A stretch of DNA of 64,000 nucleotides from Patescibacteria group bacterium (GTDB taxonomy: Bacteria; Patescibacteriota; Microgenomatia; UBA8517), in the NCBI GenBank assembly GCA_035291665.1, contig DATDRP010000003.1:84549-148548 (forward strand). Reading direction: 5' to 3'. Under the pieces are notes generated by a model. That model had not been told where the DNA came from. It did no database searches and worked only from the letters and a program-made list of their open reading frames with translations. Both the position numbers and the translations under genes were made by a program. Below, one piece after another: positions 1-64,000 of this stretch (position 1 is its first letter; each line of letters starts with the position of its first letter).

Positions 1-123
1 CCTTAATTCCTGTATTCCTAATATCCTACCCCCTACAATCTACTGCCTATTTCTTATATCTTTTCCCTCATATTTGTAGCCAAATTCGTTTTAATTCGTA
101 GCTAATTAGTAGCTACTTGTAGT

Positions 124-1161
124 TTAAAGTTTGCTGAATTTCCTATTGAGTAGTAGGCCAAAAATAGCCAGGGGTATCGTTATCAAAACCAACGAATATG
201 AGCTGTCAAAAATTCCCGTTGCCGGAAGCGCCGAAACCGTTGCTGTTGGGAAAACGGTTGGTCCCGCTCCGCCTCCTATATCACGAAGTTCGCCTCCAAC
301 CGTGACTTTCTTTTTGCAGGCATCTGCCGTAAGAAGACTTCCCTTGCTGTCCTTGACTGTGAGAATTGCTGTATAGGTTCCGGGTGTTTTGTACTCATAA
401 CTTATAAAATATTCTTCAGTTGTTATCACAGAATTAGATACTGTTCGGTCACCTGTATCGATTCTGTATTCCTGAATGGTTCCGTAAGGATCGTATCCGG
501 CAGCGGTAAAATCCACAGTCAAAGGTGCTTCCCCGCTTACAGGATTTACGATCAATTCCTCACAGCTGGATTTGTATAAACTTGCATATAACGAAGGCGT
601 TGGTGATCCGCCCGTTGTTCCTGTTGGACGGGTTGATGTTCCGGTTGGACCGGTTGAACCCGTCGACGCCGAGGAGAGTTTGATCCATTCAGCCTTAATT
701 GCCGCACTCTGAATACTCTCAAAATATTCAAGTACAACCAAATGCGTACCCGGAGTAATTCTACGGATAGCTTTGAACGTGGCATAATGCTGGCCTTTCC
801 AAGAATCGATTATCTTGTTTCCGTCAATGTAAAGCCTTACTCCATCATCCGAGCGGACTGTAAATTGATAATCCGCATCTTCAAAAATAAAATTACCCTG
901 CCATCTGATGGAAAAATTGTCAGCATAAATTGCAGGGTCAGGCGATCCCCATCCCCATCCAAAACTTATCTCTGGAGTCTCCCTAGTAAATGCTAGGGTC
1001 TCAAAATTCCTTCCGTTATAGTAACTACCCAAAAATTTACCGGTTGGAATTGCTTGAGCCTGAACAGATGTAACTCCGGCTAATAGTTGTATAAATAATA
1101 TTGAAGTTGACAGTAAACTCAGAACTTTTTTCATATTTAAGTTTAACAAACTAACAAACAT
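124..1161 (-). CDS. Secreted cell-surface protein: signal peptide, PA14 domain, PKD-like domain, Pro/Thr/Gly linker, C-terminal LPATG + hydrophobic helix + basic tail (sortase-type anchor)
   Basis: PA14 hallmark stretch YYNGRNFETLAFT...IRWQGNFIFEDADYQFTVRSDDGVRLYIDGNKIIDSW; PKD-like LTVDFTAAGYDP...TYTAILTVKD; C-terminal LPATG-IFDSSYSLVLITIPLAIFGLLL-NRKFSKL; N-terminal hydrophobic signal. Confidence 0.6.
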   Translation of the reverse strand: MFVSLLNLNMKKVLSLLSTSILFIQLLAGVTSVQAQAIPTGKFLGSYYNGRNFETLAFTRETPEISFGWGWGSPDPAIYADNFSIRWQGNFIFEDADYQFTVRSDDGVRLYIDGNKIIDSWKGQHYATFKAIRRITPGTHLVVLEYFESIQSAAIKAEWIKLSSASTGSTGPTGTSTRPTGTTGGSPTPSLYASLYKSSCEELIVNPVSGEAPLTVDFTAAGYDPYGTIQEYRIDTGDRTVSNSVITTEEYFISYEYKTPGTYTAILTVKDSKGSLLTADACKKKVTVGGELRDIGGGAGPTVFPTATVSALPATGIFDSSYSLVLITIPLAIFGLLLNRKFSKL

Positions 1162-1183
1162 TTAAATTCTTATATCCTCCCGC

Positions 1184-1222
1184 ACTTCTACTCTTCTACT
1201 CTTCTACTCTTCTACTCTTCTA
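1184..1222. repeat. Tandem octamer microsatellite (CTTCTACT)x4.5 just upstream of the PA14 protein start
   Basis: Direct reading: cttctactcttctactcttctactcttctactct. Confidence 0.85.
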
Positions 1223-1810
1223 CTCTATTTTAGTATACAAAAAAATCGACCCATTTGTCTTGCTTCCTCAAGGAACAGGTAGAGCGCCTGCCCAACACTC
1301 CACCTGTCCCCTCAAGAAACAAGGCTATTTTGAGTCGATTTAGCTTCTCAAAACGGACTTGATTTTTTAAAAAAAAGTTTTACGCTTTTTATTAAGCGCT
1401 TACAAAAATTAGCGCTTACCTTTAACTTATCTTGCGACAAGCCTGTCCTGCAAGATAATTAAGAAACTTAAAGAGCATTGCTACTCGTGTTTATTCCCCT
1501 TACCCGGGAACATCGATGGTGATGCTCTTTATTTGTTGCTGGCCTCTCTTTAATACAAACAGCCAGCAATCCTCCGGCAATCGCACCTCGAGGCATATTC
1601 GAATAGAATCCAAAGCCGAGTGGTAAGATGCGGAGGATTCACCTCCATGTCATTTTTAAAGTTCTTACACTTGATATTTTACTATGTAGGGAGGTAATGT
1701 CAAATCCCATAATGTATTATTAATTAATTTGTCGCTTTCCTATAGTTTTCGAGTATTGATAAACCGCCTTAATCTTCGCCTATTCTATGGAGAAAAATAT
1801 AAATGTGGAT

Positions 1811-1881
1811 AACTCGTGAATAACTTCACTCGTTAAGACTTGAGGTAAAAGCTGTGTCAAAACTCGTGAATAACTTCACTC
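1811..1881. promoter_or_regulatory. Two perfect 21-bp direct repeats (AACTCGTGAATAACTTCACTC) 50 bp apart, each containing the palindrome GTGAA-N4-TTCAC; candidate paired operator sites upstream of the 1943 HTH gene
   Basis: Copies at 1811-1831 and 1861-1881 are identical; internal dyad symmetry. Confidence 0.45.
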
Positions 1882-1942
1882 CTTTCTCATGTCAGTGCGA
1901 TTTGAGAGAAAATGATAACCTCCGACTTATAAAATTCAACAA

Positions 1943-2179
1943 TTGGAAAGAGTCTTTAAAAAAACTTCCGGCAGGTCAAATATAGAAAAGGCTGCCGTTG
2001 GAAATATTAGTGTCGCTGATTTTTTATCCCGGTTATCAGCAGAAGAATTTGATGTTTTGTGGGATCTGACGGGAGAATATACGGTCAAACAAATTGCTCA
2101 AAGAAACGGTCTTACACAAAGCCAGGTGAATACGCTCAGGTTTTCCCTCGGAGTAAAAGCACGTGCATACCTTTCCTGA
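1943..2179 (+). CDS. Small HTH protein, sigma-70 region-4-like C-terminus (putative transcription regulator)
   Basis: C-terminal KQIAQRNGLTQSQVNTLRFSLGVKAR resembles a region-4 HTH; 78 aa. Confidence 0.3.
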   Translation: MERVFKKTSGRSNIEKAAVGNISVADFLSRLSAEEFDVLWDLTGEYTVKQIAQRNGLTQSQVNTLRFSLGVKARAYLS

Positions 2180-2262
2180 ATTTTCCTGAAATATCCTAAA
2201 CCTAAAATTCTTGGGTGTTTAGCTAATTGCATGATAAAATTATGGGAAAGGGGGTGAGAAGT

Positions 2263-2568
2263 ATGGTAAGACAGAAAGATAACTGGGAAGCAGAATTGGA
2301 TGAAAGACGTAAACAGGAAAGATTGACACAAATCCGTGATGAAGTTGAAAGAGAGTACGGATATCCTCTTACTCAATCTTTTGTAAATTATGTATATGGT
2401 GATCAGACCCCTTCGGCAGATCTTGATTCACGAAGAGAAAATTTTGTATGCAACGTAGAAACTCTTATGTCGAGTCTTAATAGTGCAGATCGCAAAAAGG
2501 GAATTAAAGCATTATTGGAAGCAACAGAGTTGATTTCGAAAAGAATTTTTGAAGAACAACACTGGTGA
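2263..2568 (+). CDS. Hypothetical protein; start chosen at the Met preceded by GGGGGTGA
   Basis: ORF track 2227..2568; purine-rich RBS before ATG at 2263. Confidence 0.35.
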   Translation: MVRQKDNWEAELDERRKQERLTQIRDEVEREYGYPLTQSFVNYVYGDQTPSADLDSRRENFVCNVETLMSSLNSADRKKGIKALLEATELISKRIFEEQHW

Positions 2569-2639
2569 GTCAGATATAATATAATTACCTGCTAACTGCG
2601 AAGGGCTAAAAGTAAGAATTGATTTTGTGATTAATCGCA

Positions 2640-4076
2640 TCAATTCAACAACCTCTGGAGTTTATATAGATCTTTTATTGTTTTTTCCGAAAATATATTT
2701 TTATAACCCAGCCGCTTCGCCTCCTTCTCCCTTTTCTCCTCAAAAGATACAGTTTTTACATCTCCCAACAAACTTACTTCTCCGAAAAAAATACTATGCT
2801 CGCCAAAAGTTTTATTATAGTTCGAAGAAAGAATCGATGCACATACTGCAAGATCGATTGACGGATCGTTTTTGGCTGTAATACCACCGGCGATATTAAC
2901 ATAAACATCCGATTCATAAAGACGAACTCCAAGTCTTTTGCTAAGAACAGCAAGAAGAAGCTCAAGTTTTTTTGAGTCAATTCCTTGCGCAACACGTCTT
3001 GGTATTGCCATCTTTGTGGGAACAACAAGAGACTGTATTTCTATAAAAATCGGACGGGTTCCGTTAACAATTGCACTTATTACTTTCCCCGGAACTGATT
3101 TTTTGACATCGCTTAAGAATATCTTTTCAGGATCGCTCAATCCGATTAAGCCTTTGTCCTCCATGACAAAAATCCCCACTTCGTCTGTAGCTCCGAAGCG
3201 GTTTTTGACTGCCCGGACCATACGAACGGATAACGTTTTGTCGCCCTCAAACCAAAGAACAGTATCAACCAGATGCATTAAAACTGAAGGGCCTGCAACA
3301 CTACCTTGCTTAGTAACATGGCCAACTATGAAGATCGGAATTCCGGTGGACTTGGCAAACTTAATAAGTCGATACGCACATTCCCTCACCTGTCCTACCG
3401 ATCCCGCCATTCCCGACAGATCTGATGTTTGCATTGTCTGGATCGAGTCAATAATTATCCCTTGCAATTGCAAGGACTGTCCTTTTACGTTGTATATCGT
3501 TTCAATTATTTCATCTATATCTGTATCTTCAAGAAGCTGAATATTGTCGTTTTTTACACCCAATCTACTTGCTCTTATAGCAATTTGGCTAACCGATTCC
3601 TCACCGCTGACATAGATGACGGCAGATTGCTTGCTATCTACAGCAGATAGCTTTCTTTCACTTTCTGAGTTTCCTATTAATGCAGTCTTTTTGCTTTGGG
3701 CCATCTGCAATTTTGCAGCAGACTGTGGACTATTTGCTGTAAGCTGGTTTGCAACTTGCAGTAATAGCGTTGATTTTCCAATGCCGGGTTCTCCGGCAAT
3801 AAGTATTACTTGTCCGTTGACAATTCCCCCACCCAATACCCTATCCAGTTCAGGAATTTCAGTTAATATCCTTTCCGTTGACTTTTTCGGTACATCGGAA
3901 AGGCTTGTTAATTCTGCAATTCTCTCACTACTACCTTTTCTCTTTGCACTTTTCTCTGTTGAAACTATTGTTTCAACAGCACTATTCCACTCCCCGCATT
4001 CCGGACACTTCCCAAACCAACGATAGGATTCGTAAGAACATTGTTGACAGACATATATTGAACTTGATTTGGCCAT
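2640..4076 (-). CDS. radA: DNA repair protein RadA/Sms (zinc ribbon + RecA-like ATPase + Lon-like C-domain); extra ~35-aa insert after Walker A
   Basis: CQQCSYESYRWFGKCPECGEWNS zinc finger; GEPGIGKST Walker A; KNRFG motif; Lon-like C-terminus. Confidence 0.9.
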   Translation of the reverse strand: MAKSSSIYVCQQCSYESYRWFGKCPECGEWNSAVETIVSTEKSAKRKGSSERIAELTSLSDVPKKSTERILTEIPELDRVLGGGIVNGQVILIAGEPGIGKSTLLLQVANQLTANSPQSAAKLQMAQSKKTALIGNSESERKLSAVDSKQSAVIYVSGEESVSQIAIRASRLGVKNDNIQLLEDTDIDEIIETIYNVKGQSLQLQGIIIDSIQTMQTSDLSGMAGSVGQVRECAYRLIKFAKSTGIPIFIVGHVTKQGSVAGPSVLMHLVDTVLWFEGDKTLSVRMVRAVKNRFGATDEVGIFVMEDKGLIGLSDPEKIFLSDVKKSVPGKVISAIVNGTRPIFIEIQSLVVPTKMAIPRRVAQGIDSKKLELLLAVLSKRLGVRLYESDVYVNIAGGITAKNDPSIDLAVCASILSSNYNKTFGEHSIFFGEVSLLGDVKTVSFEEKREKEAKRLGYKNIFSEKTIKDLYKLQRLLN

Positions 4077-4092
4077 GTTTTATTAGAAAGAC

Positions 4093-4227
4093 TAGTGCAG
4101 TCCCGCACTTTCGCCCCTTCGACGCAAACACGCAATATTTGGGAGAAGGTAAGAATAGTGCTGGAACCAGCGCGGGCTCTCATATGAGCACTGCTGGCAT
4201 ATAAACTTTGAACTTGATCTGGCCATG
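4093..4227 (-). other. Upstream mimic ORF: divergent, synonymously recoded copy of radA codons 1-21 (MARSSSKFICQQCSYESPRWF) that reads through element A and stops 17 nt before the genuine radA ATG
   Basis: Reverse-complement translation from ATG (4224-4226) gives MARSSSKFICQQCSYESPRWFQHYSYLLPNIACLRRRGESAGLH*; radA itself begins MAKSSSIYVCQQCSYESYRWF; first 19 nt after the ATG are identical, then codons differ synonymously (CAA CAA TGT TCT TAC GAA vs CAG CAG TGC TCA TAT GAG). Confidence 0.6.
4098..4170. ncRNA. Copy A of a conserved ~75-nt structured element (core CCCCTTCGACGCAAACACGYARTATTTGGGAGAAGGYAAGAAYAGTGC), 22 nt upstream of the radA ATG; strand of action undetermined
   Basis: Near-identical cores at 4098-4170, 18847-18917 and 61652-61722; enclosing stems; compensatory change CCTTC/GAAGG (A,B) vs CCATC/GATGG (C). 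Confidence 0.55.
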
Positions 4228-4448
4228 TTTAATTATTCTTACGATTCGAATTATATCTAAAAAATAATAAATTAATAATAGTCATAACATTTGTTATGAC
4301 ATCTGATTAGTAATGTTAGTAATGATATTTTCCGTTTCCACCTTAGTTTGAATCGGAGGTTTTCTGATAAAGCGGATGAATCGGGGTGCCTGTACAATGC
4401 ACGTGCATCGCACAGACACCCAAATATAGTAAGTGTGGATCGTATTTT

Positions 4449-4895
4449 TTACTTTTTGGTGGAAACTGATTTGAAGATATTTTGTTGTCTACGCTCCTGC
4501 ATCAACTTTTCCAAATTGGGATTAATATCCACAAAGACTACTCCTCCTTTATTCCCTGGCGCCTGCGATTTATCATGAAGCGCTTTCATTTGTTCAATTA
4601 TTTGACCGCCCAGAAATGAAATCTGAGACATATCAAAAACATAAAATTGCAGGTTTCCCGATCTCATCATTCTTTCCAACCATTTCTTAGCAAGCTCAAC
4701 ATTGTTTGCTATCCCGTGTCTGCCGACATTTTCCATCAATTGAAATTGCTTAACCGGATCAACAAATACAACACCGGTTGTTTCCCCCGGTTTTCGTCCC
4801 AGATATTCCAACACCATCCCGCGGTATTCAACATTATCCGATCTTGTGAATTTTTCCAGCTCCATGTTTAATTGTAATACTCCAAGTCTAGTCAA
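4449..4895 (-). CDS. Hypothetical protein, possible STAS-like (anti-sigma-factor-antagonist-like) C-terminal domain
   Basis: C-terminal YVFDMSQISFLGGQIIEQMKAL...GGVVFVDINPNLEKLM resembles the STAS pattern. Confidence 0.3.
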   Translation of the reverse strand: MTRLGVLQLNMELEKFTRSDNVEYRGMVLEYLGRKPGETTGVVFVDPVKQFQLMENVGRHGIANNVELAKKWLERMMRSGNLQFYVFDMSQISFLGGQIIEQMKALHDKSQAPGNKGGVVFVDINPNLEKLMQERRQQNIFKSVSTKK

Positions 4896-4982
4896 TTTTA
4901 AGTTCCGGGTCGCATGGAAGGCTTTGCAAAACCTTCTTCCAACTATTTATTAATTTTAAAACATCTCTTTCAGCCATAAGAT

Positions 4983-5372
4983 TTAATGATTATTAAATGC
5001 TTCCTCCAGTGGACACCGTGGGAGTTTTGTATTTCCATCTGAATTTCTCGCAACTACCGATGCTGTAATCGATCCGGCCGCGAAATTAAAAATGAATCTG
5101 GGTCCGCTACACTCTTTCCCAAAATAAGGACAATTCAGTTTTTGACAACCTTCGTTCTTTAACATTTCCTCTTTTCCGGAAGAGGATATTACTATATCGC
5201 CAAATTGAAAAAATATTGTAGATGAAAGAAATCTATTAACCGTCACGTTTAAATCGACGGGGCTTGATATTGAAGTCACTTTTGTTAAACCCTTATCCAT
5301 AAGCCCCTGAATAATTTGGGTGCTTTGTTCTTTACCTATGCTCATTGTATTTGTATTATATTCCGTTCCCAC
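4983..5372 (-). CDS. Hypothetical Cys-containing small protein
   Basis: ORF only; CQKLNCPYFGKEC motif. Confidence 0.3.
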   Translation of the reverse strand: MGTEYNTNTMSIGKEQSTQIIQGLMDKGLTKVTSISSPVDLNVTVNRFLSSTIFFQFGDIVISSSGKEEMLKNEGCQKLNCPYFGKECSGPRFIFNFAAGSITASVVARNSDGNTKLPRCPLEEAFNNH

Positions 5373-5515
5373 CCTCAGTCAACATTATGAGACGCGATAA
5401 AATTAACTATAGTCAACTGTCTAAAATACTATATGCATTCAATTTAGTAATGTATAAAATTCTCAAAATAAAAAAAACCCAAGGTTAAACCTATTTGAGG
5501 TGAATTTATCGGATA

Positions 5516-5902
5516 CTAAAAATCAACATCGGGTTCACAGGGAACCATTGAAGCCAGTGCTTTCCAAAAAGTGGTTGATAGTCTTGATTTTGACTTTATC
5601 TGGGCACTTGGAAATATTCTTAAAGATACGTCTCCTCCTTCATATTTTATTTCTCCGGGATCACGCATTTGCGTACAATTAACTTCAGGATTATTCTTCA
5701 AAACACATGACGCACAAATGTCTCTTCTGAAATCTCTGGCCAATATGAAGTTGAATACATTCCGGCCATTAATTCCAGATAATACTATTTCGACACTATC
5801 CCTTTCAGGATCAGTTTGTTCAAGTCTGAAAGGATATGCGCTGCAAATTTTGATGTTTCTGATTTGATGGATTTTCTTAAACCTACCTAATCGTTCTGAC
5901 AT
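5516..5902 (-). CDS. Hypothetical protein with Cys cluster (CASCVLKNNPEVNC)
   Basis: ORF only. Confidence 0.3.
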   Translation of the reverse strand: MSERLGRFKKIHQIRNIKICSAYPFRLEQTDPERDSVEIVLSGINGRNVFNFILARDFRRDICASCVLKNNPEVNCTQMRDPGEIKYEGGDVSLRIFPSAQIKSKSRLSTTFWKALASMVPCEPDVDF

Positions 5903-5958
5903 GGTACCCTATTCTATGGCCAAATCTTTAAAAGTCAAGAAATTGTGAGGAGAATTCT

Positions 5959-6252
5959 CTATTCTTTCACTACATGGATTACCATCGTATCCCCGGCGTG
6001 CGTATCGCCATTCTCGTCAACTCTACCCATAGCATTAATTTTCTTGATACCGAACTTCCCAACCGGTCTTTCGAATGTTCCAATACCAACGGAACGTACC
6101 GCCCCATTTGACTGAATTCTGGCGAGTCTAAGACTTGTGAGTAGGTTGAAATCATCATTAGTTGTTTCCACCCCAAGATTATCAACAAAGGAAGTGATAT
6201 TGCCTTTGGGCCAAAGTTTGTTGTTTAATTTGAACTGTTCTTCTACTGACAT
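5959..6252 (-). CDS. Hypothetical small protein (weak HU/AbrB-like resemblance, not assignable)
   Basis: VGIGTFE resembles the HU GFGxFE motif but the DNA-binding arm is not conserved. Confidence 0.3.
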   Translation of the reverse strand: MSVEEQFKLNNKLWPKGNITSFVDNLGVETTNDDFNLLTSLRLARIQSNGAVRSVGIGTFERPVGKFGIKKINAMGRVDENGDTHAGDTMVIHVVKE

Positions 6253-6304
6253 ATAAAAAAATCTATTATTAGTTAGAATTAGTGAAGAAAGTATTCTCGG
6301 GTAA

Positions 6305-7417
6305 TTATTTATATCCCACCGGCTTAGCGGTAAGTACCATACCTAAGGACATTTTCTTATTTTCCGCATCAATATCTTCTACGATTATATTAACCTTATC
6401 ACCTTCTGACAAACTCGTTCCCGGAGGAATCTTCGTGATGTGAATAAGGCCTTCAATACCCTCTTCCAACTTAATAAACATGCCAAAATCCGTCCTGCGG
6501 ACGACTGTCCCCTGGTGTTTGGAATCTTTTACATATTTCGCTCCGGCTTTTTTCCATGGGTCATCTTTTGCCTGTTTCATCGAAAGAGATAGTTTTCCGT
6601 CACTTACTCCCAGCACCTTGACCTTAATCACATCTCCTTCGAATACAATATCCCTGACGCTTTGGACTTTGCTCCATGATAACTCCGATATGTGAACCAA
6701 ACCTTCAACTTTGACTTTTTGCTTTGCATCGATATCGACTTCGACTTCAACAAAGCATCCGAAATTTGCGATTTGCATTACCCGTCCGTCATAAACATCT
6801 CCATCTTTGATCATTTCGAGTGCCTTTCTGATTAGTTTAATATCTTCCGCGTCCGATACCTCTTTCTCGGAAAAAACTATTTTGTTGTCCGATCTGTCCA
6901 AATCTATAACCAATACTTTAAGCGGTCTTCCGACCAGTGAACCCGGATTTTTGATTGAAGACTTGCCAATTTGAGTTGTTGGAATAAATCCATGCACTCC
7001 TTCAAAATCCACATTTAAACCTGCTCCTGAAGCTGATTTGGGTAAAACAAACAACGGTTTTCGATTTTTGAAAGCATCTTTCAAAACCAGCCACACAGAA
7101 TCCTGCATAGCCTGGCGAAGCGAAAGAATAGTTAATCCATCAGGTGTTTCTCCAACAATAATAGTCGCCTCAACCGTATCTCCAACTTTGAGGTTTTTGA
7201 TGTAGTCGCGTGCTTCCTGGAATGCCTTTTCGGCAACAATTCCTTCCCCTTTTCCTCCAATATCCAAAACCAGTCTTTTATTTTCTTTGACAATTACGGT
7301 ACCGGTCACCTTCTCACCACGAATAAGAGTCCGCTTTTTATTTCCATACATTGCAAGAACTTCCTCCATTGAGGATGGGGCTTTTTTAGATTTTGTTGAA
7401 GTTTTCGGTTCGTCCAC
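6305..7417 (-). CDS. rpsA: 30S ribosomal protein S1 (short form, ~4 S1 domains)
   Basis: Repeated S1-domain signatures (GxV, FGxFV, GLxHISE...). Confidence 0.85.
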   Translation of the reverse strand: MDEPKTSTKSKKAPSSMEEVLAMYGNKKRTLIRGEKVTGTVIVKENKRLVLDIGGKGEGIVAEKAFQEARDYIKNLKVGDTVEATIIVGETPDGLTILSLRQAMQDSVWLVLKDAFKNRKPLFVLPKSASGAGLNVDFEGVHGFIPTTQIGKSSIKNPGSLVGRPLKVLVIDLDRSDNKIVFSEKEVSDAEDIKLIRKALEMIKDGDVYDGRVMQIANFGCFVEVEVDIDAKQKVKVEGLVHISELSWSKVQSVRDIVFEGDVIKVKVLGVSDGKLSLSMKQAKDDPWKKAGAKYVKDSKHQGTVVRRTDFGMFIKLEEGIEGLIHITKIPPGTSLSEGDKVNIIVEDIDAENKKMSLGMVLTAKPVGYK

Positions 7418-7479
7418 TCACAACAACCACCTTTCTGTATTTAACGGTCAAATTATATCCTATATATGGAGTGAAAACA

Positions 7480-7750
7480 AGACAGGATAAGTACTGGTAT
7501 AAGTTTAAGTCTATGAAATCGGTTGTAGGAAATGGGAAATGAGTTGTGAGTGGTGGGAACTGGAAAATGGAGATAAGTAAGTAGGTTGTAGGGGGTAGGA
7601 TGTTAGGAATAAAGGAATTAAGTAATTTAGTAAATTAGAGAAAAGTAGTAAGTTGTAAGAGGTAAGTTGTAGGTTGTAGGAGGTAGAAAATGGGAAATGA
7701 GTAATGGGAAGTGGGATGTGAGTAGTGAGTGATGGGTAATTAGTCTAAAG
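7480..7750. repeat. C-depleted (plus strand) / G-depleted (minus strand) low-complexity tract with GTAGGTTGTAGG-type motifs, upstream of rpsA on its coding strand
   Basis: ~270 nt almost devoid of C; motif GTTGTAGGTTGTAGGAGGTAG recurs. Confidence 0.8.
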
Positions 7751-7900
7751 TTTTTAGTCTTGAGTATTGAGTTTTAAGTTGAAGGCGTTGCCCTGACGGC
7801 TTGACCGCCATGCTTAGGCAAAACGTTTGCAGGAGGGTGACGTATTTTCAAGACATTTATATCGCAATCTCATCCGACGCGCACGCACACTGTTATCCGC

Positions 7901-8245
7901 TTAAGTTGAGTAGAAAAATAAATTTATAACAATCAATAATATTGAGAGAACCAAGGTTAATTTGGCCAAAAGGTTTAATATAAATAAACTGTTATTGACC
8001 CCTTTAAATTTACTCGCAGATACTGTAACAAAGTAAAAAATAAATCCAAGACCCAGTCTCCCGGGATCATATTTCCCAGACCTTAAAATAGGCCAATTTG
8101 ATGAATCCAGATTCTTATTCAATTGTTTAAATATTTGGGGAGATTTTGAATTTATTATTAACACTGAAAATAGAAGTGAAAAAATAAATACTGAAAATGA
8201 AAGAAGTATTACTGTTACCAACATCTCTGGAATGATAACGTTCAT
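7901..8245 (-). CDS. Hypothetical small polytopic membrane protein
   Basis: Hydrophobic segments; ORF. Confidence 0.35.
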   Translation of the reverse strand: MNVIIPEMLVTVILLSFSVFIFSLLFSVLIINSKSPQIFKQLNKNLDSSNWPILRSGKYDPGRLGLGFIFYFVTVSASKFKGVNNSLFILNLLAKLTLVLSILLIVINLFFYST

Positions 8246-8302
8246 CCTTTATAATCTTAACATAAGATTAATCACGGAATGAAGAATTCATTTAAAAATA
8301 TT

Positions 8303-8422
8303 GTCCTGGCGATGACGTATTTTCGCATACAGTTACCCGCATACTATCGTCTGCGCTACCCCGTTTCACAACTCTGTTCGGAATGGGAAGAAGTGGTACC
8401 AGGGCGCTCTGATCACCAGGAC
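8303..8422 (-). rRNA. rrf: 5S rRNA
   Basis: Reverse complement reads GUCCUGGUGAUCAGAGCGCCCUGGUACCACUUCUUCCCAUUCCGAACAGAGUUGUGAAAC...; CCGAAC..GUGAAAC loop C signature; terminal helix GUCCUGG/CCAGGAC. Confidence 0.75.
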
Positions 8423-8530
8423 AATATCTTCAAAATTGATAATTGTCCATTCAAACCATTTTAAATGTTAAATTGCAACTTTTTATTGCTCTTTATAAAT
8501 TCAAGGAGAAAGGACGACTCTCGTGCTTAG

Positions 8531-8669
8531 CGCGAGAATTTCTAATTTACAATTTAAAATTTCTATTGAATTTCAAATGACTTAATGTACTTAATTAAAA
8601 AATTGGGTCAATGAAAATTGAATAAAAGTTAAAAACTACATAACTAAAAATTCTTGTGCTATGCACAAG
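8531..8669. repeat. AT-rich ~140-nt repeat family, copy 1 (3' trailer of 23S); begins GCGCGAGAAT, ends in hairpin CTTGTGC-N3-GCACAAG
   Basis: Near-identical copies at 8531-8669, 11201-11340, 12953-13090; a related AT-rich insert sits in the 16S (27885-28010). Confidence 0.8.
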
Positions 8670-8790
8670 AGAAAAATGTCTTATTGACTGATTCGGTTAA
8701 GGTTAGCTTAACTCCTTACGGAGCTTCCACATCCTTCCGAACAACCTGGTATTCTTCCAGGAGTCTATAATGAACCCTAATCTTGGAGGG

Positions 8791-8823
<33 letters not shown>

Positions 8824-8954
8824 CTTAGGAATATAGCTACCCGGCTTTGCGGCTGACGCCACAACCGGCACACCAGAGATTCCTCCAGCCTGGTCCTCTC
8901 GTACTGAGGCCAGCTCTCCTCAAGGTTCTACGATTCCACCGGATAGAGTCCGAC

Positions 8955-9342
8955 ATATAGTATGTCAATACTTCGCATGTTTTTATTTCCGAACGATTTT
9001 TCGGAACTCACGATCGCTCGTGAGATCAGACTATATCTTGTACGTTCAGTTTAAATGAACGTACTCTGACGTATAGTCGTTGAGGATTCTACGTTCAGTT
9101 TAAATGAACGTAGCCTTTCCTGCTGATTGTCCGCACCTGTTGCTTTTTTACCCTGAACGACCAATATAAGTCGAACGGGTAGCACAGGATACAACGGAGT
9201 TCCCAGCAAATAGTCAAATTTATACTCGACTGGTCGAGTCCTATAATGATAACAGTTCTCTTTACTGATTGTTCAAATCAGAAGGTTCAAAAACGTGTTA
9301 TAGGAAGACAGCTCATGTCATTCCGATATGTTATCGAAATCA
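8955..9342 (-). mobile_element. ~390-nt ORF-less insertion at the 23S L2593-equivalent site (GACAGU|UCGG); candidate group I intron
   Basis: Flanking exon sequences align to E. coli 2585-2600 with ~390 extra nt between; 5' exon ends in U and the insert ends in G; contains modular hairpins (ACGTTCAGTTTAAATGAACGT twice). Confidence 0.45.
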
Positions 9343-9862
9343 ACTGTCTTACGACGTTCTGAACCCAGCTCACGTACCGCTTTAATGGGCGAACAGACCA
9401 ACCCTTGGCACCTTCTTCAGCGCCAGGATGCGATGAGCCGACATCGAGGTAGCGATCCGCGCCGTCGCTATGGACGCTCGGGCGCGACTACTCTGTTATC
9501 CCCGGGGTAGCTTTTATCCGTTAAGCTCCGTGCCTACCATGAGGCAATCGGAGGATCACTAAAACCTGCTTTCGCACTAGTTCGAGCCGTCGCTCTCACT
9601 ATCAAGCTGGCTTCTGCTTTTGCACATTGAAGTACGATGTCCATCCGTACTAAGCCAACCTTTGTGCCCTTGCGTTACTCTTTGGCAAGGTACCGCCCCA
9701 GTAAAACTGCCCACCTGACACTTTTCCTTCCGCCGTATCCAGGCGGAATAGGTAAGCCTCACATTTTCAAAAGAGTGGTATTACACTGTTCCCCGCAAAA
9801 TAAATCTGCGGGGTCCCACCTATTCTACACAATTCAAAAATATGAAAAGCAATGTCAAGCTG

Positions 9863-9893
<31 letters not shown>

Positions 9894-10025
9894 GTGGAAT
9901 TAGGCCGCGTCTTCACAGCCACCGCAATTTCGCCGAGTAGAGGCTCGAGACAGTTATTAACTCGTGACGCCGTTCATGCAGGTCGGAACTTACCCGACAA
10001 GGGGCTTCGCTCAAAACCTTATGAA

Positions 10026-10705
10026 AATCATCGTTGAGTTTTGGACTATATCTTCTCCGATTTGATCGGAGTTCGACGTATAGTCTCTGAGGATTCTAAA
10101 ACAGACTGGTTTCTTTTTTTTCTTGTATTCATTGTCTCGATAATATTGATAATTTTATTTATTCCATTTTTTGTTAAATGAGTTTTATTTTTCATTAACA
10201 AAAGTATTTTAGAAAATTTACTGAAATCATCTTTTTTAGAAGTTTTCAACTTATTTTCCTCAAAAAAAGGAATAATTATATCAAAAAGTTCCTTCTGAGA
10301 CTTCACACAATATCGAAAAAGATCTTCTCTGTGATTATCGTGTCTTCTGTTGACCGAAATTCTACCACATTTAAAAAATTTCATTACCGTAAATAATACG
10401 TTCTTACTTTTTTCTCCTTGCGATAAAACAAACTCGGGCATAATCTGATAACCCAGAGATGTAGTTGGATTCTTATGTAGGGTTACTGTAAAACAACCCT
10501 CTCCGTCTACAAATCCAACAATCCAGCCAATAAATTTTAGTCTTTCCTGCTGATTATCTTTACTGAATGCTTTTTCACTTGGTATCATCTACAGTATGAT
10601 GTTACCTTAGTAGCTTCAGATTAACAAGATTTTCCAGCATATAGTCGAATTTTACTACGGCAGTTTTGTATTGCCCTTACCGTAGAACAGTTATAGTTAC
10701 TGCTG
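10026..10705 (-). mobile_element. Group I intron at the 23S L1917-equivalent site carrying a LAGLIDADG homing endonuclease ORF
   Basis: Exon junction ...CUAUAACUGUUCUA | intron | AAGGUUUUGAGCGAAGCCCCUUGUCGGG corresponds to E. coli CCUA|AGGUAGCGAAAUUCCUUGUCGGG; ORF inside on the same strand. Confidence 0.7.
10046..10588 (-). CDS. LAGLIDADG-family homing endonuclease (single-motif type)
   Basis: IGWIVGFVDGEGCF matches the LAGLIDADG motif; located inside the rRNA intron. Confidence 0.85.
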   Translation of the reverse strand: MIPSEKAFSKDNQQERLKFIGWIVGFVDGEGCFTVTLHKNPTTSLGYQIMPEFVLSQGEKSKNVLFTVMKFFKCGRISVNRRHDNHREDLFRYCVKSQKELFDIIIPFFEENKLKTSKKDDFSKFSKILLLMKNKTHLTKNGINKIINIIETMNTRKKRNQSVLESSETIRRTPIKSEKI

Positions 10706-11200
10706 CCGTTTACCGGAGCTTTGCTTCACCCCATAAGATATCGCTTGCGCGATACCAAACAGGGATCCGTTTAACTTACCGGCACTGGGCAGGCGTCAGC
10801 CCGTATACTTCGCTTTTCAGCTTTGCACGGACCTGTGTTTTTGATAAACAGTCGGTTAATAAACTTTCGCTGCAACCCCGATTAAATCGGGGCAACCCAT
10901 CTCCCTAAGTTACGGGTAGTTTTTTTGCCGAATTCCTTAAGCCTCTTTCTCTCGCTCGCCTTACTATACTCTAGTAACCCACCTGTGTTGGTTTTGGTAC
11001 GGCTTACCTTGAATCTCACTGCGAATCTTTTCTCGTAGACAGAAATGTATGGAATAGTCCAAGTAAACTTAAACTCTGCATAACTCATCGATTAATCGTT
11101 TCAGCGGATTTCCCAACTGATACTATCTATAAGCTTGCACCCCACTTCACGAAGGGGCTCCAATTTTCCTATCCAGTCAATCCCCAGTTACTCATACGCT

Positions 11201-11340
11201 GCGCGAGAATTTTTAATTTACAATTTAAAATTTATATTGAATTTCTAATGACTTAATGTACTTAATTAAAAAATCGGGTCAATGAAAATTGAATAAAAAT
11301 TAAAAACTACATAACTAAAAATTCTTGTGCAACGTACAAG
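11201..11340. repeat. AT-rich repeat family copy 2, inside the 23S (E. coli ~1500 region)
   Basis: Aligned to copies 1 and 3; terminal hairpin CTTGTGCAACGTACAAG. Confidence 0.8.
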
Positions 11341-11707
11341 TTTGGCGATTCAAGACAAATACAGGAATTTTAACCTGTCATCCATCGACTACCCCCGCCC
11401 CTTTTTTGACAATAGCTTACGGAAATTTCATCTTTGGAAGGCGAAACGCCTCAAATTGTGTTGAGCCGTTTTCGGCTTCCGGGGTACGAAAATCCATTAA
11501 ACATTATCGAAAAAGGGGCGGGGCTTGCCTTAGGTGCCGACTAACCCGTCGAGGACGAACCTCGCGACGGAATCCTTGGGTATTTGGCGGACCAGATTCT
11601 CACTGGTCTAGTGCGCTACTCATACCGGCATTCTCACTCCCATTCGCTCCACCCAACTTTACAGTTGAACTTCACAGCAAATGGAACGCTCCCCTACCAC
11701 ACTCGCT

Positions 11708-11872
11708 CGCAGTTCGAGAAAATTCAAATGATAAATATCAAATGACAAATCAATCACAAATAACAAAACTTTAAAAGAGAAAATAATTTAAATTCTTTTG
11801 TCCTCTTTTTAATTTTGAGTTTGAATTGAATTTTGTGATTTGAGTTTTGAATTTCCTTGTACTGCGAACAAG
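11708..11872. repeat. Hairpin intervening-sequence family copy a, at 23S helix 45 (GCAGUACAAGG...CGAACUGCG arms)
   Basis: ~165-nt long inverted repeat inserted where E. coli has helix 45 (GCGGCAGCGACGC...); near-identical copy at 12499-12663. Confidence 0.75.
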
Positions 11873-11936
11873 CATCTCTGGCTTCGGTATTATCTTTAAT
11901 CCTCGATTAATTTTCGGCGCCTACTTCCATCGACCA

Positions 11937-11993
<57 letters not shown>

Positions 11994-12498
11994 TTATGGA
12001 AATAAACTTCCTTTGAAACTTAAGATAAATTTAGAGACCTTAGCCGAAAGTCTGGGTTGTTTCCCTTTACCCGCATCAGCTTAGCCCGATGCGAGTGTCT
12101 AGCGTGATAATGTACACCGTTATTCGGAGTTTGGTTGAGTGAACTTGGTTGCCCTCGTCCACCCATTCAGTAGCTCTACCATCGGTAACACCTTACACGC
12201 CACGGTCCCTATAGACCTTTCGGGGAGAACCAGCTATCTCCAGGTTCGTTTGGCATATTACCCCTATCCACAAGTCATCCCAAGTCATTGCAACGACAAC
12301 GGGTTCGGGCCTCCTCCCGACTTTCGTCGGGATTCACCCTGCTCATGGCTAGATCACCTGGTTTCGGGTCTTATCTCACATTCAAAATCGCGCTATTAAC
12401 ACTTGGTTTCCCTACGCCTCCCCCCGCAAAGCGGGGTTAGACAAGAATATAAGATAAACTCGCCGGTTCATTCTTCAATAGGCACGATATCACTCGCA

Positions 12499-12663
12499 CG
12501 CAGTTCGAGAAAATTCAAATGATAAATATCAAATGACAAATCAATCACAAATAACAAAACTTTAAAAGAGAAAATAATTTAAATTCTTTTGTCCTCTTTG
12601 TAATTTTGAGTTTGAATTGAATTTTGTGATTTGAGTTTTGAATTTCCTTGTACTACGTACAAG
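12499..12663. repeat. Hairpin intervening-sequence family copy b, at 23S helix 25
   Basis: Inserted after GAACCUGAAAC...CUUGUACGUAGUACAAGG, the helix-25 position; ~95% identical to copy a. Confidence 0.75.
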
Positions 12664-12728
12664 CTCTATCGGTTTGTCCGCAAACAGTTTCAGGTTCTAT
12701 TTCACTGGGCGTCCCGCCCTTCTTTTCG

Positions 12729-12760
<32 letters not shown>

Positions 12761-12952
12761 TTCTGCTTATATTTAGCCTTGGAAGATGGTTCTCCCAGAT
12801 TCCCACGAAGATGTCGATCGTGGTACTTAGGAAATCCCTAGAGTCATTTTTCATTTCGTATACAAGACTATCACTTTCTATGGTCGGCAATTCCATGCCG
12901 TTCTACTATGAAAAATGATCCCACATTGGGCTCCTGCAACCCCCTGCACTCT

Positions 12953-13090
12953 GCGCGAGAATTTCTAATTTACAATTTAAAATTTCTAATTAATTTCTAA
13001 TGACTTAATGTACTTAATAAAAAATCGGGTCAATGAAAATTGAATAAAAATTAAAAACTACATAACTAAAAATTCTTGTGCAAAGCACAA
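12953..13090. repeat. AT-rich repeat family copy 3, inside 23S domain I (after GUAGCGGCGAGCGAA)
   Basis: Aligned to copies 1 and 2. Confidence 0.8.
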
Positions 13091-13101
13091 GGTTTAGGCT
13101 T

Positions 13102-13132
<31 letters not shown>

Positions 13133-13810
13133 ATTTCCCCCGCTGAGCGGGGGTTGTTTTCTTTTCCTTCGGGTACTTAGATGTTTCAGTTTCCCGAGTC
13201 TCCTCCGAAAGAGCTATGTGCTTCGCACAAGGTGGCCTACAGCTATTTGACTACAGACTACAGGAAAAACTGTGACTGTAGACTGTTGACTGTAAGCAAA
13301 CTTATGCGAAGCGCTTTTACTCTTTGGTCCTCCGTTATGAGACGGAGTGGGTTTCCCCATTCGGACACCGCCGGGTCACAGGATCGTGGCTCCTATCCGA
13401 CGATTATCGCAGCCTTGCGCGTCCTTCTTAGGTAAGCAAAACCAAGGCATCCACTGTTCGCGTTAGTAAAGACATTTACCTCGTGTATAAACACGAGGAT
13501 TTTGGCCTTTCTCCTTAAATTTTTAAAGAGCAAATTAACTTGTTAATTTGCGATGTATCCGCCAACAAACGCCCCTTAAGTCGTGTTCGAACAGAACTAA
13601 AAGACTTAAGGTAAGTTGCGGCGGAAAAGAGCACTGTTTCAAAAAAGAAACAGCTTCTATCTCTCGCAAATCTGTTAATGTTCATCTCTTTAGTATCTGA
13701 AAGATGGTGACTCGCGGTTTAAAATATTATCCAAACCGCCAATCACCATTTCTCAAATGTCAAAGTCTTCCTTATACTCTTCTACTCTCACGCTCTTACA
13801 CTCTAAATTA

Positions 13811-13883
13811 AGTGGACCTGGGCGGGGTCGAACCGCCTACCTCGTCATTGCAAATGACGCGTTCAGCCAGTTAAACTTCAGGC
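13811..13883 (-). tRNA. tRNA-Ala (anticodon UGC) with G3:U70
   Basis: Reverse complement GGGCCUG...CAUUUGCAAUG...GGUUCGACCCCGCC...CAGGUCC-A; anticodon loop UUUGCAA; G3·U70 identity pair. Confidence 0.85.
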
Positions 13884-14044
13884 CCAAATTCGTATTTGCC
13901 GGTCCTGACTATTAAATTGTTAAAGTAAGGTACAGTTACCCTCCGAAACTTATCTCTCGGCTTCTCTTTCTATTCGAACACGCCTCGAGATGCGCTATCT
14001 GGAGGGTTGTTGCACTACATATAATTTAATTTGGAATGTGCAAC

Positions 14045-14070
14045 AAAAAACCGGCGCGTATAGGCCGGTT
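14045..14070 (-). terminator. Rho-independent terminator (minus strand): ACCGGC-N8-GCCGGT followed by a T6 run
   Basis: Reverse complement AACCGGCCTATACGCGCCGGTTTTTTG. Confidence 0.5.
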
Positions 14071-14248
14071 ATTACAAAAATGAGTGCAAAACCCCCCTTA
14101 AATCACGTGTCCGTATCAGGACCGTTTGAAAGTTGGATTGTTATTGCGTTTCTCATTCAGTAAATATCTCCCCATTCGCAAGCAATGTGTATTATACAAC
14201 AGAGGTCAACGATCAGTCAACACGGGGTTAAATGGGCAAATCTTACCT

Positions 14249-14971
14249 TTATTTATCTTGATAAGTACGAAGCCATGCTTCATAACGTTCATCACTATCA
14301 ATGGCTTTTAACTTCGCGAGTTCGTCCTCTCTTCTTTTCGGCTCAATGGCATTGGATATGGACCTTCCGATTATTTTGTAAAAGAGAGAATTTACCTTGA
14401 ACATATTTTGGATTTTTGCAAGAATTTCAACCCTATACCATCTTTTTGTAAAATTCGATGCATGAGTAGCTTCCAGGGGTACACTTTTACCAGCACGGTG
14501 CGGAATGGTTACACCTACGTTTTCACCATGATATCCCAACCTCCTGTGTCTCTCTGCTACTGTTGCCGTTGTATCATCACCAGGATCCTTTTCCATATTT
14601 TGGAGAATTATATCAACTACTATGGGTATGTTCAACAGTCTATGGTTTTGTTACGGCCTTTGTTTTCTTGGTCTTACACCCGGATACCATAAGTTGTGAT
14701 CTCTCACCCCAACCGGTTCCGGTGTGCACCGGTTAAATGCCGGACAACTCAAATCTTGACAATATGCATTTATCACACTATTTGCTTCTTTCTGAGCCCT
14801 TTGCGAATTTGATAATCCATATTGTTTGTATGCAATCAGATTTATTCCTCTATGATGGGGTTGCACCAAATTCGTTAATTTACCATTATTAACCACCCTT
14901 CCGCCTCGTTTGAGAATTTTACATACTTCTTCAAACCCCCAAGATTTTAACCGCTTTTCCGTATCAGGCAT
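14249..14971 (-). pseudogene. Two adjacent out-of-frame ORFs (106 aa + 128 aa) of unknown function, possibly one frameshifted gene
   Basis: 14651..14971 and 14249..14635 abut in different frames; Cys motif CQDLSCPAFNRC; no recognisable family. Confidence 0.25.
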
Positions 14972-15091
14972 ATGAAACTGTAAATGCAGTATATCAATAT
15001 AGAAGATTTTAACATGTAATTTTGATTGTTAATTAGCCTTATTTGTGGTAAATTAGTGGTTGTTCCGAAATTCTTTTTCTATGATTTATTG

Positions 15092-15150
15092 GGCGCGTGG
15101 CTCAGTGTCCGATCAAGTCGGCGACATGTCTAAGAGCGCGTTCCTGATGA
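15092..15150 (+). pseudogene. tRNA 5' half-fragment X (GGGCGCGUGGCUCAGUG, 23-nt insert in the D-loop, anticodon arm CGUUC-CUGAUGA); outer shell of a nested tRNA locus
   Basis: Identical first 17 nt to tRNA-Ile at 15242; matching 3' half at 15421-15470 (same CGTTC stem, ...CGCGCCC-U-CCA). Confidence 0.5.
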
Positions 15151-15164
15151 CAGAAATTATTTTG

Positions 15165-15203
15165 GGCTGCTAGTTCATTGGTAGAACGCTTTATTGATGA
15201 CGC
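15165..15203 (+). pseudogene. tRNA 5' half-fragment Y (GGGCUGC-UA-GUUC-AUUGGUA-GAAC-G-CUUUA-UUGAUGA)
   Basis: Acceptor strand GGGCTGC pairs with GCAGCCC of the 3' fragment at 15340-15372. Confidence 0.45.
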
Positions 15204-15241
15204 AAATAATAATTTGCGACATATTGAAAATTGAAAACGAG

Positions 15242-15313
15242 GGCGCGTGGCTCAGTGGTAGAGCGCCTTCCTGATAAGAAGGAGGTCCTAGGTTCGATCC
15301 CTAGCGCGCCCAC
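15242..15313 (+). tRNA. tRNA-Ile (anticodon GAU), intact, 72 nt
   Basis: GGGCGCG-UG-GCUC-AGUGGUA-GAGC-G-CCUUC-CUGAUAA-GAAGG-AGGUC-CUAGG-UUCGAUC-CCUAG-CGCGCCC-A. Confidence 0.85.
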
Positions 15314-15339
15314 AAAGTTCTCAATTTTCACTATAAGAA

Positions 15340-15372
15340 AGAAGTGCTAGGTTCGATTCCTAGGCAGCCCAC
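15340..15372 (+). pseudogene. tRNA 3' half-fragment Y (T-arm CUAGG-UUCGAUU-CCUAG + GCAGCCC-A)
   Basis: Complements fragment Y 5' acceptor strand. Confidence 0.45.
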
Positions 15373-15420
15373 AAGTTTCTGACATATCGAACGTTTTTGA
15401 AGCTGAAAGCTTCAAAGTCC

Positions 15421-15470
15421 GTTCGTTATAAGAACGAGGTCCAAGGTTCGATCCCTAGCGCGCCCTCCAC
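15421..15470 (+). pseudogene. tRNA 3' half-fragment X (anticodon arm CGUUC-GUUAUAA-GAACG, T-arm, CGCGCCC-U-CCA with encoded CCA)
   Basis: Nearly identical to the 3' half of tRNA-Ile; together with 15092-15139 would give a complete Ile-like tRNA (anticodon UAU). Confidence 0.5.
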
Positions 15471-15479
15471 AGATTACTT

Positions 15480-15650
15480 ACAACTAAAAACTTAAGGCTA
15501 ATTACACCCACTACTCACTTCTCACTACCCACATCTCACTACTCATTTCCTATCTCTTACCGCCTACATCCTACAATCAATCGCCTACTCCCACTTCCCA
15601 CTACTCACTTCTCATTACTTAATATCTTAAAATCCTTCATATATAATGAA
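15480..15650. repeat. G-depleted low-complexity tract (CTACTCAC / CCTACAAC motifs) upstream of the ATPase gene
   Basis: 170 nt with essentially no G on the plus strand. Confidence 0.8.
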
Positions 15651-15653
15651 GTT

Positions 15654-17771
15654 ATGCTTAAAACATTTGTTTTGAAAGTTCCAAGAGAGAATGTCGAAAC
15701 CCCCGAAGCAACACAAACTTTTTTATCAGCGCTTACCACGCTTAATCCGACAAGTACTCTTGAAAAATTACTTATAAAAAACCAAAAAGCTCTTGCTCTC
15801 GAAATTGTGCTTCAAAACCAGCAAATTACATTCAGGGTGGTTTGTGATTCTGAATTTGAACATCTGGTTACCACACAAATCCAGTCAAACTATCCGCTTT
15901 GTGTCATTCAGAATGCTGAAAATGAAATTTCCTTTGAAGACCTGACTCTGACAAAGGTTAACTTGAGGTTTGGTAATTTTTACCCGATTCAAACTTATGC
16001 TTCTTTCCGGGATTTGGATCCAATGTCGTCATTTTTATCGCTTCTTTCAAAGGCAACACCGAATGACGTCGTAATCATTCAATACGCTCTTGAGGCAGCT
16101 GGATCTTCCTGGCAGGCGAAAGGTAAAAACTTTGCTCTTTCAGGAGCCAAAAAAGCTGATGGGTCATTTGGTCCCAGACCCGACCAAAATGTCGTTAACG
16201 AAAAGATATCATTCCAAGGATTCAAAGTATCCATTCGGATAGCATCTAATTCGAAAACAACTCAAAAAGAACTTGCATCCGTGTATGATATTTTTAACCG
16301 CCCCGACGGCAATAGTTTTCGATCTTCATCCGTCATCAGGCTTTTTTTCAAAAAAGAAATGGCAAAATTCAAGAACCGGCTTTGCAGTGATTCTCAAATC
16401 CTTAACACTCCGGAGTTGGCAACGCTATGGCACTTGCCCGGTGAAAAAATAAAAGCCCCCTTAATTTCCTGGGGTTCAACAGTTTTATCAGAACCACCGG
16501 AAAATCTTCCGGTTGCAAAAATCATGTCCGATGAAGAAAAATCCCATGTCAACTTTTTTGCAAAAACACAGTTTAAGAATGAAGAGAGCATTTTCGGAAT
16601 CAAAGACAAGGATAGGCTTCGTCATGTCTGGACTGTCGGAAAAACCGGAACCGGAAAATCAACAATGATTGCCAACATGGCAATCGATGACATAAAAAAA
16701 GGGCGTGGAGTTGCGGTTATTGATCCGCACGGAGATCTTTGTGATGACATACTGGATTACATTCCCAGCTCCCGTATAAATGACACAATTTATTTCAATC
16801 CGGCTGACCGCGAATTTCCAATCGCACTCAATCCTCTTGAAGTAACAAATAAAGAAGAGGCGGAATTGGTTGTATCCGGACTGATGAGTATCTTTACCCG
16901 AGTATGGGCTAATGTTTGGTCTGCAAGAATGGAATATATTCTCCGTAACTCATTCATGACTTTGGCAGAAATCCCCGACTCGACGTTGGAGGACGTACTC
17001 CACTTGTTGGCGAATCAGACTTTCCGAAACAGAGTTCTTTCAAAAGTAAAAGACGACGCTATCGTAAAATTCTGGAAAGACGAGTTCGATCAAATGCCGG
17101 AAACATTACAAAAAGAAGCGATTGCACCAATCCAAAATAAAGTCGGACAATTTGTAACATCGCCTTTAATGAGAAGAATCCTTTCAAAACCAAAGTCCGC
17201 CATTTCGATTGACGACATCATGAATAACGGAAAAATATTTTTGGCCAATCTTTCCCAAGGCCGTCTCGGTGAAGACAACTCGGCGCTTCTGGGTGCAACA
17301 CTTATCACAAAAATTCAAGTTTCCGCAATGAGACGTGTGGACATTCCGAAAGATGACCGCCGGCCGTTTTACTTGTACGTTGATGAGTTTCAGAACTTCG
17401 CCACCGATTCATTCATCCGAATTCTATCAGAAGCAAGAAAATACGGATTGGCTCTGACTTTGGCTAATCAATATATGGCGCAAATTCCTCCCAACATACA
17501 AAAAGCAATTCTCGGAAACGCGGGAACTCTGGTTGCTTTCACAATCGGCGCAGAAGATGCCCAAATTGTACATCGGGAATTTGCCGAGGTGTTTTCGCAA
17601 AACGATTTGGTTAATTTGAAAAACTATCAAATTGCAGTGAAACTAATGGTCGATGCCCATTCAACCAGGCCCTTCTTTGCCTATACATTGCCTCTTCCCG
17701 CGCAGAGTAACCAAAACCGCCCCAAAGTGATTGCAGTTTCCCGGGAAAGGTGGGGAAAAAAATCGACGTAA
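15654..17771 (+). CDS. P-loop NTPase of the HerA/FtsK/VirB4 clade (DUF87-like), 705 aa, with ~300-aa N-terminal domain of unknown function
   Basis: VGKTGTGKST Walker A; AVIDPHGD (HerA/VirB4-like); LYVDEFQNF Walker B; no SD upstream. Confidence 0.6.
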   Translation: MLKTFVLKVPRENVETPEATQTFLSALTTLNPTSTLEKLLIKNQKALALEIVLQNQQITFRVVCDSEFEHLVTTQIQSNYPLCVIQNAENEISFEDLTLTKVNLRFGNFYPIQTYASFRDLDPMSSFLSLLSKATPNDVVIIQYALEAAGSSWQAKGKNFALSGAKKADGSFGPRPDQNVVNEKISFQGFKVSIRIASNSKTTQKELASVYDIFNRPDGNSFRSSSVIRLFFKKEMAKFKNRLCSDSQILNTPELATLWHLPGEKIKAPLISWGSTVLSEPPENLPVAKIMSDEEKSHVNFFAKTQFKNEESIFGIKDKDRLRHVWTVGKTGTGKSTMIANMAIDDIKKGRGVAVIDPHGDLCDDILDYIPSSRINDTIYFNPADREFPIALNPLEVTNKEEAELVVSGLMSIFTRVWANVWSARMEYILRNSFMTLAEIPDSTLEDVLHLLANQTFRNRVLSKVKDDAIVKFWKDEFDQMPETLQKEAIAPIQNKVGQFVTSPLMRRILSKPKSAISIDDIMNNGKIFLANLSQGRLGEDNSALLGATLITKIQVSAMRRVDIPKDDRRPFYLYVDEFQNFATDSFIRILSEARKYGLALTLANQYMAQIPPNIQKAILGNAGTLVAFTIGAEDAQIVHREFAEVFSQNDLVNLKNYQIAVKLMVDAHSTRPFFAYTLPLPAQSNQNRPKVIAVSRERWGKKST

Positions 17772-17779
17772 GTTGATTT

Positions 17780-17930
17780 TTTTGATAAAAGTACATATTT
17801 CTCTATTTTCTTTATTCTAAACTACTTAATTACTTAAACCCCGTATTTCCCAATACTCACATCCCACTTCCCACAACTCAATTTCTATCTCTTACCCTAC
17901 AACCTACTTCTTACAACCTAACATCGTTTT
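17780..17930. repeat. G-depleted low-complexity tract (CCCTACAACCTAC motifs) followed by its C-depleted mirror at 17990-18050
   Basis: Composition and motif reading. Confidence 0.8.
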
Positions 17931-18046
17931 CACCGGTACATTTAGACCTATAATAACGAACACTATTCTCCCCCATTAGCTTGTGAAAAGAATGTGAAAG
18001 ATGAATAGTTGTAGGTTGTACGATGTAGGAGGTAGGATAAGATATA

Positions 18047-18400
18047 GTGAGAATTACAAAACTTGATGATTTGGTTATATATCAGGAGTCAATCTTACTT
18101 ACTAAGGAAGTATTTACACTTTGTAAATGTCCCAAGCTCAAGACTGAATATAGCCTCCAAGATCAAATAAAACGAGCGTGCGTTTCTGTGTCTGCCAATA
18201 TTGCTGAAGGCTACGGTAGACGTACCAAGGCCGACTTTTCTCAGTTCTTATCAATCTCGCTAGGCTCATGCAATGAAGCGATAGCCTTACTGGACGTCAT
18301 TAAATTAAATTTTCCCACACTGGAAACTACAGAGCTAAAAGGAAAATATCAGATATTAAGTAAAAGGATTTATTCATTCCGCAGTTATCAAATTAAATAA
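18047..18400 (+). CDS. Four-helix-bundle protein of the type normally encoded inside 23S rRNA intervening sequences (TIGR02436-like)
   Basis: Matches this family's typical motifs: ...ACVSVSANIAEGYGRRTKADFSQFLSISLGSCNEAIALL...; 117 aa. Confidence 0.7.
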   Translation: MRITKLDDLVIYQESILLTKEVFTLCKCPKLKTEYSLQDQIKRACVSVSANIAEGYGRRTKADFSQFLSISLGSCNEAIALLDVIKLNFPTLETTELKGKYQILSKRIYSFRSYQIK

Positions 18401-18440
18401 ATATTTTCCACCTACAACTTACAACTTACTTCTTACCGCC

Positions 18441-18474
18441 ATGTCAAGTTTTTTGAACACAAAAAACTTGACAT
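18441..18474. promoter_or_regulatory. Perfect 14-bp-arm palindrome ATGTCAAGTTTTTT-GAACAC-AAAAAACTTGACAT overlapping the -35 of the promoter below (candidate operator)
   Basis: Direct reading. Confidence 0.6.
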
Positions 18475-18496
18475 TTAGCACTTCGTTTGATATACT
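18468..18496 (+). promoter_or_regulatory. Consensus sigma-70-type promoter TTGACA-N17-TATACT
   Basis: TTGACA 18468-18473, 17-nt spacer, TATACT 18491-18496. Confidence 0.6.
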
Positions 18497-18502
18497 GCTA
18501 GC

Positions 18503-18697
18503 TATCCTATAGAAATGTAGGGTAATGCTTTAGAGGTGAAAATTAGTTGTGAGTAGTGAGTAGTTGCTCACATCTCATAACCCACAACCCATAACTAATA
18601 TTGTTATTGTATTAATTAATATAATAACTTGTCGGCTTTAAGTCGAGTTAGACTCGACAAGTTTTTAAGCCGCGACCTTTAAAGTCGCGGCTTTTTT
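18503..18697 (+). ncRNA. Candidate small RNA (~195 nt): consensus promoter to intrinsic terminator, no ORF of 60 aa or more, several internal hairpins
   Basis: Promoter at 18468-18496; terminator GCCGCGAC-CTTTAAA-GTCGCGGC-TTTTTT at 18669-18697; internal hairpins CTTGTCG...CGACAAG and GTGAG...CTCAC. Confidence 0.4.
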
Positions 18698-18747
18698 ATT
18701 GCTCTTTTATAAAAATAGTGATAACTCAATAACCCTCCGATAAATCT

Positions 18748-18805
18748 TGGCACGAGGCGTATACGAATAGTATTGAAAAGCCGAATGCTAAAAACAGTAG
18801 GGTGT
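18748..18805. promoter_or_regulatory. Conserved ~55-nt element TTGGCACGAGGCGTRTAYGAATARTAYTGAAAARCC (second copy at 54631-54690); promoter-like
   Basis: ~75% identity between the two copies; the 54631 copy lies 20-60 nt upstream of the start of the minus-strand gene 54261..54599. Confidence 0.35.
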
Positions 18806-18846
18806 TGAGTACCTTAAAAAATTTATTTTAATACCCGCTGAATTTT

Positions 18847-18917
18847 TGCATTGCGACAGTCCCGCACTTTTGCCCCTTCGACGCAAACAGGTAGTATTTG
18901 GGAGAAGGCAAGAACAG
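18847..18917. ncRNA. Copy B of the structured ~75-nt element (no downstream minus-strand gene; carries a 41-codon ORF MFFNLYSSPGTVLAFSQILPVCVEGAKVRDCRNAKIQRVLK)
   Basis: Core alignment with copies A and C; outer stem GTCCCGCACT / AGTGCCGGGAGAC. Confidence 0.5.
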
Positions 18918-20553
18918 TGCCGGGAGACGAGTAAAGATTGAAGAACATTTTCGCGATTAGTGAAAGGTAGCCAGTTGACCGCCTTGAGCGGATTTCAACT
19001 TGCTGCCTTCCACTGGTCACGAGGACCAGTGTCTTTTGTTTAAGACGAGGGGAAGCAGGAAGTAAGCAGTAAGAAGTAAGGAATAAGCAATAGCGCATAT
19101 CACCTACAACCTACCGCTTACGACTTACAACCCATTTGTTCTTTAACAACTTTGCTGTTTACCACGTTCAATTTATTTGAGCGTGGATATAATTAAGGAA
19201 AAAGGAACCCTATTATATTTTTTCGATCGCGAGGACTACGGTTCTCGCGTCACGGAAGTAGTATAACGGGGTAAGAAAAGGGAATCCGCAATATCTTAAA
19301 TAATAAGGTATGTGCGGGATACCGGGGTTAGATAGTTTTTTAAAAAGACTTCTAACAGGACATGGGGTTAAATGATATATATAGATAGTCTCCTTTTTTC
19401 AAATGTCCCCTATTAATGGAGGGAACAGAGACCGTAATTATTTGCGGTTTCTTTTCCCTTCATTTTTTTGGGGCTAAAGTCCTTGGAGTTTTTTTGTTTT
19501 GGTTTAAGGCTTCGCCTTAGGCCACGTTTTTTGAATGCTGAAACATGCGATATAGTCGATTGAAGACTACGGTCTTTGTCGATACAAAAATATCAAAATG
19601 TTTTACCAGCTGTAATTCTAAATCCTTAAAAATTTAGAAGTTGGATAACCTTCAAAAAACAAAAACGAAAACAGAACCAATATGAAATTTATATTGGCGA
19701 AGTCCCGTACCGAATTTATTCTGGTGCGTGGAAAAACTTCAAAAGATTGCATCGCAAAGGATTATTATCCTGAGCGAAGACAAGTTTGACTTGTTGCAGT
19801 CGAAGGACTTCCTTTATTTCGGTTAGCCTGCTTTGCGAGCACTTCTCCTTTAAAAAGAGATTTATCAACTGAAACCAAAGGCACCCAGGATGGCGATAAA
19901 ATTCCTACTTGTAGAAGTTCGCACCCGCTTCGCGACACGCATTTCCGAGTTCTTTTCTTCCGTAAACCCGAGAAGAATCGAAATCTTATGCGCGATAAGA
20001 AGAAAAAGTAAATCGAGCAATCGATTAAAAGGCCTTCTTTTTATGACAAGGAAAACTGCGGGGGTATAAGACCTATCAAAATCTTATATTCAATCCGTAC
20101 CAGTCATTTGGGATTGTGACCCAACAAGGCAACAACTCAGGGATCAATCGCAACCAAGCTCAGCTTGGTAATCCTGTTTTGTATCAAAACCACTACGGTT
20201 AGATACGAAGAGATCTCGCATTTATACATGTTAAATGTGTAGAAATCGGGAAAAGCGAAAATCCAGCTCAGCTGGAGTACTTATCTTAAGTACGCGGAAA
20301 CTGGACAAGCGTTTTTTGTTTTTGCTTTGAAGAGACTTCTTCTTTTCTTCTTTATAAACAGAGAGTTTCCGGTGCACCCAACAAAGGTGTCATCCGCAAG
20401 CTACGAAGCTTGATTATAGAAACTGATATGTAGGATATCGGAGAGAAAGAAAAGAATTGGAGAAGTAGGAACGGAAGACGGCATTCAGGAGATGCGGAAA
20501 AATTTTATCAATCAGGTGTAGTTTTACCTGAATTCAGAAAAAAGGAGAATGTT

Positions 20554-20727
20554 ATGGATTACCATGGATTGATGATTGCTAGTTTGATCGCAGTTGGTGA
20601 TTGCTGTTGGTTCTTCCCGATGGTAAAAAGTGGGAAAATTAAATGTTCCTACGCAATAATTTTTTTGATCGGGATGGCCAGTTCCGCCGTTGTAATTTTA
20701 ATGTCAATCTTTCTGGCTAATAACTAG
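20554..20727 (+). CDS. 57-aa two-helix membrane micro-protein (below ORF-track cutoff), strong SD AAGGAG
   Basis: aaaaaaGGAGaatgttATG; MDYHGLMIASLIAVGDCCWFFPMVKSGKIKCSYAIIFLIGMASSAVVILMSIFLANN. Confidence 0.5.
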   Translation: MDYHGLMIASLIAVGDCCWFFPMVKSGKIKCSYAIIFLIGMASSAVVILMSIFLANN

Positions 20728-20734
20728 GAGGAGT

Positions 20735-20836
20735 ATGTACAACGTAAGGCGAATCTTTATTTATATCATTGCTGTCGTGGCTGCTGTTTTAATTATTGCC
20801 ATTGCAGCAACAATTCTACTTTCTGGAGGATTCTAA
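20735..20836 (+). CDS. 33-aa single-helix membrane peptide, SD AGGAGGAG, stop overlaps the next start (TAATG)
   Basis: MYNVRRIFIYIIAVVAAVLIIAIAATILLSGGF. Confidence 0.4.
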   Translation: MYNVRRIFIYIIAVVAAVLIIAIAATILLSGGF

Positions 20837-23079
20837 TGTACCACACGCGGCGCAACCGCAAAAACCTGATGAAGCTTTTCAGCTACGTCATGGTGTTCGT
20901 TCTAATTGTTACATCTTTTCAAACCGCCTTTGCCGGCAACGGCGAGGGAGATGGTGGAGACAACGGAAATGGTAAATCGGAAACGGCACCTGGACAGGTG
21001 AAAAAAGAAGGCGCTGTTGAAGTACCTGCCGCTTCGGTTGTTCAAGAAGGCCAAACTGTTGTCGTTCAACCTGAGGTCGTTTTGACTCAGGAACCAAAAG
21101 TGGTTCAATCCAGTGAAGTTCAGTCCAATACTAATTCCGAAGACTACGGGCAGAAGAAAAACGAAGGTCACAAGGTGCCAGTTTGCCATGTTCCGAAGGG
21201 AAACCCTTCCAACGCTCACGTCATAATCATAGACGAGAATGGTTGGAAAGATGGGACAAATCCCGGTGGCCATCAAGACGGTGGACATGGAGGCGATTAT
21301 TTGCTTCCTGGACCTGTAGAAAATTACAAAGCAGGTGAAAAATGTTCACCCCCTGAACCGCCCAAGGTTTGCAAGCTGACCAGTGATTGGGTAGTAGTTT
21401 CTCGCTCAGATTGGCAGTGGGATTCAGAAAAGGGAGATTATTTCCAAACAGTTACATACAAAAAGTACGACCAAAAAGACAGTTCTCAAGAATGTGATTC
21501 GAAGACTGAAACCGTTTGGAAGGGTTACTCCCCATGTGACGAGCAAACCGCTTGGACCAACTGGAATGTTATCTTGGACTGGACAAATGATCCTATCCAA
21601 AATGACCTCTACCGGAGACTCGAGCGATATACGTTCGACGCGCATGATTCTAGCCAAGTTTGCCTGAAAGAAACCAAGACTGAGCGGAAGTCCAAACCTG
21701 AGGAACCCAATATTCCAGAATCGCCTGAAACACCCAACGACAGTAAAGACATGCCAAGAAGCGTATGTATTCAGCGCGAAATTGTTTCAGAACAAAGAGT
21801 TGACCTGGAAACAGGGTTCAGCTCAATTATTCACTGGTTCGTTGATCGTATCAATATGGTGTTATACGGCGAAACATCCGTAACGGTCAATCAACCTAAT
21901 TCGTTGAATTCGCACTCCAGCATCAACCCCGTAACAGGATGCGAAGAAGTTTATGGCCACGCCGAGAATACCGAGCTTTATCAGCTCTGGATACATTCAA
22001 TTGACGGGTCAAATCCTCGTCCAATTAAAAACCAGGGTGAAGTAATTCACGGTAACGAAGCTGACTGGGGCATGTCAAATTTGATCGCTTACGTAGCGCC
22101 AAACGGTTACTTAAAAGTAACCGATGAAAAAGGAAGTTTTATCGATTCCTTTGTCGGCGAAGACACCAAGAGTTTCATGGCCAGCAATCCCGATTGGTCA
22201 CCAGATGGCAAGTATATCGCTTACACAAACAGTGATGACTCTCTTACCGTCATGCCTTACCCTTACGAAGGTAAAGGAACCAAATCCAACATCGAGTGCG
22301 CTCCACTTCGTTGGGAAGCGGATCAGTCAGGAATCAATTGTTTCCAGAAAGAAGCTGGTTGGGTACTAGTAAAATTTCCTTCATTGGAAGTACAACCAGT
22401 CGCATCTTGGATCAGTGACATGGTTCCCGACCCGGAAGGTGGCAACGCAGTTGTTGTAGTCAACATATCAGATCAGATGTACTTCGTTCCTGATATCAGT
22501 TCAGTTGAGAATTCAACGTTGCGTAGTGCACTACCAGACATGAAAGCTGTGTCCATCGAAGCAGAAGATGTAGTAGTTCAGGATTTGAACCCAGATTGGT
22601 ACTCCCCCAATAAGGTTGTACCTGAAAGTCTGGATTTTGACCAGGTCCGAGTATCGGCGCATGAGCTGGAAGCTGACAAGCCGTCAGAAGTTAACATAAT
22701 CGTAGATAAAGACCAATATATTGGGGAATTAGAAGACAATTTGGTCTTTGTTGTCGGTGAAAACCAAGGCTTGAAAGAGCAAAACGATCTGCTGAATAAG
22801 CAGGTTGAAAATCTTGAGAAGCAGAATGAGCTCTTGAAGGCAGAGGTAGATTCTCTGAAAGACGGCAACACCGACGTCGCGCTGACATCAGCAAGTTTGG
22901 CTGGTAAGTCTGTTTCAAACCAGGGTTGGTTAGTTGCTCTGTTGTTCGGGGTGATTTGTTGCATGGGTATTTTCATCTATGGGATGTTCAAGGGATATGT
23001 TCTCATCTCCCAACCCAATGCCCAACCCCAGTCTCAGAACCAGAGTACCAAGCCAGTAACCGATAAAACAAAGCCGTGA
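20836..23079 (+). CDS. 747-aa extracytoplasmic protein: N-terminal signal/anchor, TolB-like beta-propeller-type repeats, coiled coil, C-terminal TM anchor; acidic Q/P/E-rich N-region
   Basis: N-terminal hydrophobic helix; DWSPDGKYIAYTNSDDSLTV-type repeat; LKEQNDLLNKQVENLEKQNELLKAEVDSLK coiled coil; LVALLFGVICCMGIFIYGMF TM. Confidence 0.5.
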   Translation: MYHTRRNRKNLMKLFSYVMVFVLIVTSFQTAFAGNGEGDGGDNGNGKSETAPGQVKKEGAVEVPAASVVQEGQTVVVQPEVVLTQEPKVVQSSEVQSNTNSEDYGQKKNEGHKVPVCHVPKGNPSNAHVIIIDENGWKDGTNPGGHQDGGHGGDYLLPGPVENYKAGEKCSPPEPPKVCKLTSDWVVVSRSDWQWDSEKGDYFQTVTYKKYDQKDSSQECDSKTETVWKGYSPCDEQTAWTNWNVILDWTNDPIQNDLYRRLERYTFDAHDSSQVCLKETKTERKSKPEEPNIPESPETPNDSKDMPRSVCIQREIVSEQRVDLETGFSSIIHWFVDRINMVLYGETSVTVNQPNSLNSHSSINPVTGCEEVYGHAENTELYQLWIHSIDGSNPRPIKNQGEVIHGNEADWGMSNLIAYVAPNGYLKVTDEKGSFIDSFVGEDTKSFMASNPDWSPDGKYIAYTNSDDSLTVMPYPYEGKGTKSNIECAPLRWEADQSGINCFQKEAGWVLVKFPSLEVQPVASWISDMVPDPEGGNAVVVVNISDQMYFVPDISSVENSTLRSALPDMKAVSIEAEDVVVQDLNPDWYSPNKVVPESLDFDQVRVSAHELEADKPSEVNIIVDKDQYIGELEDNLVFVVGENQGLKEQNDLLNKQVENLEKQNELLKAEVDSLKDGNTDVALTSASLAGKSVSNQGWLVALLFGVICCMGIFIYGMFKGYVLISQPNAQPQSQNQSTKPVTDKTKP

Positions 23080-23125
23080 GGCTTTGTGTACTTTTTGCCG
23101 CAGGGGGCGTCGCATGACGCCCCCC
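23069..23125 (+). terminator. Tandem hairpins after the 747-aa gene (AAGCC-GTGA-GGCTT + TTTTT; GGGGGCGTC-GCAT-GACGCCCCC)
   Basis: Direct reading; the first hairpin is followed by a T-run. Confidence 0.5.
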
Positions 23126-24905
23126 GCGGGATCCTCCCCTCTCCCTTTCCTTCTTTCTTTCCTTAGGGATCAGATAATCACGTAAATTATTATTTATTAA
23201 AAAAACGTGATTGGACAAGAACAGTAAATTTTTATCAACTGTTACTTACCTACTCAGCTACGGCTGAATAATTTGATTTTTTCCATGAGCAAGTCTTGTG
23301 GAAAATATAATTTCGACACTCTGTAGTTTCGTGCTACGGAAACGATTTTATGCCCAACGGATTGAAAGTTGGAAAGGTTGAGAGTGGGAGGACCTGCGGG
23401 TTCGTACCAATATTTCTTAAACCAGATACCATTCGGTACCTGGCTACTTTTTCCTAATTCCCTCCAGTGCATATTCTTGCACGGAGTAAACCCCTTATTC
23501 GAGTCAAACTCGAGGAATCAACCTGATTACCGGTTGATAAGGGAAGGTTTATTCAAGTTCAACTTGAATAAACATAGACTTTCTTCCGCGGAAGAAGTTT
23601 GGAGAGCCATTGGCCCTTCAGATCACTCTTTCCGGATGAAAGCAGCAATAAAAAGGTATTGTGTGGAAATTTTGGGAAACCAAAATTTCAGATTCTGAAT
23701 TTATTCAGGATGACAAACACACAACAACCTTCTCTACTTTTTTTAATTTTGTCTACGGACAATATTAAAAAATCCCAAAAGGAATTTAACCGAAAGGTTA
23801 AATGTAGAGAAAAAGCGATAAGACTTATGCAAATTCTGCATAAGTCTTTGAAGTCAGGTGCCATATGGTACCTGACAGGTGATTTAGTTGTTGTTTTTGA
23901 GCATGGTGATTGAATCTCCAAAGAGATTCTTTCATTAAATCGAGTCCAACTTGATACCGCCCAAATAACAAATAAACTTTAATCACATTCAGATATCCTC
24001 GTGGTATCTGATCCCCCTTCGCTCTTACGAGCTACGAAGGGAAAAAACGTTTCCCATCCTCCTTCGTTCTGCACAGCAGAACTTTGGAAGGATACAATCG
24101 GCAACAACTTGCCGGTAGCAAATATTAAGCAATTGCTACATGGCGGGTTGCGCCATAGGGTATAACGAAGGGGCCTACTAGTTTGGTTTTTTCAAGATGG
24201 AGTGCCAAAGCTGGCGCTCAATATGACACCCGAGTAAGACTCGGACACAATCATACACATCTCGAAAAACAAATAAACTAGCAGGCCCCAAAAACAAAAA
24301 AACTTACAAGGCAAGTTAGAGAATGGAGAAAAGAGAAGAGTTCAAAGTTAGTATTAAATTGGTAGATAGTAGATTGTAGATCTTATATGGGGATAAAAAT
24401 CCTTCCCTATATTTCATATACCGTATGCTATAAACCAATTGTGTTACTTATTAGTCAGCAAAGTTCTTTAAAAATTTATTATTTAGTACAAAGCGAAAAG
24501 CGAAGAGAAAAAAGTTTTTAAGAAGTTAGTTTGAAACGCTTAATTCTTTATTCTATATACTAATTATAGTGTTCGAAAGCGTGGGGGTTAATCCCGTTAA
24601 TAAACCTCTAAAGCAACCACCCAGCTCAGCTGGGTAGGTAGGAAATTTTCGGTTCTCCCGGGGAATATCCAGGAAAGCCAAAATTTGAGATTGCCCCCAC
24701 ACTTTTGAACATAAAAATAGTGATTAGTGCAATGCTTGCAAGGACTGTCCTTGTACGCTGTGTATAGTAATTACTCATAACTCACCACTCATAACACACT
24801 TCTTATAACTTATCCCTCACCCCTACAACCAATCGCTTATTTCATATTGTTTTCGACAAAGAGTCTCCCAGTCACAAACCCGGAATTCATAATTAATCCC
24901 ATGAC

Positions 24906-25997
24906 TTGTTAATTCACTTTATTCATACTATAATTACCCACATTTTATATACTATGGGTGTAGAAACTAATAATACGCAAACCATCCGGATCGCTCCCGA
25001 CATTACATGGGTAGTCGGACCCGCTCCCGAAGAAGCGAAACCAAAACATTCAGTTGAGGTAAAACCAATTCGGAATTTATACAGTGATCATGAAAGGTTT
25101 AATATTAACCTACAATATCCAAACACTGGGGTTAACCTAGAACAGTTTTATACAACAAACCAAAAGACTAAACGATTGAATAATCAAACTGTGGATGCAC
25201 TTACACAAAACTTTGAAAGGTTTGAAGCCACCCTCCCCCAAAACCTTACATATCTGCAAAAACAAACTGCTGTCAAAGAATTCATTACATATCAAGAAGA
25301 ACTAAATCCAGATGATAAAGATTTCTTGCGAATTATGAAGAGGTCGTTTTCTGCGAGAGTGGTATGGCAAAAAAGAAGAGGCGGGTTTTCTGAACACCAG
25401 CCAAATTTTGTATCAAAAAAGTGGAAAGAGATTGACACCGAAAAAAGTCCGCTTCTATTGATAACCAACACTGAAACGGAAATTCCAAATGGCGATGAAA
25501 GGATAGTAACTACGATAGACGCGGCAGCCAATGGTTGGCCGATTGATGGTTCATTACCCCAAAAAGAAAGTCATTCACAATCATTTATATATCAACTCAG
25601 ATTTGTTGAAAAAGAAGATGTTGAAAAGTGGCTTGGAAAAATGAAAGCTAGAGTGAAAGATAAATTGATTACAATTATGAGTGCAAATAACCTTTCCCCG
25701 GAACAGTTCAGAGATTATTTTGATCCTCTTGTGGTATTTCTTTCTGATAGAGTTTCAAGAATGTCCCAACGTGAAGTGCTCAGAATCATTCAGACTGATG
25801 ATATCGAGGAAATTTATACTATATCCAAACCTCGCTCTTCAATAATAAACGAAAAATTCAGCGCGAGTTCTTCGGAAAATGAGTTTGACAGCAAGGCAAA
25901 TGCTTCAAAAAACTTTCGCGAAGATGTTTACCGTTTTGTTCGAAGGGAGAGAATAATAAACAGCTATTTGGACAAAACCAACAATAAATACAAATAA
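24906..25997 (+). CDS. Hypothetical protein (363 aa), no recognisable domain; no SD, preceded by a G-depleted tract
   Basis: ORF only. Confidence 0.4.
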   Translation: MLIHFIHTIITHILYTMGVETNNTQTIRIAPDITWVVGPAPEEAKPKHSVEVKPIRNLYSDHERFNINLQYPNTGVNLEQFYTTNQKTKRLNNQTVDALTQNFERFEATLPQNLTYLQKQTAVKEFITYQEELNPDDKDFLRIMKRSFSARVVWQKRRGGFSEHQPNFVSKKWKEIDTEKSPLLLITNTETEIPNGDERIVTTIDAAANGWPIDGSLPQKESHSQSFIYQLRFVEKEDVEKWLGKMKARVKDKLITIMSANNLSPEQFRDYFDPLVVFLSDRVSRMSQREVLRIIQTDDIEEIYTISKPRSSIINEKFSASSSENEFDSKANASKNFREDVYRFVRRERIINSYLDKTNNKYK

Positions 25998-26045
25998 TTT
26001 TACCATCCCAAAATTAGGTACAATAATATCTCTAATGATAATTCA

Positions 26046-26612
26046 ATGAGAAAAGATGTAGAAAACGAATTACAGAAATTTAGTGATTTGTTTTCCTCTG
26101 AACAAATGAGCGAAGTAGAAGTTGCATTGCAAAAAAGGGATAAATTAGCGCGATCAATAACACTTCGAATCGAACTGGAAAACGAATTGAGAAGCGGTAA
26201 ATCGCCCTGGAAGCAACTGCTTGATAAGGTTTCGGAAACCGGGGGTAATAAAGAGAGGTTTTATACTGACCTTCTCGATTTGGGTAAGAAACTTAACGAT
26301 CTTTTCTCCGCAGATAATTATCAGGGAATTGATCGCAATAATCTGAATGATCTCCGGAGCGTCTATGAAATATATCTTGCAAACTTTATAAGTGGCCAAG
26401 TTACATCGCACAATCCAGGTGTTAATCCTCAACAACCACTAAGTCCTGAAAGCATCTTGGCAACTCTTAATACAACCGCAATACCCTCACCCACCCATAA
26501 TACCGATATTCTTCTGGCGATCAATAGAAGCAACAACGGCAATGGTCCAATAACTCTCAAGTCCTCAGTTGAAGCTTTCATTCGAAGACAAGTCTATTCT
26601 TCAAAACTTTAA
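26046..26612 (+). CDS. Hypothetical protein (188 aa)
   Basis: ORF only. Confidence 0.4.
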   Translation: MRKDVENELQKFSDLFSSEQMSEVEVALQKRDKLARSITLRIELENELRSGKSPWKQLLDKVSETGGNKERFYTDLLDLGKKLNDLFSADNYQGIDRNNLNDLRSVYEIYLANFISGQVTSHNPGVNPQQPLSPESILATLNTTAIPSPTHNTDILLAINRSNNGNGPITLKSSVEAFIRRQVYSSKL

Positions 26613-26884
26613 TTGTTTCTATCTCTTCTTTTTTCTTTCAGCTTAAGCCTGGATTTTTTTTCGAAATATTCCCGATCACAATGCCCTTCCGTTGAATTGA
26701 GCGTTACGCTCAAAACTACTCCATTTACAACTTCGAAATTTGCCTGAAGTGAAAACCTGCAACCACCTTTATTACAGGAAATTGTATGTACACCGGGGCT
26801 GTATCCATTTTTTCCTTCAAAACTTTTAAGGTAACCTTTCCAGTATATTTTTAAACAAAACTCACTATTTTCCTGATATGTCAT
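26609..26884 (-). CDS. Hypothetical small Cys/His-containing protein; start moved to an internal Met because the ORF-track start overlaps a terminator
   Basis: ORF 26609..26929; terminator hairpin at 26896-26921 lies inside the annotated N-terminus. Confidence 0.3.
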   Translation of the reverse strand: MTYQENSEFCLKIYWKGYLKSFEGKNGYSPGVHTISCNKGGCRFSLQANFEVVNGVVLSVTLNSTEGHCDREYFEKKSRLKLKEKRRDRNN

Positions 26885-26895
26885 AATTTTAGAAT

Positions 26896-26921
26896 CAAAA
26901 AACCCCGCAAGAGCGGGGCTG
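26896..26921 (-). terminator. Rho-independent terminator downstream of 16S rRNA (minus strand): CCCCGC-TCTT-GCGGGG + TTTTTTG
   Basis: Reverse complement AGCCCCGCTCTTGCGGGGTTTTTTGA. Confidence 0.55.
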
Positions 26922-27181
26922 AAAATCATTTACAACTGATTCCCCTTACGCATTTTTGCATTCACCTTTTTATTCTTTTGTGGCAAACACTAAAAATGCT
27001 TAAGGGTTTGGATGTATTACTACCAAATACATCTCGAAAACTAAAATATAACCGGGAATGATGAGCCAGTTTTGTATGGACAAACTGCGAACTTAAAATC
27101 CGGGTGTCACTCACGCGTAACACAAAGTGTTACGCACAAGTGTGTATTCGCTCCGATATCATCGGAACTCACACTCCTTAG

Positions 27182-28822
<1,641 letters not shown>

Positions 28823-29112
28823 GTGACGGTTCTAATTAATAAAAATTAGATCCATCTAATCACTCCCAGTCATATTTTAATTTTCGAATCAGTTGTTAAA
28901 GTGCGAGATCTTAACAAACAAAAGAAGCCGCCCAGACGGCGGCTTTGTAGCCTTAAAGATTAATCTTCGTCTGGTCAACCGCTTCTCATCTTTTCCTTTC
29001 ACAAACCAACAAATTGATTTGTAATGTGTATTATATCAAATTTTGCAAATTGTTCAACGAATCGGTTTGTGGGATTGGAAATGAACCGGGGGTATGTTAA
29101 CATTGCGCCGCT

Positions 29113-29676
29113 ATGAGTTGTGAAGAGAAAATTTCGGTAAGCCGGTTTGACAGCCAAAATCCCTTTGATTGGGATAGAAACCAGCGCGGAATTTCAAATT
29201 ACACAGAGGTGCTTTACCATCAAAGCGGCCAAGAATTAAGCCTCACTGAAGCAGAAATACTTAAGGATCGTACGGTAATAATGCCTGTCCAAACCTTTTT
29301 TTCAAGCCATCCCAAGTATGGACCTGACACACAGATGGGGAAAATTCTTTTCCTTTCAGTATGCTCATATATGATCGAAAACCGGAAATATCACGGCAAA
29401 TTGAGAAAAAAGAAGGATAATAATATAGATTTGATTAAAAAGTTATATTTAAAAGCCCGAACAGAAAAAGTAATAAAAGCAGTTGGTGCTGAAATCGGCT
29501 TAAGTGACAAGAAGGCTTTACTTCTTGCAGAGGAGCTTCGGGTTGTTATGTTTCAACACCTGTCTGAAAAACCCAAAAACGGATTAAGGTTCAATCAGGT
29601 ACCTACCCCGGAAAGAACAAAAAATATATTGAAAGTTATTGAAAAGTATTTACCCCAAGAAACAGGAACTTGTTAG
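29113..29676 (+). CDS. Hypothetical protein (187 aa)
   Basis: ORF only. Confidence 0.4.
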   Translation: MSCEEKISVSRFDSQNPFDWDRNQRGISNYTEVLYHQSGQELSLTEAEILKDRTVIMPVQTFFSSHPKYGPDTQMGKILFLSVCSYMIENRKYHGKLRKKKDNNIDLIKKLYLKARTEKVIKAVGAEIGLSDKKALLLAEELRVVMFQHLSEKPKNGLRFNQVPTPERTKNILKVIEKYLPQETGTC

Positions 29677-29718
29677 AAAAATTAATTTAACCTACAATTT
29701 AAACTTGCACAATTAGTT

Positions 29719-30363
29719 ATGCATTTTAATCTAATCGAAATAATAAAAACCGCTGGATACTTTGGTATTTTCTTTATGATCTTTGCCGAATCCGGGCTGT
29801 TTTTCGGGTTTTTCTTTCCCGGAGATTCTCTTCTTTTTACGGCAGGATTTTTGGCGTCTCAGGGTTTTTTGGACATTAAAATTCTTTTACCTCTTGTTGT
29901 TGTCGCTGCTGTAGGTGGTGATTCAGCAGGATTTTGGACCGGTCATAAATTTGCTAAATGGCTACTCGGGAGAAAGGAATCGTTCCTTTTTAAGAAAGAG
30001 TATATCGACAAAGCAAACGCTTTCTATAAAAAACACGGCGGAAAAGCATTAATTATCGCAAGGTTTGTTCCTGCTGTCAGAACTTTTGTTCCTATTGTTG
30101 CAGGTATGGCCGGAATGCAATATGAATCTTTCATTAAATATAATATTTTCGGAGGATTAATTTGGGGAACCGGATTGACTCTCGCAGGATTTTTCCTTGG
30201 AAATCTGATCCCGAATGTCGACAGATACTTACTCCCAATCATATTGCTGATTATTTTCCTTTCTGTCCTTCCGGGTCTTATTCACATGAGAAAGGATATT
30301 TTAAAAATATTAAGAAAAAACAAACTTGCGGCCAAGCTGTTGGTATATTTGGGACAAGACTAA
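29719..30363 (+). CDS. DedA-family (SNARE-associated/TVP38) membrane protein
   Basis: IIARFVPAVRTFVPIVAGMAGM matches the DedA signature; polytopic. Confidence 0.7.
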   Translation: MHFNLIEIIKTAGYFGIFFMIFAESGLFFGFFFPGDSLLFTAGFLASQGFLDIKILLPLVVVAAVGGDSAGFWTGHKFAKWLLGRKESFLFKKEYIDKANAFYKKHGGKALIIARFVPAVRTFVPIVAGMAGMQYESFIKYNIFGGLIWGTGLTLAGFFLGNLIPNVDRYLLPIILLIIFLSVLPGLIHMRKDILKILRKNKLAAKLLVYLGQD

Positions 30364-30384
30364 ATATGAAGCTTCTGGCTTTGA

Positions 30385-31641
30385 CTAAAATGCTCTGAGA
30401 GAATTACGAATGACTTCATCGAATGTTGTTACACCTTGTTCAGCTTTCTCAAGTCCGTCACGAAGCAATGTTACCAAACCGCGTTGATTAACCTTCTTTC
30501 GGATTGTGTCTTCATTTTCTTTCATTCTTATTGATTCCCTGATCCCTGAATCAATTGCCAAAACCTCAAAAATCCCGACCCTTCCTTTATACCGAAGATA
30601 GTTGCAAGAAGGACACCCTACCGCTTTAACAAACACTTTGGGTGGACGTCCCATAACTTTGATGAAAAGTTCTTTTTCTTCAGTATTGGGTTCATAGCTT
30701 TCCTTACAATTTTGACAAATTTTCCGGACCAACCTTTGAGCAACCACACCGATGAGGGCTGAATTAATAAAGTAGGTTTCAATTCCCAAATCCAACAACC
30801 TGAAAAGCGCACCGATTGAATCATCAGCATGAACTGTCGAAAGCACCAGTTGTCCGGTAAGACCGCTTTGGATTGCAATTTCAGCCGTTTCCCGATCGCG
30901 GATTTCACCTATCAAAACTACGTCGGGAGTAAGTCTGAGAATTGTTCTTACTCCATGTGCAAAAGTAAATCCCTGATCGTCTTTTGTTTGCATCTGGTTG
31001 ACTCCGTCAAGTTGGAATTCTACCGGATTTTCAATCGTCATTATATTCAGATTTTTATCGGAGGAGAGTTTGCTTATCGTCGAATATAATGTAGTTGTTT
31101 TCCCGCAACCCGTGGGGCCGCTGACAAGAAGAAGTCCCGATCTTGATGAAAGCATTCTAGTGTAATTCTGGTAGGATACACTGGAAAATCCCAATGCGGA
31201 CAACTGCATAACAATTGTTCCTCTCTCATGAATACGGATCACAATGAGCTCACCTTTTATTGTCTGGGCAACCTCAACCCGCAAATTCACTGACCTATCG
31301 GTCAACTGAACTGTATATTGCCCCTCTTGGATCCTGCTTTTATTGGTCGGATCCAATCCTGATAATACTTTTATTCTCGAGGAAATTCCCGGATAGCTTT
31401 CGATGCGCGACCGCCCGAGTTCGTAAAGCTCCCCGTCAATTCTTGTACGAACCCGAAAATACTCATTTGTTACCGGTTCAAATAACAAATCCGACGCTCC
31501 CATTCTGATGACCTCCTGCAAAACTTCCTGAACAAATTTGGTCGTATCAGGATTTTCTACTAAGAAAAGTTTGGCCAATGTGGAGTTTTGGACAATAGAG
31601 TCCTGGGAAGTTTGAGAGGATGCGTTATGAGTGTCGTCCAT
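30385..31641 (-). CDS. pilB: Type II secretion / type IV pilus assembly ATPase (GspE/PilB family, short form with C-terminal Cys4 zinc motif)
   Basis: LVSGPTGCGKTTTL Walker A; IMTIENPVEF; LVLSTVHADDSIGALFRL; CQNC...CPSC. Confidence 0.85.
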   Translation of the reverse strand: MDDTHNASSQTSQDSIVQNSTLAKLFLVENPDTTKFVQEVLQEVIRMGASDLLFEPVTNEYFRVRTRIDGELYELGRSRIESYPGISSRIKVLSGLDPTNKSRIQEGQYTVQLTDRSVNLRVEVAQTIKGELIVIRIHERGTIVMQLSALGFSSVSYQNYTRMLSSRSGLLLVSGPTGCGKTTTLYSTISKLSSDKNLNIMTIENPVEFQLDGVNQMQTKDDQGFTFAHGVRTILRLTPDVVLIGEIRDRETAEIAIQSGLTGQLVLSTVHADDSIGALFRLLDLGIETYFINSALIGVVAQRLVRKICQNCKESYEPNTEEKELFIKVMGRPPKVFVKAVGCPSCNYLRYKGRVGIFEVLAIDSGIRESIRMKENEDTIRKKVNQRGLVTLLRDGLEKAEQGVTTFDEVIRNSLRAF

Positions 31642-31766
31642 TTTAGGCAGAAAGGTTATCTTAAGCGTAGATTAGTTTTGAAAAGGAGTCAATGAATTAT
31701 CTTATGAATTAGATCGTATATATACGTAATACATAGCTTGCTATCTGAAGCTTTAGCGAAAGATAG

Positions 31767-31838
31767 TGACCCTACCGGGAATCGAACCCGAATTTGCACC
31801 TTGAAAGGGTGCCGTCCTAACCGTTAGACGATAGGGCC
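31767..31838 (-). tRNA. tRNA-Glu (anticodon UUC)
   Basis: Reverse complement GGCCCUA-UC-GUCU...GGAC-G-GCACC-CUUUCAA-GGUGC...UCGGG-UUCGAUU-CCCGG-UAGGGUC-A. Confidence 0.85.
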
Positions 31839-31879
31839 TTGTCAGGAATGGCTGTGTCGAGCTTTGCTCTCCTTTGCTT

Positions 31880-31893
31880 TTCTAGCCAGACGA
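31880..31893. repeat. 13-bp partial duplicate of the tRNA-Glu 5' end (AGACGATAGGGC) 40 bp upstream of the tRNA; att-like scar
   Basis: gccagacgatagggcttaa vs cgttagacgatagggccttg. Confidence 0.5.
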
Positions 31894-31919
31894 TAGGGCT
31901 TAAATTATAATTATCAATT

Positions 31920-32110
31920 TTCAATTATTAATTTAAGCGAACTGTATTTTATCAAAAATTATGTTTCTTTACTATTTTCCGATTTCTCTCATATCATCCG
32001 CTTTTCTCTTTTTGCTTTTCGCTTTCTAATCCTATATTCAATATTTAATCTTCTTCACTCCCCGTTTCTTATCCTATCTACCATATACTAAACTCCATAT
32101 ACCAACCATG
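31920..32110. repeat. ~190-nt G-depleted pyrimidine-rich tract upstream of tRNA-Glu
   Basis: Almost no G on the plus strand; CT-rich motifs (ttctctcatatcatccgcttttctc...). Confidence 0.75.
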
Positions 32111-32205
32111 TCCCGCTCTTCAACGCCCTCCCGATGAAAATTGATCAGGACTCGAAGTACCATGTCTAAACAATATTGCTTATAACGTTACAAAATTTCT
32201 CCGAA

Positions 32206-33039
32206 TTAAATTACTGCCTCTTTTATATACTTAGCCCGAGCGCGATAAAGATTTTTACTGTGGGCTACTTCAACGCCCAACTTTTCAAGAAGAATATTTA
32301 CACCATTTTTAAAACATAATTCCTCAGAAGTTACACCCAATTCTCTCAAAGCTTCATATTTTACAAACAACATATTATAGTCACTTCCAAGTTGGGGTAT
32401 TCTTACAGTGAATAACAAATGTTGATTTTCTCCAAGATGGTTAGCCATTGCGACCTCTTCAGAAAATTCGTCTATTAATTCCCCTTTGTGTTCTCCGGAC
32501 TTTATAAAAATAATGGGGGCACTGGTTTCATTTGCAACATTTATTTTATTCCGAATATTAGCCGTAAGTTCAGCCTCTTTTGAATGTTTTTCCTTTCCAA
32601 TTAAGAATGTTATACCTAAAGGACTTACAATATTTTGGTAGCCACCTGCTTCCAAACTCATAAAAGTATTACCGAAATCGGCAATTAAAAATTGAGAGTA
32701 TCTTTTTTGAGCATAACTTGGGGTCATACTCATGACTGATTTTTCGGATCTTTTTTCATCTGCTCTCCAATGGGTGTGGAAAAAAACCTTTAAAGCGTCG
32801 TAAAAACCTTCCGGAGCAACAATACCTTTCTCTTTACCAACAGAATATACTGTTTCCAAAGACTGATCTTTAAGATTATTTATCTGAATTCCATATTCTC
32901 GCTTATTTCGTTCACTTAAATTAATAATATCTTGAAAATCACTGATAGTCGGACTGCCTTTCAAATAAAAACTTTCACCGCTAGCCAGCCTTTCAATTAT
33001 TGAACCTTTATCTTTTTGTTCTGTATCTTCTCCAGACAT
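32206..33039 (-). CDS. Hypothetical protein (277 aa)
   Basis: ORF only. Confidence 0.4.
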   Translation of the reverse strand: MSGEDTEQKDKGSIIERLASGESFYLKGSPTISDFQDIINLSERNKREYGIQINNLKDQSLETVYSVGKEKGIVAPEGFYDALKVFFHTHWRADEKRSEKSVMSMTPSYAQKRYSQFLIADFGNTFMSLEAGGYQNIVSPLGITFLIGKEKHSKEAELTANIRNKINVANETSAPIIFIKSGEHKGELIDEFSEEVAMANHLGENQHLLFTVRIPQLGSDYNMLFVKYEALRELGVTSEELCFKNGVNILLEKLGVEVAHSKNLYRARAKYIKEAVI

Positions 33040-33165
33040 ATAAATTTGTTTCCTACCCTACTTAATTAACTTAGTCATCTTAATTAACTCAATCTCTCAA
33101 TCCTTTTTTCTCCCAATGTATTCATTCAACTAACCATTAATAAATAAATTCTTTACGCTTACGCA

Positions 33166-35073
33166 TTATCCCGCTCCTCCACCTCCTCCGCCACCTCCAC
33201 CACCGCCCCCACCTGAAAAACCTCCGGAAGAACTTGTACCGGAAGCTCCATATGACCCGAACGATCCGGATAGTGTTGATACCGCAGAAGACAAATCAGA
33301 AAAACCGCCACTGAACGAAGAAAGTCCCGTCCCTCCTCCGCCCGAACTGTAAATCACCGGATAGAATCCGGATGTTTCAACAGCCTTATCAAATGAAATC
33401 GGAAGTTGTGAGAGAGCCTTTGCAGAAATACCCAATACGGTTCCATAAACCAGGTACTTCTCCCACAAAATCACAGAATCGATCGGATACCTTTTTGTTA
33501 CGGAATAATCCTTCATGAAGCGTTTGAAAGCAAGCCACGATGCCGCTTCATGAAGACCTGTATTAGTCTTTTTATACATTAACGGTGAAATAAAAAGGAC
33601 TATTACCATAGCTACAGCTCCGAATATAAATAAGGGGATAAGTAAAACTTGAGTACTTGTTAAGGCAAAAATAAACTGTAAACCGAATATTCCAAGTCCA
33701 TACAATCCAAGTGAAATTGCCGACTCTTTCATAACGCTCTTATAAGCTTCCTCACTTTCCTTTGAGATTAATTTCCTATTGATAAGTTCCGGTAAAGGAT
33801 CTTTCAGCCAATCCTCCCAAAAACTTCTGGTTGAGGAGGCGTTAGTTTTTGCATAATTTTTTATTGTTTCAAAATCAACTTCTTTTTTTGAGTTTTTAAA
33901 AATGAATTTTATAAGTTTCTTTTCGCTTTCAGAAATTTCTCTATCTCTGTCATAACTCTCTATCATCAGAATTAATTTGAAATCTTTTGACTTCCCCAAC
34001 AAATTCATAAATCCTGTTGTTTCATATTTTTCTATTTTTACTTTCTTTTTCCTAACCAGATTCAAAATAGTTGAGACAATTGATTTTGAGGATGGCTTGT
34101 GGTTCCAGCTTAAAAGTGCATCGACCAATACGGGTTCCAAATCACTCGGAGGTTCATGCAGTTTACCCGACAAATTTACTTCAGGCAGCTTTGGATCGTT
34201 GCCGTATTTATACCATTTCAAAAGCCAGCGAGAAATTACCACCAGAGGAAATAGGATAAATCCTATAATCAGGATAAGCTGAATAATACTCTGAAGCCTG
34301 GTTTTGTTTTGAAATGACTTTTCCTCCGAAAGAATTTTTTCAAGACTGGAATTACCTCTCTGCGCAAAGGTTGCACCTTCCAATTTTGGAATAAGAACGC
34401 GTACTTCAAAAAACTTCTTTGCCGGTAAATTTTCGGCAGAAAAAGTGACATCACTGTTAGATTGAATTTTAACAACACCATTCAGCGGTCCGTGTCCAAA
34501 AGCCCAAATGTTTTCTCCCGGAGACAAGTAGCTTGTATGAATTAACGCCACCACGGATCCTGTACCTTTGCTCCACTCGTCTCCGATTAACTGCCAGTAA
34601 AATTCCGATATATCATAGTGAATAGTAACCGCGTTTTTTATCCTGTAACTTAATTTGAAAATTTTATCTTCATTCAAAGCAATATAGTGCCATTTAACAT
34701 AAAATTTGTCAGATGAATTGCTAGTTTCATATGTTCCCGGATCACCTGATATTGATGGAACATAAAGGAGTTGTTCTTCGGTATCACGGTCCACTTCCAT
34801 CATTGAAAAATTATCGATTTCATAGTTTTCGCAGCCGCCGCATTTTGCTTTCAGTGGAATCCACTGGTCAGCCCAGGAAAAACTTCCATCGAACGAGTAC
34901 GTCCTATCTTCCTGAATAAAAGCAGATCCATCCGGGTTAATTTTTACATCAATCTTTGTTGTTTTGATGGAATAGTCTTTAGCAAGTGCCGAGTGTGAAG
35001 AAAAAAGAAAATAGAAAATAGAAAAAAAGAAAACCAAAAATATTTTTCCGAAATTAAAGAAGCATCTGCCCAT
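33166..35073 (-). CDS. DUF2207-type membrane protein: signal peptide, large extracytoplasmic domain, TM helices, C-terminal Gly/Ser-rich tail
   Basis: Architecture, and the poly-G tail ...SGGFSGGGGGGGGGGGGGAG. Confidence 0.6.
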   Translation of the reverse strand: MGRCFFNFGKIFLVFFFSIFYFLFSSHSALAKDYSIKTTKIDVKINPDGSAFIQEDRTYSFDGSFSWADQWIPLKAKCGGCENYEIDNFSMMEVDRDTEEQLLYVPSISGDPGTYETSNSSDKFYVKWHYIALNEDKIFKLSYRIKNAVTIHYDISEFYWQLIGDEWSKGTGSVVALIHTSYLSPGENIWAFGHGPLNGVVKIQSNSDVTFSAENLPAKKFFEVRVLIPKLEGATFAQRGNSSLEKILSEEKSFQNKTRLQSIIQLILIIGFILFPLVVISRWLLKWYKYGNDPKLPEVNLSGKLHEPPSDLEPVLVDALLSWNHKPSSKSIVSTILNLVRKKKVKIEKYETTGFMNLLGKSKDFKLILMIESYDRDREISESEKKLIKFIFKNSKKEVDFETIKNYAKTNASSTRSFWEDWLKDPLPELINRKLISKESEEAYKSVMKESAISLGLYGLGIFGLQFIFALTSTQVLLIPLFIFGAVAMVIVLFISPLMYKKTNTGLHEAASWLAFKRFMKDYSVTKRYPIDSVILWEKYLVYGTVLGISAKALSQLPISFDKAVETSGFYPVIYSSGGGGTGLSSFSGGFSDLSSAVSTLSGSFGSYGASGTSSSGGFSGGGGGGGGGGGGGAG

Positions 35074-35265
35074 AATCCAATCATACCATTACTCTGCCCC
35101 CTTGAAACTCCCTCGTAACAAATACGGGAGAGGCCGGCATAAAAAAATTATTAAAAACACCTTCATATTGTTTTGATCTGAGGTAGGTGTATTTACCGGA
35201 GTTGGATTTATACTCAAACTGGTTTACAATAATTTCTTGCTTAATGAATTTATGAACTTTTTTAT

Positions 35266-35463
35266 ATGGGAAAAGAATTAAAAAGACAACTTAATGATTC
35301 AGTCACACCGTTTGAAGTTCCCCCAGGTTGGGATTATCTGGGAAGTGTGACAGACCAAGGAATTACGTATTTTGAGTTCTCAACCGGAGGCTCATATATC
35401 TTCAAATATTACAAATGCCCTGTAACGGGAAACCGTAGATTCACCAGAGAAGATTTGATTTGA
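35266..35463 (+). CDS. Hypothetical 65-aa protein
   Basis: ORF only. Confidence 0.25.
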   Translation: MGKELKRQLNDSVTPFEVPPGWDYLGSVTDQGITYFEFSTGGSYIFKYYKCPVTGNRRFTREDLI

Positions 35464-35716
35464 AAAAATAGTTGTGCTTTAAAGAAGGAATTTGTTAATT
35501 TCTATGAAAGGGCTTTTATGAGAGCTTCGCGAATATTTTTTCCCCCAAACCAGCCTTTGAAATAAACAATTGCATGTTTATTCCTATTCCACTCCTGAAG
35601 GTAGTATTTATCTATATGACCACCTTTTTTCAGAAGAAGTTCGATTAATTTGTCTAACGAAAGTGAGCTGTTAATACTTCATTATAGCACGTACGAGCAA
35701 GGGGTTTTTGGGTGTT

Positions 35717-35974
35717 TTATAACGTCAGCTCACCGATTATTAGCGTCTCTTTTTGCTTTTTTGTCAATTTCTTAAGTTGGGCTTCCCTCTTCATAGATTC
35801 AGATCTGGTTTTGAATTTCTCCTTGAATACTAATTTAAAGGAATCAAAATATCGCATATATTTTGCGGATTTTCCGGATTTGCTTTTGTGTTCCAGCAGT
35901 CTTTTTTTTAGATTATTGGTCTGACCAATATATAAAGTGTTTGAAGATGTACGGAGGATGTAAACAAAATACAT
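35717..35974 (-). CDS. Stand-alone GIY-YIG nuclease-domain protein (~86 aa); start moved to MYFVYIL
   Basis: MYFVYILRTSSNTLYIGQTNNLKKRLLEH matches the GIY-YIG motif; the upstream 35 codons of the ORF-track model are not supported. Confidence 0.7.
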   Translation of the reverse strand: MYFVYILRTSSNTLYIGQTNNLKKRLLEHKSKSGKSAKYMRYFDSFKLVFKEKFKTRSESMKREAQLKKLTKKQKETLIIGELTL

Positions 35975-36166
35975 AATATTTATAAGACCGAAGCCCATGA
36001 GCGAATGAAATGAGTCGAATGACTGCGGAGCTTGGCACACTTTGCTAAAGCTACGAGGTGTCGAATCGCTCCTTAGCACTCACTTTGTTCGTGCTACCTT
36101 TTCTGTATCCGTCTGCGCCAATTCTTTTCTTTCTTCTAGCGAAGCAAGGCGCAGAATTGTGCCTTG

Positions 36167-36237
36167 CTGCGGGACTTGGATTCGGACCAAGATACTATCC
36201 TCCAAAGGGATATGTCCTACCATTAGACGATCCCGCA
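36167..36237 (-). tRNA. tRNA-Gln (anticodon UUG) with U1:A72
   Basis: Reverse complement UGCGGGA-UC-GUCU-AAUGGUA-GGAC-A-UAUCC-CUUUGGA-GGAUA-GUAU-CUUGG-UCCGAAU-CCAAG-UCCCGCA-G. Confidence 0.8.
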
Positions 36238-36350
36238 TTGTACCTATCCTTATTCTGCTCTCGCAGAATCCTATCATGTCGCCGAGTCAAACTCGGCTTT
36301 TACCTCCAGTACAGACGACTACGTTTTGAAATCGGAAAGAATGTTAATTA

Positions 36351-36474
36351 AACAAGCAATTATAACAGATTTAGGGAATCTAAATTTGATTGACACGAAT
36401 AAAAATGAATCAAATCTGATATGTCATCCTCCTTGGAGGGGTAACACCGATTCAGACTCAAGGGGGGATGTCAT
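36351..36474 (-). promoter_or_regulatory. TIR promoter-cassette element T1 (ATGACATCCCCCC...GGAGGATGACAT + ATCAGATTTGATTCA... + TGTTATAAT), oriented toward tRNA-Gln
   Basis: Family of five; see finding. Extended -10 TGTTATAAT at 36358-36366 (minus strand). Confidence 0.55.
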
Positions 36475-36527
36475 AGCAAAATTAAGCGTAAAATGTTAAA
36501 ATATCAACGTTTGTGAAGGTACACAAG

Positions 36528-36599
36528 GCCCCGTAGCTCAATGGTAGAGCAACACCCTTTTAAGGTGATGGTTGAAGGTTCGAGCCCTTCCGGGGTCAC
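36528..36599 (+). tRNA. tRNA-Lys (anticodon UUU)
   Basis: GGCCCCG-UA-GCUC-AAUGGUA-GAGC-A-ACACC-CUUUUAA-GGUGA-UGGUU-GAAGG-UUCGAGC-CCUUC-CGGGGUC-A. Confidence 0.75.
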
Positions 36600-36699
36600 C
36601 CTCCAGTAAGTTTTTTAAGACATCAAAAAAACCACACTTTAGTAAAATGAATTACTCAATGTGTGGTTTTTTCTTTTTCAGATTAACTCGAAGAAATTA

Positions 36700-37065
36700 T
36701 TAATATCTTCCGCCTCCTCTACTACCGCCTCTTGTATCACGTCTGAAACCGCCTCCGCCTCTATCTCCTCCGCCTCTATCTCCTCCTCCGAAATCTCTTC
36801 TGGGTCTTTCTTCCATAGGTCTTGCGACGTTGACGACAATCTTTCTGCCTTCAAGTTCTGTATCGTTATACAATTTGATTGCCTCTTCAGCAGCTTTCTC
36901 GTCTTCCATCTCTACAAAAGCAAAGCCTTTGCTTCGACCTGAATATTTATCTGTGATAATTTTAACGGATGCAACTTTTCCTGCCTTACCAAAAAGCTCA
37001 GTCAAAGAGTCTTCCGTCACAGTAAAAGGAAGATTTCCTACAAATAGTCTTTTTTTATTGTCCAA
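36700..37065 (-). CDS. RRM-type RNA-binding protein with C-terminal RGG/Gly-Arg-rich tail
   Basis: LFVGNLPF (RNP2) and KGFAFVEM (RNP1); GGGDRGGGDRGGGGFRRDTRGGSRGGGRY. Confidence 0.8.
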   Translation of the reverse strand: MDNKKRLFVGNLPFTVTEDSLTELFGKAGKVASVKIITDKYSGRSKGFAFVEMEDEKAAEEAIKLYNDTELEGRKIVVNVARPMEERPRRDFGGGDRGGGDRGGGGFRRDTRGGSRGGGRY

Positions 37066-37414
37066 AGTTTCTCACCACCGTTCTTAGCCTGAAGACGATC
37101 GGCTAACAATCAACACTTCAATTGAAGAAAATGTTTAAGTATTTTCCAAAATCAGTCTCAGACGAACTGTTCATCATAAATCGATGAACACATAAGGCAT
37201 TATACATCATATCCGCAAAAATATCATTCCTGAAGAGAAATCAATTCAAATCCGGAGGAAAAATAATATCTTTCAAGTTCTTGCCTGTTGCTTCTTCGAA
37301 ATTTCAAAAACCCTTCAACGTTTCAATCCGGGATGGTTTCTTTTGCAAGTGCTCGATACTTATAATTACCGATATAATATCATGTGGTAAGATATTTTAA
37401 AATCTATCGCAATT

Positions 37415-37527
37415 ATGACATCCTCCACGGACTAAAGTCCGTGGTTTCCCATGAGGGAGGATGACATATCAAATTCAATTCCTCCACGTTCAGTTTACAT
37501 GAACGTGGTTTCCTTGAAATTGTTATG
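37415..37527 (+). promoter_or_regulatory. TIR promoter-cassette element T2; its last 3 nt are the ATG of the 37525 gene
   Basis: ATGACATCCTCC-[CACGGACTAAAGTCCGTG]-GTTTCCCATGAGGGAGGATGACAT-ATCAAATTCAATTCC-[CCACGTTCAGTTTACATGAACGTGG]-TTTCCTTGAAATTGTTATG. Confidence 0.6.
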
Positions 37528-38118
37528 AAACTTAATTCCAAACAGCTTCGGGTGTCTGATCCGACCGAAGAGGAAGTAAAAAACTTAAAAAGAAACCCGA
37601 TTTATCTGGTTTTGGATGAAATAATTGATACATATAATATCGGATCTCTTTTTCGACTTGCTGATGCAACTGGGATTTCGAAAGTTTACCTCTGCGGTAA
37701 CATGGAATATCCTCCGTCCAGCCGGATTCACAAAGCAGCTGTCGGAACGGAAAATTGGGTACCCTGGGAGAAGAGAGATTCTACATTTGAAGTAGTTAAG
37801 GAATTAAAAGGAAAAAGCCTCCAGCCTGTACTCCCGGTTCGGAAGATTCCTACGCTCGGAGAAGGGCTTCCGGCCCGGAGGAGTGTTCAAATAATTTCCG
37901 TCGAACAATCTCCCAAATCTATTGCCTATTCCCTATTGCCCGGTGCCTTATCCCTCCCTTGCGCCGTTGTTGTCGGTAATGAAACTTCAGGAATCAGTAC
38001 GGAAGTTCTCAAGGAATCGGATGTTATTGTGGAGCTTCCGATGCACGGCATCAACAAATCCTTCAATGTCTGGGGTTCGGCGGCAGTTGTTATATATAAA
38101 ATATTGGAATCGATGTGA
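37525..38118 (+). CDS. SpoU/TrmH-family RNA 2'-O-methyltransferase
   Basis: SpoU methylase fold motifs (...GNETSGIS..., ...NVWGSAAVVIYKI). Confidence 0.75.
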   Translation: MKLNSKQLRVSDPTEEEVKNLKRNPIYLVLDEIIDTYNIGSLFRLADATGISKVYLCGNMEYPPSSRIHKAAVGTENWVPWEKRDSTFEVVKELKGKSLQPVLPVRKIPTLGEGLPARRSVQIISVEQSPKSIAYSLLPGALSLPCAVVVGNETSGISTEVLKESDVIVELPMHGINKSFNVWGSAAVVIYKILESM

Positions 38119-38592
38119 TCAAACTTTAGTCTCTAAGAAATATTTTCTAACCGAACTCACTAACTTTCTTCTGTCATTCCCCTCTCTGTACGCTAAATAA
38201 CGAAGGAGTGTGTCAGGGGATCTTTTTCTCAAAGTCTTCAAAACCATTGCCTTGATTTCAATTGTCGTTATCGTTTTTCGCTTCAGCCCTAGTAATTTAC
38301 TTTCAACTTCATTTGTAATTTTCTCGGTAAATTGACTGATATCTCCCCTGTCAACTCCTTTCTTATCAAGACATGAATGATAAATACTTGCATATAACTT
38401 TGCTCTGTTGTATTTTTGCTTCTTTCCTGAATTTTTAATTACTGTCAAATAAGAAAGGTGGATATACTCATATGTTGTAAAAGTATTCTCACAATCCAAA
38501 CATTTTCTTCTTCTCCACACTTTATTTCTTTTCGTGTTCGCCCGGGAATTTGTCACCATCACCTGATAACTACCACAAAAAGGACAATTCAT
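38119..38592 (-). CDS. nrdR: Transcriptional repressor NrdR (zinc ribbon + ATP-cone)
   Basis: MNCPFCGS...VTNSRA...RRRKCLDCENTFTTYE. Confidence 0.85.
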   Translation of the reverse strand: MNCPFCGSYQVMVTNSRANTKRNKVWRRRKCLDCENTFTTYEYIHLSYLTVIKNSGKKQKYNRAKLYASIYHSCLDKKGVDRGDISQFTEKITNEVESKLLGLKRKTITTIEIKAMVLKTLRKRSPDTLLRYLAYREGNDRRKLVSSVRKYFLETKV

Positions 38593-38704
38593 ATCAATAT
38601 ATAGTCATATAATATTTTATATTTTGAAAATTTTGCTTCCCCTGTCATAGCTTAAGAGCTATATCGTATCAAGTTCCCGTTATATCATTTTAACGTTAAG
38701 TGTT

Positions 38705-39088
38705 GTGAAAATAATAATAGCATATATTGACATGAAGGGGGTGATAACTATAAATCACGAAAACGAACCCCTCTTTGTTGTTCTTTTGGAAAGTGTTATA
38801 AGAAAAATTTCAACCACCGGGCTCCCGATTCAGGAATTCAACGAAATAAAAAACTTTCCTATCGGTTATGGAAAACTTGAAGAATTTGTGAAAGCAAACG
38901 TCGGACTTGGAAACTATGAGTGGAAGAAAGGGAAACTCTATAACTCTGAAAGATTCAATTATCTCGATTTGGACGATAAACACCTGGAATCATTAAGGTT
39001 GAGAGCGATAAAAGCGGGAATGTCTGAAGCTGAACTCGCAGGAAAATTGATTGCGGAGATACTGGATATCAGACTTCCCAATGTTTGA
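38705..39088 (+). CDS. Hypothetical protein (127 aa)
   Basis: ORF only. Confidence 0.35.
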   Translation: MKIIIAYIDMKGVITINHENEPLFVVLLESVIRKISTTGLPIQEFNEIKNFPIGYGKLEEFVKANVGLGNYEWKKGKLYNSERFNYLDLDDKHLESLRLRAIKAGMSEAELAGKLIAEILDIRLPNV

Positions 39089-39193
39089 CGGTTTGAAAGC
39101 TAATCCCAAGCACGATCTTTGGATTTTAATCACAACTTTGTCTGTTAAAAATATTATAGAAATTTAATATAGTTAACAATCCGATTTGAAGGT

Positions 39194-40024
39194 TTACAAC
39201 GCTGAAGTTACTGCGCTCTCCATATCCTTCCATGAATACGCTCCGGCAAAGTTTGTAGTATTAACATAAAATCCTGGAGTTCCCTTGACACCGATACTGG
39301 CCGCTAAGGTTGTATCACTCGACAGGCGATCGTCATACTTTCCGCTGTCTAAACAACTTTTCAACTTATTCTGATCAACTGCAGATTTCAAGAACTCGGC
39401 AATATCTCCGGACTTGGTCTTGTCATTTTTAACTTTATTATTTAAAAGATCATAACCGGCACTTGTGAAAAGAAGATTGTGTGCTTGCCAGAATTTACCT
39501 TCATCGAAAGCGCAATATAGAGCTTTCATCCCCATCTCTCCATTCCCGTGTCCCGGTGTATAAATATAAACCAGGGACGCTTTTCCTTGGTTAACCAGCT
39601 TCTCCATTTCGGGAACCGGAGCAACATATGTCCCACCCTCTGAAACCAGCTTAAACCGGTCTCCCGATTGATTATTCAATTCAGGATTGAGTCCGGATGC
39701 AATATGGCAATAAGGACAGCTTGGATCTTCAACGGCAACAAACAAAACCTTCTTTTTGTCATCACCAAATTTAATTAGGTCTTGACTGAACAATTTCTTG
39801 ATCTGGTCCTGGGTCACTGCAACTTGGCCTGCTTGAGCTTGAGGTTGGGCTTGCTGTGTATTATCGGTAGATGTTGAAGGAGTTGTCGAACCCCCTCCGC
39901 CTTTTTCAAGACTGCTGACTTTTTCCCATAAAATTCCGATAACAAAAGCCATTATAAACGAAAGGGCTATGAACATCGGAAGAAGTTTATCTGTGAGGCT
40001 TTTTACCTTTTCCAGTTTTGGCAT
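39194..40024 (-). CDS. Membrane-anchored DsbA-like thiol:disulfide oxidoreductase (CPYC active site)
   Basis: N-terminal TM; VEDPSCPYCH; thioredoxin fold. Confidence 0.7.
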   Translation of the reverse strand: MPKLEKVKSLTDKLLPMFIALSFIMAFVIGILWEKVSSLEKGGGGSTTPSTSTDNTQQAQPQAQAGQVAVTQDQIKKLFSQDLIKFGDDKKKVLFVAVEDPSCPYCHIASGLNPELNNQSGDRFKLVSEGGTYVAPVPEMEKLVNQGKASLVYIYTPGHGNGEMGMKALYCAFDEGKFWQAHNLLFTSAGYDLLNNKVKNDKTKSGDIAEFLKSAVDQNKLKSCLDSGKYDDRLSSDTTLAASIGVKGTPGFYVNTTNFAGAYSWKDMESAVTSAL

Positions 40025-40082
40025 GTGTTTATTTTGGTCATTCCAGGCTCTTTTGTCAAGGAGTGAAACCTTAAGTTAAACC

Positions 40083-41054
40083 CTACCAGCTGGGAGTTTC
40101 TTTGTCTAGAAACTTAAGTGCATCCATCCCAGCCATACAGCCAAAACCGGCTGTTGTGATTGCCTGCTTATAGTGCTGGTCATGTACTTCCCCTGCAACA
40201 AACACTCCTTCCAGGTTCGTTGAAGTGTGCTCATATACTTTGATATATCCCCGTTCGTCCATCTCTATAGGACCCTTGAAAACATCACTATCGGGTTTAT
40301 GTCCAATTGCCACAAAAATTCCGTCAACTTTGAGTTCGCTTACCTTATTATCCTTGTTATTAAAAATCTCAAGTTTTTCAACTTTCTTCTCACCTATAAT
40401 CTTTTTTACTTCGCTATTCCATAAAAATTTAATTTTTTTATTATCAAACGCTTTTTGCTGCATTGCAGCGGATGCTTTCAATGCGTCTCTTCTATGAATT
40501 ACTGTCACATCGATAGCATACTTCGTCAAAACTAATGCTTCAGTTAATGCCGAATCTCCTCCTCCGACAACCGAAACTACTTTATCTTTATAAAATGGAG
40601 CATCGCATGGAGCACAAGTTGCCACTCCCCGGCCGAGAAGTTCCTGTTCTCCGGGGACACCAAGCCATCTGTTACTTGCCCCTGTCGAAATAATAACTGA
40701 TCTTGCCATATATTCTACATCCCTGGTTTTTACCTTATAGGGTTTTGTGGAAAAATCAGTTTGGGTTACATTTTTTTCAACAAACTCAGCACCGAAGCGT
40801 TCAGCTTGGTTTCTCATGCGGGTCATAAGATCCGGTCCTTGGACCCCTTCCGGAAATCCTGGAAAATTATCAACTGTTGTTGTCAGCATTAATTGTCCTC
40901 CCCAATTTTCTCCGCCAACTATCAGAGTCGAAGCGGCTCCCCTGGTTGTATATATCGCAGCCGTAAGAGCAGCCGGACCGGAGCCGATAATAACAACATC
41001 CCAAGGTTGACCTTCCTTTGGTTTTTCTGCATACACAATCTTTGTAATTTCCAT
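40083..41054 (-). CDS. trxB: Thioredoxin reductase (NADPH)
   Basis: VVIIGSGPAALTAAIY FAD site; CAPCD redox motif; VVGGGDSALTEA NADPH site. Confidence 0.9.
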   Translation of the reverse strand: MEITKIVYAEKPKEGQPWDVVIIGSGPAALTAAIYTTRGAASTLIVGGENWGGQLMLTTTVDNFPGFPEGVQGPDLMTRMRNQAERFGAEFVEKNVTQTDFSTKPYKVKTRDVEYMARSVIISTGASNRWLGVPGEQELLGRGVATCAPCDAPFYKDKVVSVVGGGDSALTEALVLTKYAIDVTVIHRRDALKASAAMQQKAFDNKKIKFLWNSEVKKIIGEKKVEKLEIFNNKDNKVSELKVDGIFVAIGHKPDSDVFKGPIEMDERGYIKVYEHTSTNLEGVFVAGEVHDQHYKQAITTAGFGCMAGMDALKFLDKETPSW

Positions 41055-41135
41055 ACAAATTAATTTCGTAAGAACATGTAAAAACTATTCCGAAATATCT
41101 TTCGAAATGGTTTTACTTTAACAATAGGGCTCTCA

Positions 41136-41567
41136 CTACAAAGACGACATTCCACCGCTTGATGAGTCATCTTCGTCACTGGCTGCATCAGGAGGAGTTA
41201 CGGTTCCTGCGGTCGGAGTGTCCGGTGTCTCACTTGATGCTTCTTCAGTTGTTGTATCCACCACGCTTCCCATCGGAGCAACAACTGGTGCAGATGAACT
41301 TTCTGACACTCCTGTTGCCACGGATGGAACTTCAGGTTCTTCAACTGCCGGCATTACAGAAGGAGCATTTCCCATTGAAGGCATCTCAGCTACCGGTTTT
41401 TCCTCAGCCTGACTCACTACAGTAGGCTCTTGAGCCACACCCATTCCCACACTTCCACCCATCGGTGGCGTTGAACTTGCCACGGGTGTTGATTGTACCG
41501 GCTCATTCACAGTTGTTGTAGCCGTTCCCATCGGATTGACTGGTTTTTTTGGTTTCATCGGATCCAT
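41136..41567 (-). CDS. Pro/Thr/Ser/Val-rich low-complexity protein (143 aa), probably secreted/surface
   Basis: Composition only. Confidence 0.35.
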   Translation of the reverse strand: MDPMKPKKPVNPMGTATTTVNEPVQSTPVASSTPPMGGSVGMGVAQEPTVVSQAEEKPVAEMPSMGNAPSVMPAVEEPEVPSVATGVSESSSAPVVAPMGSVVDTTTEEASSETPDTPTAGTVTPPDAASDEDDSSSGGMSSL

Positions 41568-41721
41568 TTATTATCACCTCCAAACTCCTTAAAAACAAAA
41601 AAGTATATACCCCGGTATACTTGCACTCCAATTTAAAGGAGTCGGTGTTCCGGGGAACACACTTTAGTAATAAGTTAATCTTTTAAAAAGTACATTTCCC
41701 CACTCAACAATTTGCGTTAGC

Positions 41722-42042
41722 TCATAATACTTTTTTAATCAAATCTTCAAATGCTTGTTTTCCTGCAAATCCTATTTGTCTGCCTATTTCCACACCTTCC
41801 CTGACCATAATTGTAGTAGGAATCGACATGACATCATATTTTTGAGCAACAGATTGATTTTCATCAACATTAATTTGAGCGACTATCAACTTATCTTTGA
41901 AGGTGTCAGATAGCTCTTCCAAAGCAGGTTCTGCCATTTTACAAGGTCCACACCAATCCGCATAAAAGTCGACCAAAACTGGAAGCTTTGATTTTATAAT
42001 TTTATCCTCGAAATCCGAAGCGCTTACTTTTATTATAGTCAT
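41722..42042 (-). CDS. trxA: Thioredoxin
   Basis: WCGPCK active site; 106 aa. Confidence 0.9.
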   Translation of the reverse strand: MTIIKVSASDFEDKIIKSKLPVLVDFYADWCGPCKMAEPALEELSDTFKDKLIVAQINVDENQSVAQKYDVMSIPTTIMVREGVEIGRQIGFAGKQAFEDLIKKVL

Positions 42043-42102
42043 AACTTAAATTTAATATTCGCGTAAAACACTATACAATCTTCTAAAAGTTTAAGTCAAC
42101 CA

Positions 42103-43140
42103 TCAAATAAATGCTATGGGCAATGTCAGTACCGACAGCATATAAAACAGCTTCCGATTTTTAAGATTTTTATACAAAACGATAAGTGCAAATGGGTAAT
42201 AATACGAAAAATATCTTCTGAACTCTGGAAGATACGGACAGTCAACAAATCCTACGGAAAAAACAAATAATGCCAGGAAAATAGATATTAATTTCACAAA
42301 ATGCACATCTCCCTTAATGAGAAAGTCATCTTTGTGTCGCAGGATCTGATACAATACCCAAACCGAAAAGATTATATACATACTTCCCGATATAATAATT
42401 CTCCATTGGCCTTTGTCCATCAAAATCAGATAATCTTTTGCAATCTGAAGAAGAGCAAAGGAGTTTCCGCAAATTTCACTGTAAACATTAAACTGATAAA
42501 ATCCGTCACCGAATAATTTGATATTTGAAAAATATAATATTATGGGAAAAAAACTCACCCCTAATAAACTCACAAACAACTCTTTATATCTTTTTCCCTT
42601 GAGGAGGATTATCGCAATTGGTAAATAAAAAATAATTGATACCGGCCGAAATAAATAAGAAAGACCGGAAATTATACTCGCCCAGAGGAACCTCTTTTTC
42701 ATAAAAAGTATAAATATGACAAGCAAAAATATAGCCACGGCAGATTCTGTTGAAATTTTACTGGTTTGATTAAAAACTATCGGAGGGAAAATTGTTACCA
42801 AAAAACTGTAAAGGGGATTTTTGGTTAGTCGGTAAGAAAAAATGAAGAGAAGTAATAGTATTAATATTCCAAGTACGAGTCCGGATATGTATATATTCCC
42901 GAAAATTAAGGAAATCAGATATATGGATACCGGAATTCCCGGAAAATATCTCGAATCAGCGAAAGACAAATCTTTCGGATAATCTCCCCCTTTCAGTGAC
43001 TGCGTATATGTAAAAAATCTTTCCTGTTCGAAGTTATTTATTAGTAAATCAGGATGAAGAATGTTTTTATAATACAAGAGTCCGACATGGAATAATATTG
43101 TTAATGTTAGAAATAAAAAAAATCGTTTGGAGAATGTCAT
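42103..43140 (-). CDS. Polytopic membrane protein (345 aa), function unknown
   Basis: Many hydrophobic helices. Confidence 0.45.
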   Translation of the reverse strand: MTFSKRFFLFLTLTILFHVGLLYYKNILHPDLLINNFEQERFFTYTQSLKGGDYPKDLSFADSRYFPGIPVSIYLISLIFGNIYISGLVLGILILLLLFIFSYRLTKNPLYSFLVTIFPPIVFNQTSKISTESAVAIFLLVIFILFMKKRFLWASIISGLSYLFRPVSIIFYLPIAIILLKGKRYKELFVSLLGVSFFPIILYFSNIKLFGDGFYQFNVYSEICGNSFALLQIAKDYLILMDKGQWRIIISGSMYIIFSVWVLYQILRHKDDFLIKGDVHFVKLISIFLALFVFSVGFVDCPYLPEFRRYFSYYYPFALIVLYKNLKNRKLFYMLSVLTLPIAFI

Positions 43141-43166
43141 AAATTAAGTATATAATTTCATTTGTT

Positions 43167-43724
43167 ATGTTAGCTAGGTTACAAAATATAATTGTTTGTT
43201 TTTCAATTATTATCGTTCTTTTCTCTTTGCACTTAACGCTATTTACCGGCGAAGTACTCGCGGTCTGCCCTGTCTGCACAATAGCGGTTGGCGCCGGACT
43301 GGGAATTTCCCGAGCCCTGGGGATTGATGATGCCGTCACCTCCGTCTGGATCGGAGGACTGATCCTTTCTATGTCCTTTTGGATGATTGACTGGCTGGAG
43401 AAAAGATTTCAGTCTAAGTACAAGTCAAAGAAGAAGTTGTTTAGTACTATAGTCTTTTTATCGATTTTCATTTTAACTTTAGTTCCGCTCTGGTACGGTA
43501 AGTTTATTGGCCGGGCTAACAATTCCCTTTGGGGAATAGACAAAATTATATTCGGTACTTTCTGTGGATCTTTGGCTTTTATAATTGGTAAATGGGCAGA
43601 CGCAAAAGTCCGGGAAGTTAAAGGCAAACAGCTTTTTATTTACCAAAAGGTTGTTTTTCCTGTAGCATCATTGCTACTTCTTAGTATCATATTAGACATA
43701 ATAATTACAAAGTTTTCATTGTAA
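43167..43724 (+). CDS. Membrane protein (185 aa), function unknown
   Basis: Hydrophobic helices; CPVC motif near N-terminus. Confidence 0.4.
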   Translation: MLARLQNIIVCFSIIIVLFSLHLTLFTGEVLAVCPVCTIAVGAGLGISRALGIDDAVTSVWIGGLILSMSFWMIDWLEKRFQSKYKSKKKLFSTIVFLSIFILTLVPLWYGKFIGRANNSLWGIDKIIFGTFCGSLAFIIGKWADAKVREVKGKQLFIYQKVVFPVASLLLLSIILDIIITKFSL

Positions 43725-43793
43725 AAAAATTAATAGTATTTATTCGCAGTAATTTGTATAATTCGTATAAATTCGTATATTAGTATCAAAATT

Positions 43794-44390
43794 ATGAAAA
43801 TTAATAATTACAAAAACCTTCTCGACAAAGTCGAACGGGTTACAAAACAAAAGGATCTTGATCTTTCCTCCGGAGAAGATCTCTCCATCGGAATAATGAA
43901 TCTCATTTCCATAGAGGAGCATTTATTTTTCACTTATAACAAAACCAAAGACGCCAAATTCATAGACCTTCTTGATGAAGTAAGAAGAATGCGGACAGAA
44001 CTTCTTAAGGAGATCATTAAGGATTATAAAGGCGAAGTTTGGTGCATCAGTAAACACTTACTGGCGGCTTCGATGAGAATAATGGAAGTTGGAACAAAAG
44101 AACTGAAGAAAGCCTCCGGCCCAGAGGGCCTCAAGCCCGGCGGGGGTGAACAAAAGAAAAAAGCCGCTTCCCTGTTTCAAAAGTCTTATGATCTGTATTC
44201 CCTTTTCTGGGGACTCAATTTGGGAGTTGTAAGTACGAAAGACGCAATACGTGATACGAAAGAGGGAGAAAGTATTTCGCTAACCAGCGATCCTACGTCC
44301 GACAACTTACATCCTACAACCAAGAACGAATCGGTTTTTTCGAAATTGGGAAACCTAGTACAAAAAGCGATTGATTGTTGTAGGGAATAA
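43794..44390 (+). CDS. Hypothetical protein (198 aa)
   Basis: ORF only. Confidence 0.4.
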   Translation: MKINNYKNLLDKVERVTKQKDLDLSSGEDLSIGIMNLISIEEHLFFTYNKTKDAKFIDLLDEVRRMRTELLKEIIKDYKGEVWCISKHLLAASMRIMEVGTKELKKASGPEGLKPGGGEQKKKAASLFQKSYDLYSLFWGLNLGVVSTKDAIRDTKEGESISLTSDPTSDNLHPTTKNESVFSKLGNLVQKAIDCCRE

Positions 44391-44450
44391 TAAGTTCAGA
44401 AGGTTGAACGAAGTGAAATCCCGTACTAAAGCGCAACTTTCAGTGCGGGA

Positions 44451-45308
44451 CTATAGACTGCTGCAGGGAATAAATTTAAACCAATTTTCTTCAAATAAAA
44501 ACGGCAAGAGAATCTTTGAAAGTTGCTCCGGATCCCAGAATATGTATCCATGAGTTCCTCCGACTACCCATTTCAAAATAAATCCTTTCTTTTCCATCTT
44601 TTGACAATCTTCAATAATATCAGGATTATCACGATCTCCAACTGTCAATAGAATTCTTTTTTTCCATTTTTCTAAATCAATCGAATTTCTTTTGGCAATT
44701 TCATCAAATATAAAAATACTCTCGTCAACATCAAGGGTTTCGAATTCTTTAATCGCTCTGGAGGCGTTTTTATAGGTCTTTGTTTTTCGCCACTTTCTTG
44801 CTTCAACCAACCAGATATAAATATTGTTCACCAGAAGCATTATCTTTTTTGTGAAACCCATCTTGTACGCCGCCAAGAGTAAGAATCGCTGAAACTTTAG
44901 ACTGCGAGAAAATAATTTCCTTGAGTTAATTATCGGAGAAATCAAAATAAGTTTTCTTGGTTCTATCAATTTTTTCGACAATGCCACACCGGCAATATAT
45001 CCGCCAAAAGAAGTTGCAATTATTGAATAGGAATTCGGATTAAATGATCTGATAAAATCGGAAACGATAACCGCATAATCAAAAGTTTTCAGATTTTTCA
45101 ACGTAAAAAGCTTATTTCTTCCACCCAGACCGGGGAGTGTAAAATTTACAAAATCTGCCTTGGGATTATCCTTCAAAAGCTCTTTTATTAATGGTTTATA
45201 TACATATTCAGATCCTGGAAACGGTGGTATCAAAAATATGGGATAACGAGTTCTTGCAGATCGTTCGTATCTAATTTCGTAATTTTCAGTCCGAAAAACT
45301 CCACGCAT
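44451..45308 (-). CDS. Alpha/beta-hydrolase-fold protein (putative esterase/lipase)
   Basis: IIATSFGGY nucleophile elbow (GxSxG-like). Confidence 0.5.
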   Translation of the reverse strand: MRGVFRTENYEIRYERSARTRYPIFLIPPFPGSEYVYKPLIKELLKDNPKADFVNFTLPGLGGRNKLFTLKNLKTFDYAVIVSDFIRSFNPNSYSIIATSFGGYIAGVALSKKLIEPRKLILISPIINSRKLFSRSLKFQRFLLLAAYKMGFTKKIMLLVNNIYIWLVEARKWRKTKTYKNASRAIKEFETLDVDESIFIFDEIAKRNSIDLEKWKKRILLTVGDRDNPDIIEDCQKMEKKGFILKWVVGGTHGYIFWDPEQLSKILLPFLFEENWFKFIPCSSL

Positions 45309-45412
45309 ACTTTAAATATAATGCATTTATGGAGTAACTGGTATTTGAAGTGCGGTGTTTTTGTTATTTTTCACTCTTTCAGCTATGTAAAATGTAATTG
45401 CATTAAATCCAA

Positions 45413-46150
45413 TCAGTTTATTAAAAATTCTTTGATTGTACTCAAATCTTTTTTGTTAAAAACACAAAAGTGACCTCCTTCATTTACAATAAACTTGCTG
45501 TTTTCAAGAAGTTCGCGGAGGTGCTCTCCCCCCTTCCGGGGCATCAATAGGTCGTTTTTCCCGTTAAATATCAAGGATCTATTTTTAATATTTGGCAATA
45601 TTTCCCTGTTATCAATGTTCTCAATTAAATCTAAAAGTGCAAGATGTTTTTCAAATGGGTGTTTTTTCATTTCTATCAGATTTAACTTCAGATCTTCTTC
45701 ATATATTTCCCTATCTTTATCTCCGGTATAAGGATTAAATATCCTATACAGTTTTTCCAAAATCTCAATTGGAATATTATCCCCTATCCTTATTAATACC
45801 TTTCTAAAAAGTTTGACCCTGAAGACCATTATTCCTAAATTTGCCAGAAGTAAATTCGGCTTAAAATGTACTCCCGATGCAATAAAAATTAATTTTGCAT
45901 TCGGATATTTTACTGCGACGCGTGGTAGTATTAACCCTCCCATCGAAATTCCGATTATTAAGTCAGGCTTTTTTCCTTCAAGTCCGTTAATTATTACATT
46001 TGTTGAATTTTTTATATTCAGATCTTTCAAATTAAAATACAGGCTGGGAGTTAGAACGTCATAACCTTCTTTTTTGAGAAATTTAATTAAAAAATGCTGA
46101 TTCAATTCCGTCTGCGGCCAACCATGAAGAATAAGCGCGGTCTTTGCCAT
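45413..46150 (-). CDS. Alpha/beta-hydrolase-fold protein
   Basis: IIGISMGG nucleophile elbow. Confidence 0.55.
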   Translation of the reverse strand: MAKTALILHGWPQTELNQHFLIKFLKKEGYDVLTPSLYFNLKDLNIKNSTNVIINGLEGKKPDLIIGISMGGLILPRVAVKYPNAKLIFIASGVHFKPNLLLANLGIMVFRVKLFRKVLIRIGDNIPIEILEKLYRIFNPYTGDKDREIYEEDLKLNLIEMKKHPFEKHLALLDLIENIDNREILPNIKNRSLIFNGKNDLLMPRKGGEHLRELLENSKFIVNEGGHFCVFNKKDLSTIKEFLIN

Positions 46151-46258
46151 TATTAAATAATAGTAGGTGCAACGGAATTGTACATAGACCGTTGCTACTC
46201 GTCAGATTACTGTTGGAATTGCCCGAAGTTGATAGTTGTCGAGAATATGTTTAAGTGA

Positions 46259-46978
46259 TCATTTATTCTCAAATTGAATATTTGTTATTGAACGATTTAA
46301 CTGAAGAGTGTAATGTTCACCACCATCGGCCGGCTTCCAAGTGGAATCTTGAGATATTTCAAATCCTTTATAAATTATATTTCCCATATCCCAACCACCA
46401 TTATATCCATATTCACTACCAGGCCATATAGACTTTATTGCTTTTTCTGCGGGTCCTGGATAAATATTACTTAAAAGAGCGAGGGATTTTACCTTTGCCT
46501 TATACAAATTTACCGAATCCATATTAATCTGATTGTCTAATGTGGGGTCATCTTCCGGATGTAAAGTTACATAAAATCCTCGTGGATTAACAATAACTTT
46601 ATTATTTTCGTCATCTAATTTAAACGAATCCGCTCGTGGAATAACAATTAATCTCGTGTTGTTTTGTTCAATTAAAAACGATGAGCGAACGGGTAAGATA
46701 TTCAATCCAAAAGGCATCTCAATCTTTACCGCCTTCCTCGACAAACTATTCTCGACCTCAAAATATCCATCGACCGTTGAGGCATAATCTTCAAGTATCT
46801 TACCGGAATTCTTTTCGAGACAATCCAGAAGTGGTCCTGTATAACTGTCTTCCAGTAATTTATGTTTTTCCATCATTCCGTCAACAGCCAAGACAGTACC
46901 AGGAGCAACAATACCCATAATCGTGTAGACAACACCTACTTTCAAAAACTCTCTTCTTGATATCACTTTTTCAGTCAT
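46259..46978 (-). CDS. Secreted protein with twin-arginine-type signal (SRREFLKVGVVYTIMGIVAPGTVLA); start at Met13 of the ORF-track model
   Basis: S-R-R-E-F-L-K consensus Tat motif followed by an h-region and an A-x-A-like site. Confidence 0.45.
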   Translation of the reverse strand: MTEKVISRREFLKVGVVYTIMGIVAPGTVLAVDGMMEKHKLLEDSYTGPLLDCLEKNSGKILEDYASTVDGYFEVENSLSRKAVKIEMPFGLNILPVRSSFLIEQNNTRLIVIPRADSFKLDDENNKVIVNPRGFYVTLHPEDDPTLDNQINMDSVNLYKAKVKSLALLSNIYPGPAEKAIKSIWPGSEYGYNGGWDMGNIIYKGFEISQDSTWKPADGGEHYTLQLNRSITNIQFENK

Positions 46979-47383
46979 GTACCTGAAATATAATGTTTTA
47001 AACATAAAAGTCAAGCATTTACTGAATAAATATTTAGCAAATCGGATGTGTGTTTGTATTTTGACTAAATCTACTTCAACACTTCAAACTTCAACACCGG
47101 GTGTTGAATAGCTTCGAACAATGGGGTATCTTAATCTGTGGAGCTTCATCTTTTCGGAAGCAACTCGAGTCCGACGCCTGTGAAAAATACAGCCAATCCC
47201 ACTCCGGTTAAACCAGCAACTAACAAGGCTAAACCTGATGCAATACCGGCCATTCCGGCCGATTCAACAAACCCTCCTCTTTCCGGCATATTATGCCTAT
47301 TATACCCCAAAACTGATATAATATGTCGACTTGGAGACGTGGCAGCCCACCCAAGGTGGGTCAGCCTTGGGTTGAAGTGGACG

Positions 47384-47635
47384 ATGTTTTACGTATACAT
47401 ATTACAAAGTGAAAAGACATTAAAATTATACAAAGGTTCTACATCAGATTTAAAAAGGAGGTTACATGAACATAATTCAGGAAAAACTAAATCTACCAGA
47501 AACAATGGGGAATGGAAATTAATATATTACGAAGCGTTCTTGAACAAAAAAGACGCATTGATCGAGGAAAGATTTTTAAAAACAGGCAAAGGTAGAGATA
47601 GAATAAAATATTTGTTAAAAAATACTATAAGGTGA
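47384..47635 (+). CDS. Stand-alone GIY-YIG nuclease-domain protein (84 aa); stop overlaps the first nt of tRNA-Ser
   Basis: MFYVYILQSEKTLKLYKGSTSDLKRRLHEH; the upstream 82 codons of the ORF-track model are not supported. Confidence 0.7.
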   Translation: MFYVYILQSEKTLKLYKGSTSDLKRRLHEHNSGKTKSTRNNGEWKLIYYEAFLNKKDALIEERFLKTGKGRDRIKYLLKNTIR

Positions 47636-47719
47636 GGTCGCATAGCGGACTAGTGCAGCGGTCTTGAAAACCGCCGTAGTCTTTTAAGGCTACCGTGGGT
47701 TCGAATCCCACCCTCACCG
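47631..47719 (+). tRNA. tRNA-Ser (anticodon UGA), long variable arm
   Basis: GGUGAGG...GCGGU-CUUGAAA-ACCGC-CGUAGUCUUUUAAGGCUACCG-UGGG-UUCGAAU-CCCAC-CCUCACC-G. Confidence 0.85.
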
Positions 47720-47722
47720 CTA

Positions 47723-48235
47723 ATGACAGAAACACATCCTTTCGGCAACTTCGTACCAAAAAATTCTAAATATTTAATTCTCGGAAGTTTTACAGGTAAG
47801 ATTACTGATCCTTCTTATGACTGGTTTTATTCAAATAAAAGAAACCAATTTTGGCCGATTTTAAGGCAGGTGTATAACTTAAAGTTGGAAACGAAAGAGG
47901 AAAAACAGCAATTATATAAGAAATTACAGATCGCGATCACCGACATAATTTTAAGCTGCGACAGGAAAAAAGGAACCAATTCAGATACTAATTTAACTAA
48001 TATTACCTTCAACACAAAAGCTATCAAGAAAATTCTTAATGATAATAAAATTGAAAAGATCTTTTTCTCCAGTAAATTCGTTGAAAAACTATTTAAAAAG
48101 AAATTCCCCGACTTCACTTCCCTTTACCCTTACTCTTACTTCTATACTCTTCCTTCCCCTTCTCCCCGATATGCAAAACTGAGCTTGTCTGATAAGATAA
48201 AAAAATATAAAAAACTACTGCCAACTATTGCCTAG
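47723..48235 (+). CDS. Uracil-DNA glycosylase-superfamily protein (Mug/TDG- or family-6-like)
   Basis: YLILGSFTG...NQFWPILRQVY parallels Mug GINPG...NRFWKVIYQAGF. Confidence 0.5.
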   Translation: MTETHPFGNFVPKNSKYLILGSFTGKITDPSYDWFYSNKRNQFWPILRQVYNLKLETKEEKQQLYKKLQIAITDIILSCDRKKGTNSDTNLTNITFNTKAIKKILNDNKIEKIFFSSKFVEKLFKKKFPDFTSLYPYSYFYTLPSPSPRYAKLSLSDKIKKYKKLLPTIA

Positions 48236-48253
48236 TTTCCAGTACCCAACCTT

Positions 48254-48757
48254 ATGACCTTTTACATATTCCGCCACGGAGCAACATATTTCAGTAAAAA
48301 TAAAATTTTTTATGGAGATGCTGTAGAAACAGCTGAAATTTTACCGGAAAACACCCCGATTATCAAAAAGCTCGCTTCATATTTAAAAAAAGTAAGTATT
48401 GATAAAGGTTTTACATCACCGTACAAAAGATCTGTACAAACGACCGATATTATAAAAAAGGAAATAGGTTTGGAATTTGAAATAGATGACAGACTCGGCG
48501 AGCAAATGATGCTCTATGGAAAAGAAACATTTAAGGAATTCCAAAAAAGGTTAACCGATTTTGTAAATGAAGTTAAAGAAAAAAACTACAAAAACGTAGC
48601 CATCTGTTCACACGGTTGGCCGATTGCCGGACTGATTGCCGCTATTCTAAAAGGTAAAATTCAAAAAATAGATCTTCTAAAGTATCCTGAAACAGGAGAG
48701 TTGATTATCATCAAAGACGGCAAAGTCGAAACAATTGATTTCAATCAGAAGGATTAA
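48254..48757 (+). CDS. Histidine phosphatase superfamily protein (phosphoglycerate-mutase-like)
   Basis: IFRHGAT (RHG catalytic motif); later SHG. Confidence 0.7.
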   Translation: MTFYIFRHGATYFSKNKIFYGDAVETAEILPENTPIIKKLASYLKKVSIDKGFTSPYKRSVQTTDIIKKEIGLEFEIDDRLGEQMMLYGKETFKEFQKRLTDFVNEVKEKNYKNVAICSHGWPIAGLIAAILKGKIQKIDLLKYPETGELIIIKDGKVETIDFNQKD

Positions 48758-49314
48758 GAATTAATCAATCTTTCAATCTTTTTTAACTTCAGCTTTATCA
48801 AAGACAGGAAAAAGATTATCACAAAGGCCGAGAAACTCATCCATGGAATTGTGATATACCCGAAATTTGTAACAAATCTTTCCGAACATGACACAGAATA
48901 TCCAAGCGTTGCACAAGGTGCGTACGGGTTCGGAGTAACCTGAAGGGAATAATGATATATCGCGATAAGGCCTCCGATAAAACTCAACGGTAATAAAAAT
49001 AAATGAACTTTCTGCGTTTTAACAAAACGCTCAGTCATAAGAAGTACCGTTGTCGGGTACATAAAAATACGCTGGTACCAGCATAATAGACAGGGCGTCA
49101 AATGTCTTATTTCAGAAAGATACAGGCTCCCAAAAGTCGCAACAAAAGAAACCGATACAATCAAACGGAAAGAATGTTTTGTTAAGAAATCATATAAGTT
49201 TCTTGAAGTTTTTTTATTTTTAGTAACCTTTGAAAGCGCAAATATAAAGACCACAAGTATAAATATTATATTTGAGAGCAAAACCAAAAAACTTAATAAT
49301 TTTATACCGTCCAT
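48754..49314 (-). CDS. dsbB: Disulfide bond formation protein B (BdbC/DsbB-like)
   Basis: SLYLSEIRHLTPCLLCWYQRIFMYP closely matches the BdbC signature; 4 TM helices. Confidence 0.7.
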   Translation of the reverse strand: MDGIKLLSFLVLLSNIIFILVVFIFALSKVTKNKKTSRNLYDFLTKHSFRLIVSVSFVATFGSLYLSEIRHLTPCLLCWYQRIFMYPTTVLLMTERFVKTQKVHLFLLPLSFIGGLIAIYHYSLQVTPNPYAPCATLGYSVSCSERFVTNFGYITIPWMSFSAFVIIFFLSLIKLKLKKIERLINS

Positions 49315-49351
49315 AAATCTTAGTTAAAAGCTGATAGAGAAAAGCGAAAAG

Positions 49352-50095
49352 TTATTGAGTTGAGAGTTCCTTTTCAACTACCTGATAAAAATCTTCCCTT
49401 CCCCTGATATTATCCAATTTTTTACCGTTTACAAAAAAGGTCGGAGTTGCATTAACCCGAAGCTGATATCCCCCATTCGAGTCGGCTTCTATTTTATTTT
49501 TAACTTCATCAGAATTGTAATCCCGATCGAACTTGTCCATATCAAGACCCATTTGTCGTGCATATTCATACACTTTATCCTTTGAATTTGAATCCTTTAC
49601 CCACTCTTCCTGATGGCTGAATAGGAAGTCATGCATATCCCAGAATTTACCCTGTCTACCCGCAGCCTCCGCCGCTCTCGATCCAATCATGGCCTTTGTG
49701 TGTTGAGGAAGCGGAAAATGCCTGAATGTAAACTTGGCTTTATCTTTGTATTTTTCATACACATCATTTACAAGCTCCGAGAAAATAGCACATGCTGGAC
49801 ATTCAAAATCTCCGTACTCTATAATCGTAACTTGCGCATCCTGATTACCCCGTACCCAATCCGTCCCCGATATCGAATACAGACTTTGTGAGACAGTCTC
49901 GACCGGCGCTGAAAAATATGAATAGGCTTTAAATCCCAAAAAACCAACAATTACAATTCCGACCGCAATGAAGAATAACTTTTGAATTTTTTGCGAATTA
50001 GTTTGTTTTATTGTTTCTTCCTGTTTATGGGTCTTTGCCAATTCCCTTTTCTCCTTTTTCGTCAGTAATGACTCGTCTTTATTCTCTTCTTCCAT
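49352..50095 (-). CDS. Membrane-anchored DsbA/BdbD-like oxidoreductase (CPAC active site)
   Basis: N-terminal TM; YGDFECPACAIF; thioredoxin fold. Confidence 0.7.
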   Translation of the reverse strand: MEEENKDESLLTKKEKRELAKTHKQEETIKQTNSQKIQKLFFIAVGIVIVGFLGFKAYSYFSAPVETVSQSLYSISGTDWVRGNQDAQVTIIEYGDFECPACAIFSELVNDVYEKYKDKAKFTFRHFPLPQHTKAMIGSRAAEAAGRQGKFWDMHDFLFSHQEEWVKDSNSKDKVYEYARQMGLDMDKFDRDYNSDEVKNKIEADSNGGYQLRVNATPTFFVNGKKLDNIRGREDFYQVVEKELSTQ

Positions 50096-50239
50096 ATATG
50101 TAAAATACTACAAGAACATGAATAATCATGTACACAATCGCAAACTCCGCTTAAATCCAACTTAAATTTAAGTATTAGGAGTATACGATGAATTTTAAAA
50201 AGCCTCAAGACGATGATACAGAAATTGCCTGGTAATTCC

Positions 50240-50770
50240 TTAAAACATCAAAATAAAAAGCAAAAGTGCGAATCCGACCGACAACAGGTATGCTTTGGTC
50301 TGATCGGAAGATAATTCCAAATTCATTTCGCTAAACCAATAGGAGAGATTTTTATTTTTCCTGAATTCCCAAATTTGTTCCAGGAGTAACTTCAAAGACG
50401 CAGCATAGACAAGCCCCTTACCAAATAAACTTCCGGATGAACTTACAACAAAGAATGTAAGAACTAAAAATATAACCTGGAAATAAGCCGTATGAAAAAT
50501 CAGTTTTTCAAACTGGGTTAAGTCTTTCGCAACATCTCCGATTTTCAGGAATTTTTTATTTTTGATAAGACTTTTTATCTCAAGCGATAACGAATTTTGC
50601 GGGCGAATTACGAAGGCATATAAAATATAATCTATATTCGGTAAATAAAACCCAAGAAGCGCTCCCAGCCATACCAAAACATAATTAAGGTTGTACCAGC
50701 GTTTCAAGACTGTAGCCAATCCGAAGATAATAATCAGCACCAACAATTGGTTTAGTTTCCTTCTTTCCAC
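50240..50770 (-). CDS. Polytopic membrane protein (176 aa), unknown
   Basis: Hydrophobic helices. Confidence 0.35.
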   Translation of the reverse strand: MERRKLNQLLVLIIIFGLATVLKRWYNLNYVLVWLGALLGFYLPNIDYILYAFVIRPQNSLSLEIKSLIKNKKFLKIGDVAKDLTQFEKLIFHTAYFQVIFLVLTFFVVSSSGSLFGKGLVYAASLKLLLEQIWEFRKNKNLSYWFSEMNLELSSDQTKAYLLSVGFALLLFILMF

Positions 50771-50819
50771 TCTACATTAAGATTAAACCAAACTCAGTCC
50801 AAAATCCATAGTTTTAAAA

Positions 50820-51230
50820 TTAATTTTTACGCGAAAAATATTTACTGAATGGCATTTTGTTAGACACAAATTCAAGATAACTCGGATCAAGTTCAAGTTT
50901 TGATACAAGCTCGTCATCGGGAATAAATCTGTATTTTTCTATTTCAAAAGTCAGGTCATCAGCAACAACTATACCTTCCGACATAAGCAACTTTTTTTGA
51001 TCATCTGCAGAGTAATAAGAGCCTTTGATGCTGATTCTGCCCAAAGTATTTACAACCCTCCACCAAGGAACTATTACACTTTTCTCGAGTTTATTAAGAA
51101 CCCAACCGACTTGTCTTCCTGCTCTTGGTAAACCCAAATAAAGTGCAACCTGTCCATAGCTAACTACTTTTCCCCGCGGAACTAGTCTGACAAACTTTAT
51201 CACACCCGCTTTGAACTTTGACATCTTCAT
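50820..51230 (-). CDS. Alkyltransferase-like protein (O6-alkylguanine-DNA alkyltransferase fold with Cys replaced by Trp: PWWRVV)
   Basis: VSYGQVALYLGLPRAGRQVGWVL...VPWWRVVN vs canonical PCHRVV. Confidence 0.65.
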   Translation of the reverse strand: MKMSKFKAGVIKFVRLVPRGKVVSYGQVALYLGLPRAGRQVGWVLNKLEKSVIVPWWRVVNTLGRISIKGSYYSADDQKKLLMSEGIVVADDLTFEIEKYRFIPDDELVSKLELDPSYLEFVSNKMPFSKYFSRKN

Positions 51231-51343
51231 ATCAGTAAGTTTATTACTTTATTTATTGAATCTTAATTCAAAAACTACGTCGTACTTCCTTTCTTATTAT
51301 TATTTCCATCTTTAAGCTGCTTAAGTCGCCACAGATGCGGAGT

Positions 51344-51697
51344 TCATTTTGAATTCCTGTGTGGTAACTTATTCACTTTGGATTCTTCTTTAAGTTGCTT
51401 AAGTCGCCACATAAACAGCTTTGGTTTGCTTTTTACCTGGTACGCATCGGATACGAAACTTTTCGCCCGTTCCAATAAAGTTCTGGGTGTATCCCTTGCA
51501 AGCTTAATATAAAGCGATCTATTATTAAGATCTCCAAGTTCCTTTGCTAATTCATACCCATACTTTTGGAATTCTCTTGAAACATATTTATCGCGTGAGA
51601 ATTCAAGAGGCAACCCCCCTTGCCCTTTCTCTTCTTTGGCAAGGTTTCCCAGAACGTCTCCTATTGTCGAAAAACCTTTCTTTTTATAAAAATCCAT
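51344..51697 (-). CDS. Hypothetical protein (117 aa); its last 8 codons are duplicated 79 bp downstream
   Basis: Direct repeats TCTTTAAGYTGCTTAAGTCGCCACA at 51308-51332 and 51387-51411. Confidence 0.35.
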   Translation of the reverse strand: MDFYKKKGFSTIGDVLGNLAKEEKGQGGLPLEFSRDKYVSREFQKYGYELAKELGDLNNRSLYIKLARDTPRTLLERAKSFVSDAYQVKSKPKLFMWRLKQLKEESKVNKLPHRNSK

Positions 51698-51723
51698 CTG
51701 TTAATTTTACTTTAAATAATACT

Positions 51724-51895
51724 ATGACATCCTCCCCGCTCTTGCTAGCGGGGTTTCCTCCAAAGGAGGATGACATATCAGAATTCAATTCCCTGCACCA
51801 TCCGGTGCAGGACCAAGTCCCATGCCGAATGGCATGGGGCATCCCCGATTGAATCGGAGTTTTCTTGAAGTCTGTTATAATTGAAAAAATTTATG
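51724..51895 (+). promoter_or_regulatory. TIR promoter-cassette element T3, ending TGTTATAAT-N12-ATG of the 51893 gene
   Basis: ATGACATCCTCC-[CCGCTCTTGCTAGCGG]-GGTTTCCTCCAAAGGAGGATGACAT-ATCAGAATTCAATTCC-[CTGCACCATCCGGTGCAG]...[CCCATGCCGAATGGCATGGG]...TCTGTTATAATTG. Confidence 0.6.
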
Positions 51896-52177
51896 GAAAC
51901 TCCGCCAAAGGGTCACCTCGAACAGGTAGTTCTCGAAATCAGAGAAAATACTGCAGCACAACTTGCCAAAGGCGGCAGTCTTATGGTCCAAATTAACGAT
52001 TCCAAAACAGTAATCTTCAAACTACCGGATACGAATAATAAAAGCAACAAAATATCGTTCGAACCCCTTGTAAGTTTATTGAGGGAAAATCCAAATTCCC
52101 AAGTAAAATTTATTATCCTGAATTCAAATCATCAAATCGCGTCTGTTTACAAAGGGCATACAAAAAGTCAAATGTAG
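51893..52177 (+). CDS. Hypothetical protein (~95 aa; ORF-track start at 51881 is a TTG, ATG at 51893 preferred)
   Basis: ORF. Confidence 0.35.
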   Translation: METPPKGHLEQVVLEIRENTAAQLAKGGSLMVQINDSKTVIFKLPDTNNKSNKISFEPLVSLLRENPNSQVKFIILNSNHQIASVYKGHTKSQM

Positions 52178-52195
52178 CTGGAGCCTTAAAACCAC

Positions 52196-52438
52196 TTACT
52201 TCACATCCACAACATGTCGGCTTACTTTTCGATACCTTATTACCCCTATCAAAAATAAAATGATTCCTGCAACAGCAAAAAATAATCCTATAATGATATA
52301 TGAAGGCTGTTGAAAAAATTTAACGAAACTTACACCGGCAACAAACAATGTTAAAGCTGTTCTGATATAGGAAAGTAGTGTTCTCTCCTTGGCAAGTTGA
52401 GTTCTATGCTGGGCAAGATGTCTGTTGGTAATTTTCAT
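52196..52438 (-). CDS. DUF202 (YidH)-family small membrane protein
   Basis: HRTQLAKERTLLSYIRTALTL motif, then two TM helices. Confidence 0.55.
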   Translation of the reverse strand: MKITNRHLAQHRTQLAKERTLLSYIRTALTLFVAGVSFVKFFQQPSYIIIGLFFAVAGIILFLIGVIRYRKVSRHVVDVK

Positions 52439-52444
52439 AATAGT

Positions 52445-53053
52445 TTAAAGTGAAAGGGATTTTAACATTTCAACAACAACTTTTTCTATCGTTTCGTTTA
52501 GAACCCCCAACTCATCTTCATTGAAATTCTGCAGTACATAATCTTCTCCCCGTGGTACCCGTGGTGCTTTCTCTTCTTGTGATACTTTCCTATTATCTAT
52601 TCCTATCCTCACTCTCCAAAAATCATTCGTCCCGAGTTTCTCTTCAATAGATTGCACACCGTAATGAAGTTTGGGTCCGACACCAAACTGAATCTTATAT
52701 TCGCCAAGAGCAATATCCAAATCATCATGAATCACGTACAAATCCGTATTTTGAATTTTGTAGAAAGTGTAAAGCGACGCTACCGCCATACCCGACTCGT
52801 TCATAAACGTCTGCGGTTTGGCAAGTAAAACGTCTCCTATTCGTAAAATCTCGGCATTAAATTTCTTCTCAATTTTAAAATCGGTATTCTGAATTTGATT
52901 GCCCTGCAGAGCAGGGTCACGCTTTGCATGAGAAATTAGAAATTTGGATTCAGAAATTGCCCGTTTAAGATTATCTAAAACGAGCCATCCCACATTATGG
53001 CGGGTATTGGCATACTTTTCACCTGGGTTACCGAGTCCAATTATTAGTTTCAT
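52445..53053 (-). CDS. pth: Peptidyl-tRNA hydrolase
   Basis: MKLIIGLGNPGEKYANTRHNVGW. Confidence 0.9.
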   Translation of the reverse strand: MKLIIGLGNPGEKYANTRHNVGWLVLDNLKRAISESKFLISHAKRDPALQGNQIQNTDFKIEKKFNAEILRIGDVLLAKPQTFMNESGMAVASLYTFYKIQNTDLYVIHDDLDIALGEYKIQFGVGPKLHYGVQSIEEKLGTNDFWRVRIGIDNRKVSQEEKAPRVPRGEDYVLQNFNEDELGVLNETIEKVVVEMLKSLSL

Positions 53054-53122
53054 AGCTCAATTCTACCACGTCGAAATTGACAAAGAAGAAGTTGATAAAG
53101 TAGAATATCCCATAATTGAAAA

Positions 53123-53353
53123 ATGGCTGAATTATTGATAATAAAACACGTTACTCCAGATGGAAAAGAAGAAGGAATAGATATTTGGAAGGCAGATGAG
53201 CACGGATCGGCTAACCTAACAGGCCTTGATAGAGTAGTTGGTACAGGATCAGATATGACCGATCGGGCAATCCTACGAGCTGCAAGAGTCAATGGTGTAA
53301 AACCCAACGAAATTAAAGAAAAACTTCTCAGCGGGGAAATCGTAAAGTTTTAA
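53123..53353 (+). CDS. Hypothetical 76-aa protein
   Basis: ORF only. Confidence 0.3.
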   Translation: MAELLIIKHVTPDGKEEGIDIWKADEHGSANLTGLDRVVGTGSDMTDRAILRAARVNGVKPNEIKEKLLSGEIVKF

Positions 53354-53548
53354 TATTTTCAGGTCTTTCGGTTTTTAAGTTTTACAAAACGCATCATAAC
53401 CACCCGCACTCACCTGCTAGGTGAATTAAGTTTGCACCTGAGAATTTTGATCAACACCTACCAATTCTTTAATAAATCCACCAAATCAAAAACTTTCAAC
53501 TATTAACAAGTTGGCACCGCATATACATCTTAAGCTTGTTAAAAACTT

Positions 53549-54202
53549 TTACTTACCCTCCCCCACAAACGGCACAAAATAAAATGTCCCGAATGTCTCT
53601 TTTTTATATCGTGCTTGCCCGCTGAAGCCTCGGCGAAAGCGGGTCATTACCGTTTCTGCTCCTTCCCCTACCGGTGCAACTAATACTCCTCCAACTTTCA
53701 ACTGGTCAAACAAATCCATCGGAACTTCTTTAACCCCCGCAGTTATTAATATTGCATCGTAAGGAGCGTGTTCAATCCATCCGTGTTCACCGCTTCCCGC
53801 TTTTACAAATACATTCTTGTATCCCAACCTTGCAAGGCGGGAACCTGCAGTGAGTGAAAGTTCGGGCACGATCTCAATCGTGTAGACTTCACCAAAAAAG
53901 TAAGACAGTATCGCTGCTTGATACCCCGAACCGGTTCCGATCTCAAGAACACTTTTTGCTTTTAGCTTTTCGCTTTTAGCTATCAGCAGGTTTGTCATCC
54001 TTGCGACAGTAAAGGGTTGGCTCATCGTCTGGCCAAATCCGATATTAACAGGTGCATCATCATAAGAGATTTCTTGATATTTTCTCGGAGCAAACTTATG
54101 CCGAGGAACCATACTCATCATCTGAAGAACTTTTTCATCGCCAAATTTATACTGCTCACGTATCAACTTCACCATCTCCACACGTTTCTCACTAAAGTTC
54201 AT
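53549..54202 (-). CDS. pcm: Protein-L-isoaspartate O-methyltransferase
   Basis: VLEIGTGSGYQAAIL SAM motif; ...ITAG...VAPVG. Confidence 0.85.
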   Translation of the reverse strand: MNFSEKRVEMVKLIREQYKFGDEKVLQMMSMVPRHKFAPRKYQEISYDDAPVNIGFGQTMSQPFTVARMTNLLIAKSEKLKAKSVLEIGTGSGYQAAILSYFFGEVYTIEIVPELSLTAGSRLARLGYKNVFVKAGSGEHGWIEHAPYDAILITAGVKEVPMDLFDQLKVGGVLVAPVGEGAETVMTRFRRGFSGQARYKKETFGTFYFVPFVGEGK

Positions 54203-54260
54203 ATAACACTGATCTACAAATTGGGACGAATAATATCGATACCTACAACTTTTGGATCTT

Positions 54261-54599
54261 TCAAATTTTCTTTACAAACTTTCTTGCGTATCCTCCAAGT
54301 ACCGGATATTCAAATTCCTCACCTTTCCAAGCTTTATAAATCAAAATCAACCATGAAACAAAAGACAATACACCCAGAAGCCCGGACAGCGGCGCTAAAA
54401 TTATTGTAACTGCCAAAATCCAACCCAGTATAAAATAAAATCCAAAAACGACAATTGACTGCATCGCATGGAAGCGCACGAAGGAATTTTTCTCAAGCAA
54501 CAAAAAGGCTACACCTGTTATTGGGCCCAATAAATAAGTTAATCCTCCTGCAGTATTTTTCGGTAATCCTGTAACCAACTTCTCTTCTTTTTCAGGCAT
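54261..54599 (-). CDS. Small membrane protein (DUF4870-like), SD GAGGGGTGGTGA
   Basis: Two TM helices. Confidence 0.45.
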   Translation of the reverse strand: MPEKEEKLVTGLPKNTAGGLTYLLGPITGVAFLLLEKNSFVRFHAMQSIVVFGFYFILGWILAVTIILAPLSGLLGVLSFVSWLILIYKAWKGEEFEYPVLGGYARKFVKKI

Positions 54600-54702
54600 A
54601 AATTATCACCACCCCTCGCCCGCCGATCAATTTTGGCACGAGGCGTGTATGAATAATACTGAAAAACCAAGTGCGAAAATAAGGCGGGTTCGCTCTTCTA
54701 CT

Positions 54703-55668
54703 CTATAGTAATTCTATCAGAAAAAATACAATGTACACTCCAAGAAGAATCCCCGCTTCCCATCTGTCCAATCTCTTTTTTGTTCTTATAAAATAAGAAA
54801 AAAGAAGATAAACAAAAATAAACGTAAACCCGGGAATAATATACCTCATAGGTATTAATGATTTAACCGGATTAATTAATACCGATAAGCCAACTATCAA
54901 TGTAGTATTAGCAGCAATTGACCCCAAAAGATTCCCGATAAACATTTCCGGTTCTTTGTCTTTCAATGATTCCAGAGAAAACGCAAATTCGGGTAAGGAT
55001 GTTCCTATTGCAAGGATAAATAGTCCGATTACGAAAATGGGTATGTTATTTTTTTCGGCTAATAGAGATGAAAACTTTACAATCGTGTCAGCTGAAAAAA
55101 GCATCAGAGTGATCCCGATTGTTACAGCTGCCAGATTTTTCCATTTCTCTTCGGCAAAATGTTCAACTTTTTTTATTAATTTAGTGAAGGTTAAGCCTTT
55201 TTGGTGCTCTTCTAAAGCTCTTTGATGATAATGTCTGAAAAAATTTAGAATGTAAAATATATATACCGAAATTAAAATAACACCGTCTATTCTGGATAAA
55301 TTTCCATCTACCAATAATATATAGGGTATTATTCCGCAAATAAAACCCATTCCGATCATTTTATGGGTTAAAGACTGGGAAATTACCACTCTTCCCGAAA
55401 TTAAAGCAGCCCCTGCTCCTATTAAGGCAATATTTGCAATATTGGATCCGAGTGTTACTCCCAAAGAAAGTCCCGGCTTCCCTTCAACGGCAGAGGTTAT
55501 ACCCACAATTAGTTCCGGAAGTGATGTTCCGATGGCAATAAGAACTGCAGAAAGCCCGACTAATCCAGTAGTCCCGGCTATCTTCTTAAGGGCGATAACC
55601 GCCATATCTGCAGATTTTATTAAGACTATAGAAAAAATAATTATTGATGCTGTTAATAAGTACGTCAT
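54703..55668 (-). CDS. Ca2+/cation antiporter-family (CaCA, YrbG-like) Na+/Ca2+ exchanger
   Basis: Two alpha-repeats GTSLPELIVGITSA / GNLLGSIAANTTLIVG. Confidence 0.8.
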   Translation of the reverse strand: MTYLLTASIIIFSIVLIKSADMAVIALKKIAGTTGLVGLSAVLIAIGTSLPELIVGITSAVEGKPGLSLGVTLGSNIANIALIGAGAALISGRVVISQSLTHKMIGMGFICGIIPYILLVDGNLSRIDGVILISVYIFYILNFFRHYHQRALEEHQKGLTFTKLIKKVEHFAEEKWKNLAAVTIGITLMLFSADTIVKFSSLLAEKNNIPIFVIGLFILAIGTSLPEFAFSLESLKDKEPEMFIGNLLGSIAANTTLIVGLSVLINPVKSLIPMRYIIPGFTFIFVYLLFSYFIRTKKRLDRWEAGILLGVYIVFFLIELL

Positions 55669-55801
55669 AACAATTTCAAGGAAACCCCGCCCAGGGCGGG
55701 GAGGTCTCCGACTCAGAGAGTCTCTGACTCGGAGAGATTTGAATTTGATATGTCATCCTCCCTCACGGGAAACCACGGACTTTAGTCCGTGGAGGATGTC
55801 A
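55666..55801 (-). promoter_or_regulatory. TIR promoter-cassette element T4; ends exactly at the ATG of the exchanger gene (GTTTCCTTGAAATTGTT-ATG)
   Basis: Reverse complement ATGACATCCTCC-[ACGGACTAAAGTCCGT]-GGTTTCCCGTGAGGGAGGATGACAT-ATCAAATTCAAATCTCTCCGAGTCAGAGACTCTCTGAGTCGG...CCCCGCCCTGGGCGGGGTTTCCTTGAAATTGTTATG. Confidence 0.6.
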
Positions 55802-55844
55802 TAATAATTACCCTTTAATGCTACCATAATAATTTTTAACAATT

Positions 55845-57599
55845 CTACTTATTCTGAAGCTTAAAAAGAGTCTTTATTTCGGAGAGTGTTGTAGCTTCGT
55901 TTACCCCCTTGTCAGCTCTGAATTTCACCAACCTCGGAAACCGAAGTGCATATCCGCTCGTATGAATTGGGCTTTCAGTCAGATCGTCACCTGCAAGTTC
56001 GACTACAAATTTAGGATTAACCCAAAAGTCAGGTGTGTAGTTTTTATGAATTTCATACTCTTTTGGCATTTCTTTAACAATTTCTTTTTCCAAAAGTTTT
56101 TTATAACTTCTGAATTCTACATCCGAAAGGCCCGTTCCAATCTTAGTCAATGTTAAAATCTTACGCCCACTCTTACTCTTACCGTTAGTGTTACTTATTA
56201 CTCCCACCAAAAACTGCCCAAGACCAAAAGATGCCCTTTTTCCCTTACCTACGGTATATCCCATCACAATACAGTCAACCGTATCGGATAACTTCCCCTC
56301 TGATGCCTCCTCCTGCTTCATTTTTACCCAGCGCCAGCCCGTTCTTCCGGGAACGTAGTTGGCGTCATATTTTTTAACGATAACTCCCTCAAGTCCGAGT
56401 TTTATATTCTTCCGATACTCTCGATTAATTACTTCAGGTTCTTGAGTCAGAAGTGTCTCATCAAGAACAAGTAACTTATTTCCTTTCCTTACAATCTTTT
56501 CCAAAACCTTCCGTCTTTCAAAATAAGGCTTATCCATAAAACTTACCCCATCACAAGAAATTACATCAAATACCTGAAAACTCAATGGAATTGCTTTTGC
56601 AGTTAAGTCAATCTGATGCACTCGCCGTCTTTTCATTGTCGTTTGAAAATCCAGTAGACGCTTCATTTCCGGATCCATCCCAACCGCTTCGGAATCCAGT
56701 ATCGCTTCATCACAATTTAAGATCTCACCGATCCTCTGAAGTTCCGGAAACATTTCTGTAACGTCATTCGAGTTTCTTGTAAATGCTTTAATAAATTTCC
56801 CCCGCTTGAAATGAACCAAAACCCGAAGGCCATCAAATTTCGGTTCAACAAAAACCTTTCCCATTTTCTTAATCATTTCAGCGGGACTTTTCAATCTTTG
56901 CGCAAGCATCGGAAGCACTGGTATTCCAACTATCGGTTTAACATTCTTAACCGTCCTTTCAATTCCTTTTTCCTTTACACTTCGTGCAAGTATTCCAACA
57001 TCGGGTAAGATCACATATGCTTCCTCGATTGTCTTACTCTTACTCTTACCCCCTGTTTCCATCCAGGAAAGTGCGTCAAGAATTGTCTTATCTGAAAATC
57101 CCAACCTCAACTTACCAACCGGAATTCTTGCAATAAACCTTGCGCTCAAAGGATCAACTCTTTCTAAAAGTTCTGCCATTTGACCGATTTTTCTTTCGAC
57201 ACTTTTCTCTCCCTCATCCCGGGCAATTTCCAATAGGTTTTCATATATTGTTAAAACATTTAAACCCGTCTTACTCTTACTCTTACTTAAACTCTCCGCT
57301 ACTATTCCCAAATCTCCTTTCTCCTTATATTCTCGTGTCACGTCCTTTGAATCCCGTCCATAAGCTTTCGCAATTGCCTGAAGCATCATTTTTTCTGCTA
57401 AATTGAAGACAACACTTTTATAATTTGGAGCTAAAATTCCAAGAGAAAGATAACAAATTTTATCAATTTCATCAAGCGTTGCTTTTTTATACAAATCGGA
57501 TAAAATTTCTGTTATTTTCAAACGCGATGAAGTCTCTTCCAGTTTTTTCAGGTATTCTGCAAATTCGGAGAAAGTCATATTCCACCACGAATTATACAA
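55845..57599 (-). CDS. lig: ATP-dependent DNA ligase (584 aa) carrying three in-frame (GTAAGA)3 microsatellites encoding KSKSK(T)
   Basis: EPKFDGLRV (KxDG); repeats tcttactcttactcttac at 57031-57050, 57270-57287, 56170-56183. Confidence 0.85.
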   Translation of the reverse strand: MYNSWWNMTFSEFAEYLKKLEETSSRLKITEILSDLYKKATLDEIDKICYLSLGILAPNYKSVVFNLAEKMMLQAIAKAYGRDSKDVTREYKEKGDLGIVAESLSKSKSKTGLNVLTIYENLLEIARDEGEKSVERKIGQMAELLERVDPLSARFIARIPVGKLRLGFSDKTILDALSWMETGGKSKSKTIEEAYVILPDVGILARSVKEKGIERTVKNVKPIVGIPVLPMLAQRLKSPAEMIKKMGKVFVEPKFDGLRVLVHFKRGKFIKAFTRNSNDVTEMFPELQRIGEILNCDEAILDSEAVGMDPEMKRLLDFQTTMKRRRVHQIDLTAKAIPLSFQVFDVISCDGVSFMDKPYFERRKVLEKIVRKGNKLLVLDETLLTQEPEVINREYRKNIKLGLEGVIVKKYDANYVPGRTGWRWVKMKQEEASEGKLSDTVDCIVMGYTVGKGKRASFGLGQFLVGVISNTNGKSKSGRKILTLTKIGTGLSDVEFRSYKKLLEKEIVKEMPKEYEIHKNYTPDFWVNPKFVVELAGDDLTESPIHTSGYALRFPRLVKFRADKGVNEATTLSEIKTLFKLQNK

Positions 57600-57626
57600 A
57601 ATTTAATACCAATCTACTAATGAATG

Positions 57627-57869
57627 TCATTTGATGGAGCCGATGAGATAGGTTGAAAAAAACAGGTAACCTAAAACAACAATTGCCAGAAATGTAATTC
57701 CGAAAATAAGACTTATCAGCCCGTGCTCATGGTTGTGAATTAATTTATTGGTTCCATCCCCTATCAAAACCATCCCGAAAAGAGCGGGTAATACTAAAAT
57801 TAAATAAATAAATTGCGGATCATTCGGATTCATAATACAAGCTTGAAAGTAACAAGTGACAAGTAACAC
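57627..57869 (-). CDS. Small two-helix membrane protein (80 aa)
   Basis: Hydrophobic helices. Confidence 0.35.
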   Translation of the reverse strand: MLLVTCYFQACIMNPNDPQFIYLILVLPALFGMVLIGDGTNKLIHNHEHGLISLIFGITFLAIVVLGYLFFSTYLIGSIK

Positions 57870-57903
57870 GTTCTTTCTTTTGCAACTTGTTGCCTTTTAC
57901 ATG

Positions 57904-58971
57904 TTACTTATTACTGGCCATCACATATCTTGCTGCTTTGGTTCGGCCTTCTTTCTTTATTATTTTCTTTTCGATCAAATAATTCAAATCGCGAAGGACT
58001 GTATCTTCGGAAACCATTGGGAGAACATCTTTCAGATTTTGCATTGCAGCGTATCCCTTCTCCCCCATATATTCTATCAACTTCATCTGTCTTTCGGTGA
58101 GAGCAACTTGCATCCCGATTACCCCTTTCAATCTTGTATCGATTGACAGTTTTCTGATCTTTTCTTTTATTTTTGAAAGTTCAATCGCAACCACCCCGGT
58201 AAAATATTCAAGCCAGGATGTTACGTCTTTTTCAAAAATATCGCCTTCTTTGGAATCCGTATTTGAAAATGCTTCATAATAATCCCCCGGATTTTCATCA
58301 AAATGTTCTTCCAATGCAAAAAACTTTTTAATGTCATAGCTTTCCCGTAAAAGTATCAAGGTGGAAAAAGCTCTGATAGTCCTGCCGTTTCCTTCAACAA
58401 AAGGATGGATGGAAACCAAAATATAATGCGCGATACCTGCCTTAATTATTGGATGGATTTCCTGCGATTGAGGGTCATTAAGCCAATCGATAAAATCTTC
58501 CAGAAGGTATGGGACTTTCTCGTATGATGGCGGACGGAAAACAACTTCCCCGCTGCCTTCTTCCTTTAAAACTACCTGAGTCTTTCTGATGACGCCAACT
58601 TTTTCTTCAGGAACAACGCGTCTGACTGTTTCCCGATGAATCTCCGTAAGCATGTTAATGTCGTATCCGCCCCTTTTCACTGAAAGTTCATCCAAAAGTC
58701 CTACTACATTACGATAATTTATGACTTCCTGGATATCCCGTTCCTTAGCAAATATCTCAATTCCTTCCAGAACTTGTTTTGTCTGATCGATATTCAAGTC
58801 ATTTCCCTCGATATGGGTCCCGTGATGAACAGTTCGAAGCATCGCGTCACTTTTGAATCTTTTTTCGTACATCGGAACCAAAGGTGCGTTTTCAATTACC
58901 TCTTTGGCGGCCTCAATGGCACCGATGTTTTTCAGAATCTTATTTGTAATTACGAATTTTGGAATATACAT
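57904..58971 (-). CDS. Fic/Doc-family protein (AMPylation-type) with C-terminal winged-helix
   Basis: HPFVEGNGRTIR matches HPFx[DE]GNGR. Confidence 0.85.
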   Translation of the reverse strand: MYIPKFVITNKILKNIGAIEAAKEVIENAPLVPMYEKRFKSDAMLRTVHHGTHIEGNDLNIDQTKQVLEGIEIFAKERDIQEVINYRNVVGLLDELSVKRGGYDINMLTEIHRETVRRVVPEEKVGVIRKTQVVLKEEGSGEVVFRPPSYEKVPYLLEDFIDWLNDPQSQEIHPIIKAGIAHYILVSIHPFVEGNGRTIRAFSTLILLRESYDIKKFFALEEHFDENPGDYYEAFSNTDSKEGDIFEKDVTSWLEYFTGVVAIELSKIKEKIRKLSIDTRLKGVIGMQVALTERQMKLIEYMGEKGYAAMQNLKDVLPMVSEDTVLRDLNYLIEKKIIKKEGRTKAARYVMASNK

Positions 58972-59090
58972 AATATAAAGGGTAAGTATAAGTTTAAGTT
59001 GAAGGATAAATACATGGTGTTACGATCTTAAACCTGGACTTACTTATTATTGATATATTACGCATTTCCTGCGGAAAATACAAGATGTCT

Positions 59091-60707
59091 TCATAATGAA
59101 AACAGCAAATATTTATCGTCTTCGAACTCAAAGTGTTTGTAATATTTTTTGATTTTTTCCAGTCTTCCCTCTTCCACCAGATCCTTCCAAATAAGAACAT
59201 ATTTGACGCTCTTACTTTTTATCAAAGAATCAAATTCCGGACTCGGAAAACTTTGCCAGTACAAATTTCTTACCTCGTTCCAACTTGGTGGTTCGAACCC
59301 TGAAGCCCCGCCTAATAAATGTTTTCTGTGATAAAGAGAGTAAACCATTCTTTCTGTTTCAACTGCTGCTTTTTCCCCATGCGCCCAGGAGTAAACCGGT
59401 AGTTCCAAAAGTACTCCACCGGGCAATTTATTTATAAATTGATAAACTTTCGGATAATCAGCAGTCTTTTTGAATTCGAAATAAGGAATTTTCTTGGATA
59501 GTGGAAGAAGTGCCATTATAACGACGAGAGTAAAAATAATCTTGTTTTTAATATTAACTTTTGTAGTTTTTAATAAATCGGTAAGTTTTAAGCAAAAGAT
59601 GAATCCTGCGGCAAATAACGCTGGCATAAGCCATCTTCCCGGAGATCTAAATGCCGAAAATCCAGGGATTATATAATAAAAAATTCCGTAAGGAAGAGGA
59701 ACGAAGATCTTACCGAAGATTTTGAATGTCGAACCCGCAATTTTAAGAACCGGTCCCAAGCTCAATAATAAACTTACGAGTAAAAGTATTTTCAACCAGC
59801 CAAAATCCCCATCTTTACTTTTTTTATTTATGATTAAACCCATAATCATTAGTCCTGCAAAAATTCCATCCGTTAATAGGTTTTTCAAAAGTAAATCGAT
59901 CCCCAATGAAAAGTGGGCAGCATCCCGGATAGACCTGACATAATCAAATTCATTCGATACTGCCAGATAAGCTCTTGCCGGCAGCAGCATAACTAATAAA
60001 GCCGTCATCAAAAAAAGCAGGAAATTAACTTTCTCTTTCAAAATTATTTTTACATTCCCGAAAGAAATTAAAATGATTGCCAATAATGCAAAATAAACTC
60101 CCATCGGACTTTCCCACATTTGGATTCCCCAAAAAAGTGCTGATATCAAAAGTGTCGTGATACGTCTGCTCTTGAAATATTTCCAGAAACAATAAATTGA
60201 AATCAACCACCATTGCATTGTCCACATTTGAAGATGGACAACAAATCCAAGTCTTATCACGGAAACCCCGAGTGCTAAAGAAGTAATTAATGAGGCTGTT
60301 TTATTCTTTGTTACTTCAAAAAACCAAAAATAACAAATTAAAATAGATGTAATTTGTCCGAATAAAAGTGTCGTCCCAACAGCAATATTCGGCTGGCTGA
60401 AAATCTTTACCGGTAAATAAGATATAAACCCCGAAGGAATAAGCATATCTGAATACGCCATTGTATTTTTATTCGGATAAAATATATTTCCGTTAAAAAT
60501 ATTCGCCAGATCATTAGGAATTTTTTGAACTGTCTGGTTGAGGATCCAAACAATCATTACCCCATCCCACTTTTCAGCAATACGTTTTGTCGGATCTTTA
60601 AGGATCGGCCAAAGACTCCAAATAGATACCGTAACGATGAGAAATAAACTAAGAAAATGTTTTCTGAGAAATTCTATCACTACAGGAAGTATATACTTCG
60701 GATTCAA
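59091..60707 (-). CDS. Large polytopic membrane protein (538 aa), possible membrane glycosyltransferase (family 39/83-like)
   Basis: More than 12 predicted TM helices, soluble C-terminal domain. Confidence 0.4.
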   Translation of the reverse strand: MNPKYILPVVIEFLRKHFLSLFLIVTVSIWSLWPILKDPTKRIAEKWDGVMIVWILNQTVQKIPNDLANIFNGNIFYPNKNTMAYSDMLIPSGFISYLPVKIFSQPNIAVGTTLLFGQITSILICYFWFFEVTKNKTASLITSLALGVSVIRLGFVVHLQMWTMQWWLISIYCFWKYFKSRRITTLLISALFWGIQMWESPMGVYFALLAIILISFGNVKIILKEKVNFLLFLMTALLVMLLPARAYLAVSNEFDYVRSIRDAAHFSLGIDLLLKNLLTDGIFAGLMIMGLIINKKSKDGDFGWLKILLLVSLLLSLGPVLKIAGSTFKIFGKIFVPLPYGIFYYIIPGFSAFRSPGRWLMPALFAAGFIFCLKLTDLLKTTKVNIKNKIIFTLVVIMALLPLSKKIPYFEFKKTADYPKVYQFINKLPGGVLLELPVYSWAHGEKAAVETERMVYSLYHRKHLLGGASGFEPPSWNEVRNLYWQSFPSPEFDSLIKSKSVKYVLIWKDLVEEGRLEKIKKYYKHFEFEDDKYLLFSL

Positions 60708-60769
60708 AATATTATCAAATTGACTTTTGGGCAGATAACATTCGGGTTTAGGGATTAATTATTGACTCA

Positions 60770-61630
60770 TTATCCTGATATCTTCTTCAGAGTTTTCGGT
60801 ATTTGATCCGACAAGTCGTCAGAATTGTAATTGACGCCAACCATTTTATGAAGTTCATCTGCAGCAGCTTTTATCAGATAACTTGCGGCGGCGGCGGCCA
60901 AAAAAGGATCGTTTTTCGCCAAAAGCCCAACCGTAAGACCTGCCAAAATATCTCCGGTTCCTCCCTTAGTCAAACCCGGGTTTCCGCCTGTAACAGCTAC
61001 TGTTTCCGATGGAGATGCAACATTTGTTTCCGGTCCCTTGGCAACTATAATACAATTATATTTCCTAGCCTCTGCCTGAATAAGTTTTACGTCTTGAGTT
61101 TTTAGTTTAAAAAGCATTTCCATTTCTTTTCTGTTCGGCGTTATTATCGCCCTTGGCGGTATCCACTTTGCATCCATCGTCTGCAAACTCCCCGCATCGA
61201 TTACCCACTTTTTGGACTTGAACTTGGTTAGTAGTCTTTCTGTTATTTCTCTAGTTTTTTTTCCCTCTCTATCATTTGAAATTTGGAATTTGTCATTTGG
61301 AATTTGAGATTCACTAGTGAACCGCATAAGTCCCGGTCCCATAAGAACCGCGTCTGACTTTTTAATATATGCTTCAACATCGTTCCAAGGAACCCAAATG
61401 AAAGACATTAATTCAGATTTAATATTATTAGCAATGTCGCCTACGCTGGGCTCCGGCGAACTAAAAAATACCATATCAACAATTCTTGACGCCGCTTTAA
61501 CAGCTAAAAGAGGTGCGCCATGGAAAAGCGACGACCCGCCGATAATAGTAACTTGCCCGTTTTGCTCTCCTAACGAGTTGTTTTTCGGTTTAAACAGTTT
61601 GTGTAACTCGTTTTTATCAAAGGTTTTCAT
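60770..61630 (-). CDS. nnr: ADP-dependent NAD(P)H-hydrate dehydratase (YjeF C-terminal domain / Nnr2); start moved to MKTFDKNE
   Basis: GGSSLFHGAPLLAVKAASRIVDMV; IDAGSL; GGNPGLTKGGTGDILAGL. Confidence 0.75.
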   Translation of the reverse strand: MKTFDKNELHKLFKPKNNSLGEQNGQVTIIGGSSLFHGAPLLAVKAASRIVDMVFFSSPEPSVGDIANNIKSELMSFIWVPWNDVEAYIKKSDAVLMGPGLMRFTSESQIPNDKFQISNDREGKKTREITERLLTKFKSKKWVIDAGSLQTMDAKWIPPRAIITPNRKEMEMLFKLKTQDVKLIQAEARKYNCIIVAKGPETNVASPSETVAVTGGNPGLTKGGTGDILAGLTVGLLAKNDPFLAAAAASYLIKAAADELHKMVGVNYNSDDLSDQIPKTLKKISG

Positions 61631-61647
61631 ATTATCTTGAAAATGGA

Positions 61648-61791
61648 TTAGCCCCGAACAATCACCCCATCGACGCAAACACGTAGTATTTGGGAGATGG
61701 CAAGATCTGTGCGGGGCCCGTTATCTTCCCCATTCGATACCGGTGATGGTTGATATAACTTTTTCAAATCATCGAGATCAAAAATCTTCAT
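61648..61791 (-). other. Upstream mimic ORF: 47 codons MKIFDLDDLKKLYQPSPVSNGEDNGPRTDLAISQILRVCVDGVIVRG; its first ~26 residues are a diverged copy of the Nnr N-terminus (MKTFDKNELHKLFKPKNNSLGEQNGQ); reads through element C and stops 17 nt before the nnr ATG
   Basis: Codon-by-codon reverse-complement translation from ATG 61789-61791; 14/26 identities with the downstream gene's N-terminus. Confidence 0.55.
61652..61722. ncRNA. Copy C of the structured ~75-nt element, 22 nt upstream of the nnr ATG
   Basis: Core ...CCCCATCGACGCAAACACGTAGTATTTGGGAGATGGCAAGATCTGTGCGGGGC; outer stem GCCCCG/CGGGGC; CCATC/GATGG covaries with CCTTC/GAAGG of copies A and B. Confidence 0.55.
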
Positions 61792-61931
61792 ACTAATATT
61801 ATAATTGTTATAGCACACTCAAAACAAAATGTCGTATTTCTTTGAGTTTGATATATAGGAATTCTATGTTTGTTAAACAAAATGTCAGAAGTGACAACTT
61901 GTTATAATATAACTATGTAATATTATTTACC

Positions 61932-62091
61932 ATGACATCCTCCACTTTACTTATGTCCGTGGTCTCCCCTGAGGGAGGATGGTATACCGTGCCTGCCGGC
62001 AGGCAGGTCAGAGTTCAATTCTCTCCGAGTCAGAGACTCTCTGAGTCGGAGACCTCCCCGCCCAGGGCGGGGTTTCCTTGAAATTGTTATG
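61932..62091 (+). promoter_or_regulatory. TIR promoter-cassette element T5; ends in the ATG of the 62089 gene (GGGGTTTCCTTGAAATTGTT-ATG)
   Basis: ATGACATCCTCC...GAGGGAGGATGGTAT-[CCTGCCGGCAGG]-AGTTCAATTCTCT-[CCGAGTCAGAGACTCTCTGAGTCGG]-[CCCCGCCCAGGGCGGGG]-TTTCCTTGAAATTGTTATG. Confidence 0.6.
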
Positions 62092-62412
62092 AAATATCAA
62101 AAAGACAAAATTTATGATCTTGAGGTTGAAAAACAAAAAAAGATTGAGGATCTGGTTGCGGAGGATGCTAAAAAGTTTAAGAAACAATTCATTGAACGTG
62201 CTTTGAAACTGGTAACTAGTGGATTTGGACTTGTGTCAGCTCTAGCTTGGAACGAGTTTATCAAAGAGGTGGTTGAAGTTTATATTAAACCTTTTTTTGG
62301 TAAAAATTCAGGTCTTATCTCACTTTTCATTTATGCGCTTCTTGTCACAGCGCTGGCAGTTTTCATCACCTATCAACTGAGTAAATTCGGAGGAGATATA
62401 AAAGAGGATTAG
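62089..62412 (+). CDS. Hypothetical protein with C-terminal TM helix (107 aa)
   Basis: ORF; hydrophobic LISLFIYALLVTALAVFITY. Confidence 0.4.
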   Translation: MKYQKDKIYDLEVEKQKKIEDLVAEDAKKFKKQFIERALKLVTSGFGLVSALAWNEFIKEVVEVYIKPFFGKNSGLISLFIYALLVTALAVFITYQLSKFGGDIKED

Positions 62413-62693
62413 TCTTCTGTATACCAACGTCCCTTTATATACCGACGCTTGTCTGGTGTTTCGATTTTCTTTGTTTCTGTCACTTCATTCGCTTGTCTTT
62501 GAGTCTGATCTGCCAACGTATCCCCCCGCCGACCTTGCCTTTGAGGAGTCTTTCTCGATCCGTCCGGATTTAGATGTCTAGTATTAATATCGTTGTCGTT
62601 TCTTTGGGTTACAACCACTCCTACTAACGGTAATGCAAATTCGAATTGCCTGGCTGCCTCATCCGAAGACTTTTTATTTGCTTTTGATTCCAT
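62409..62693 (-). CDS. Hypothetical basic/charged protein (94 aa)
   Basis: ORF only. Confidence 0.3.
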   Translation of the reverse strand: MESKANKKSSDEAARQFEFALPLVGVVVTQRNDNDINTRHLNPDGSRKTPQRQGRRGDTLADQTQRQANEVTETKKIETPDKRRYIKGRWYTED

Positions 62694-62797
62694 AATAGGT
62701 CCTATTTTACCCCCCTAACTCAACTTTTTCCACCCTATTCGCAAGTTTAACTGCCTAAATTTGGATCATTCTAAAAGTTATATAATATGATTTAGCT

Positions 62798-64000
62798 ATG
62801 GATATAACTGATACTGAATACCACTCCACGCCGCTTCCCAAAATTGATCCGGTAAAAATGGGCGAAACAGGTCTTAATGAAAAAATTTATCCTCATACGC
62901 AAATGCATTTGGGGTCTTTAATTCACCTCGCAATTGCAGATGAACTGAAAGGAAACAACTGGCGTGAACACCCGTATTTGGAACATTTACGAGGTTTGGA
63001 TGAGGGTCTGGCTAAAAGTGTAGAGGAAGGTGTTAAGAAACTATCCAAAGAAATAACGGTTAATTTAACTTCTAAGGAAGTAGGAAAAGAAACCATCTGG
63101 TTAAGCGAAGTCCCCTTCAGGGTCAGCGCTCAGCAAGTGGAAACAATCGAAAATGTATTATCTGAAAAAGATAAATATCAAAAGATTGCAGAAGCTCTCG
63201 GCTACAAATCCGTTAATGCTCTGGGTGTTGGGGTCCTGACCGATCCGGAATATTTTACAAAACTGAAAGATAACGAAAAAATCCTTGGAGATGAGAAAGA
63301 ATTTACCGAAATTAAAAAATTTTCAAATGCTTTGATGGGTTACTATTATTTTGACTTTAGTCACATCCACATTAAACCTTCCGAAAAACTAAAGTCCGAT
63401 AATGAAGTCCAAAGTGGAAGTGTTCCCGAATTTACGGAATTTGATATTGAAAAAATCCCAGAAAGAATTAAAAAATTAGTTGCATCAACAAGCACCACAA
63501 CCGATCTCATCGGGTTAACGATTGATAAATCCGATGACGATGCAAAAGAAACCATTAATGAATTTCAAAAATTACTAACCGAAGGTTTGAATATCAGTCT
63601 ATTGGATTTTCAAGCTTTGGGGGAAGATAAAAAGACAACATTAAACAATTTGATTTTATTAATTGAAGAAGGCAAAGTAAGCATCAACATCGCTGAAATC
63701 AAATGCATGTTTCAATCAGATATCAAAACAAGGGAGGGTTTGAAAAAGATCGGTTTTGATAAAGATACAATAACGGACGTTCATGTCAGAGATATATCTC
63801 ACACTTTATGGTCGATGTTTCAGCTGCTATCATCTTTAAAGATTTCTACTGAACAAACCACACGTGATTCAGAAAACGTTAAGATAGCTCTTCAGAAATC
63901 AGGAAATGCCGGTGAAGATAGATTTAAATTGCTGCGCGAATCCGTCGCATATACCAATCAATTTATTCAAAACCCAAATGGTGTAAAACTGGTGCGAATT
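62798..64000 (+). CDS. Hypothetical protein, 5' partial (runs off the window with no stop, >400 codons); not in the ORF track
   Basis: Open frame from ATG 62798 (MDITDTEYHSTPLPKIDPVKMGETGLNEKIYPHTQ...) to the window end; TATAAT 12 nt upstream. Confidence 0.5.
   Translation, partial: MDITDTEYHSTPLPKIDPVKMGETGLNEKIYPHTQMHLGSLIHLAIADELKGNNWREHPYLEHLRGLDEGLAKSVEEGVKKLSKEITVNLTSKEVGKETIWLSEVPFRVSAQQVETIENVLSEKDKYQKIAEALGYKSVNALGVGVLTDPEYFTKLKDNEKILGDEKEFTEIKKFSNALMGYYYFDFSHIHIKPSEKLKSDNEVQSGSVPEFTEFDIEKIPERIKKLVASTSTTTDLIGLTIDKSDDDAKETINEFQKLLTEGLNISLLDFQALGEDKKTTLNNLILLIEEGKVSINIAEIKCMFQSDIKTREGLKKIGFDKDTITDVHVRDISHTLWSMFQLLSSLKISTEQTTRDSENVKIALQKSGNAGEDRFKLLRESVAYTNQFIQNPNGVKLVRI

Follow-up and report, generated by a model that had tools for sequence, protein, structure and literature searches.

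A family of gene-less, probably IS200/IS605-type elements at promoters and start codons in Microgenomates genomes

In IS608, the junctions lie 19 nt (left) and 10 nt (right) from the subterminal hairpins, and the cleavage sites are matched by four-base guides (G_L AAAG with TTAC, G_R GAAT with TCAA) under a code in which g1 pairs with c-3, g2 with c-4 and g4 with c-1, g3 being A and c-2 an unpaired A. ISGst2 and ISGst5, which also belong to the IS200/IS605 group, have the known targets (TAMs) TTTAT and TTCAT. A link has been drawn between the HgcC RNAs of Methanocaldococcus and other AT-rich hyperthermophiles and both PATEs and the right ends of IS200/IS605 elements. We analysed five repeats, E1 to E5, in a 64,000-nt stretch of DNA (the window), which a sequence-only reading had taken for mobile cassettes delivering promoters and start codons. 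With a probability of roughly 0.7, we consider them to be non-autonomous derivatives of IS200/IS605-type single-strand transposons, in which a left and a right end are fused without a gene as in PATE-like MITEs. In the searchable literature, we came across no account of repeats of this kind in Woesebacteria.

The five copies, their family and their folding

A covariance model trained on 40 copies from other genomes and run with filters off recovered all five elements where they had been claimed (Table 1) and nothing else in the window, the next match having an E-value of 0.12. With up to two mismatches, ATGACATCCTCC matched 18 times in the window (3.9 expected), and 10 of these matches were the paired arms of the five elements; TTTCCTTGAAATTGTTATG occurred exactly three times, in E2, E4 and E5. 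The box ATCARAWTCAATTCC, for which the family consensus is ATCAGCGTTCAATTCATC, was exact in E2 only, and a search with three mismatches added E4 (two mismatches) and E1 (three), missed E3 and E5 and gave an overall match count at chance level. The hairpin ACGTTCAGTTTA[A/C]ATGAACGT was confirmed to occur twice inside the 23S intron, and in one copy of the family a hairpin was replaced by one that is also present in this intron. The tRNA-Gln that was said to abut an element lies well apart from E1.

Table 1. Positions of the elements, their parts and neighbouring features in the window
Feature	Position	Strand	Remarks
Hairpin ACGTTCAGTTTAAATGAACGT, two copies in 23S group I intron	9042-9062, 9091-9111	+	Match E2 hairpin 2
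tRNA-Gln	36166-36237	-	About 115 nt downstream of E1 hybrid -10
E1 target ATTAT	36359-36363	+	
E1 hybrid -10 TATAAT	36359..36364	-	First T from element, ATAAT from target
E1 element proper	36364..36474	-	Diverged copy, 51 bits; IS200/IS605-sense top strand is window +
TAAAAT, probable native TrmH -10	37398..37403	+	E2 now between box and ATG
E2 element proper	37415..37524	+	110 nt, TCAT-targeting subfamily, 92 bits
E2 right-end tail	37415..37424	+	Top (minus) strand AGGATGTCAT; hairpin foot to end 10 nt, cleavage site TCAT
E2 hairpin 1 (right-end hairpin) CCACGGACTAAAGTCCGTGG	37425..37444	+	
E2 TTTC after hairpin 1	37445-37448	+	Top strand: guide GAAA
E2 3' arm GGAGGATGACAT	37456..37467	+	Pairs with 37415-37426
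E2 hairpin 2 (left-end hairpin)	37484..37508	+	Same hairpin twice in 23S intron
E2 left-end terminus TTTCCTTGAAATTGTT	37509..37524	+	First four bases are top-strand guide GAAA
E2 target ATGA (top strand TCAT)	37525..37528	+	Native SpoU/TrmH methylase start codon, outside element; gene call with PF00588
E3 element proper	51724..51876	+	153 nt, canonical TTAT-targeting type, 57 bits; three hairpins in left-end half
E3 hybrid -10 TATAAT	51876..51881	+	TG upstream at 51873-51874
94-aa ORF after E3	ATG at 51893	+	
CaCA exchanger start codon	55666-55668	-	Adjoined by E4
E4 element proper	55669..55802	-	134 nt, TCAT subfamily, 53 bits
E5 element proper	61932..62088	+	157 nt, TCAT subfamily, 30 bits; right-end arm diverged
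Palindrome GCCTGCCGGCAGGCAGG nested in E5	61992-62007		
107-aa ORF adjoined by E5	ATG at 62089	+	

The family was found at 55 loci in about 20 Woesebacteria/Microgenomates genomes (family-wide counts refer to about 60 copies) and is limited to Woesebacteria and other Microgenomates among the CPR bacteria. Copy number was lineage-specific and very uneven among genomes; relatives anchored by TrmH gave only 3 matches in 478 kb, as against 5 in the 64 kb of the window. Orthologous sites were seen in both filled and empty states, and other small modules were nested within some copies, all of which bears out the proposal of a mobile or duplicative unit. One contig stopped exactly at an element. An exact protein match to the TrmH of the window was obtained from the same strain only, and the E2-free allele, searched as left flank, N{0,30} and right flank, had no match in metagenome contigs. 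A separate repeat at 18.6-19.0 kb gave Rfam matches that were all sub-threshold.

Folded as DNA, both strands formed two compound hairpins (z-scores -5.9 to -7.5). The arms and hairpins noticed from the sequence are real, but their arrangement as one inverted repeat followed by loose hairpins is not: the ATCARAWTCAATTCC box pairs with a 3' box, so that the element consists of two compound hairpins. In E2, positions 37415-37426 and 37456-37467 pair over 12 bp and so close the compound hairpin of the right end, and the left-end terminus pairs with a 5' box at 37468-37482. The hairpins were mostly perfect and varied in sequence among copies. The helices covaried, with 96.3% of cells paired and 16 pairs changed on both sides (0 of 500 shuffles were as high, and slid controls reached 38-47%), and compensatory changes were found in hairpin 1 and hairpin 2 (helices 2 and 5). 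G-T pairs of the long-range helices favoured the strand opposite to the top strand, the latter being the complement of the strand used by the sequence-only reading and, as described below, the one taken to be active, so that this feature speaks against the IS200/IS605-type reading.

Such strong covariation is in keeping with copies retained mainly for an RNA function, either as a minus-strand HgcC-like sRNA or omega-RNA-like scaffold or as a plus-strand terminator or structured leader. The best Rfam match of every copy tested was HgcC (RF00062), on the top (minus) strand and with the full-length model; omega-RNAs are often encoded by PATEs, a PATE-derived RNA is expressed in Halobacterium, and the last hairpin with its T-rich tail had a terminator-like score in E2 to E5 (in E2, hairpin 2 and the tail TTTCCTTGAA on the + strand). 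However, the HgcC scores of 26.8-34.3 bits (E-values 1e-4 to 6e-3) were below the gathering score of 50, a conserved promoter 5' of the element was absent, no TnpB or IscB was seen in the fragments of Microgenomates DNA that were sampled, and contexts were mixed, the upstream gene being co-oriented for only 16 copies and opposite for 27. The same covariation is accounted for by transposition as single-stranded DNA, and we regard RNA function as an unlikely main explanation.

Boundaries, target and guides

The element proper is ATGACAT...CTGYT. Its 3' end read ...CTGTT or ...TTGTT, beyond which ATAA or ATG(A) already belongs to the flank. This was seen in an empty site (L091, ...GATAAACCG^ATGAAAAAACTT) and its filled counterpart (L093, ...GATAAAACA[element]ATGAAAAAACTT), whose flanks were 92-96% identical and showed no target duplication, and the boundary was confirmed by ATGAAACTTAATTCC, which the TrmH gene of the window has in common with element-free orthologues. 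When ATAA was left out, three ORF-internal copies were 108 nt or 36 codons long, which equals the 36-residue gap in a Mur ligase alignment.

In 46 of 49 copies, the flank was ATAA with A or T as the next base, giving (A/T)TTAT on the top strand; it was ATGA (TCAT) in E2, E4, E5, L036 and L093. Conservation of the flanks was one-sided, with a near-invariant ATAA as against a mere preference for T opposite. The plus strand was ruled out as the active strand because the conserved flank lies on the opposite side. A duplicated target of ATGA or TTATGA was also rejected: canonical copies begin next to ATGA on their left side but have ATAA on their right side, and two sequences so consistently unlike cannot be a duplication.

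Read from 5' to 3' as an IS200/IS605-type element, the top strand comprises a target outside the element, TTAT in canonical copies or TCAT in the subfamily of E2, E4 and E5, followed by 17 nt (made up of AACAGCATTCAAG and the guide, either AAAA or GAAA). The hairpin of the left end is next, and a linker, a guide GAAA, the right-end hairpin and 10 nt ending in TCAT complete the element. In 34 of 40 copies, 17 nt separated the junction from hairpin 2, and in 26 of 40, hairpin 1 lay 10 nt from the end. The IS608 code is followed by all three combinations of guide and site: GAAA/TCAT at the right end and, at the left end, AAAA/TTAT in canonical and GAAA/TCAT in variant copies. Guide type was associated with the flank among copies (Fisher p 1e-5 to 1e-6), which could in part reflect common descent of E2, E4 and E5, and left-guide variation was mostly found at g3, the non-pairing position. 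One copy was an exception to the guide rule (L054, with an AACA guide and an ATGA flank), and the filled copy L093 departed from its simple form, its inner ATAAGC being extended by a further 39 nt.

These features also bear on a classical cut-and-paste MITE of Correia-like type, which would have terminal inverted repeats, a DDE transposase and a target duplication. The size, copy number and promoter-like ends recall Correia elements, and an imperfect inverted decamer, TTATRACA, is common to both ends. It is, however, all that the ends share as an inverted repeat; the filled and empty pair lacks a duplication, the two flanking tetramers differ, only one flank is conserved, and an asymmetric 17/10 geometry with guide complementarity is not expected of such an element, so that we judge this origin very unlikely.

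For the preferred IS200/IS605-type origin, a Y1 (HUH) TnpA provided in trans would make one cut after the target and another after the terminal TCAT, and a single-stranded circle would be excised. The circle would then be re-inserted 3' of another TTAT or TCAT, picked by base pairing of the left guide, without target duplication. Some results weigh against this origin. A crude motif search of about 0.96 Mb of sampled Microgenomates DNA, in fragments, detected no Y1/HUH transposase or TnpB-like ORF and returned only PilB-type ATPases, and no full-length element with the same ends flanking a gene was found in these fragments. Orphan left ends were considered as the ends of a longer IS and proved to be 5'-truncated copies. 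The predicted circle junction GGAGGATGTCATAACAG had two chance matches, both within viral coding sequence, and the domain-1 pattern had no viral match. A strict lagging-strand bias was not observed: the GC skew had one sign over 32-64 kb, where the copies are oriented - + + - +.

Promoters, start codons and neighbouring genes

In about half of the copies, the 3' end makes TGnTATAAT at the -10 distance of a leaderless gene (3-14 nt) from a start codon, and an ORF started within 14 nt of 14 of the 23 TATAAT-ending copies, as against 1 of the 23 TATAAA-ending ones. The extended -10 of the sequence-only reading holds to this extent, but the whole promoter is not delivered. When the element was deleted in silico, the flanks rebuilt TATAAT in 20 of 26 TATAAT-class copies, indicating that the insertion had split a pre-existing promoter; TGnTATAAT was rebuilt in 7 of these 26, and TGCTATAAT was rebuilt for E1. 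In the TATAAA class, the corresponding counts were 10 and 0 of 25. TGYT/ATGACAT junctions, considered as remnants of tandem elements, were confined to TATAAT-class copies, which argues for split promoters.

Start codons are not supplied by the element either. E2 lies immediately before the native start codon of TrmH, and element-free TrmH orthologues already begin with ATGAAACTT or ATGAAACTTAATTCC (L058, L067, L087 and L078, where the element is absent, start with ATGAAACT) and have TATAAT or TGTTAAAAT 7-9 nt upstream of the ATG. Insertion at leaderless start codons in general was rejected, as the region upstream of the 5' ATG of the element was not enriched in -10 boxes: the profile was flat, and such a box was found for 15 of 56 copies. 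The genes downstream of the five elements do lack a Shine-Dalgarno sequence, but so do genes throughout this genome.

All five copies in the window are directed at the downstream gene, as had been noticed, but orientation was mixed in the family, with 22 copies co-oriented with the downstream gene and 24 opposite. Coding regions, from which promoter cassettes were expected to be absent, contained two copies in frame within intact genes: a P-type ATPase (L042) with a complete domain set, in which residues ~347-384 are encoded by the element, and a Mur ligase (L021) that has gained 36 residues in comparison with its L033 homologue. Copies in coding sequence were few (2-3 of about 70), and the frame on the read strand was stop-free in 30 of 40 copies. 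A profile of the element-encoded peptide matched only spurious ORFs of 22-76 residues among proteins.

A promoter/start cassette that equips the downstream gene with an extended -10 and with a leaderless ATG, with its dyad as the operator of one regulator, is highly improbable in the face of mixed orientation and copies inside genes, both of which the sequence-only reading itself had held to be incompatible with it, of an ATG and most of a -10 present beforehand or rebuilt from the flanks, of a genome-wide leaderless layout and of the very uneven copy number, and a regulon signature found no support.

Most likely, the elements land in -10 boxes and before start codons by IS200/IS605-like movement rather than delivering them. 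Insertion splits -10 boxes because TTAT is the complement of ATAA in TATAAT. At such a box, the ...CTGYT end of the element would substitute for the displaced T and contribute a TG, so that a hybrid extended -10 would be left and, judging from the sequence, the gene would still be expressed. Copies would survive at T^ATAAT or ^ATGA because the targets are complementary to ATAA and ATGA, spacers are tiny and genes are mostly leaderless. The cassette-like appearance would be accounted for by this complementarity of the target to the -10 core and ATGA, and compact, largely leaderless CPR genomes would offer few other harmless sites. The change from TTAT to TCAT would be a natural case of guide-programmed retargeting of IS200/IS605 type, which was earlier shown by engineering of IS608. 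The family may also lead to broken assemblies and to start codons being mis-called in genomes of Microgenomates.

A tentative and rather doubtful extension is that of a "promoter-safe" transposon. If it were true, the left end would have evolved to resemble the TGnT half of an extended -10, making integration at T^ATAAT harmless or promoter-strengthening, and the retargeted subfamily (guide A to G, TTAT to TCAT) would integrate exactly at the +1 AUG of leaderless genes. The mRNAs of these genes would thereby acquire a leader, in which a terminator-like hairpin precedes the left-end stem that holds the AUG, and would thus have an attenuator built in, or else a switch that depends on processing. 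A nuclease acting in trans could, moreover, be guided by HgcC-like or omega-RNA-like transcripts of the top strand.

Comparison with known systems

The pneumococcal SPRITE, BOX and RUP repeats are similar in their terminator-like hairpins and in the mutual nesting of small repeats, but their host and sequence are unrelated and an IS200/IS605-type anatomy is unreported for them. Rickettsia palindromic elements (RPE) are likewise palindromic repeats of about 100-150 bp that lie in frame in conserved genes and are read through. The likeness is one of behaviour, and few copies of the present family are coding. Correia elements of Neisseria duplicate a TA target. They are also small, abundant and mostly intergenic, with ends that make sigma-70-type promoters for neighbouring genes, but they have true terminal inverted repeats, whereas the -10 described here is a hybrid of the element and a split target with no duplication.

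HgcC and the element have unpaired motifs in common (GAUGAnnUGAAC, and GGGG-AGGAnGUCA 10 nt after the last hairpin), and in both cases hairpins rich in G+C occur in a genome rich in A+T. They differ in that the central 38 positions of the HgcC model are unmatched by the element and that the host is bacterial here. The resemblance suggests that the long-unexplained HgcC RNAs may be fused transposon ends.

In comparison with IS200/IS605 elements, no tnpA, tnpB or iscB was found nearby, a clear replication-strand bias is absent, the host belongs to the CPR, and the terminus of the left end restores an extended -10. The hairpins of the family are interchangeable and close to perfect, either end is compound and closed by an extra stem of 10-12 bp, and the left-end distance is 17 nt instead of 19 nt in IS608, the TnpA of which reads defined imperfect palindromes, unlike the variable near-perfect hairpins of the family. 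On the other hand, subterminal hairpins at both ends and integration on the 3' side of a short, fixed target that is not duplicated are as in IS200/IS605, right-end cleavage 10 nt 3' of the hairpin and four-base guides 5' of each hairpin are as in IS608, the targets TTTAT and TTCAT are the same as those of ISGst2 and ISGst5, and the gene-less fusion of a left and a right end is as in PATEs.

Architecture and distribution of the element

All five copies described in the sequence-only reading, E1 to E5, were located in the window and their positions were confirmed. The 12-mer ATGACATCCTCC matched the window 18 times with at most two mismatches, compared with 3.9 expected, and 10 of these matches were the paired arms of E1–E5, while the 3′ box TTTCCTTGAAATTGTTATG was exact in E2, E4 and E5. 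A covariance model built from copies in other genomes (R1) returned five matches in an unfiltered window search, which were E1–E5 and nothing else. The arms and the hairpin common to the element and the 23S group I intron were likewise confirmed, but the proposed layout was refined: the ATCA..TTCAA box base-pairs with the TTGAA..TGTT box, so that each element comprises two compound hairpins.

One genome per species was scanned for exact matches to the two arms, giving 55 loci, almost all in assemblies of Candidatus Woesebacteria or other Microgenomates/Patescibacteria, with at least 16 copies in one genome (loci sampled from other genomes carry L-numbers). Source metagenomes are those of Rifle and Hainich groundwater, and copy-rich sequences include the 296-kb contig ERZ27254791 k141_1646340, LBWP01 and CP066686.1. 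We extracted 59 copies, 49 of which had a recognisable 3′ end; their modal length was 112 nt with the boundaries as first delimited, and the family consensus was ATGACATCCTCC-[hairpin 1]-GGTTTCCCTCYAAAGGAGGATGACAT-ATCAGCGTTCAATTCATC-[hairpin 2]-GTTTTCTTGAATGCTGTTATAA. Covariation in the helices was strong: 96.3% of cells were paired and 16 of the 37 pairs showed two-sided changes, which was reached by none of 500 shuffles (slid controls, 38–47%); the invariance of the 12-bp outer stem is an artefact of selecting copies on that stem. R1 also picked up further copies of greater divergence within these loci, and only three copies in 478 kb around TrmH orthologues, a sample gathered regardless of element presence; the density therefore varies between a few per Mb and the ∼80 per Mb of the window. 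Occupancy differed at orthologous sites (L038 versus L039; L036 versus L008), as it did between the window TrmH, CaCA exchanger and E3 sites and L055, L042 and L045, bearing out the claim of a mobile or duplicative unit.

A second repeat family in Woesebacteria GW2011_GWA1_39_21, GATTGGATTCTTGCTTCAT-CCACGGACTWWAGTCCGTGG-TTTTCGCAGAKAAATTCAAT, has the same hairpin as hairpin 1 of E2 and E4 and a layout like the left-end half of the E1–E5 family. The ∼20-nt palindrome GCCTGCCGGCAGGCAGG, which E5 and L051 both carry nested at one position and L046 at a different one, and which is free-standing in L004, looks like a separately mobile mini-hairpin. AAGCAAAGCTTAAGATTTTATCAA repeats are nested 3′ of GACATAT in the LBWP01 copies, and hairpin GCCGAGTCAAACTCGGC with a T-tract, similar to hairpin 1 of the L047 copy, lies between E1 and tRNA-Gln. 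The first base of a 1116-nt JGI 3300002120 contig (L057) is one before the ATGACAT end of E2, and thus the repeat breaks metagenome assemblies.

Elsewhere in the window, 23S insertions other than the group I intron carry internal repeats of 140–174 nt, and the 16S gene lies 13.7 kb away from the 23S gene. tRNA-Ile is followed by two tRNA-3′-half-like repeats. A 67-nt and a 71-nt repeat are located in intergenic regions or at gene starts; an Rfam scan of window 18600-19000 gave sub-threshold matches only. C/T-rich tandem arrays with 7–8-nt units (CTTCTACT, CACTTCTCACTAC and others) and mirror-image G-rich arrays border the rRNA region on both strands.

Positions of the element copies and other repeats and genes (window coordinates unless a locus is named)
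Feature	Position	Strand	Remark
E1	36474-36351	-	
E2	from 37415	+	
E3	from 51724	+	
E4	55802-55666	-	
E5	from 61932	+	
23S gene	8672-13477	-	4.8 kb
23S group I intron	9007-9284		
23S internal repeat	8530-8669; 11201-11340; 12953-13092		
23S internal repeat	11700-11873; 12491-12664		
16S gene	27182-28823	-	1642 nt
tRNA-Ile region	15241-15465	opposite	
tRNA-3′-half-like repeats	15327-15370; 15422-15465		
67-nt repeat	4098-4164; 18857-18923; 61649-61715		three copies, 78-90% identical
71-nt repeat	18733-18803; 54619-54689		two copies, 79% identical
C/T-rich arrays	1169-1240; 15516-15637; 17851-17896		
G-rich arrays	7507-7737; 18007-18042		
Hairpin GCCGAGTCAAACTCGGC	36281-36297	opposite tRNA-Gln	
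Palindrome GCCTGCCGGCAGGCAGG	61992-62007; L051 ∼505-525; L046 773-788; L004 5579-5598		
Second repeat family	L005 4050-4145; L019 7342-7437; L020 3680-3788; L032 6561-6660; L016 3865-3900		

Orientation, boundaries and gene starts

By crude ORF calls, the downstream gene runs in the same direction as the element in 22 copies and in the opposite direction in 24, and the fixed orientation toward downstream genes that had been claimed was not borne out. Two copies lie in frame within intact genes, contradicting the expectation that none would be found inside coding regions. One (L042) is in a P-type ATPase that retains all Pfam domains and aligns at full length with the Listeria Ca-ATPase, with element-encoded residues at ∼347–384, and the other (L021) is in a Mur ligase 36 residues longer than its L033 homologue. 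Both are translated from the element's minus strand, which is without stops in 30 of 40 copies. With mixed orientation and coding copies, the reading of the family as promoter/start cassettes of a regulon fails on its own terms, and identity as a regulon element was rejected.

Shine-Dalgarno motifs are indeed missing at the element-adjacent genes, but this is not specific to the element, most window genes having TAnnnT-N5-10-ATG and no Shine-Dalgarno motif, which occurs in very few. The hexamer lies 5–10 nt upstream of the first ATG (e.g. 15459, 33169, 42106, 44454, 51347 and 52448), and most mRNAs of the source genome are apparently leaderless.

E2 lies exactly 5′ of the TrmH ATG, downstream of a native-looking TAAAAT (37398-37403). 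It does not supply this start codon, as had been suggested, because element-free TrmH orthologues already begin ATGAAACTTAATTCC; the one in L058 reads TATAAT-ttccaatat-ATGAAACTT, matching the window gene exactly. L093 has a second insertion at this position of its TrmH gene, and its close relative L091 has an empty site (GATAAACCG^ATGAAAAAACTT) with flanks 92–96% identical, and no target duplication was present in this filled/empty comparison. From the orthologues and this pair, the element proper is ATGACAT...CTGYT and the subsequent ATAA or ATGA is target. So delimited, each coding copy measures 108 nt (36 codons), in agreement with the Mur ligase gap. In L093 (1136-1176), ∼39 extra nt between the normal end (CTGTT/ATAAGC) and the TrmH ATG end again in AATCTGTT; this extension may be left over from an earlier copy, or may be flanking DNA brought along by use of an alternative left cleavage site.

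Despite the failure of the cassette reading, the 3′ end of the element is linked to gene starts. In 46 of 49 copies, TATAA is followed by A or T. An ORF start (at least 40 codons) was found within 14 nt, typically at 6–7 nt, in 14 of 23 copies ending in TATAAT compared with 1 of 23 ending in TATAAA (p = 8e-5); one more TATAAT copy precedes a tRNA and several precede short ORFs. In silico deletion of the element restored TATAAT in 20 of 26 and TGnTATAAT in 7 of 26 TATAAT-class copies, the latter including E1 (TGCTATAAT), while the corresponding numbers for the TATAAA class were 10 and 0 of 25. The promoter therefore predates the insertion, which split it rather than delivering a whole promoter as previously read; the ...CTGYT end substitutes for the displaced T and adds TG. 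Behind insertions of the TCAT subfamily (E2, E4, E5 and relatives), no -10 is present at the right distance from the ATGs of TrmH, the CaCA exchanger and the ORF at 62089, and the final hairpin, followed by a T-rich tail, is terminator-like; transcription from the native -10, now displaced, would begin at the ATGACAT of the element itself.

Terminal anatomy and guide code

On the minus strand, hereafter the top strand, the order is target (A/T)TTAT or TCAT, 17 nt, hairpin 2, linker, hairpin 1 and 10 nt ending in TCAT. The ends would be TTAT/AACAG...GGATGTCAT, and an excised circle would join ...GGATGTCAT/AACAG.... IS608 TnpA makes two cuts, one after TTAC (19 nt upstream of the left hairpin) and one after TCAA (10 nt downstream of the right hairpin), and insertion occurs 3′ of the target with no duplication. 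Recognition of the IS608 cleavage sites depends on the tetranucleotide 5′ of each hairpin foot (G_L AAAG with TTAC; G_R GAAT with TCAA), according to the code g1:c-3, g2:c-4 and g4:c-1, where g3 is a protein-held A and c-2 an unpaired A. Top-strand guides and sites of the element fit this code at the right end (GAAA, TCAT), at the canonical left end (AAAA, TTAT) and at the left end of E2, E4, E5 and L036 (GAAA, TCAT), one A/G guide difference paralleling one T/C site difference. Guide type was associated with the flank (p = 1e-6 to 1e-5), with L054 and L093 as exceptions, and the left guide otherwise varied mostly at the non-pairing g3. The Geobacillus IS200/IS605 elements ISGst2 and ISGst5 have exactly TTTAT and TTCAT as targets/TAMs, and the paper reporting them also described gene-less copies resembling PATEs (gene-less IS200/IS605 derivatives).

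Four of six defining features of IS200/IS605 elements were found. Strand bias was not among them, the copies pointing both ways within a region of uniform GC skew; hairpins differ from copy to copy and have even been swapped. Crude searches of 0.96 Mb of fragments found no transposase, TnpB or full-length parent. From this anatomy, we consider it probable, at roughly 70%, that the family is a PATE-like MITE of the IS200/IS605 type in working and anatomy, with a presumed enzyme of that type.

Comparison with known systems

Identity as a MITE with terminal inverted repeats and target site duplications was rejected on the duplication-free L093/L091 pair. The best Rfam match of every copy tested was HgcC, on the minus strand, spanning both hairpins and the adjoining unpaired motifs; its scores of 27–34 bits are below the gathering score of 50, and membership by that threshold was rejected. 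Earlier work connected HgcC with PATEs and with the right ends of IS200/IS605 elements. No published description of this repeat family was found in the searchable literature. The family resembles Correia elements in creating promoters, Rickettsia palindromic elements in inserting in frame into coding sequence, and pneumococcal repeats in its nesting and its terminator-like hairpins; of note here are the apparent natural retargeting through the guide and an insertion mode compatible with promoters.

Follow-up and report, generated by a model that had tools for sequence, protein, structure and literature searches.

The window analysed here is a stretch of 64,000 nucleotides from a Patescibacteria group bacterium, in which the NAD(P)HX dehydratase gene nnr is preceded by a small open reading frame (ORF), a hairpin element (E) and a short spacer (Table 1). 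The nnr start at 61630 is backed by 119 homologues beginning M(K/R)xF..., and its first 25 codons are referred to as X2, the working gene start. The upstream ORF starts at the ATG at 61791, translates on the reverse strand (61648-61791) as MKIFDLDDLKKLYQPSPVSNGEDNGPRTDLAISQILRVCVDGVIVRG followed by a stop, and terminates with a TAA at 61650-61648, which leaves 17 nt before the nnr ATG. Its first 25 codons form an orphan gene start, X1, whose 3' end (...AACGGG) directly abuts the 5' base of element copy C. Residues 26-47 are encoded by copy C itself, so that both the origin of the remainder of the ORF and the position of its stop, as given in the initial annotation, are borne out by translation. 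The CTAATCCATTTT part of the spacer is kept at the nnr loci of two further lineages. If the predicted promoter-like site upstream of X1 is used, X1, E and nnr would be co-transcribed.

Table 1. Features of the nnr and radA loci and copies of element E in the window (positions in the 64,000-nt stretch)
Feature	Position	Strand	Remarks
nnr, NAD(P)HX dehydratase, 286 aa	60770..61630	(-)	PF01256; 100% match to HLE48952.1
Tail/spacer TAATCCATTTTCAAGATAAT	61631..61650	(-)	holds the TAA of the upstream ORF
47-codon upstream ORF (X1 and read-through of E)	61648..61791	(-)	NCBI: hypothetical protein HLE48953.1
E copy C, CCCC...GGGGC hairpin	61651..61716 (approx.)	(-)	covariance-model hit 61648-61721, 78.8 bits, E 4e-22
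X1(nnr), orphan nnr codons 1-25, MKIFDLDDLKKLYQPSPVSNGEDNG	61717..61791	(-)	own ATG
Promoter-like site CTGACA-16-TAGAAT, upstream of X1(nnr)	61861..61888	(-)	consensus match only
radA, 3' of copy A	2640-4076	(-)	
E copy A	4095..4166 (approx.)	(-)	covariance model 84 bits; then radA
X1(radA), orphan radA start, MARSSSKFICQQCSYESPRW	4167..4226	(-)	first instance in window
E copy B, non-coding region	18856..18929 (approx.)	(-)	covariance model 72.3 bits
E copy D, diverged fourth copy	19203..19275	(+)	covariance model 28.9 bits, E 2e-06; fold

The beginning of the upstream ORF had been described as a diverged copy of the Nnr N-terminus, and this similarity holds under proper alignment. Residues 1-25 are identical to the Nnr N-terminus at 14 of 25 positions (14 of 26 in the earlier count), and a single BLASTP comparison of the two proteins pairs residue 1 with residue 1 (E=6e-07). 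Six-frame local alignment of the upstream and downstream flanks gave a score of 66 (z ~8-9), whereas nucleotide-shuffled controls reached a maximum of 39 in one run of 40 and of 51 in a second run. The similarity between the upstream ORF and Nnr is real homology. The nnr locus is also, as had been proposed, a second instance of the layout at radA, where X1 shares 16 of 21 residues with RadA, 10 codons differ synonymously only, and X1 and X2 are nearly identical over their first 22 nt.

E is a hairpin of ~70-75 nt and represents an undescribed, strongly covarying family of Microgenomates (CPR), of which 52 distinct copies were drawn from 18 genome and 56 metagenome loci. The window holds four copies, namely the three already named (A, B and C) and a diverged one, D, which lies head-to-head with copy B at a distance of 273 nt. 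The core CTCCCAAATACTACGTGTTTGCGTCG is shared by the window copies and by every locus retrieved by means of it, the apical 26 nt are near-invariant across genera, the ends read CCCC(A/G)... and ...GGGG(CARG / TCTGCG), and position -1 of the left junction is an A in 28 of 50 copies. The RNA fold of copy C has an energy of -32.7 kcal/mol (z -3.5). Across the alignment, 93.7% of cells are paired and double changes are seen at 16 of the 24 pairs, with none of 500 shuffles performing as well. The exchange of CCTTC/GAAGG in copies A and B for CCATC/GATGG in copy C, from which a conserved helix had been proposed, is a genuine compensatory change and one of many in the 52-copy alignment, and the helix is confirmed by these changes. 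E is a conserved structure and no coding unit. Counts bearing on the folded strand are contradictory: the forward strand has a U.G pair that never varies at the apex, but elsewhere A.C (42) outnumbers G.U (10); by a tally of the ORF table, ~70% of copies are co-directional with the flanking genes. The inner and apical parts of E are genome-specific, in that copies A, B and C of the window are closer to one another than to the E copies that other lineages carry at these genes. This pattern would fit better with vertical inheritance and concerted evolution than with recent import, and it weighs against the reading that we favour below. Searches of the window and of the surroundings of copies B, C and D against Rfam 15 gave no match to E at the gathering score or at E values up to 10, a scan of viral contigs for the exact core and blastn searches of phage and plasmid collections gave none either, and nothing relevant was found in the literature on CPR palindromic or miniature elements. 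The group I introns described at position 35/36 in a preprint on Patescibacteria tRNA introns are a different thing from E.

The same arrangement, with a diverged orphan copy of a gene end on the 5' side of E and the working gene beyond its 3' side, recurs well outside nnr and radA. Orphan N-termini accompany co-oriented genes (radA, nnr, tkt, GT4, valS, polA-exo), orphan C-termini complete with stop codons accompany antisense genes (secA, ychF-like, HTH_17), and the layout is also seen at tRNA 3' ends and promoter -35 boxes. Comparison of the two flanks gave z 18 for radA and z 8 for nnr in the window, and was significant also at L006 (tkt), L054 (GT4, z 15), L073, L067, L032, L051 and L065, while shorter orphan copies were spotted by eye at L003 (valS) and L031 (polA-exo). 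When the comparison was anchored at the junction, the 95th percentile of the controls was exceeded at 10 of 43 distinct loci, with ~2 expected. The antisense cases pair WLLGMQSKDE with WLLGMQSKED at the HTH_17 loci L007 and L032, CYPKFG with CYPKYG at secA (L013), and VVEFKIGT with VIEFRIGN at L015, each ending in a stop. Copies of the CTTGA type (type I) show a further regularity, namely that CTTGA(CA) recurs 20-85 nt downstream in 16 of ~18, compared with 6 of 31 among the other copies. At L033 and L037, tRNA 3'-half fragments that adjoin intact tRNA-Ile and tRNA-Met are interrupted by E between positions 53 and 54, and several such fragments stand in tandem at L033. In these tRNA cases E is a simple insertion in an already displaced fragment and no duplicate adjoins it, which also counts against the favoured reading. 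Between X1 and X2 there is only E and a spacer of 12-30 nt, ~90 nt in total; known integrative elements are all far larger, which is a further point against that reading. The orphan ends are short and the data metagenomic, so that chance similarity or assembly chimeras have to be weighed; however, the shuffle z-scores of 8-18 and the occurrence of the layout at over 15 genes and across independent assemblies (NCBI, JGI, ENA and Logan) make this explanation hardly credible. Many loci were found in several samples, and L075 is identical to the window. Taken at the level of sequence, the X1-E-X2 layout is the signature of the E family at protein gene ends, tRNA genes and promoters, in any gene orientation.

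Related genomes differ in whether and where they carry E. The syntenic DUF5654-nnr-Fic loci L079 and L080 have no E and show spacers of 69 and 34 nt, the syntenic relative L076 retains only the 3' half of E upstream of nnr, and L078 has X1-E-X2 at nnr with a different apical stem. At radA in L083 and L084, E follows the same Trp codon, and at L031, L054 and L057 it occupies three different positions relative to the same two genes. In this presence or absence at orthologous sites and in these differing positions, as well as in its multiple copies with inverted-repeat arms, E behaves like a miniature palindromic mobile element (MITE/REP-like).

A translated leader at nnr, in which the upstream peptide or the act of its translation together with the RNA hairpin controls the gene, was suggested by the peptide SQIL(R/P)VCV(E/D)G, which is indeed found in one frame of copies A, B and C. 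The ORF is open, starts with an ATG, has a promoter-like site ahead and ends close to the nnr start; in at least five co-oriented cases the upstream ORF likewise stops ~25 nt or less from the real start, and the forward strand of E is poor in stop codons, with 0.58 in each copy and 2.7 in shuffled sequences. However, every one of the three frames of E is read by some upstream ORF: SQIL by those at nnr, L054, L073 and L003, LLPNI by that at radA, where copy A is read in a frame other than SQIL and the ORF ends in FQHYSYLLPNIACLRRRGESAGLH and a stop, and APKYY by that at L006. The conserved peptide is therefore nucleotide conservation only, one of the two meanings that the initial annotation had left open, and the other, a translated leader, is not supported. 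Half of the copies (25 of 50) have a stop in some forward frame, the L073 ORF terminates within E, and copies vary by indels and bulges while pairing is preserved, an outcome that the initial annotation had named as refuting a leader peptide. Because antisense genes, tRNA 3'-half fragments and promoter -35 boxes share the layout, no leader peptide is possible there. Relatives with empty sites or a half-decayed E, and the fact that enzymes as unrelated as RadA, Nnr, transketolase, GT4 and ValRS share no need for a copy of their own N-terminus, also speak against such control. The leader reading is largely refuted and we consider it very improbable; mimicry of the Nnr N-terminus by a peptide with a conserved element-encoded part is not supported, and on this evidence the resemblance to Nnr would be that of a duplicated or alternative gene end made at the DNA level, and no mimic.

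Orphan and working ends differ at almost all synonymous sites but have few replacement changes. Pooled over nine X1/X2 pairs, pS is 0.91 and pN 0.22 (pN/pS 0.24), pN being biased downward because the orphan copies were picked by similarity. At nnr, the similarity of X1 to the 119 homologues (0.576) is about that of the homologues among themselves (0.571), with 0.554 for X2 and 0.56 between X1 and X2, and X1 retains family consensus residues where X2 deviates (LKKLY and GEDNG, and ESPRWF in RadA). In antisense orphan C-termini the encoded residues and the stop codons are retained although nearly every codon is synonymously changed, and the acceptor strand of the orphan tRNA-Ile, CGCGCCC, mismatches the 5' acceptor strand GGGCGAT of the intact tRNA-Ile at the same locus. 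Some X1 copies are decaying: L084 has a Cys to Tyr change, L078 has lost 12 nt, and in L076 X1 is gone altogether. The Nnr tree is star-like, with E-bearing lineages scattered and forming no clade, and the X2 segments of these lineages do not cluster either (13 of 25 residues between the window and L076, read from the sequences), whereas a mobile cassette with its own gene end predicts clustering; this again tells against the favoured reading. By their substitution pattern, X1 and X2 look like two functional alleles and not like a decaying duplicate.

An ordinary miniature transposon would account for much of the anatomy of E. Here a transposase acting in trans would make staggered cuts 5 to ~90 bp apart, the resulting long and variable target-site duplication would render X1 and X2 identical at birth, and the survivors would be those in which a whole gene end was duplicated. 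The hairpin with its terminal inverted repeats, the multiple copies per genome, the direct repeats of variable length that include the 5-bp CTTGA of most type I copies, the preference for A at the left junction and the near-identity of X1 and X2 over the first 22 nt at radA all agree with it, and the repeats of the IS1634 family offer a precedent (PMC2266710). However, identical repeats were found at none of 43 distinct loci, and synonymous sites are saturated while replacement sites are conserved, with a pN/pS well below the 0.5 or more that is expected of a neutral X1. The consensus-like X1 at nnr, the C-terminal orphans that keep residues and stops despite synonymous turnover, the tRNA insertions without junction duplication and the lack of any transposase among the genes searched further weaken this explanation, which we regard as unlikely.

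The same divergence could arise if X1 is sometimes the working end, with E and X2 being reversibly excised or being skipped in RNA or translation, for example by ribosomes that hop off the final codon of X1 and land on the identical codon in X2, such that both ends stay under purifying selection. X1 keeps its start codon, frame and consensus residues, and its stop codon in antisense cases. X1 and X2 end in matching codons, or in codons read by one tRNA, at nnr (GGG/GGG), valS (CAC/CAC), polA (GAC/GAT) and, in three lineages, radA (TGG/TGG), and E is patchily distributed in relatives. Against this, the protein collection holds no X1 allele without E for the species; the 90% cluster of Nnr, searched for proteins that begin like X1, had two members, both of the X2 type. 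The only strain variant, L075, is identical upstream, so that no excised state is seen there. The X1 copies visibly decaying in L084 and L078 or lost in L076 do not fit a working end, a hop of ~160-180 nt greatly exceeds known bypasses, and the antisense and tRNA cases are beyond any translational account. An occasionally working X1 is therefore rather improbable, more so than the transposon.

Candidate mobilizing enzymes were sought around E. Pfam searches of 20 window ORFs and eight ORFs around L007 revealed no transposase, integrase or reverse transcriptase, clustering of the ORFs within 4 kb of all E copies revealed no recurrent mobile-element gene, and no autonomous element with the arms of E was found within 4 kb of the copies or among the window and L007 ORFs. 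The lack of an integrase or transposase beside any E copy is a point against the reading that follows.

We favour, with slightly more confidence than doubt, the reading that the upstream ORF is an orphaned gene start and that E is a mobile palindromic element causing insertion or gene-end replacement at the DNA level. E would sit inside the 5' end of nnr, with the first 25 codons, the ATG and the upstream promoter region stranded on its 5' side as X1, and a second full start (spacer, ATG and codons 1-25) on its 3' side as X2, in frame with the rest of nnr, so that the gene stays intact. Insertion or recombination would take place in DNA at a preferred left junction, between ...RA and CCCC, by analogy with integrative elements that land in gene ends and bring a replacement end, the 'island' being shrunk to a hairpin and an end. 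X1 and X2 would be independently evolved functional alleles of one gene end, in which case the likeliest source of X2 is a different lineage, from which it arrived together with E; alternatively, X1 serves as the working end from time to time. That X1 is translated on into E would be a by-product, which at most helps ribosomes to open the hairpin and to terminate beside the nnr start. A bolder form of the proposal, which we consider unlikely, is that E, spacer and replacement end make up a minimal gene-specific 'gene-end swapping' cassette with a hairpin-defined recombination joint. Such a cassette would place a foreign terminus (a protein N- or C-terminus, a tRNA 3' half or a promoter box) beside the native one while function is kept, and both ends would be maintained by repeated gain, loss or reversible excision; if true, mobile or recombinational elements would gain a new class, one without an enzyme gene of its own.

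What is new is an undescribed and deeply conserved CPR hairpin family that is systematically flanked by spare gene ends resembling functional alleles of other lineages. For annotation, HLE48953.1 (a 47-aa 'hypothetical protein') and similar small ORFs would be by-products, and gene callers at times run real genes into E (P0090, P0100, P0142 and P0165). If a dedicated mechanism is at work, E would act as a mobile unit of very small size, sparing the host because a replacement gene end is either brought along or created, and would offer a direct view of the exchange of essential-gene pieces in ultra-small, probably naturally competent bacteria. The orphan ends, as natural 'fossil alleles', could be used to date such events.

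Several known systems share parts of this picture. Rickettsia palindromic elements, REP/BIME and Correia elements are short multi-copy hairpins spread across small genomes, sometimes in reading frames; those of Rickettsia insert in frame and stay in the protein, while REP and Correia elements are intergenic with duplications of 0-2 bp. E is likewise short, multi-copy, hairpin-forming and sometimes translated through, but it is flanked by spare gene ends, which are not reported for any of these families, and its apical part is near-invariant across genera. Elements of the IS200/IS605 and REP/RAYT type move as single-strand hairpins by HUH enzymes without target duplication and require two ends and a Y1 transposase. 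E resembles them as an imperfect palindrome with conserved bulges, in the co-directionality of most copies with the flanking genes and, in type I, in a fixed left motif (CTTGA directly before the junction; the left-flank motif of ISDra2 is TTGAT), but no Y1 transposase was found near it. IS1634 and IS1549 give repeats of 8-514 bp where 5-6 bp are usual in the family (PMC2266710). The repeats of E are comparable in length (the 5-bp CTTGA in one subfamily, 20-85 bp in others); unlike those of IS1634 and IS1549, they are never identical and differ as orthologous alleles do, and neither a DDE transposase nor a full-length element was seen. Two further candidates were considered and set aside, namely integron attC sites, whose RYYYAAC...GTTRRRY boxes are absent from the ends of E, and the TR/VR pairs of diversity-generating retroelements, since X1/X2 differences are not confined to adenines (TGC/TGT, CAG/CAA, AGC/TCC). 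The bypass in T4 gene 60 spans a gap of ~50 nt with a hairpin and matching codons, whereas the gap between the matching codons at nnr, radA and valS is 160-180 nt.

The system that comes to mind for the favoured reading is that of integrative elements which restore the gene end they interrupt, such as tRNA-gene-targeting islands, prophages, and SXT in the 5' end of prfC. Unlike these, E has no integrase or cargo and consists only of a 70-75-nt hairpin, a 12-30-nt spacer and a replacement end, every copy would require its own gene-specific end, and in the tRNA cases E lies within a fragment instead of between copies. Like these, E has an orphan end on one side and, on the other, a working gene whose replacement end has diverged, shows a short identical core at its junctions, and counts tRNA 3' halves among its targets.

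The 47-codon open reading frame upstream of nnr, the NAD(P)HX dehydratase gene, is an orphaned start of nnr; next to it lies one copy of a new family of palindromic elements in CPR bacteria, here called E. Residues 1-25 of the upstream peptide can be aligned one to one with the Nnr N-terminus, 14/25 being identical (E 6e-07, BLASTP, single comparison), and residues 26-47 are read from element copy C. The six-frame alignment of the upstream and downstream flanks scores 66, against nucleotide-shuffle maxima of 39 (run of 40) and 51 (second run). The Nnr-like N-terminus reading into copy C, as described in the initial annotation, is thus borne out, and nnr does repeat the layout of radA, where RadA itself begins with MAKSSSIYVCQQCSYESYRWF and the counterpart MARSSSKFICQQCSYESPRWF stands upstream of E (z about 18). 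We denote the orphan end at E's 5' side X1 and the working gene's own end at its 3' side X2. A promoter-like site upstream of X1 (61888-61861) would place X1, E and nnr on a single transcript. The true nnr start (61630) is backed by 119 homologues beginning at the equivalent residue; translation from X1 into E, stopping 17 nt ahead of this ATG, may just prevent the hairpin from blocking initiation.

A search by the conserved core recovered 18 loci from one genome per species and 56 from JGI metagenomes; the named E-bearing records are Woesebacteria and Shapirobacteria, and the rest carry the labels Patescibacteria, uncultured Gammaproteobacteria or Oligoflexia. An alignment of 52 distinct copies gives a hairpin of 70-75 nt. 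Its outer stem (CCCC.../...GGGG) is followed by a middle stem that covaries, an internal loop that is conserved (CTTAC / GRGC), a stem of CTTG/CAAG and the apical part CUCC-CAAAUAC-UAC-GUGUUUG-CGUCG. In this alignment, scored on a structure that we specified, 93.7% of cells are paired and 16/24 pairs have changed on both sides (112 cells); 0/500 shuffles reach the observed level, and slid controls are only 28-53% paired. Pairing is retained with a different apical stem in three copies reached via protein homologues (L078, L083, L084). The forward strand has an invariant apical U.G, while elsewhere the ratio of A.C (G.U on the other strand) to G.U is 42 to 10. Rfam gave no match at any threshold, nor was anything found in viral contigs, phages or plasmids, and E thus represents a family of structured elements not previously described.

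Several other structures were observed. The copy D region (19203-19350, plus strand) has an E-like hairpin scoring 28.9 bits, a TATAAT-like box ahead (~19189) and a second hairpin with a T-run behind (~19285-19345); its 153-nt stretch (fold -51.7 kcal/mol, z -5.9), without an Rfam match, is possibly the gene of a small RNA related to the E family. At 18930-19030 (minus), cactggtcctcgtgaccagtggaaggcagcaagttgaaatccgctcaaggcggtcaactgg contains a GGAAGGCAGCA motif recalling SRP RNA domain IV, without an Rfam match at E up to 10. The non-coding region holding copies B and D adjoins genes for a 23S-rRNA-intervening-sequence protein (18047-18400, plus; PF05635, Avd-like four-helix bundle) and a TrwB/VirD4-type coupling protein (15654-17771, plus), and may be a mobile-element neighbourhood. 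The 23S rRNA gene (8672-13477, minus) is 4.8 kb long and contains several large insertions as well as a group I intron (9007-9284, minus; 71.7 bits); with 14 kb between it and the 16S gene (27182-28823), the rRNA genes are unlinked. In locus L010 (1061-1384), a 176-nt segment lies between E copies in inverted orientation whose 3' ends face each other; the segment has a long terminal helix (AAGATGGCCTGG...CCAAGCCATCTT) and resembles a small structured RNA gene.

A spare flanking gene end is a feature of the E family and not peculiar to nnr. X1, a diverged copy of the neighbouring gene end, touches E's 5' base, and the intact gene with X2 lies beyond the 3' side (Table). In a junction-anchored nucleotide test, 10/43 distinct loci exceeded the 95th percentile of internal controls. 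The CTTGA repeat occurs in 16 of the ~18 CTTGA-subfamily copies against 6/31 other copies, and is visibly longer in some (19 nt in L018). The tRNA fragments of L033 and L037 sit just downstream of intact tRNA-Ile or tRNA-Met. At L033 (640-1010), three 3'-half fragments with three different acceptor-strand alleles lie in tandem behind an intact tRNA-Ile, the third carrying a different 27-nt insertion at E's T-loop position. Such a family-wide link of an element to allele-like spare gene ends is unusual.

Table. Upstream frame, copies of E in the window, and gene ends (duplicated), tRNA and promoter sites at E (orientation relative to E)
Feature	Position or locus	Strand or class	Basis or detail
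Upstream ORF, 47 codons	ATG 61791-61789 to TAA 61650-61648	minus	translation
E copy A	about 4095-4166	minus	core-pattern match
E copy B	about 18860-18925	minus	core-pattern match
E copy C	61651-61716	minus	core-pattern match
E copy D, diverged	19203-19275	plus	covariance model
radA, nnr	window	co-oriented, N-terminus	
Transketolase	L006	co-oriented, N-terminus	
GT4 glycosyltransferase	L054	co-oriented, N-terminus	IMRVALVHDYIKEFG vs IMKIAIVHDYLKEYG
	L073	co-oriented, N-terminus	
valS	L003	co-oriented, N-terminus	MDPQYDH vs MDTTYNH
polA 5'-exonuclease	L031	co-oriented, N-terminus	(M)NKLVLID vs MGKLILID
HTH_17 protein	L007, L032	antisense, C-terminus and stop codon	
SecA	L013	antisense, C-terminus and stop codon	CYPKFG-stop vs CYPKYG-stop
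YchF-like protein	L015	antisense, C-terminus and stop codon	
tRNA 3'-half fragment	L033, L037	tRNA	E exactly between positions 53/54
CTTGA subfamily		promoter	5' flank CTTGA again 20-85 nt downstream, as -35 box CTTGACA of next promoter

The further reading of the upstream frame as mimicry or a translated leader is not supported. A conserved element-encoded leader peptide is unlikely because each of the three frames of E is used by some upstream ORF (LLPNI... at radA; APKYY... at L006; SQIL... at nnr, L003, L054 and L073), and because the X1-E-X2 layout occurs irrespective of gene orientation, also at tRNAs and promoters. One upstream frame stops within E, and half of the copies have a stop codon in some forward frame. 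Forward-strand stops are scarce (0.58 per copy; shuffles 2.7, reverse strand 2.06), which may mean read-through tolerance but is largely due to the invariant core. Public Nnr/RadA gene calls in other Microgenomates (P0090, P0100, P0142, P0165) run upstream into E, with peptides such as ...GLIHF..., ...LLAPEGYDLASQ... and ...ERLCGTAL..., and these N-terminal extensions are therefore spurious.

Neutral drift of X1 after duplication predicts a pN/pS of at least 0.5, whereas nine pooled X1/X2 pairs give 0.24 (pN 0.22; pS 0.91, saturated). The nnr X1 holds the family consensus LKKLY and GEDNG, from which X2 deviates (LHKLF, GEQNG), and outscores X2 against 74/119 homologues; averaged over relatives, its identity (0.576) is the same as that among the relatives (0.571), with 0.554 for X2 and 0.56 between X1 and X2. 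RadA follows the same trend (X1 ESPRWF, X2 ESYRWF). Five of six codons differ between the orphan and working SecA ends, all synonymously, and the stop codon also differs. In the orphan tRNA-Ile fragment the T-stem is compensated, and the acceptor strand does not match its 5' counterpart in the intact tRNA-Ile of the same locus. X1 and X2 thus look like two alleles, each evolved under selection, with the caveat of ascertainment that decayed orphans escape detection; some X1 copies are visibly in decay. Possibly X1 periodically becomes the working end, via reversible excision or skipping; an excised allele looked for at nnr was not found, both members of the Nnr 90% cluster being of X2 type and the one strain variant (L075) being identical upstream.

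The gene order DUF5654 - nnr - Fic - ligase is conserved. Syntenic loci L079 and L080 lack E and have spacers of 69 nt and 34 nt, L076 has E's 3' half alone with the same spacer (ACTAATCCATTTT) and no X1, and L078 has a partly decayed X1 (MKKFDKSELKRLFIPGEVTKNC), E and X2. In L083 and L084, E follows the same Trp codon of radA; X1 is intact in the former, and in the latter it starts with GTG and has Tyr in place of Cys. E-bearing lineages are dispersed across a star-like Nnr tree, and at one gene pair in three related genomes E lies upstream, between or downstream. E has thus been gained, lost and left to decay, and nnr does not require it. The stretch that separates the DUF5654 gene from the nnr region holds a group of G+C-rich palindromes (61935-62080: CCCCGCCCTGGGCGGGG; the 31-nt perfect palindrome TCTCCGAGTCAGAGACTCTCTGAGTCGGAGA; CTGCCTGCCGGCAGGCAG). 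This group is missing from the short spacers of L079 and L080; it resembles other small inserted elements, and one hairpin is like the second hairpin of L050.

X1-E-X2 is a DNA-level layout made at the preferred left junction of E (...RA followed by CCCC), leaving an orphan end and an intact gene. Gene-end replacement, by analogy with integrative elements that rebuild their target, is its most likely origin; the insert would have shrunk to E, a 12-30-nt spacer and a replacement end taken from another lineage. Several points tell against it: a recombinase did not turn up among 20 window ORFs, eight L007 ORFs and ORFs within 4 kb of E copies, X2 copies from E-bearing lineages do not form a cluster, and the tRNA cases are plain insertions. 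E's inner part is also genome-specific, a pattern in keeping with vertical inheritance and concerted evolution. The main rival, transposition with long, variable target duplications, accounts for the CTTGA repeats and variable repeat lengths but leaves the allele-like divergence of X1 and X2 unaccounted for. IS1634 and IS1549 set a precedent for it: their repeats measure 8-514 bp, against the 5-6 bp usual in the family (PMC2266710).

We regard the case as allied to miniature palindromic mobile elements and to gene-end-restoring integration. Target-rebuilding integrative elements include tRNA-targeting islands and SXT in prfC, from which E differs in that its insert is reduced to hairpin, spacer and replacement end. 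At L034 (670-815) and L001 (~5640-5720), tail-to-tail E-like pairs (E, TCTGCG, inverted E') bounded by the direct repeat TCAAG/CTTGA form composite palindromes of ~150 nt, which resemble a classical miniature transposon.
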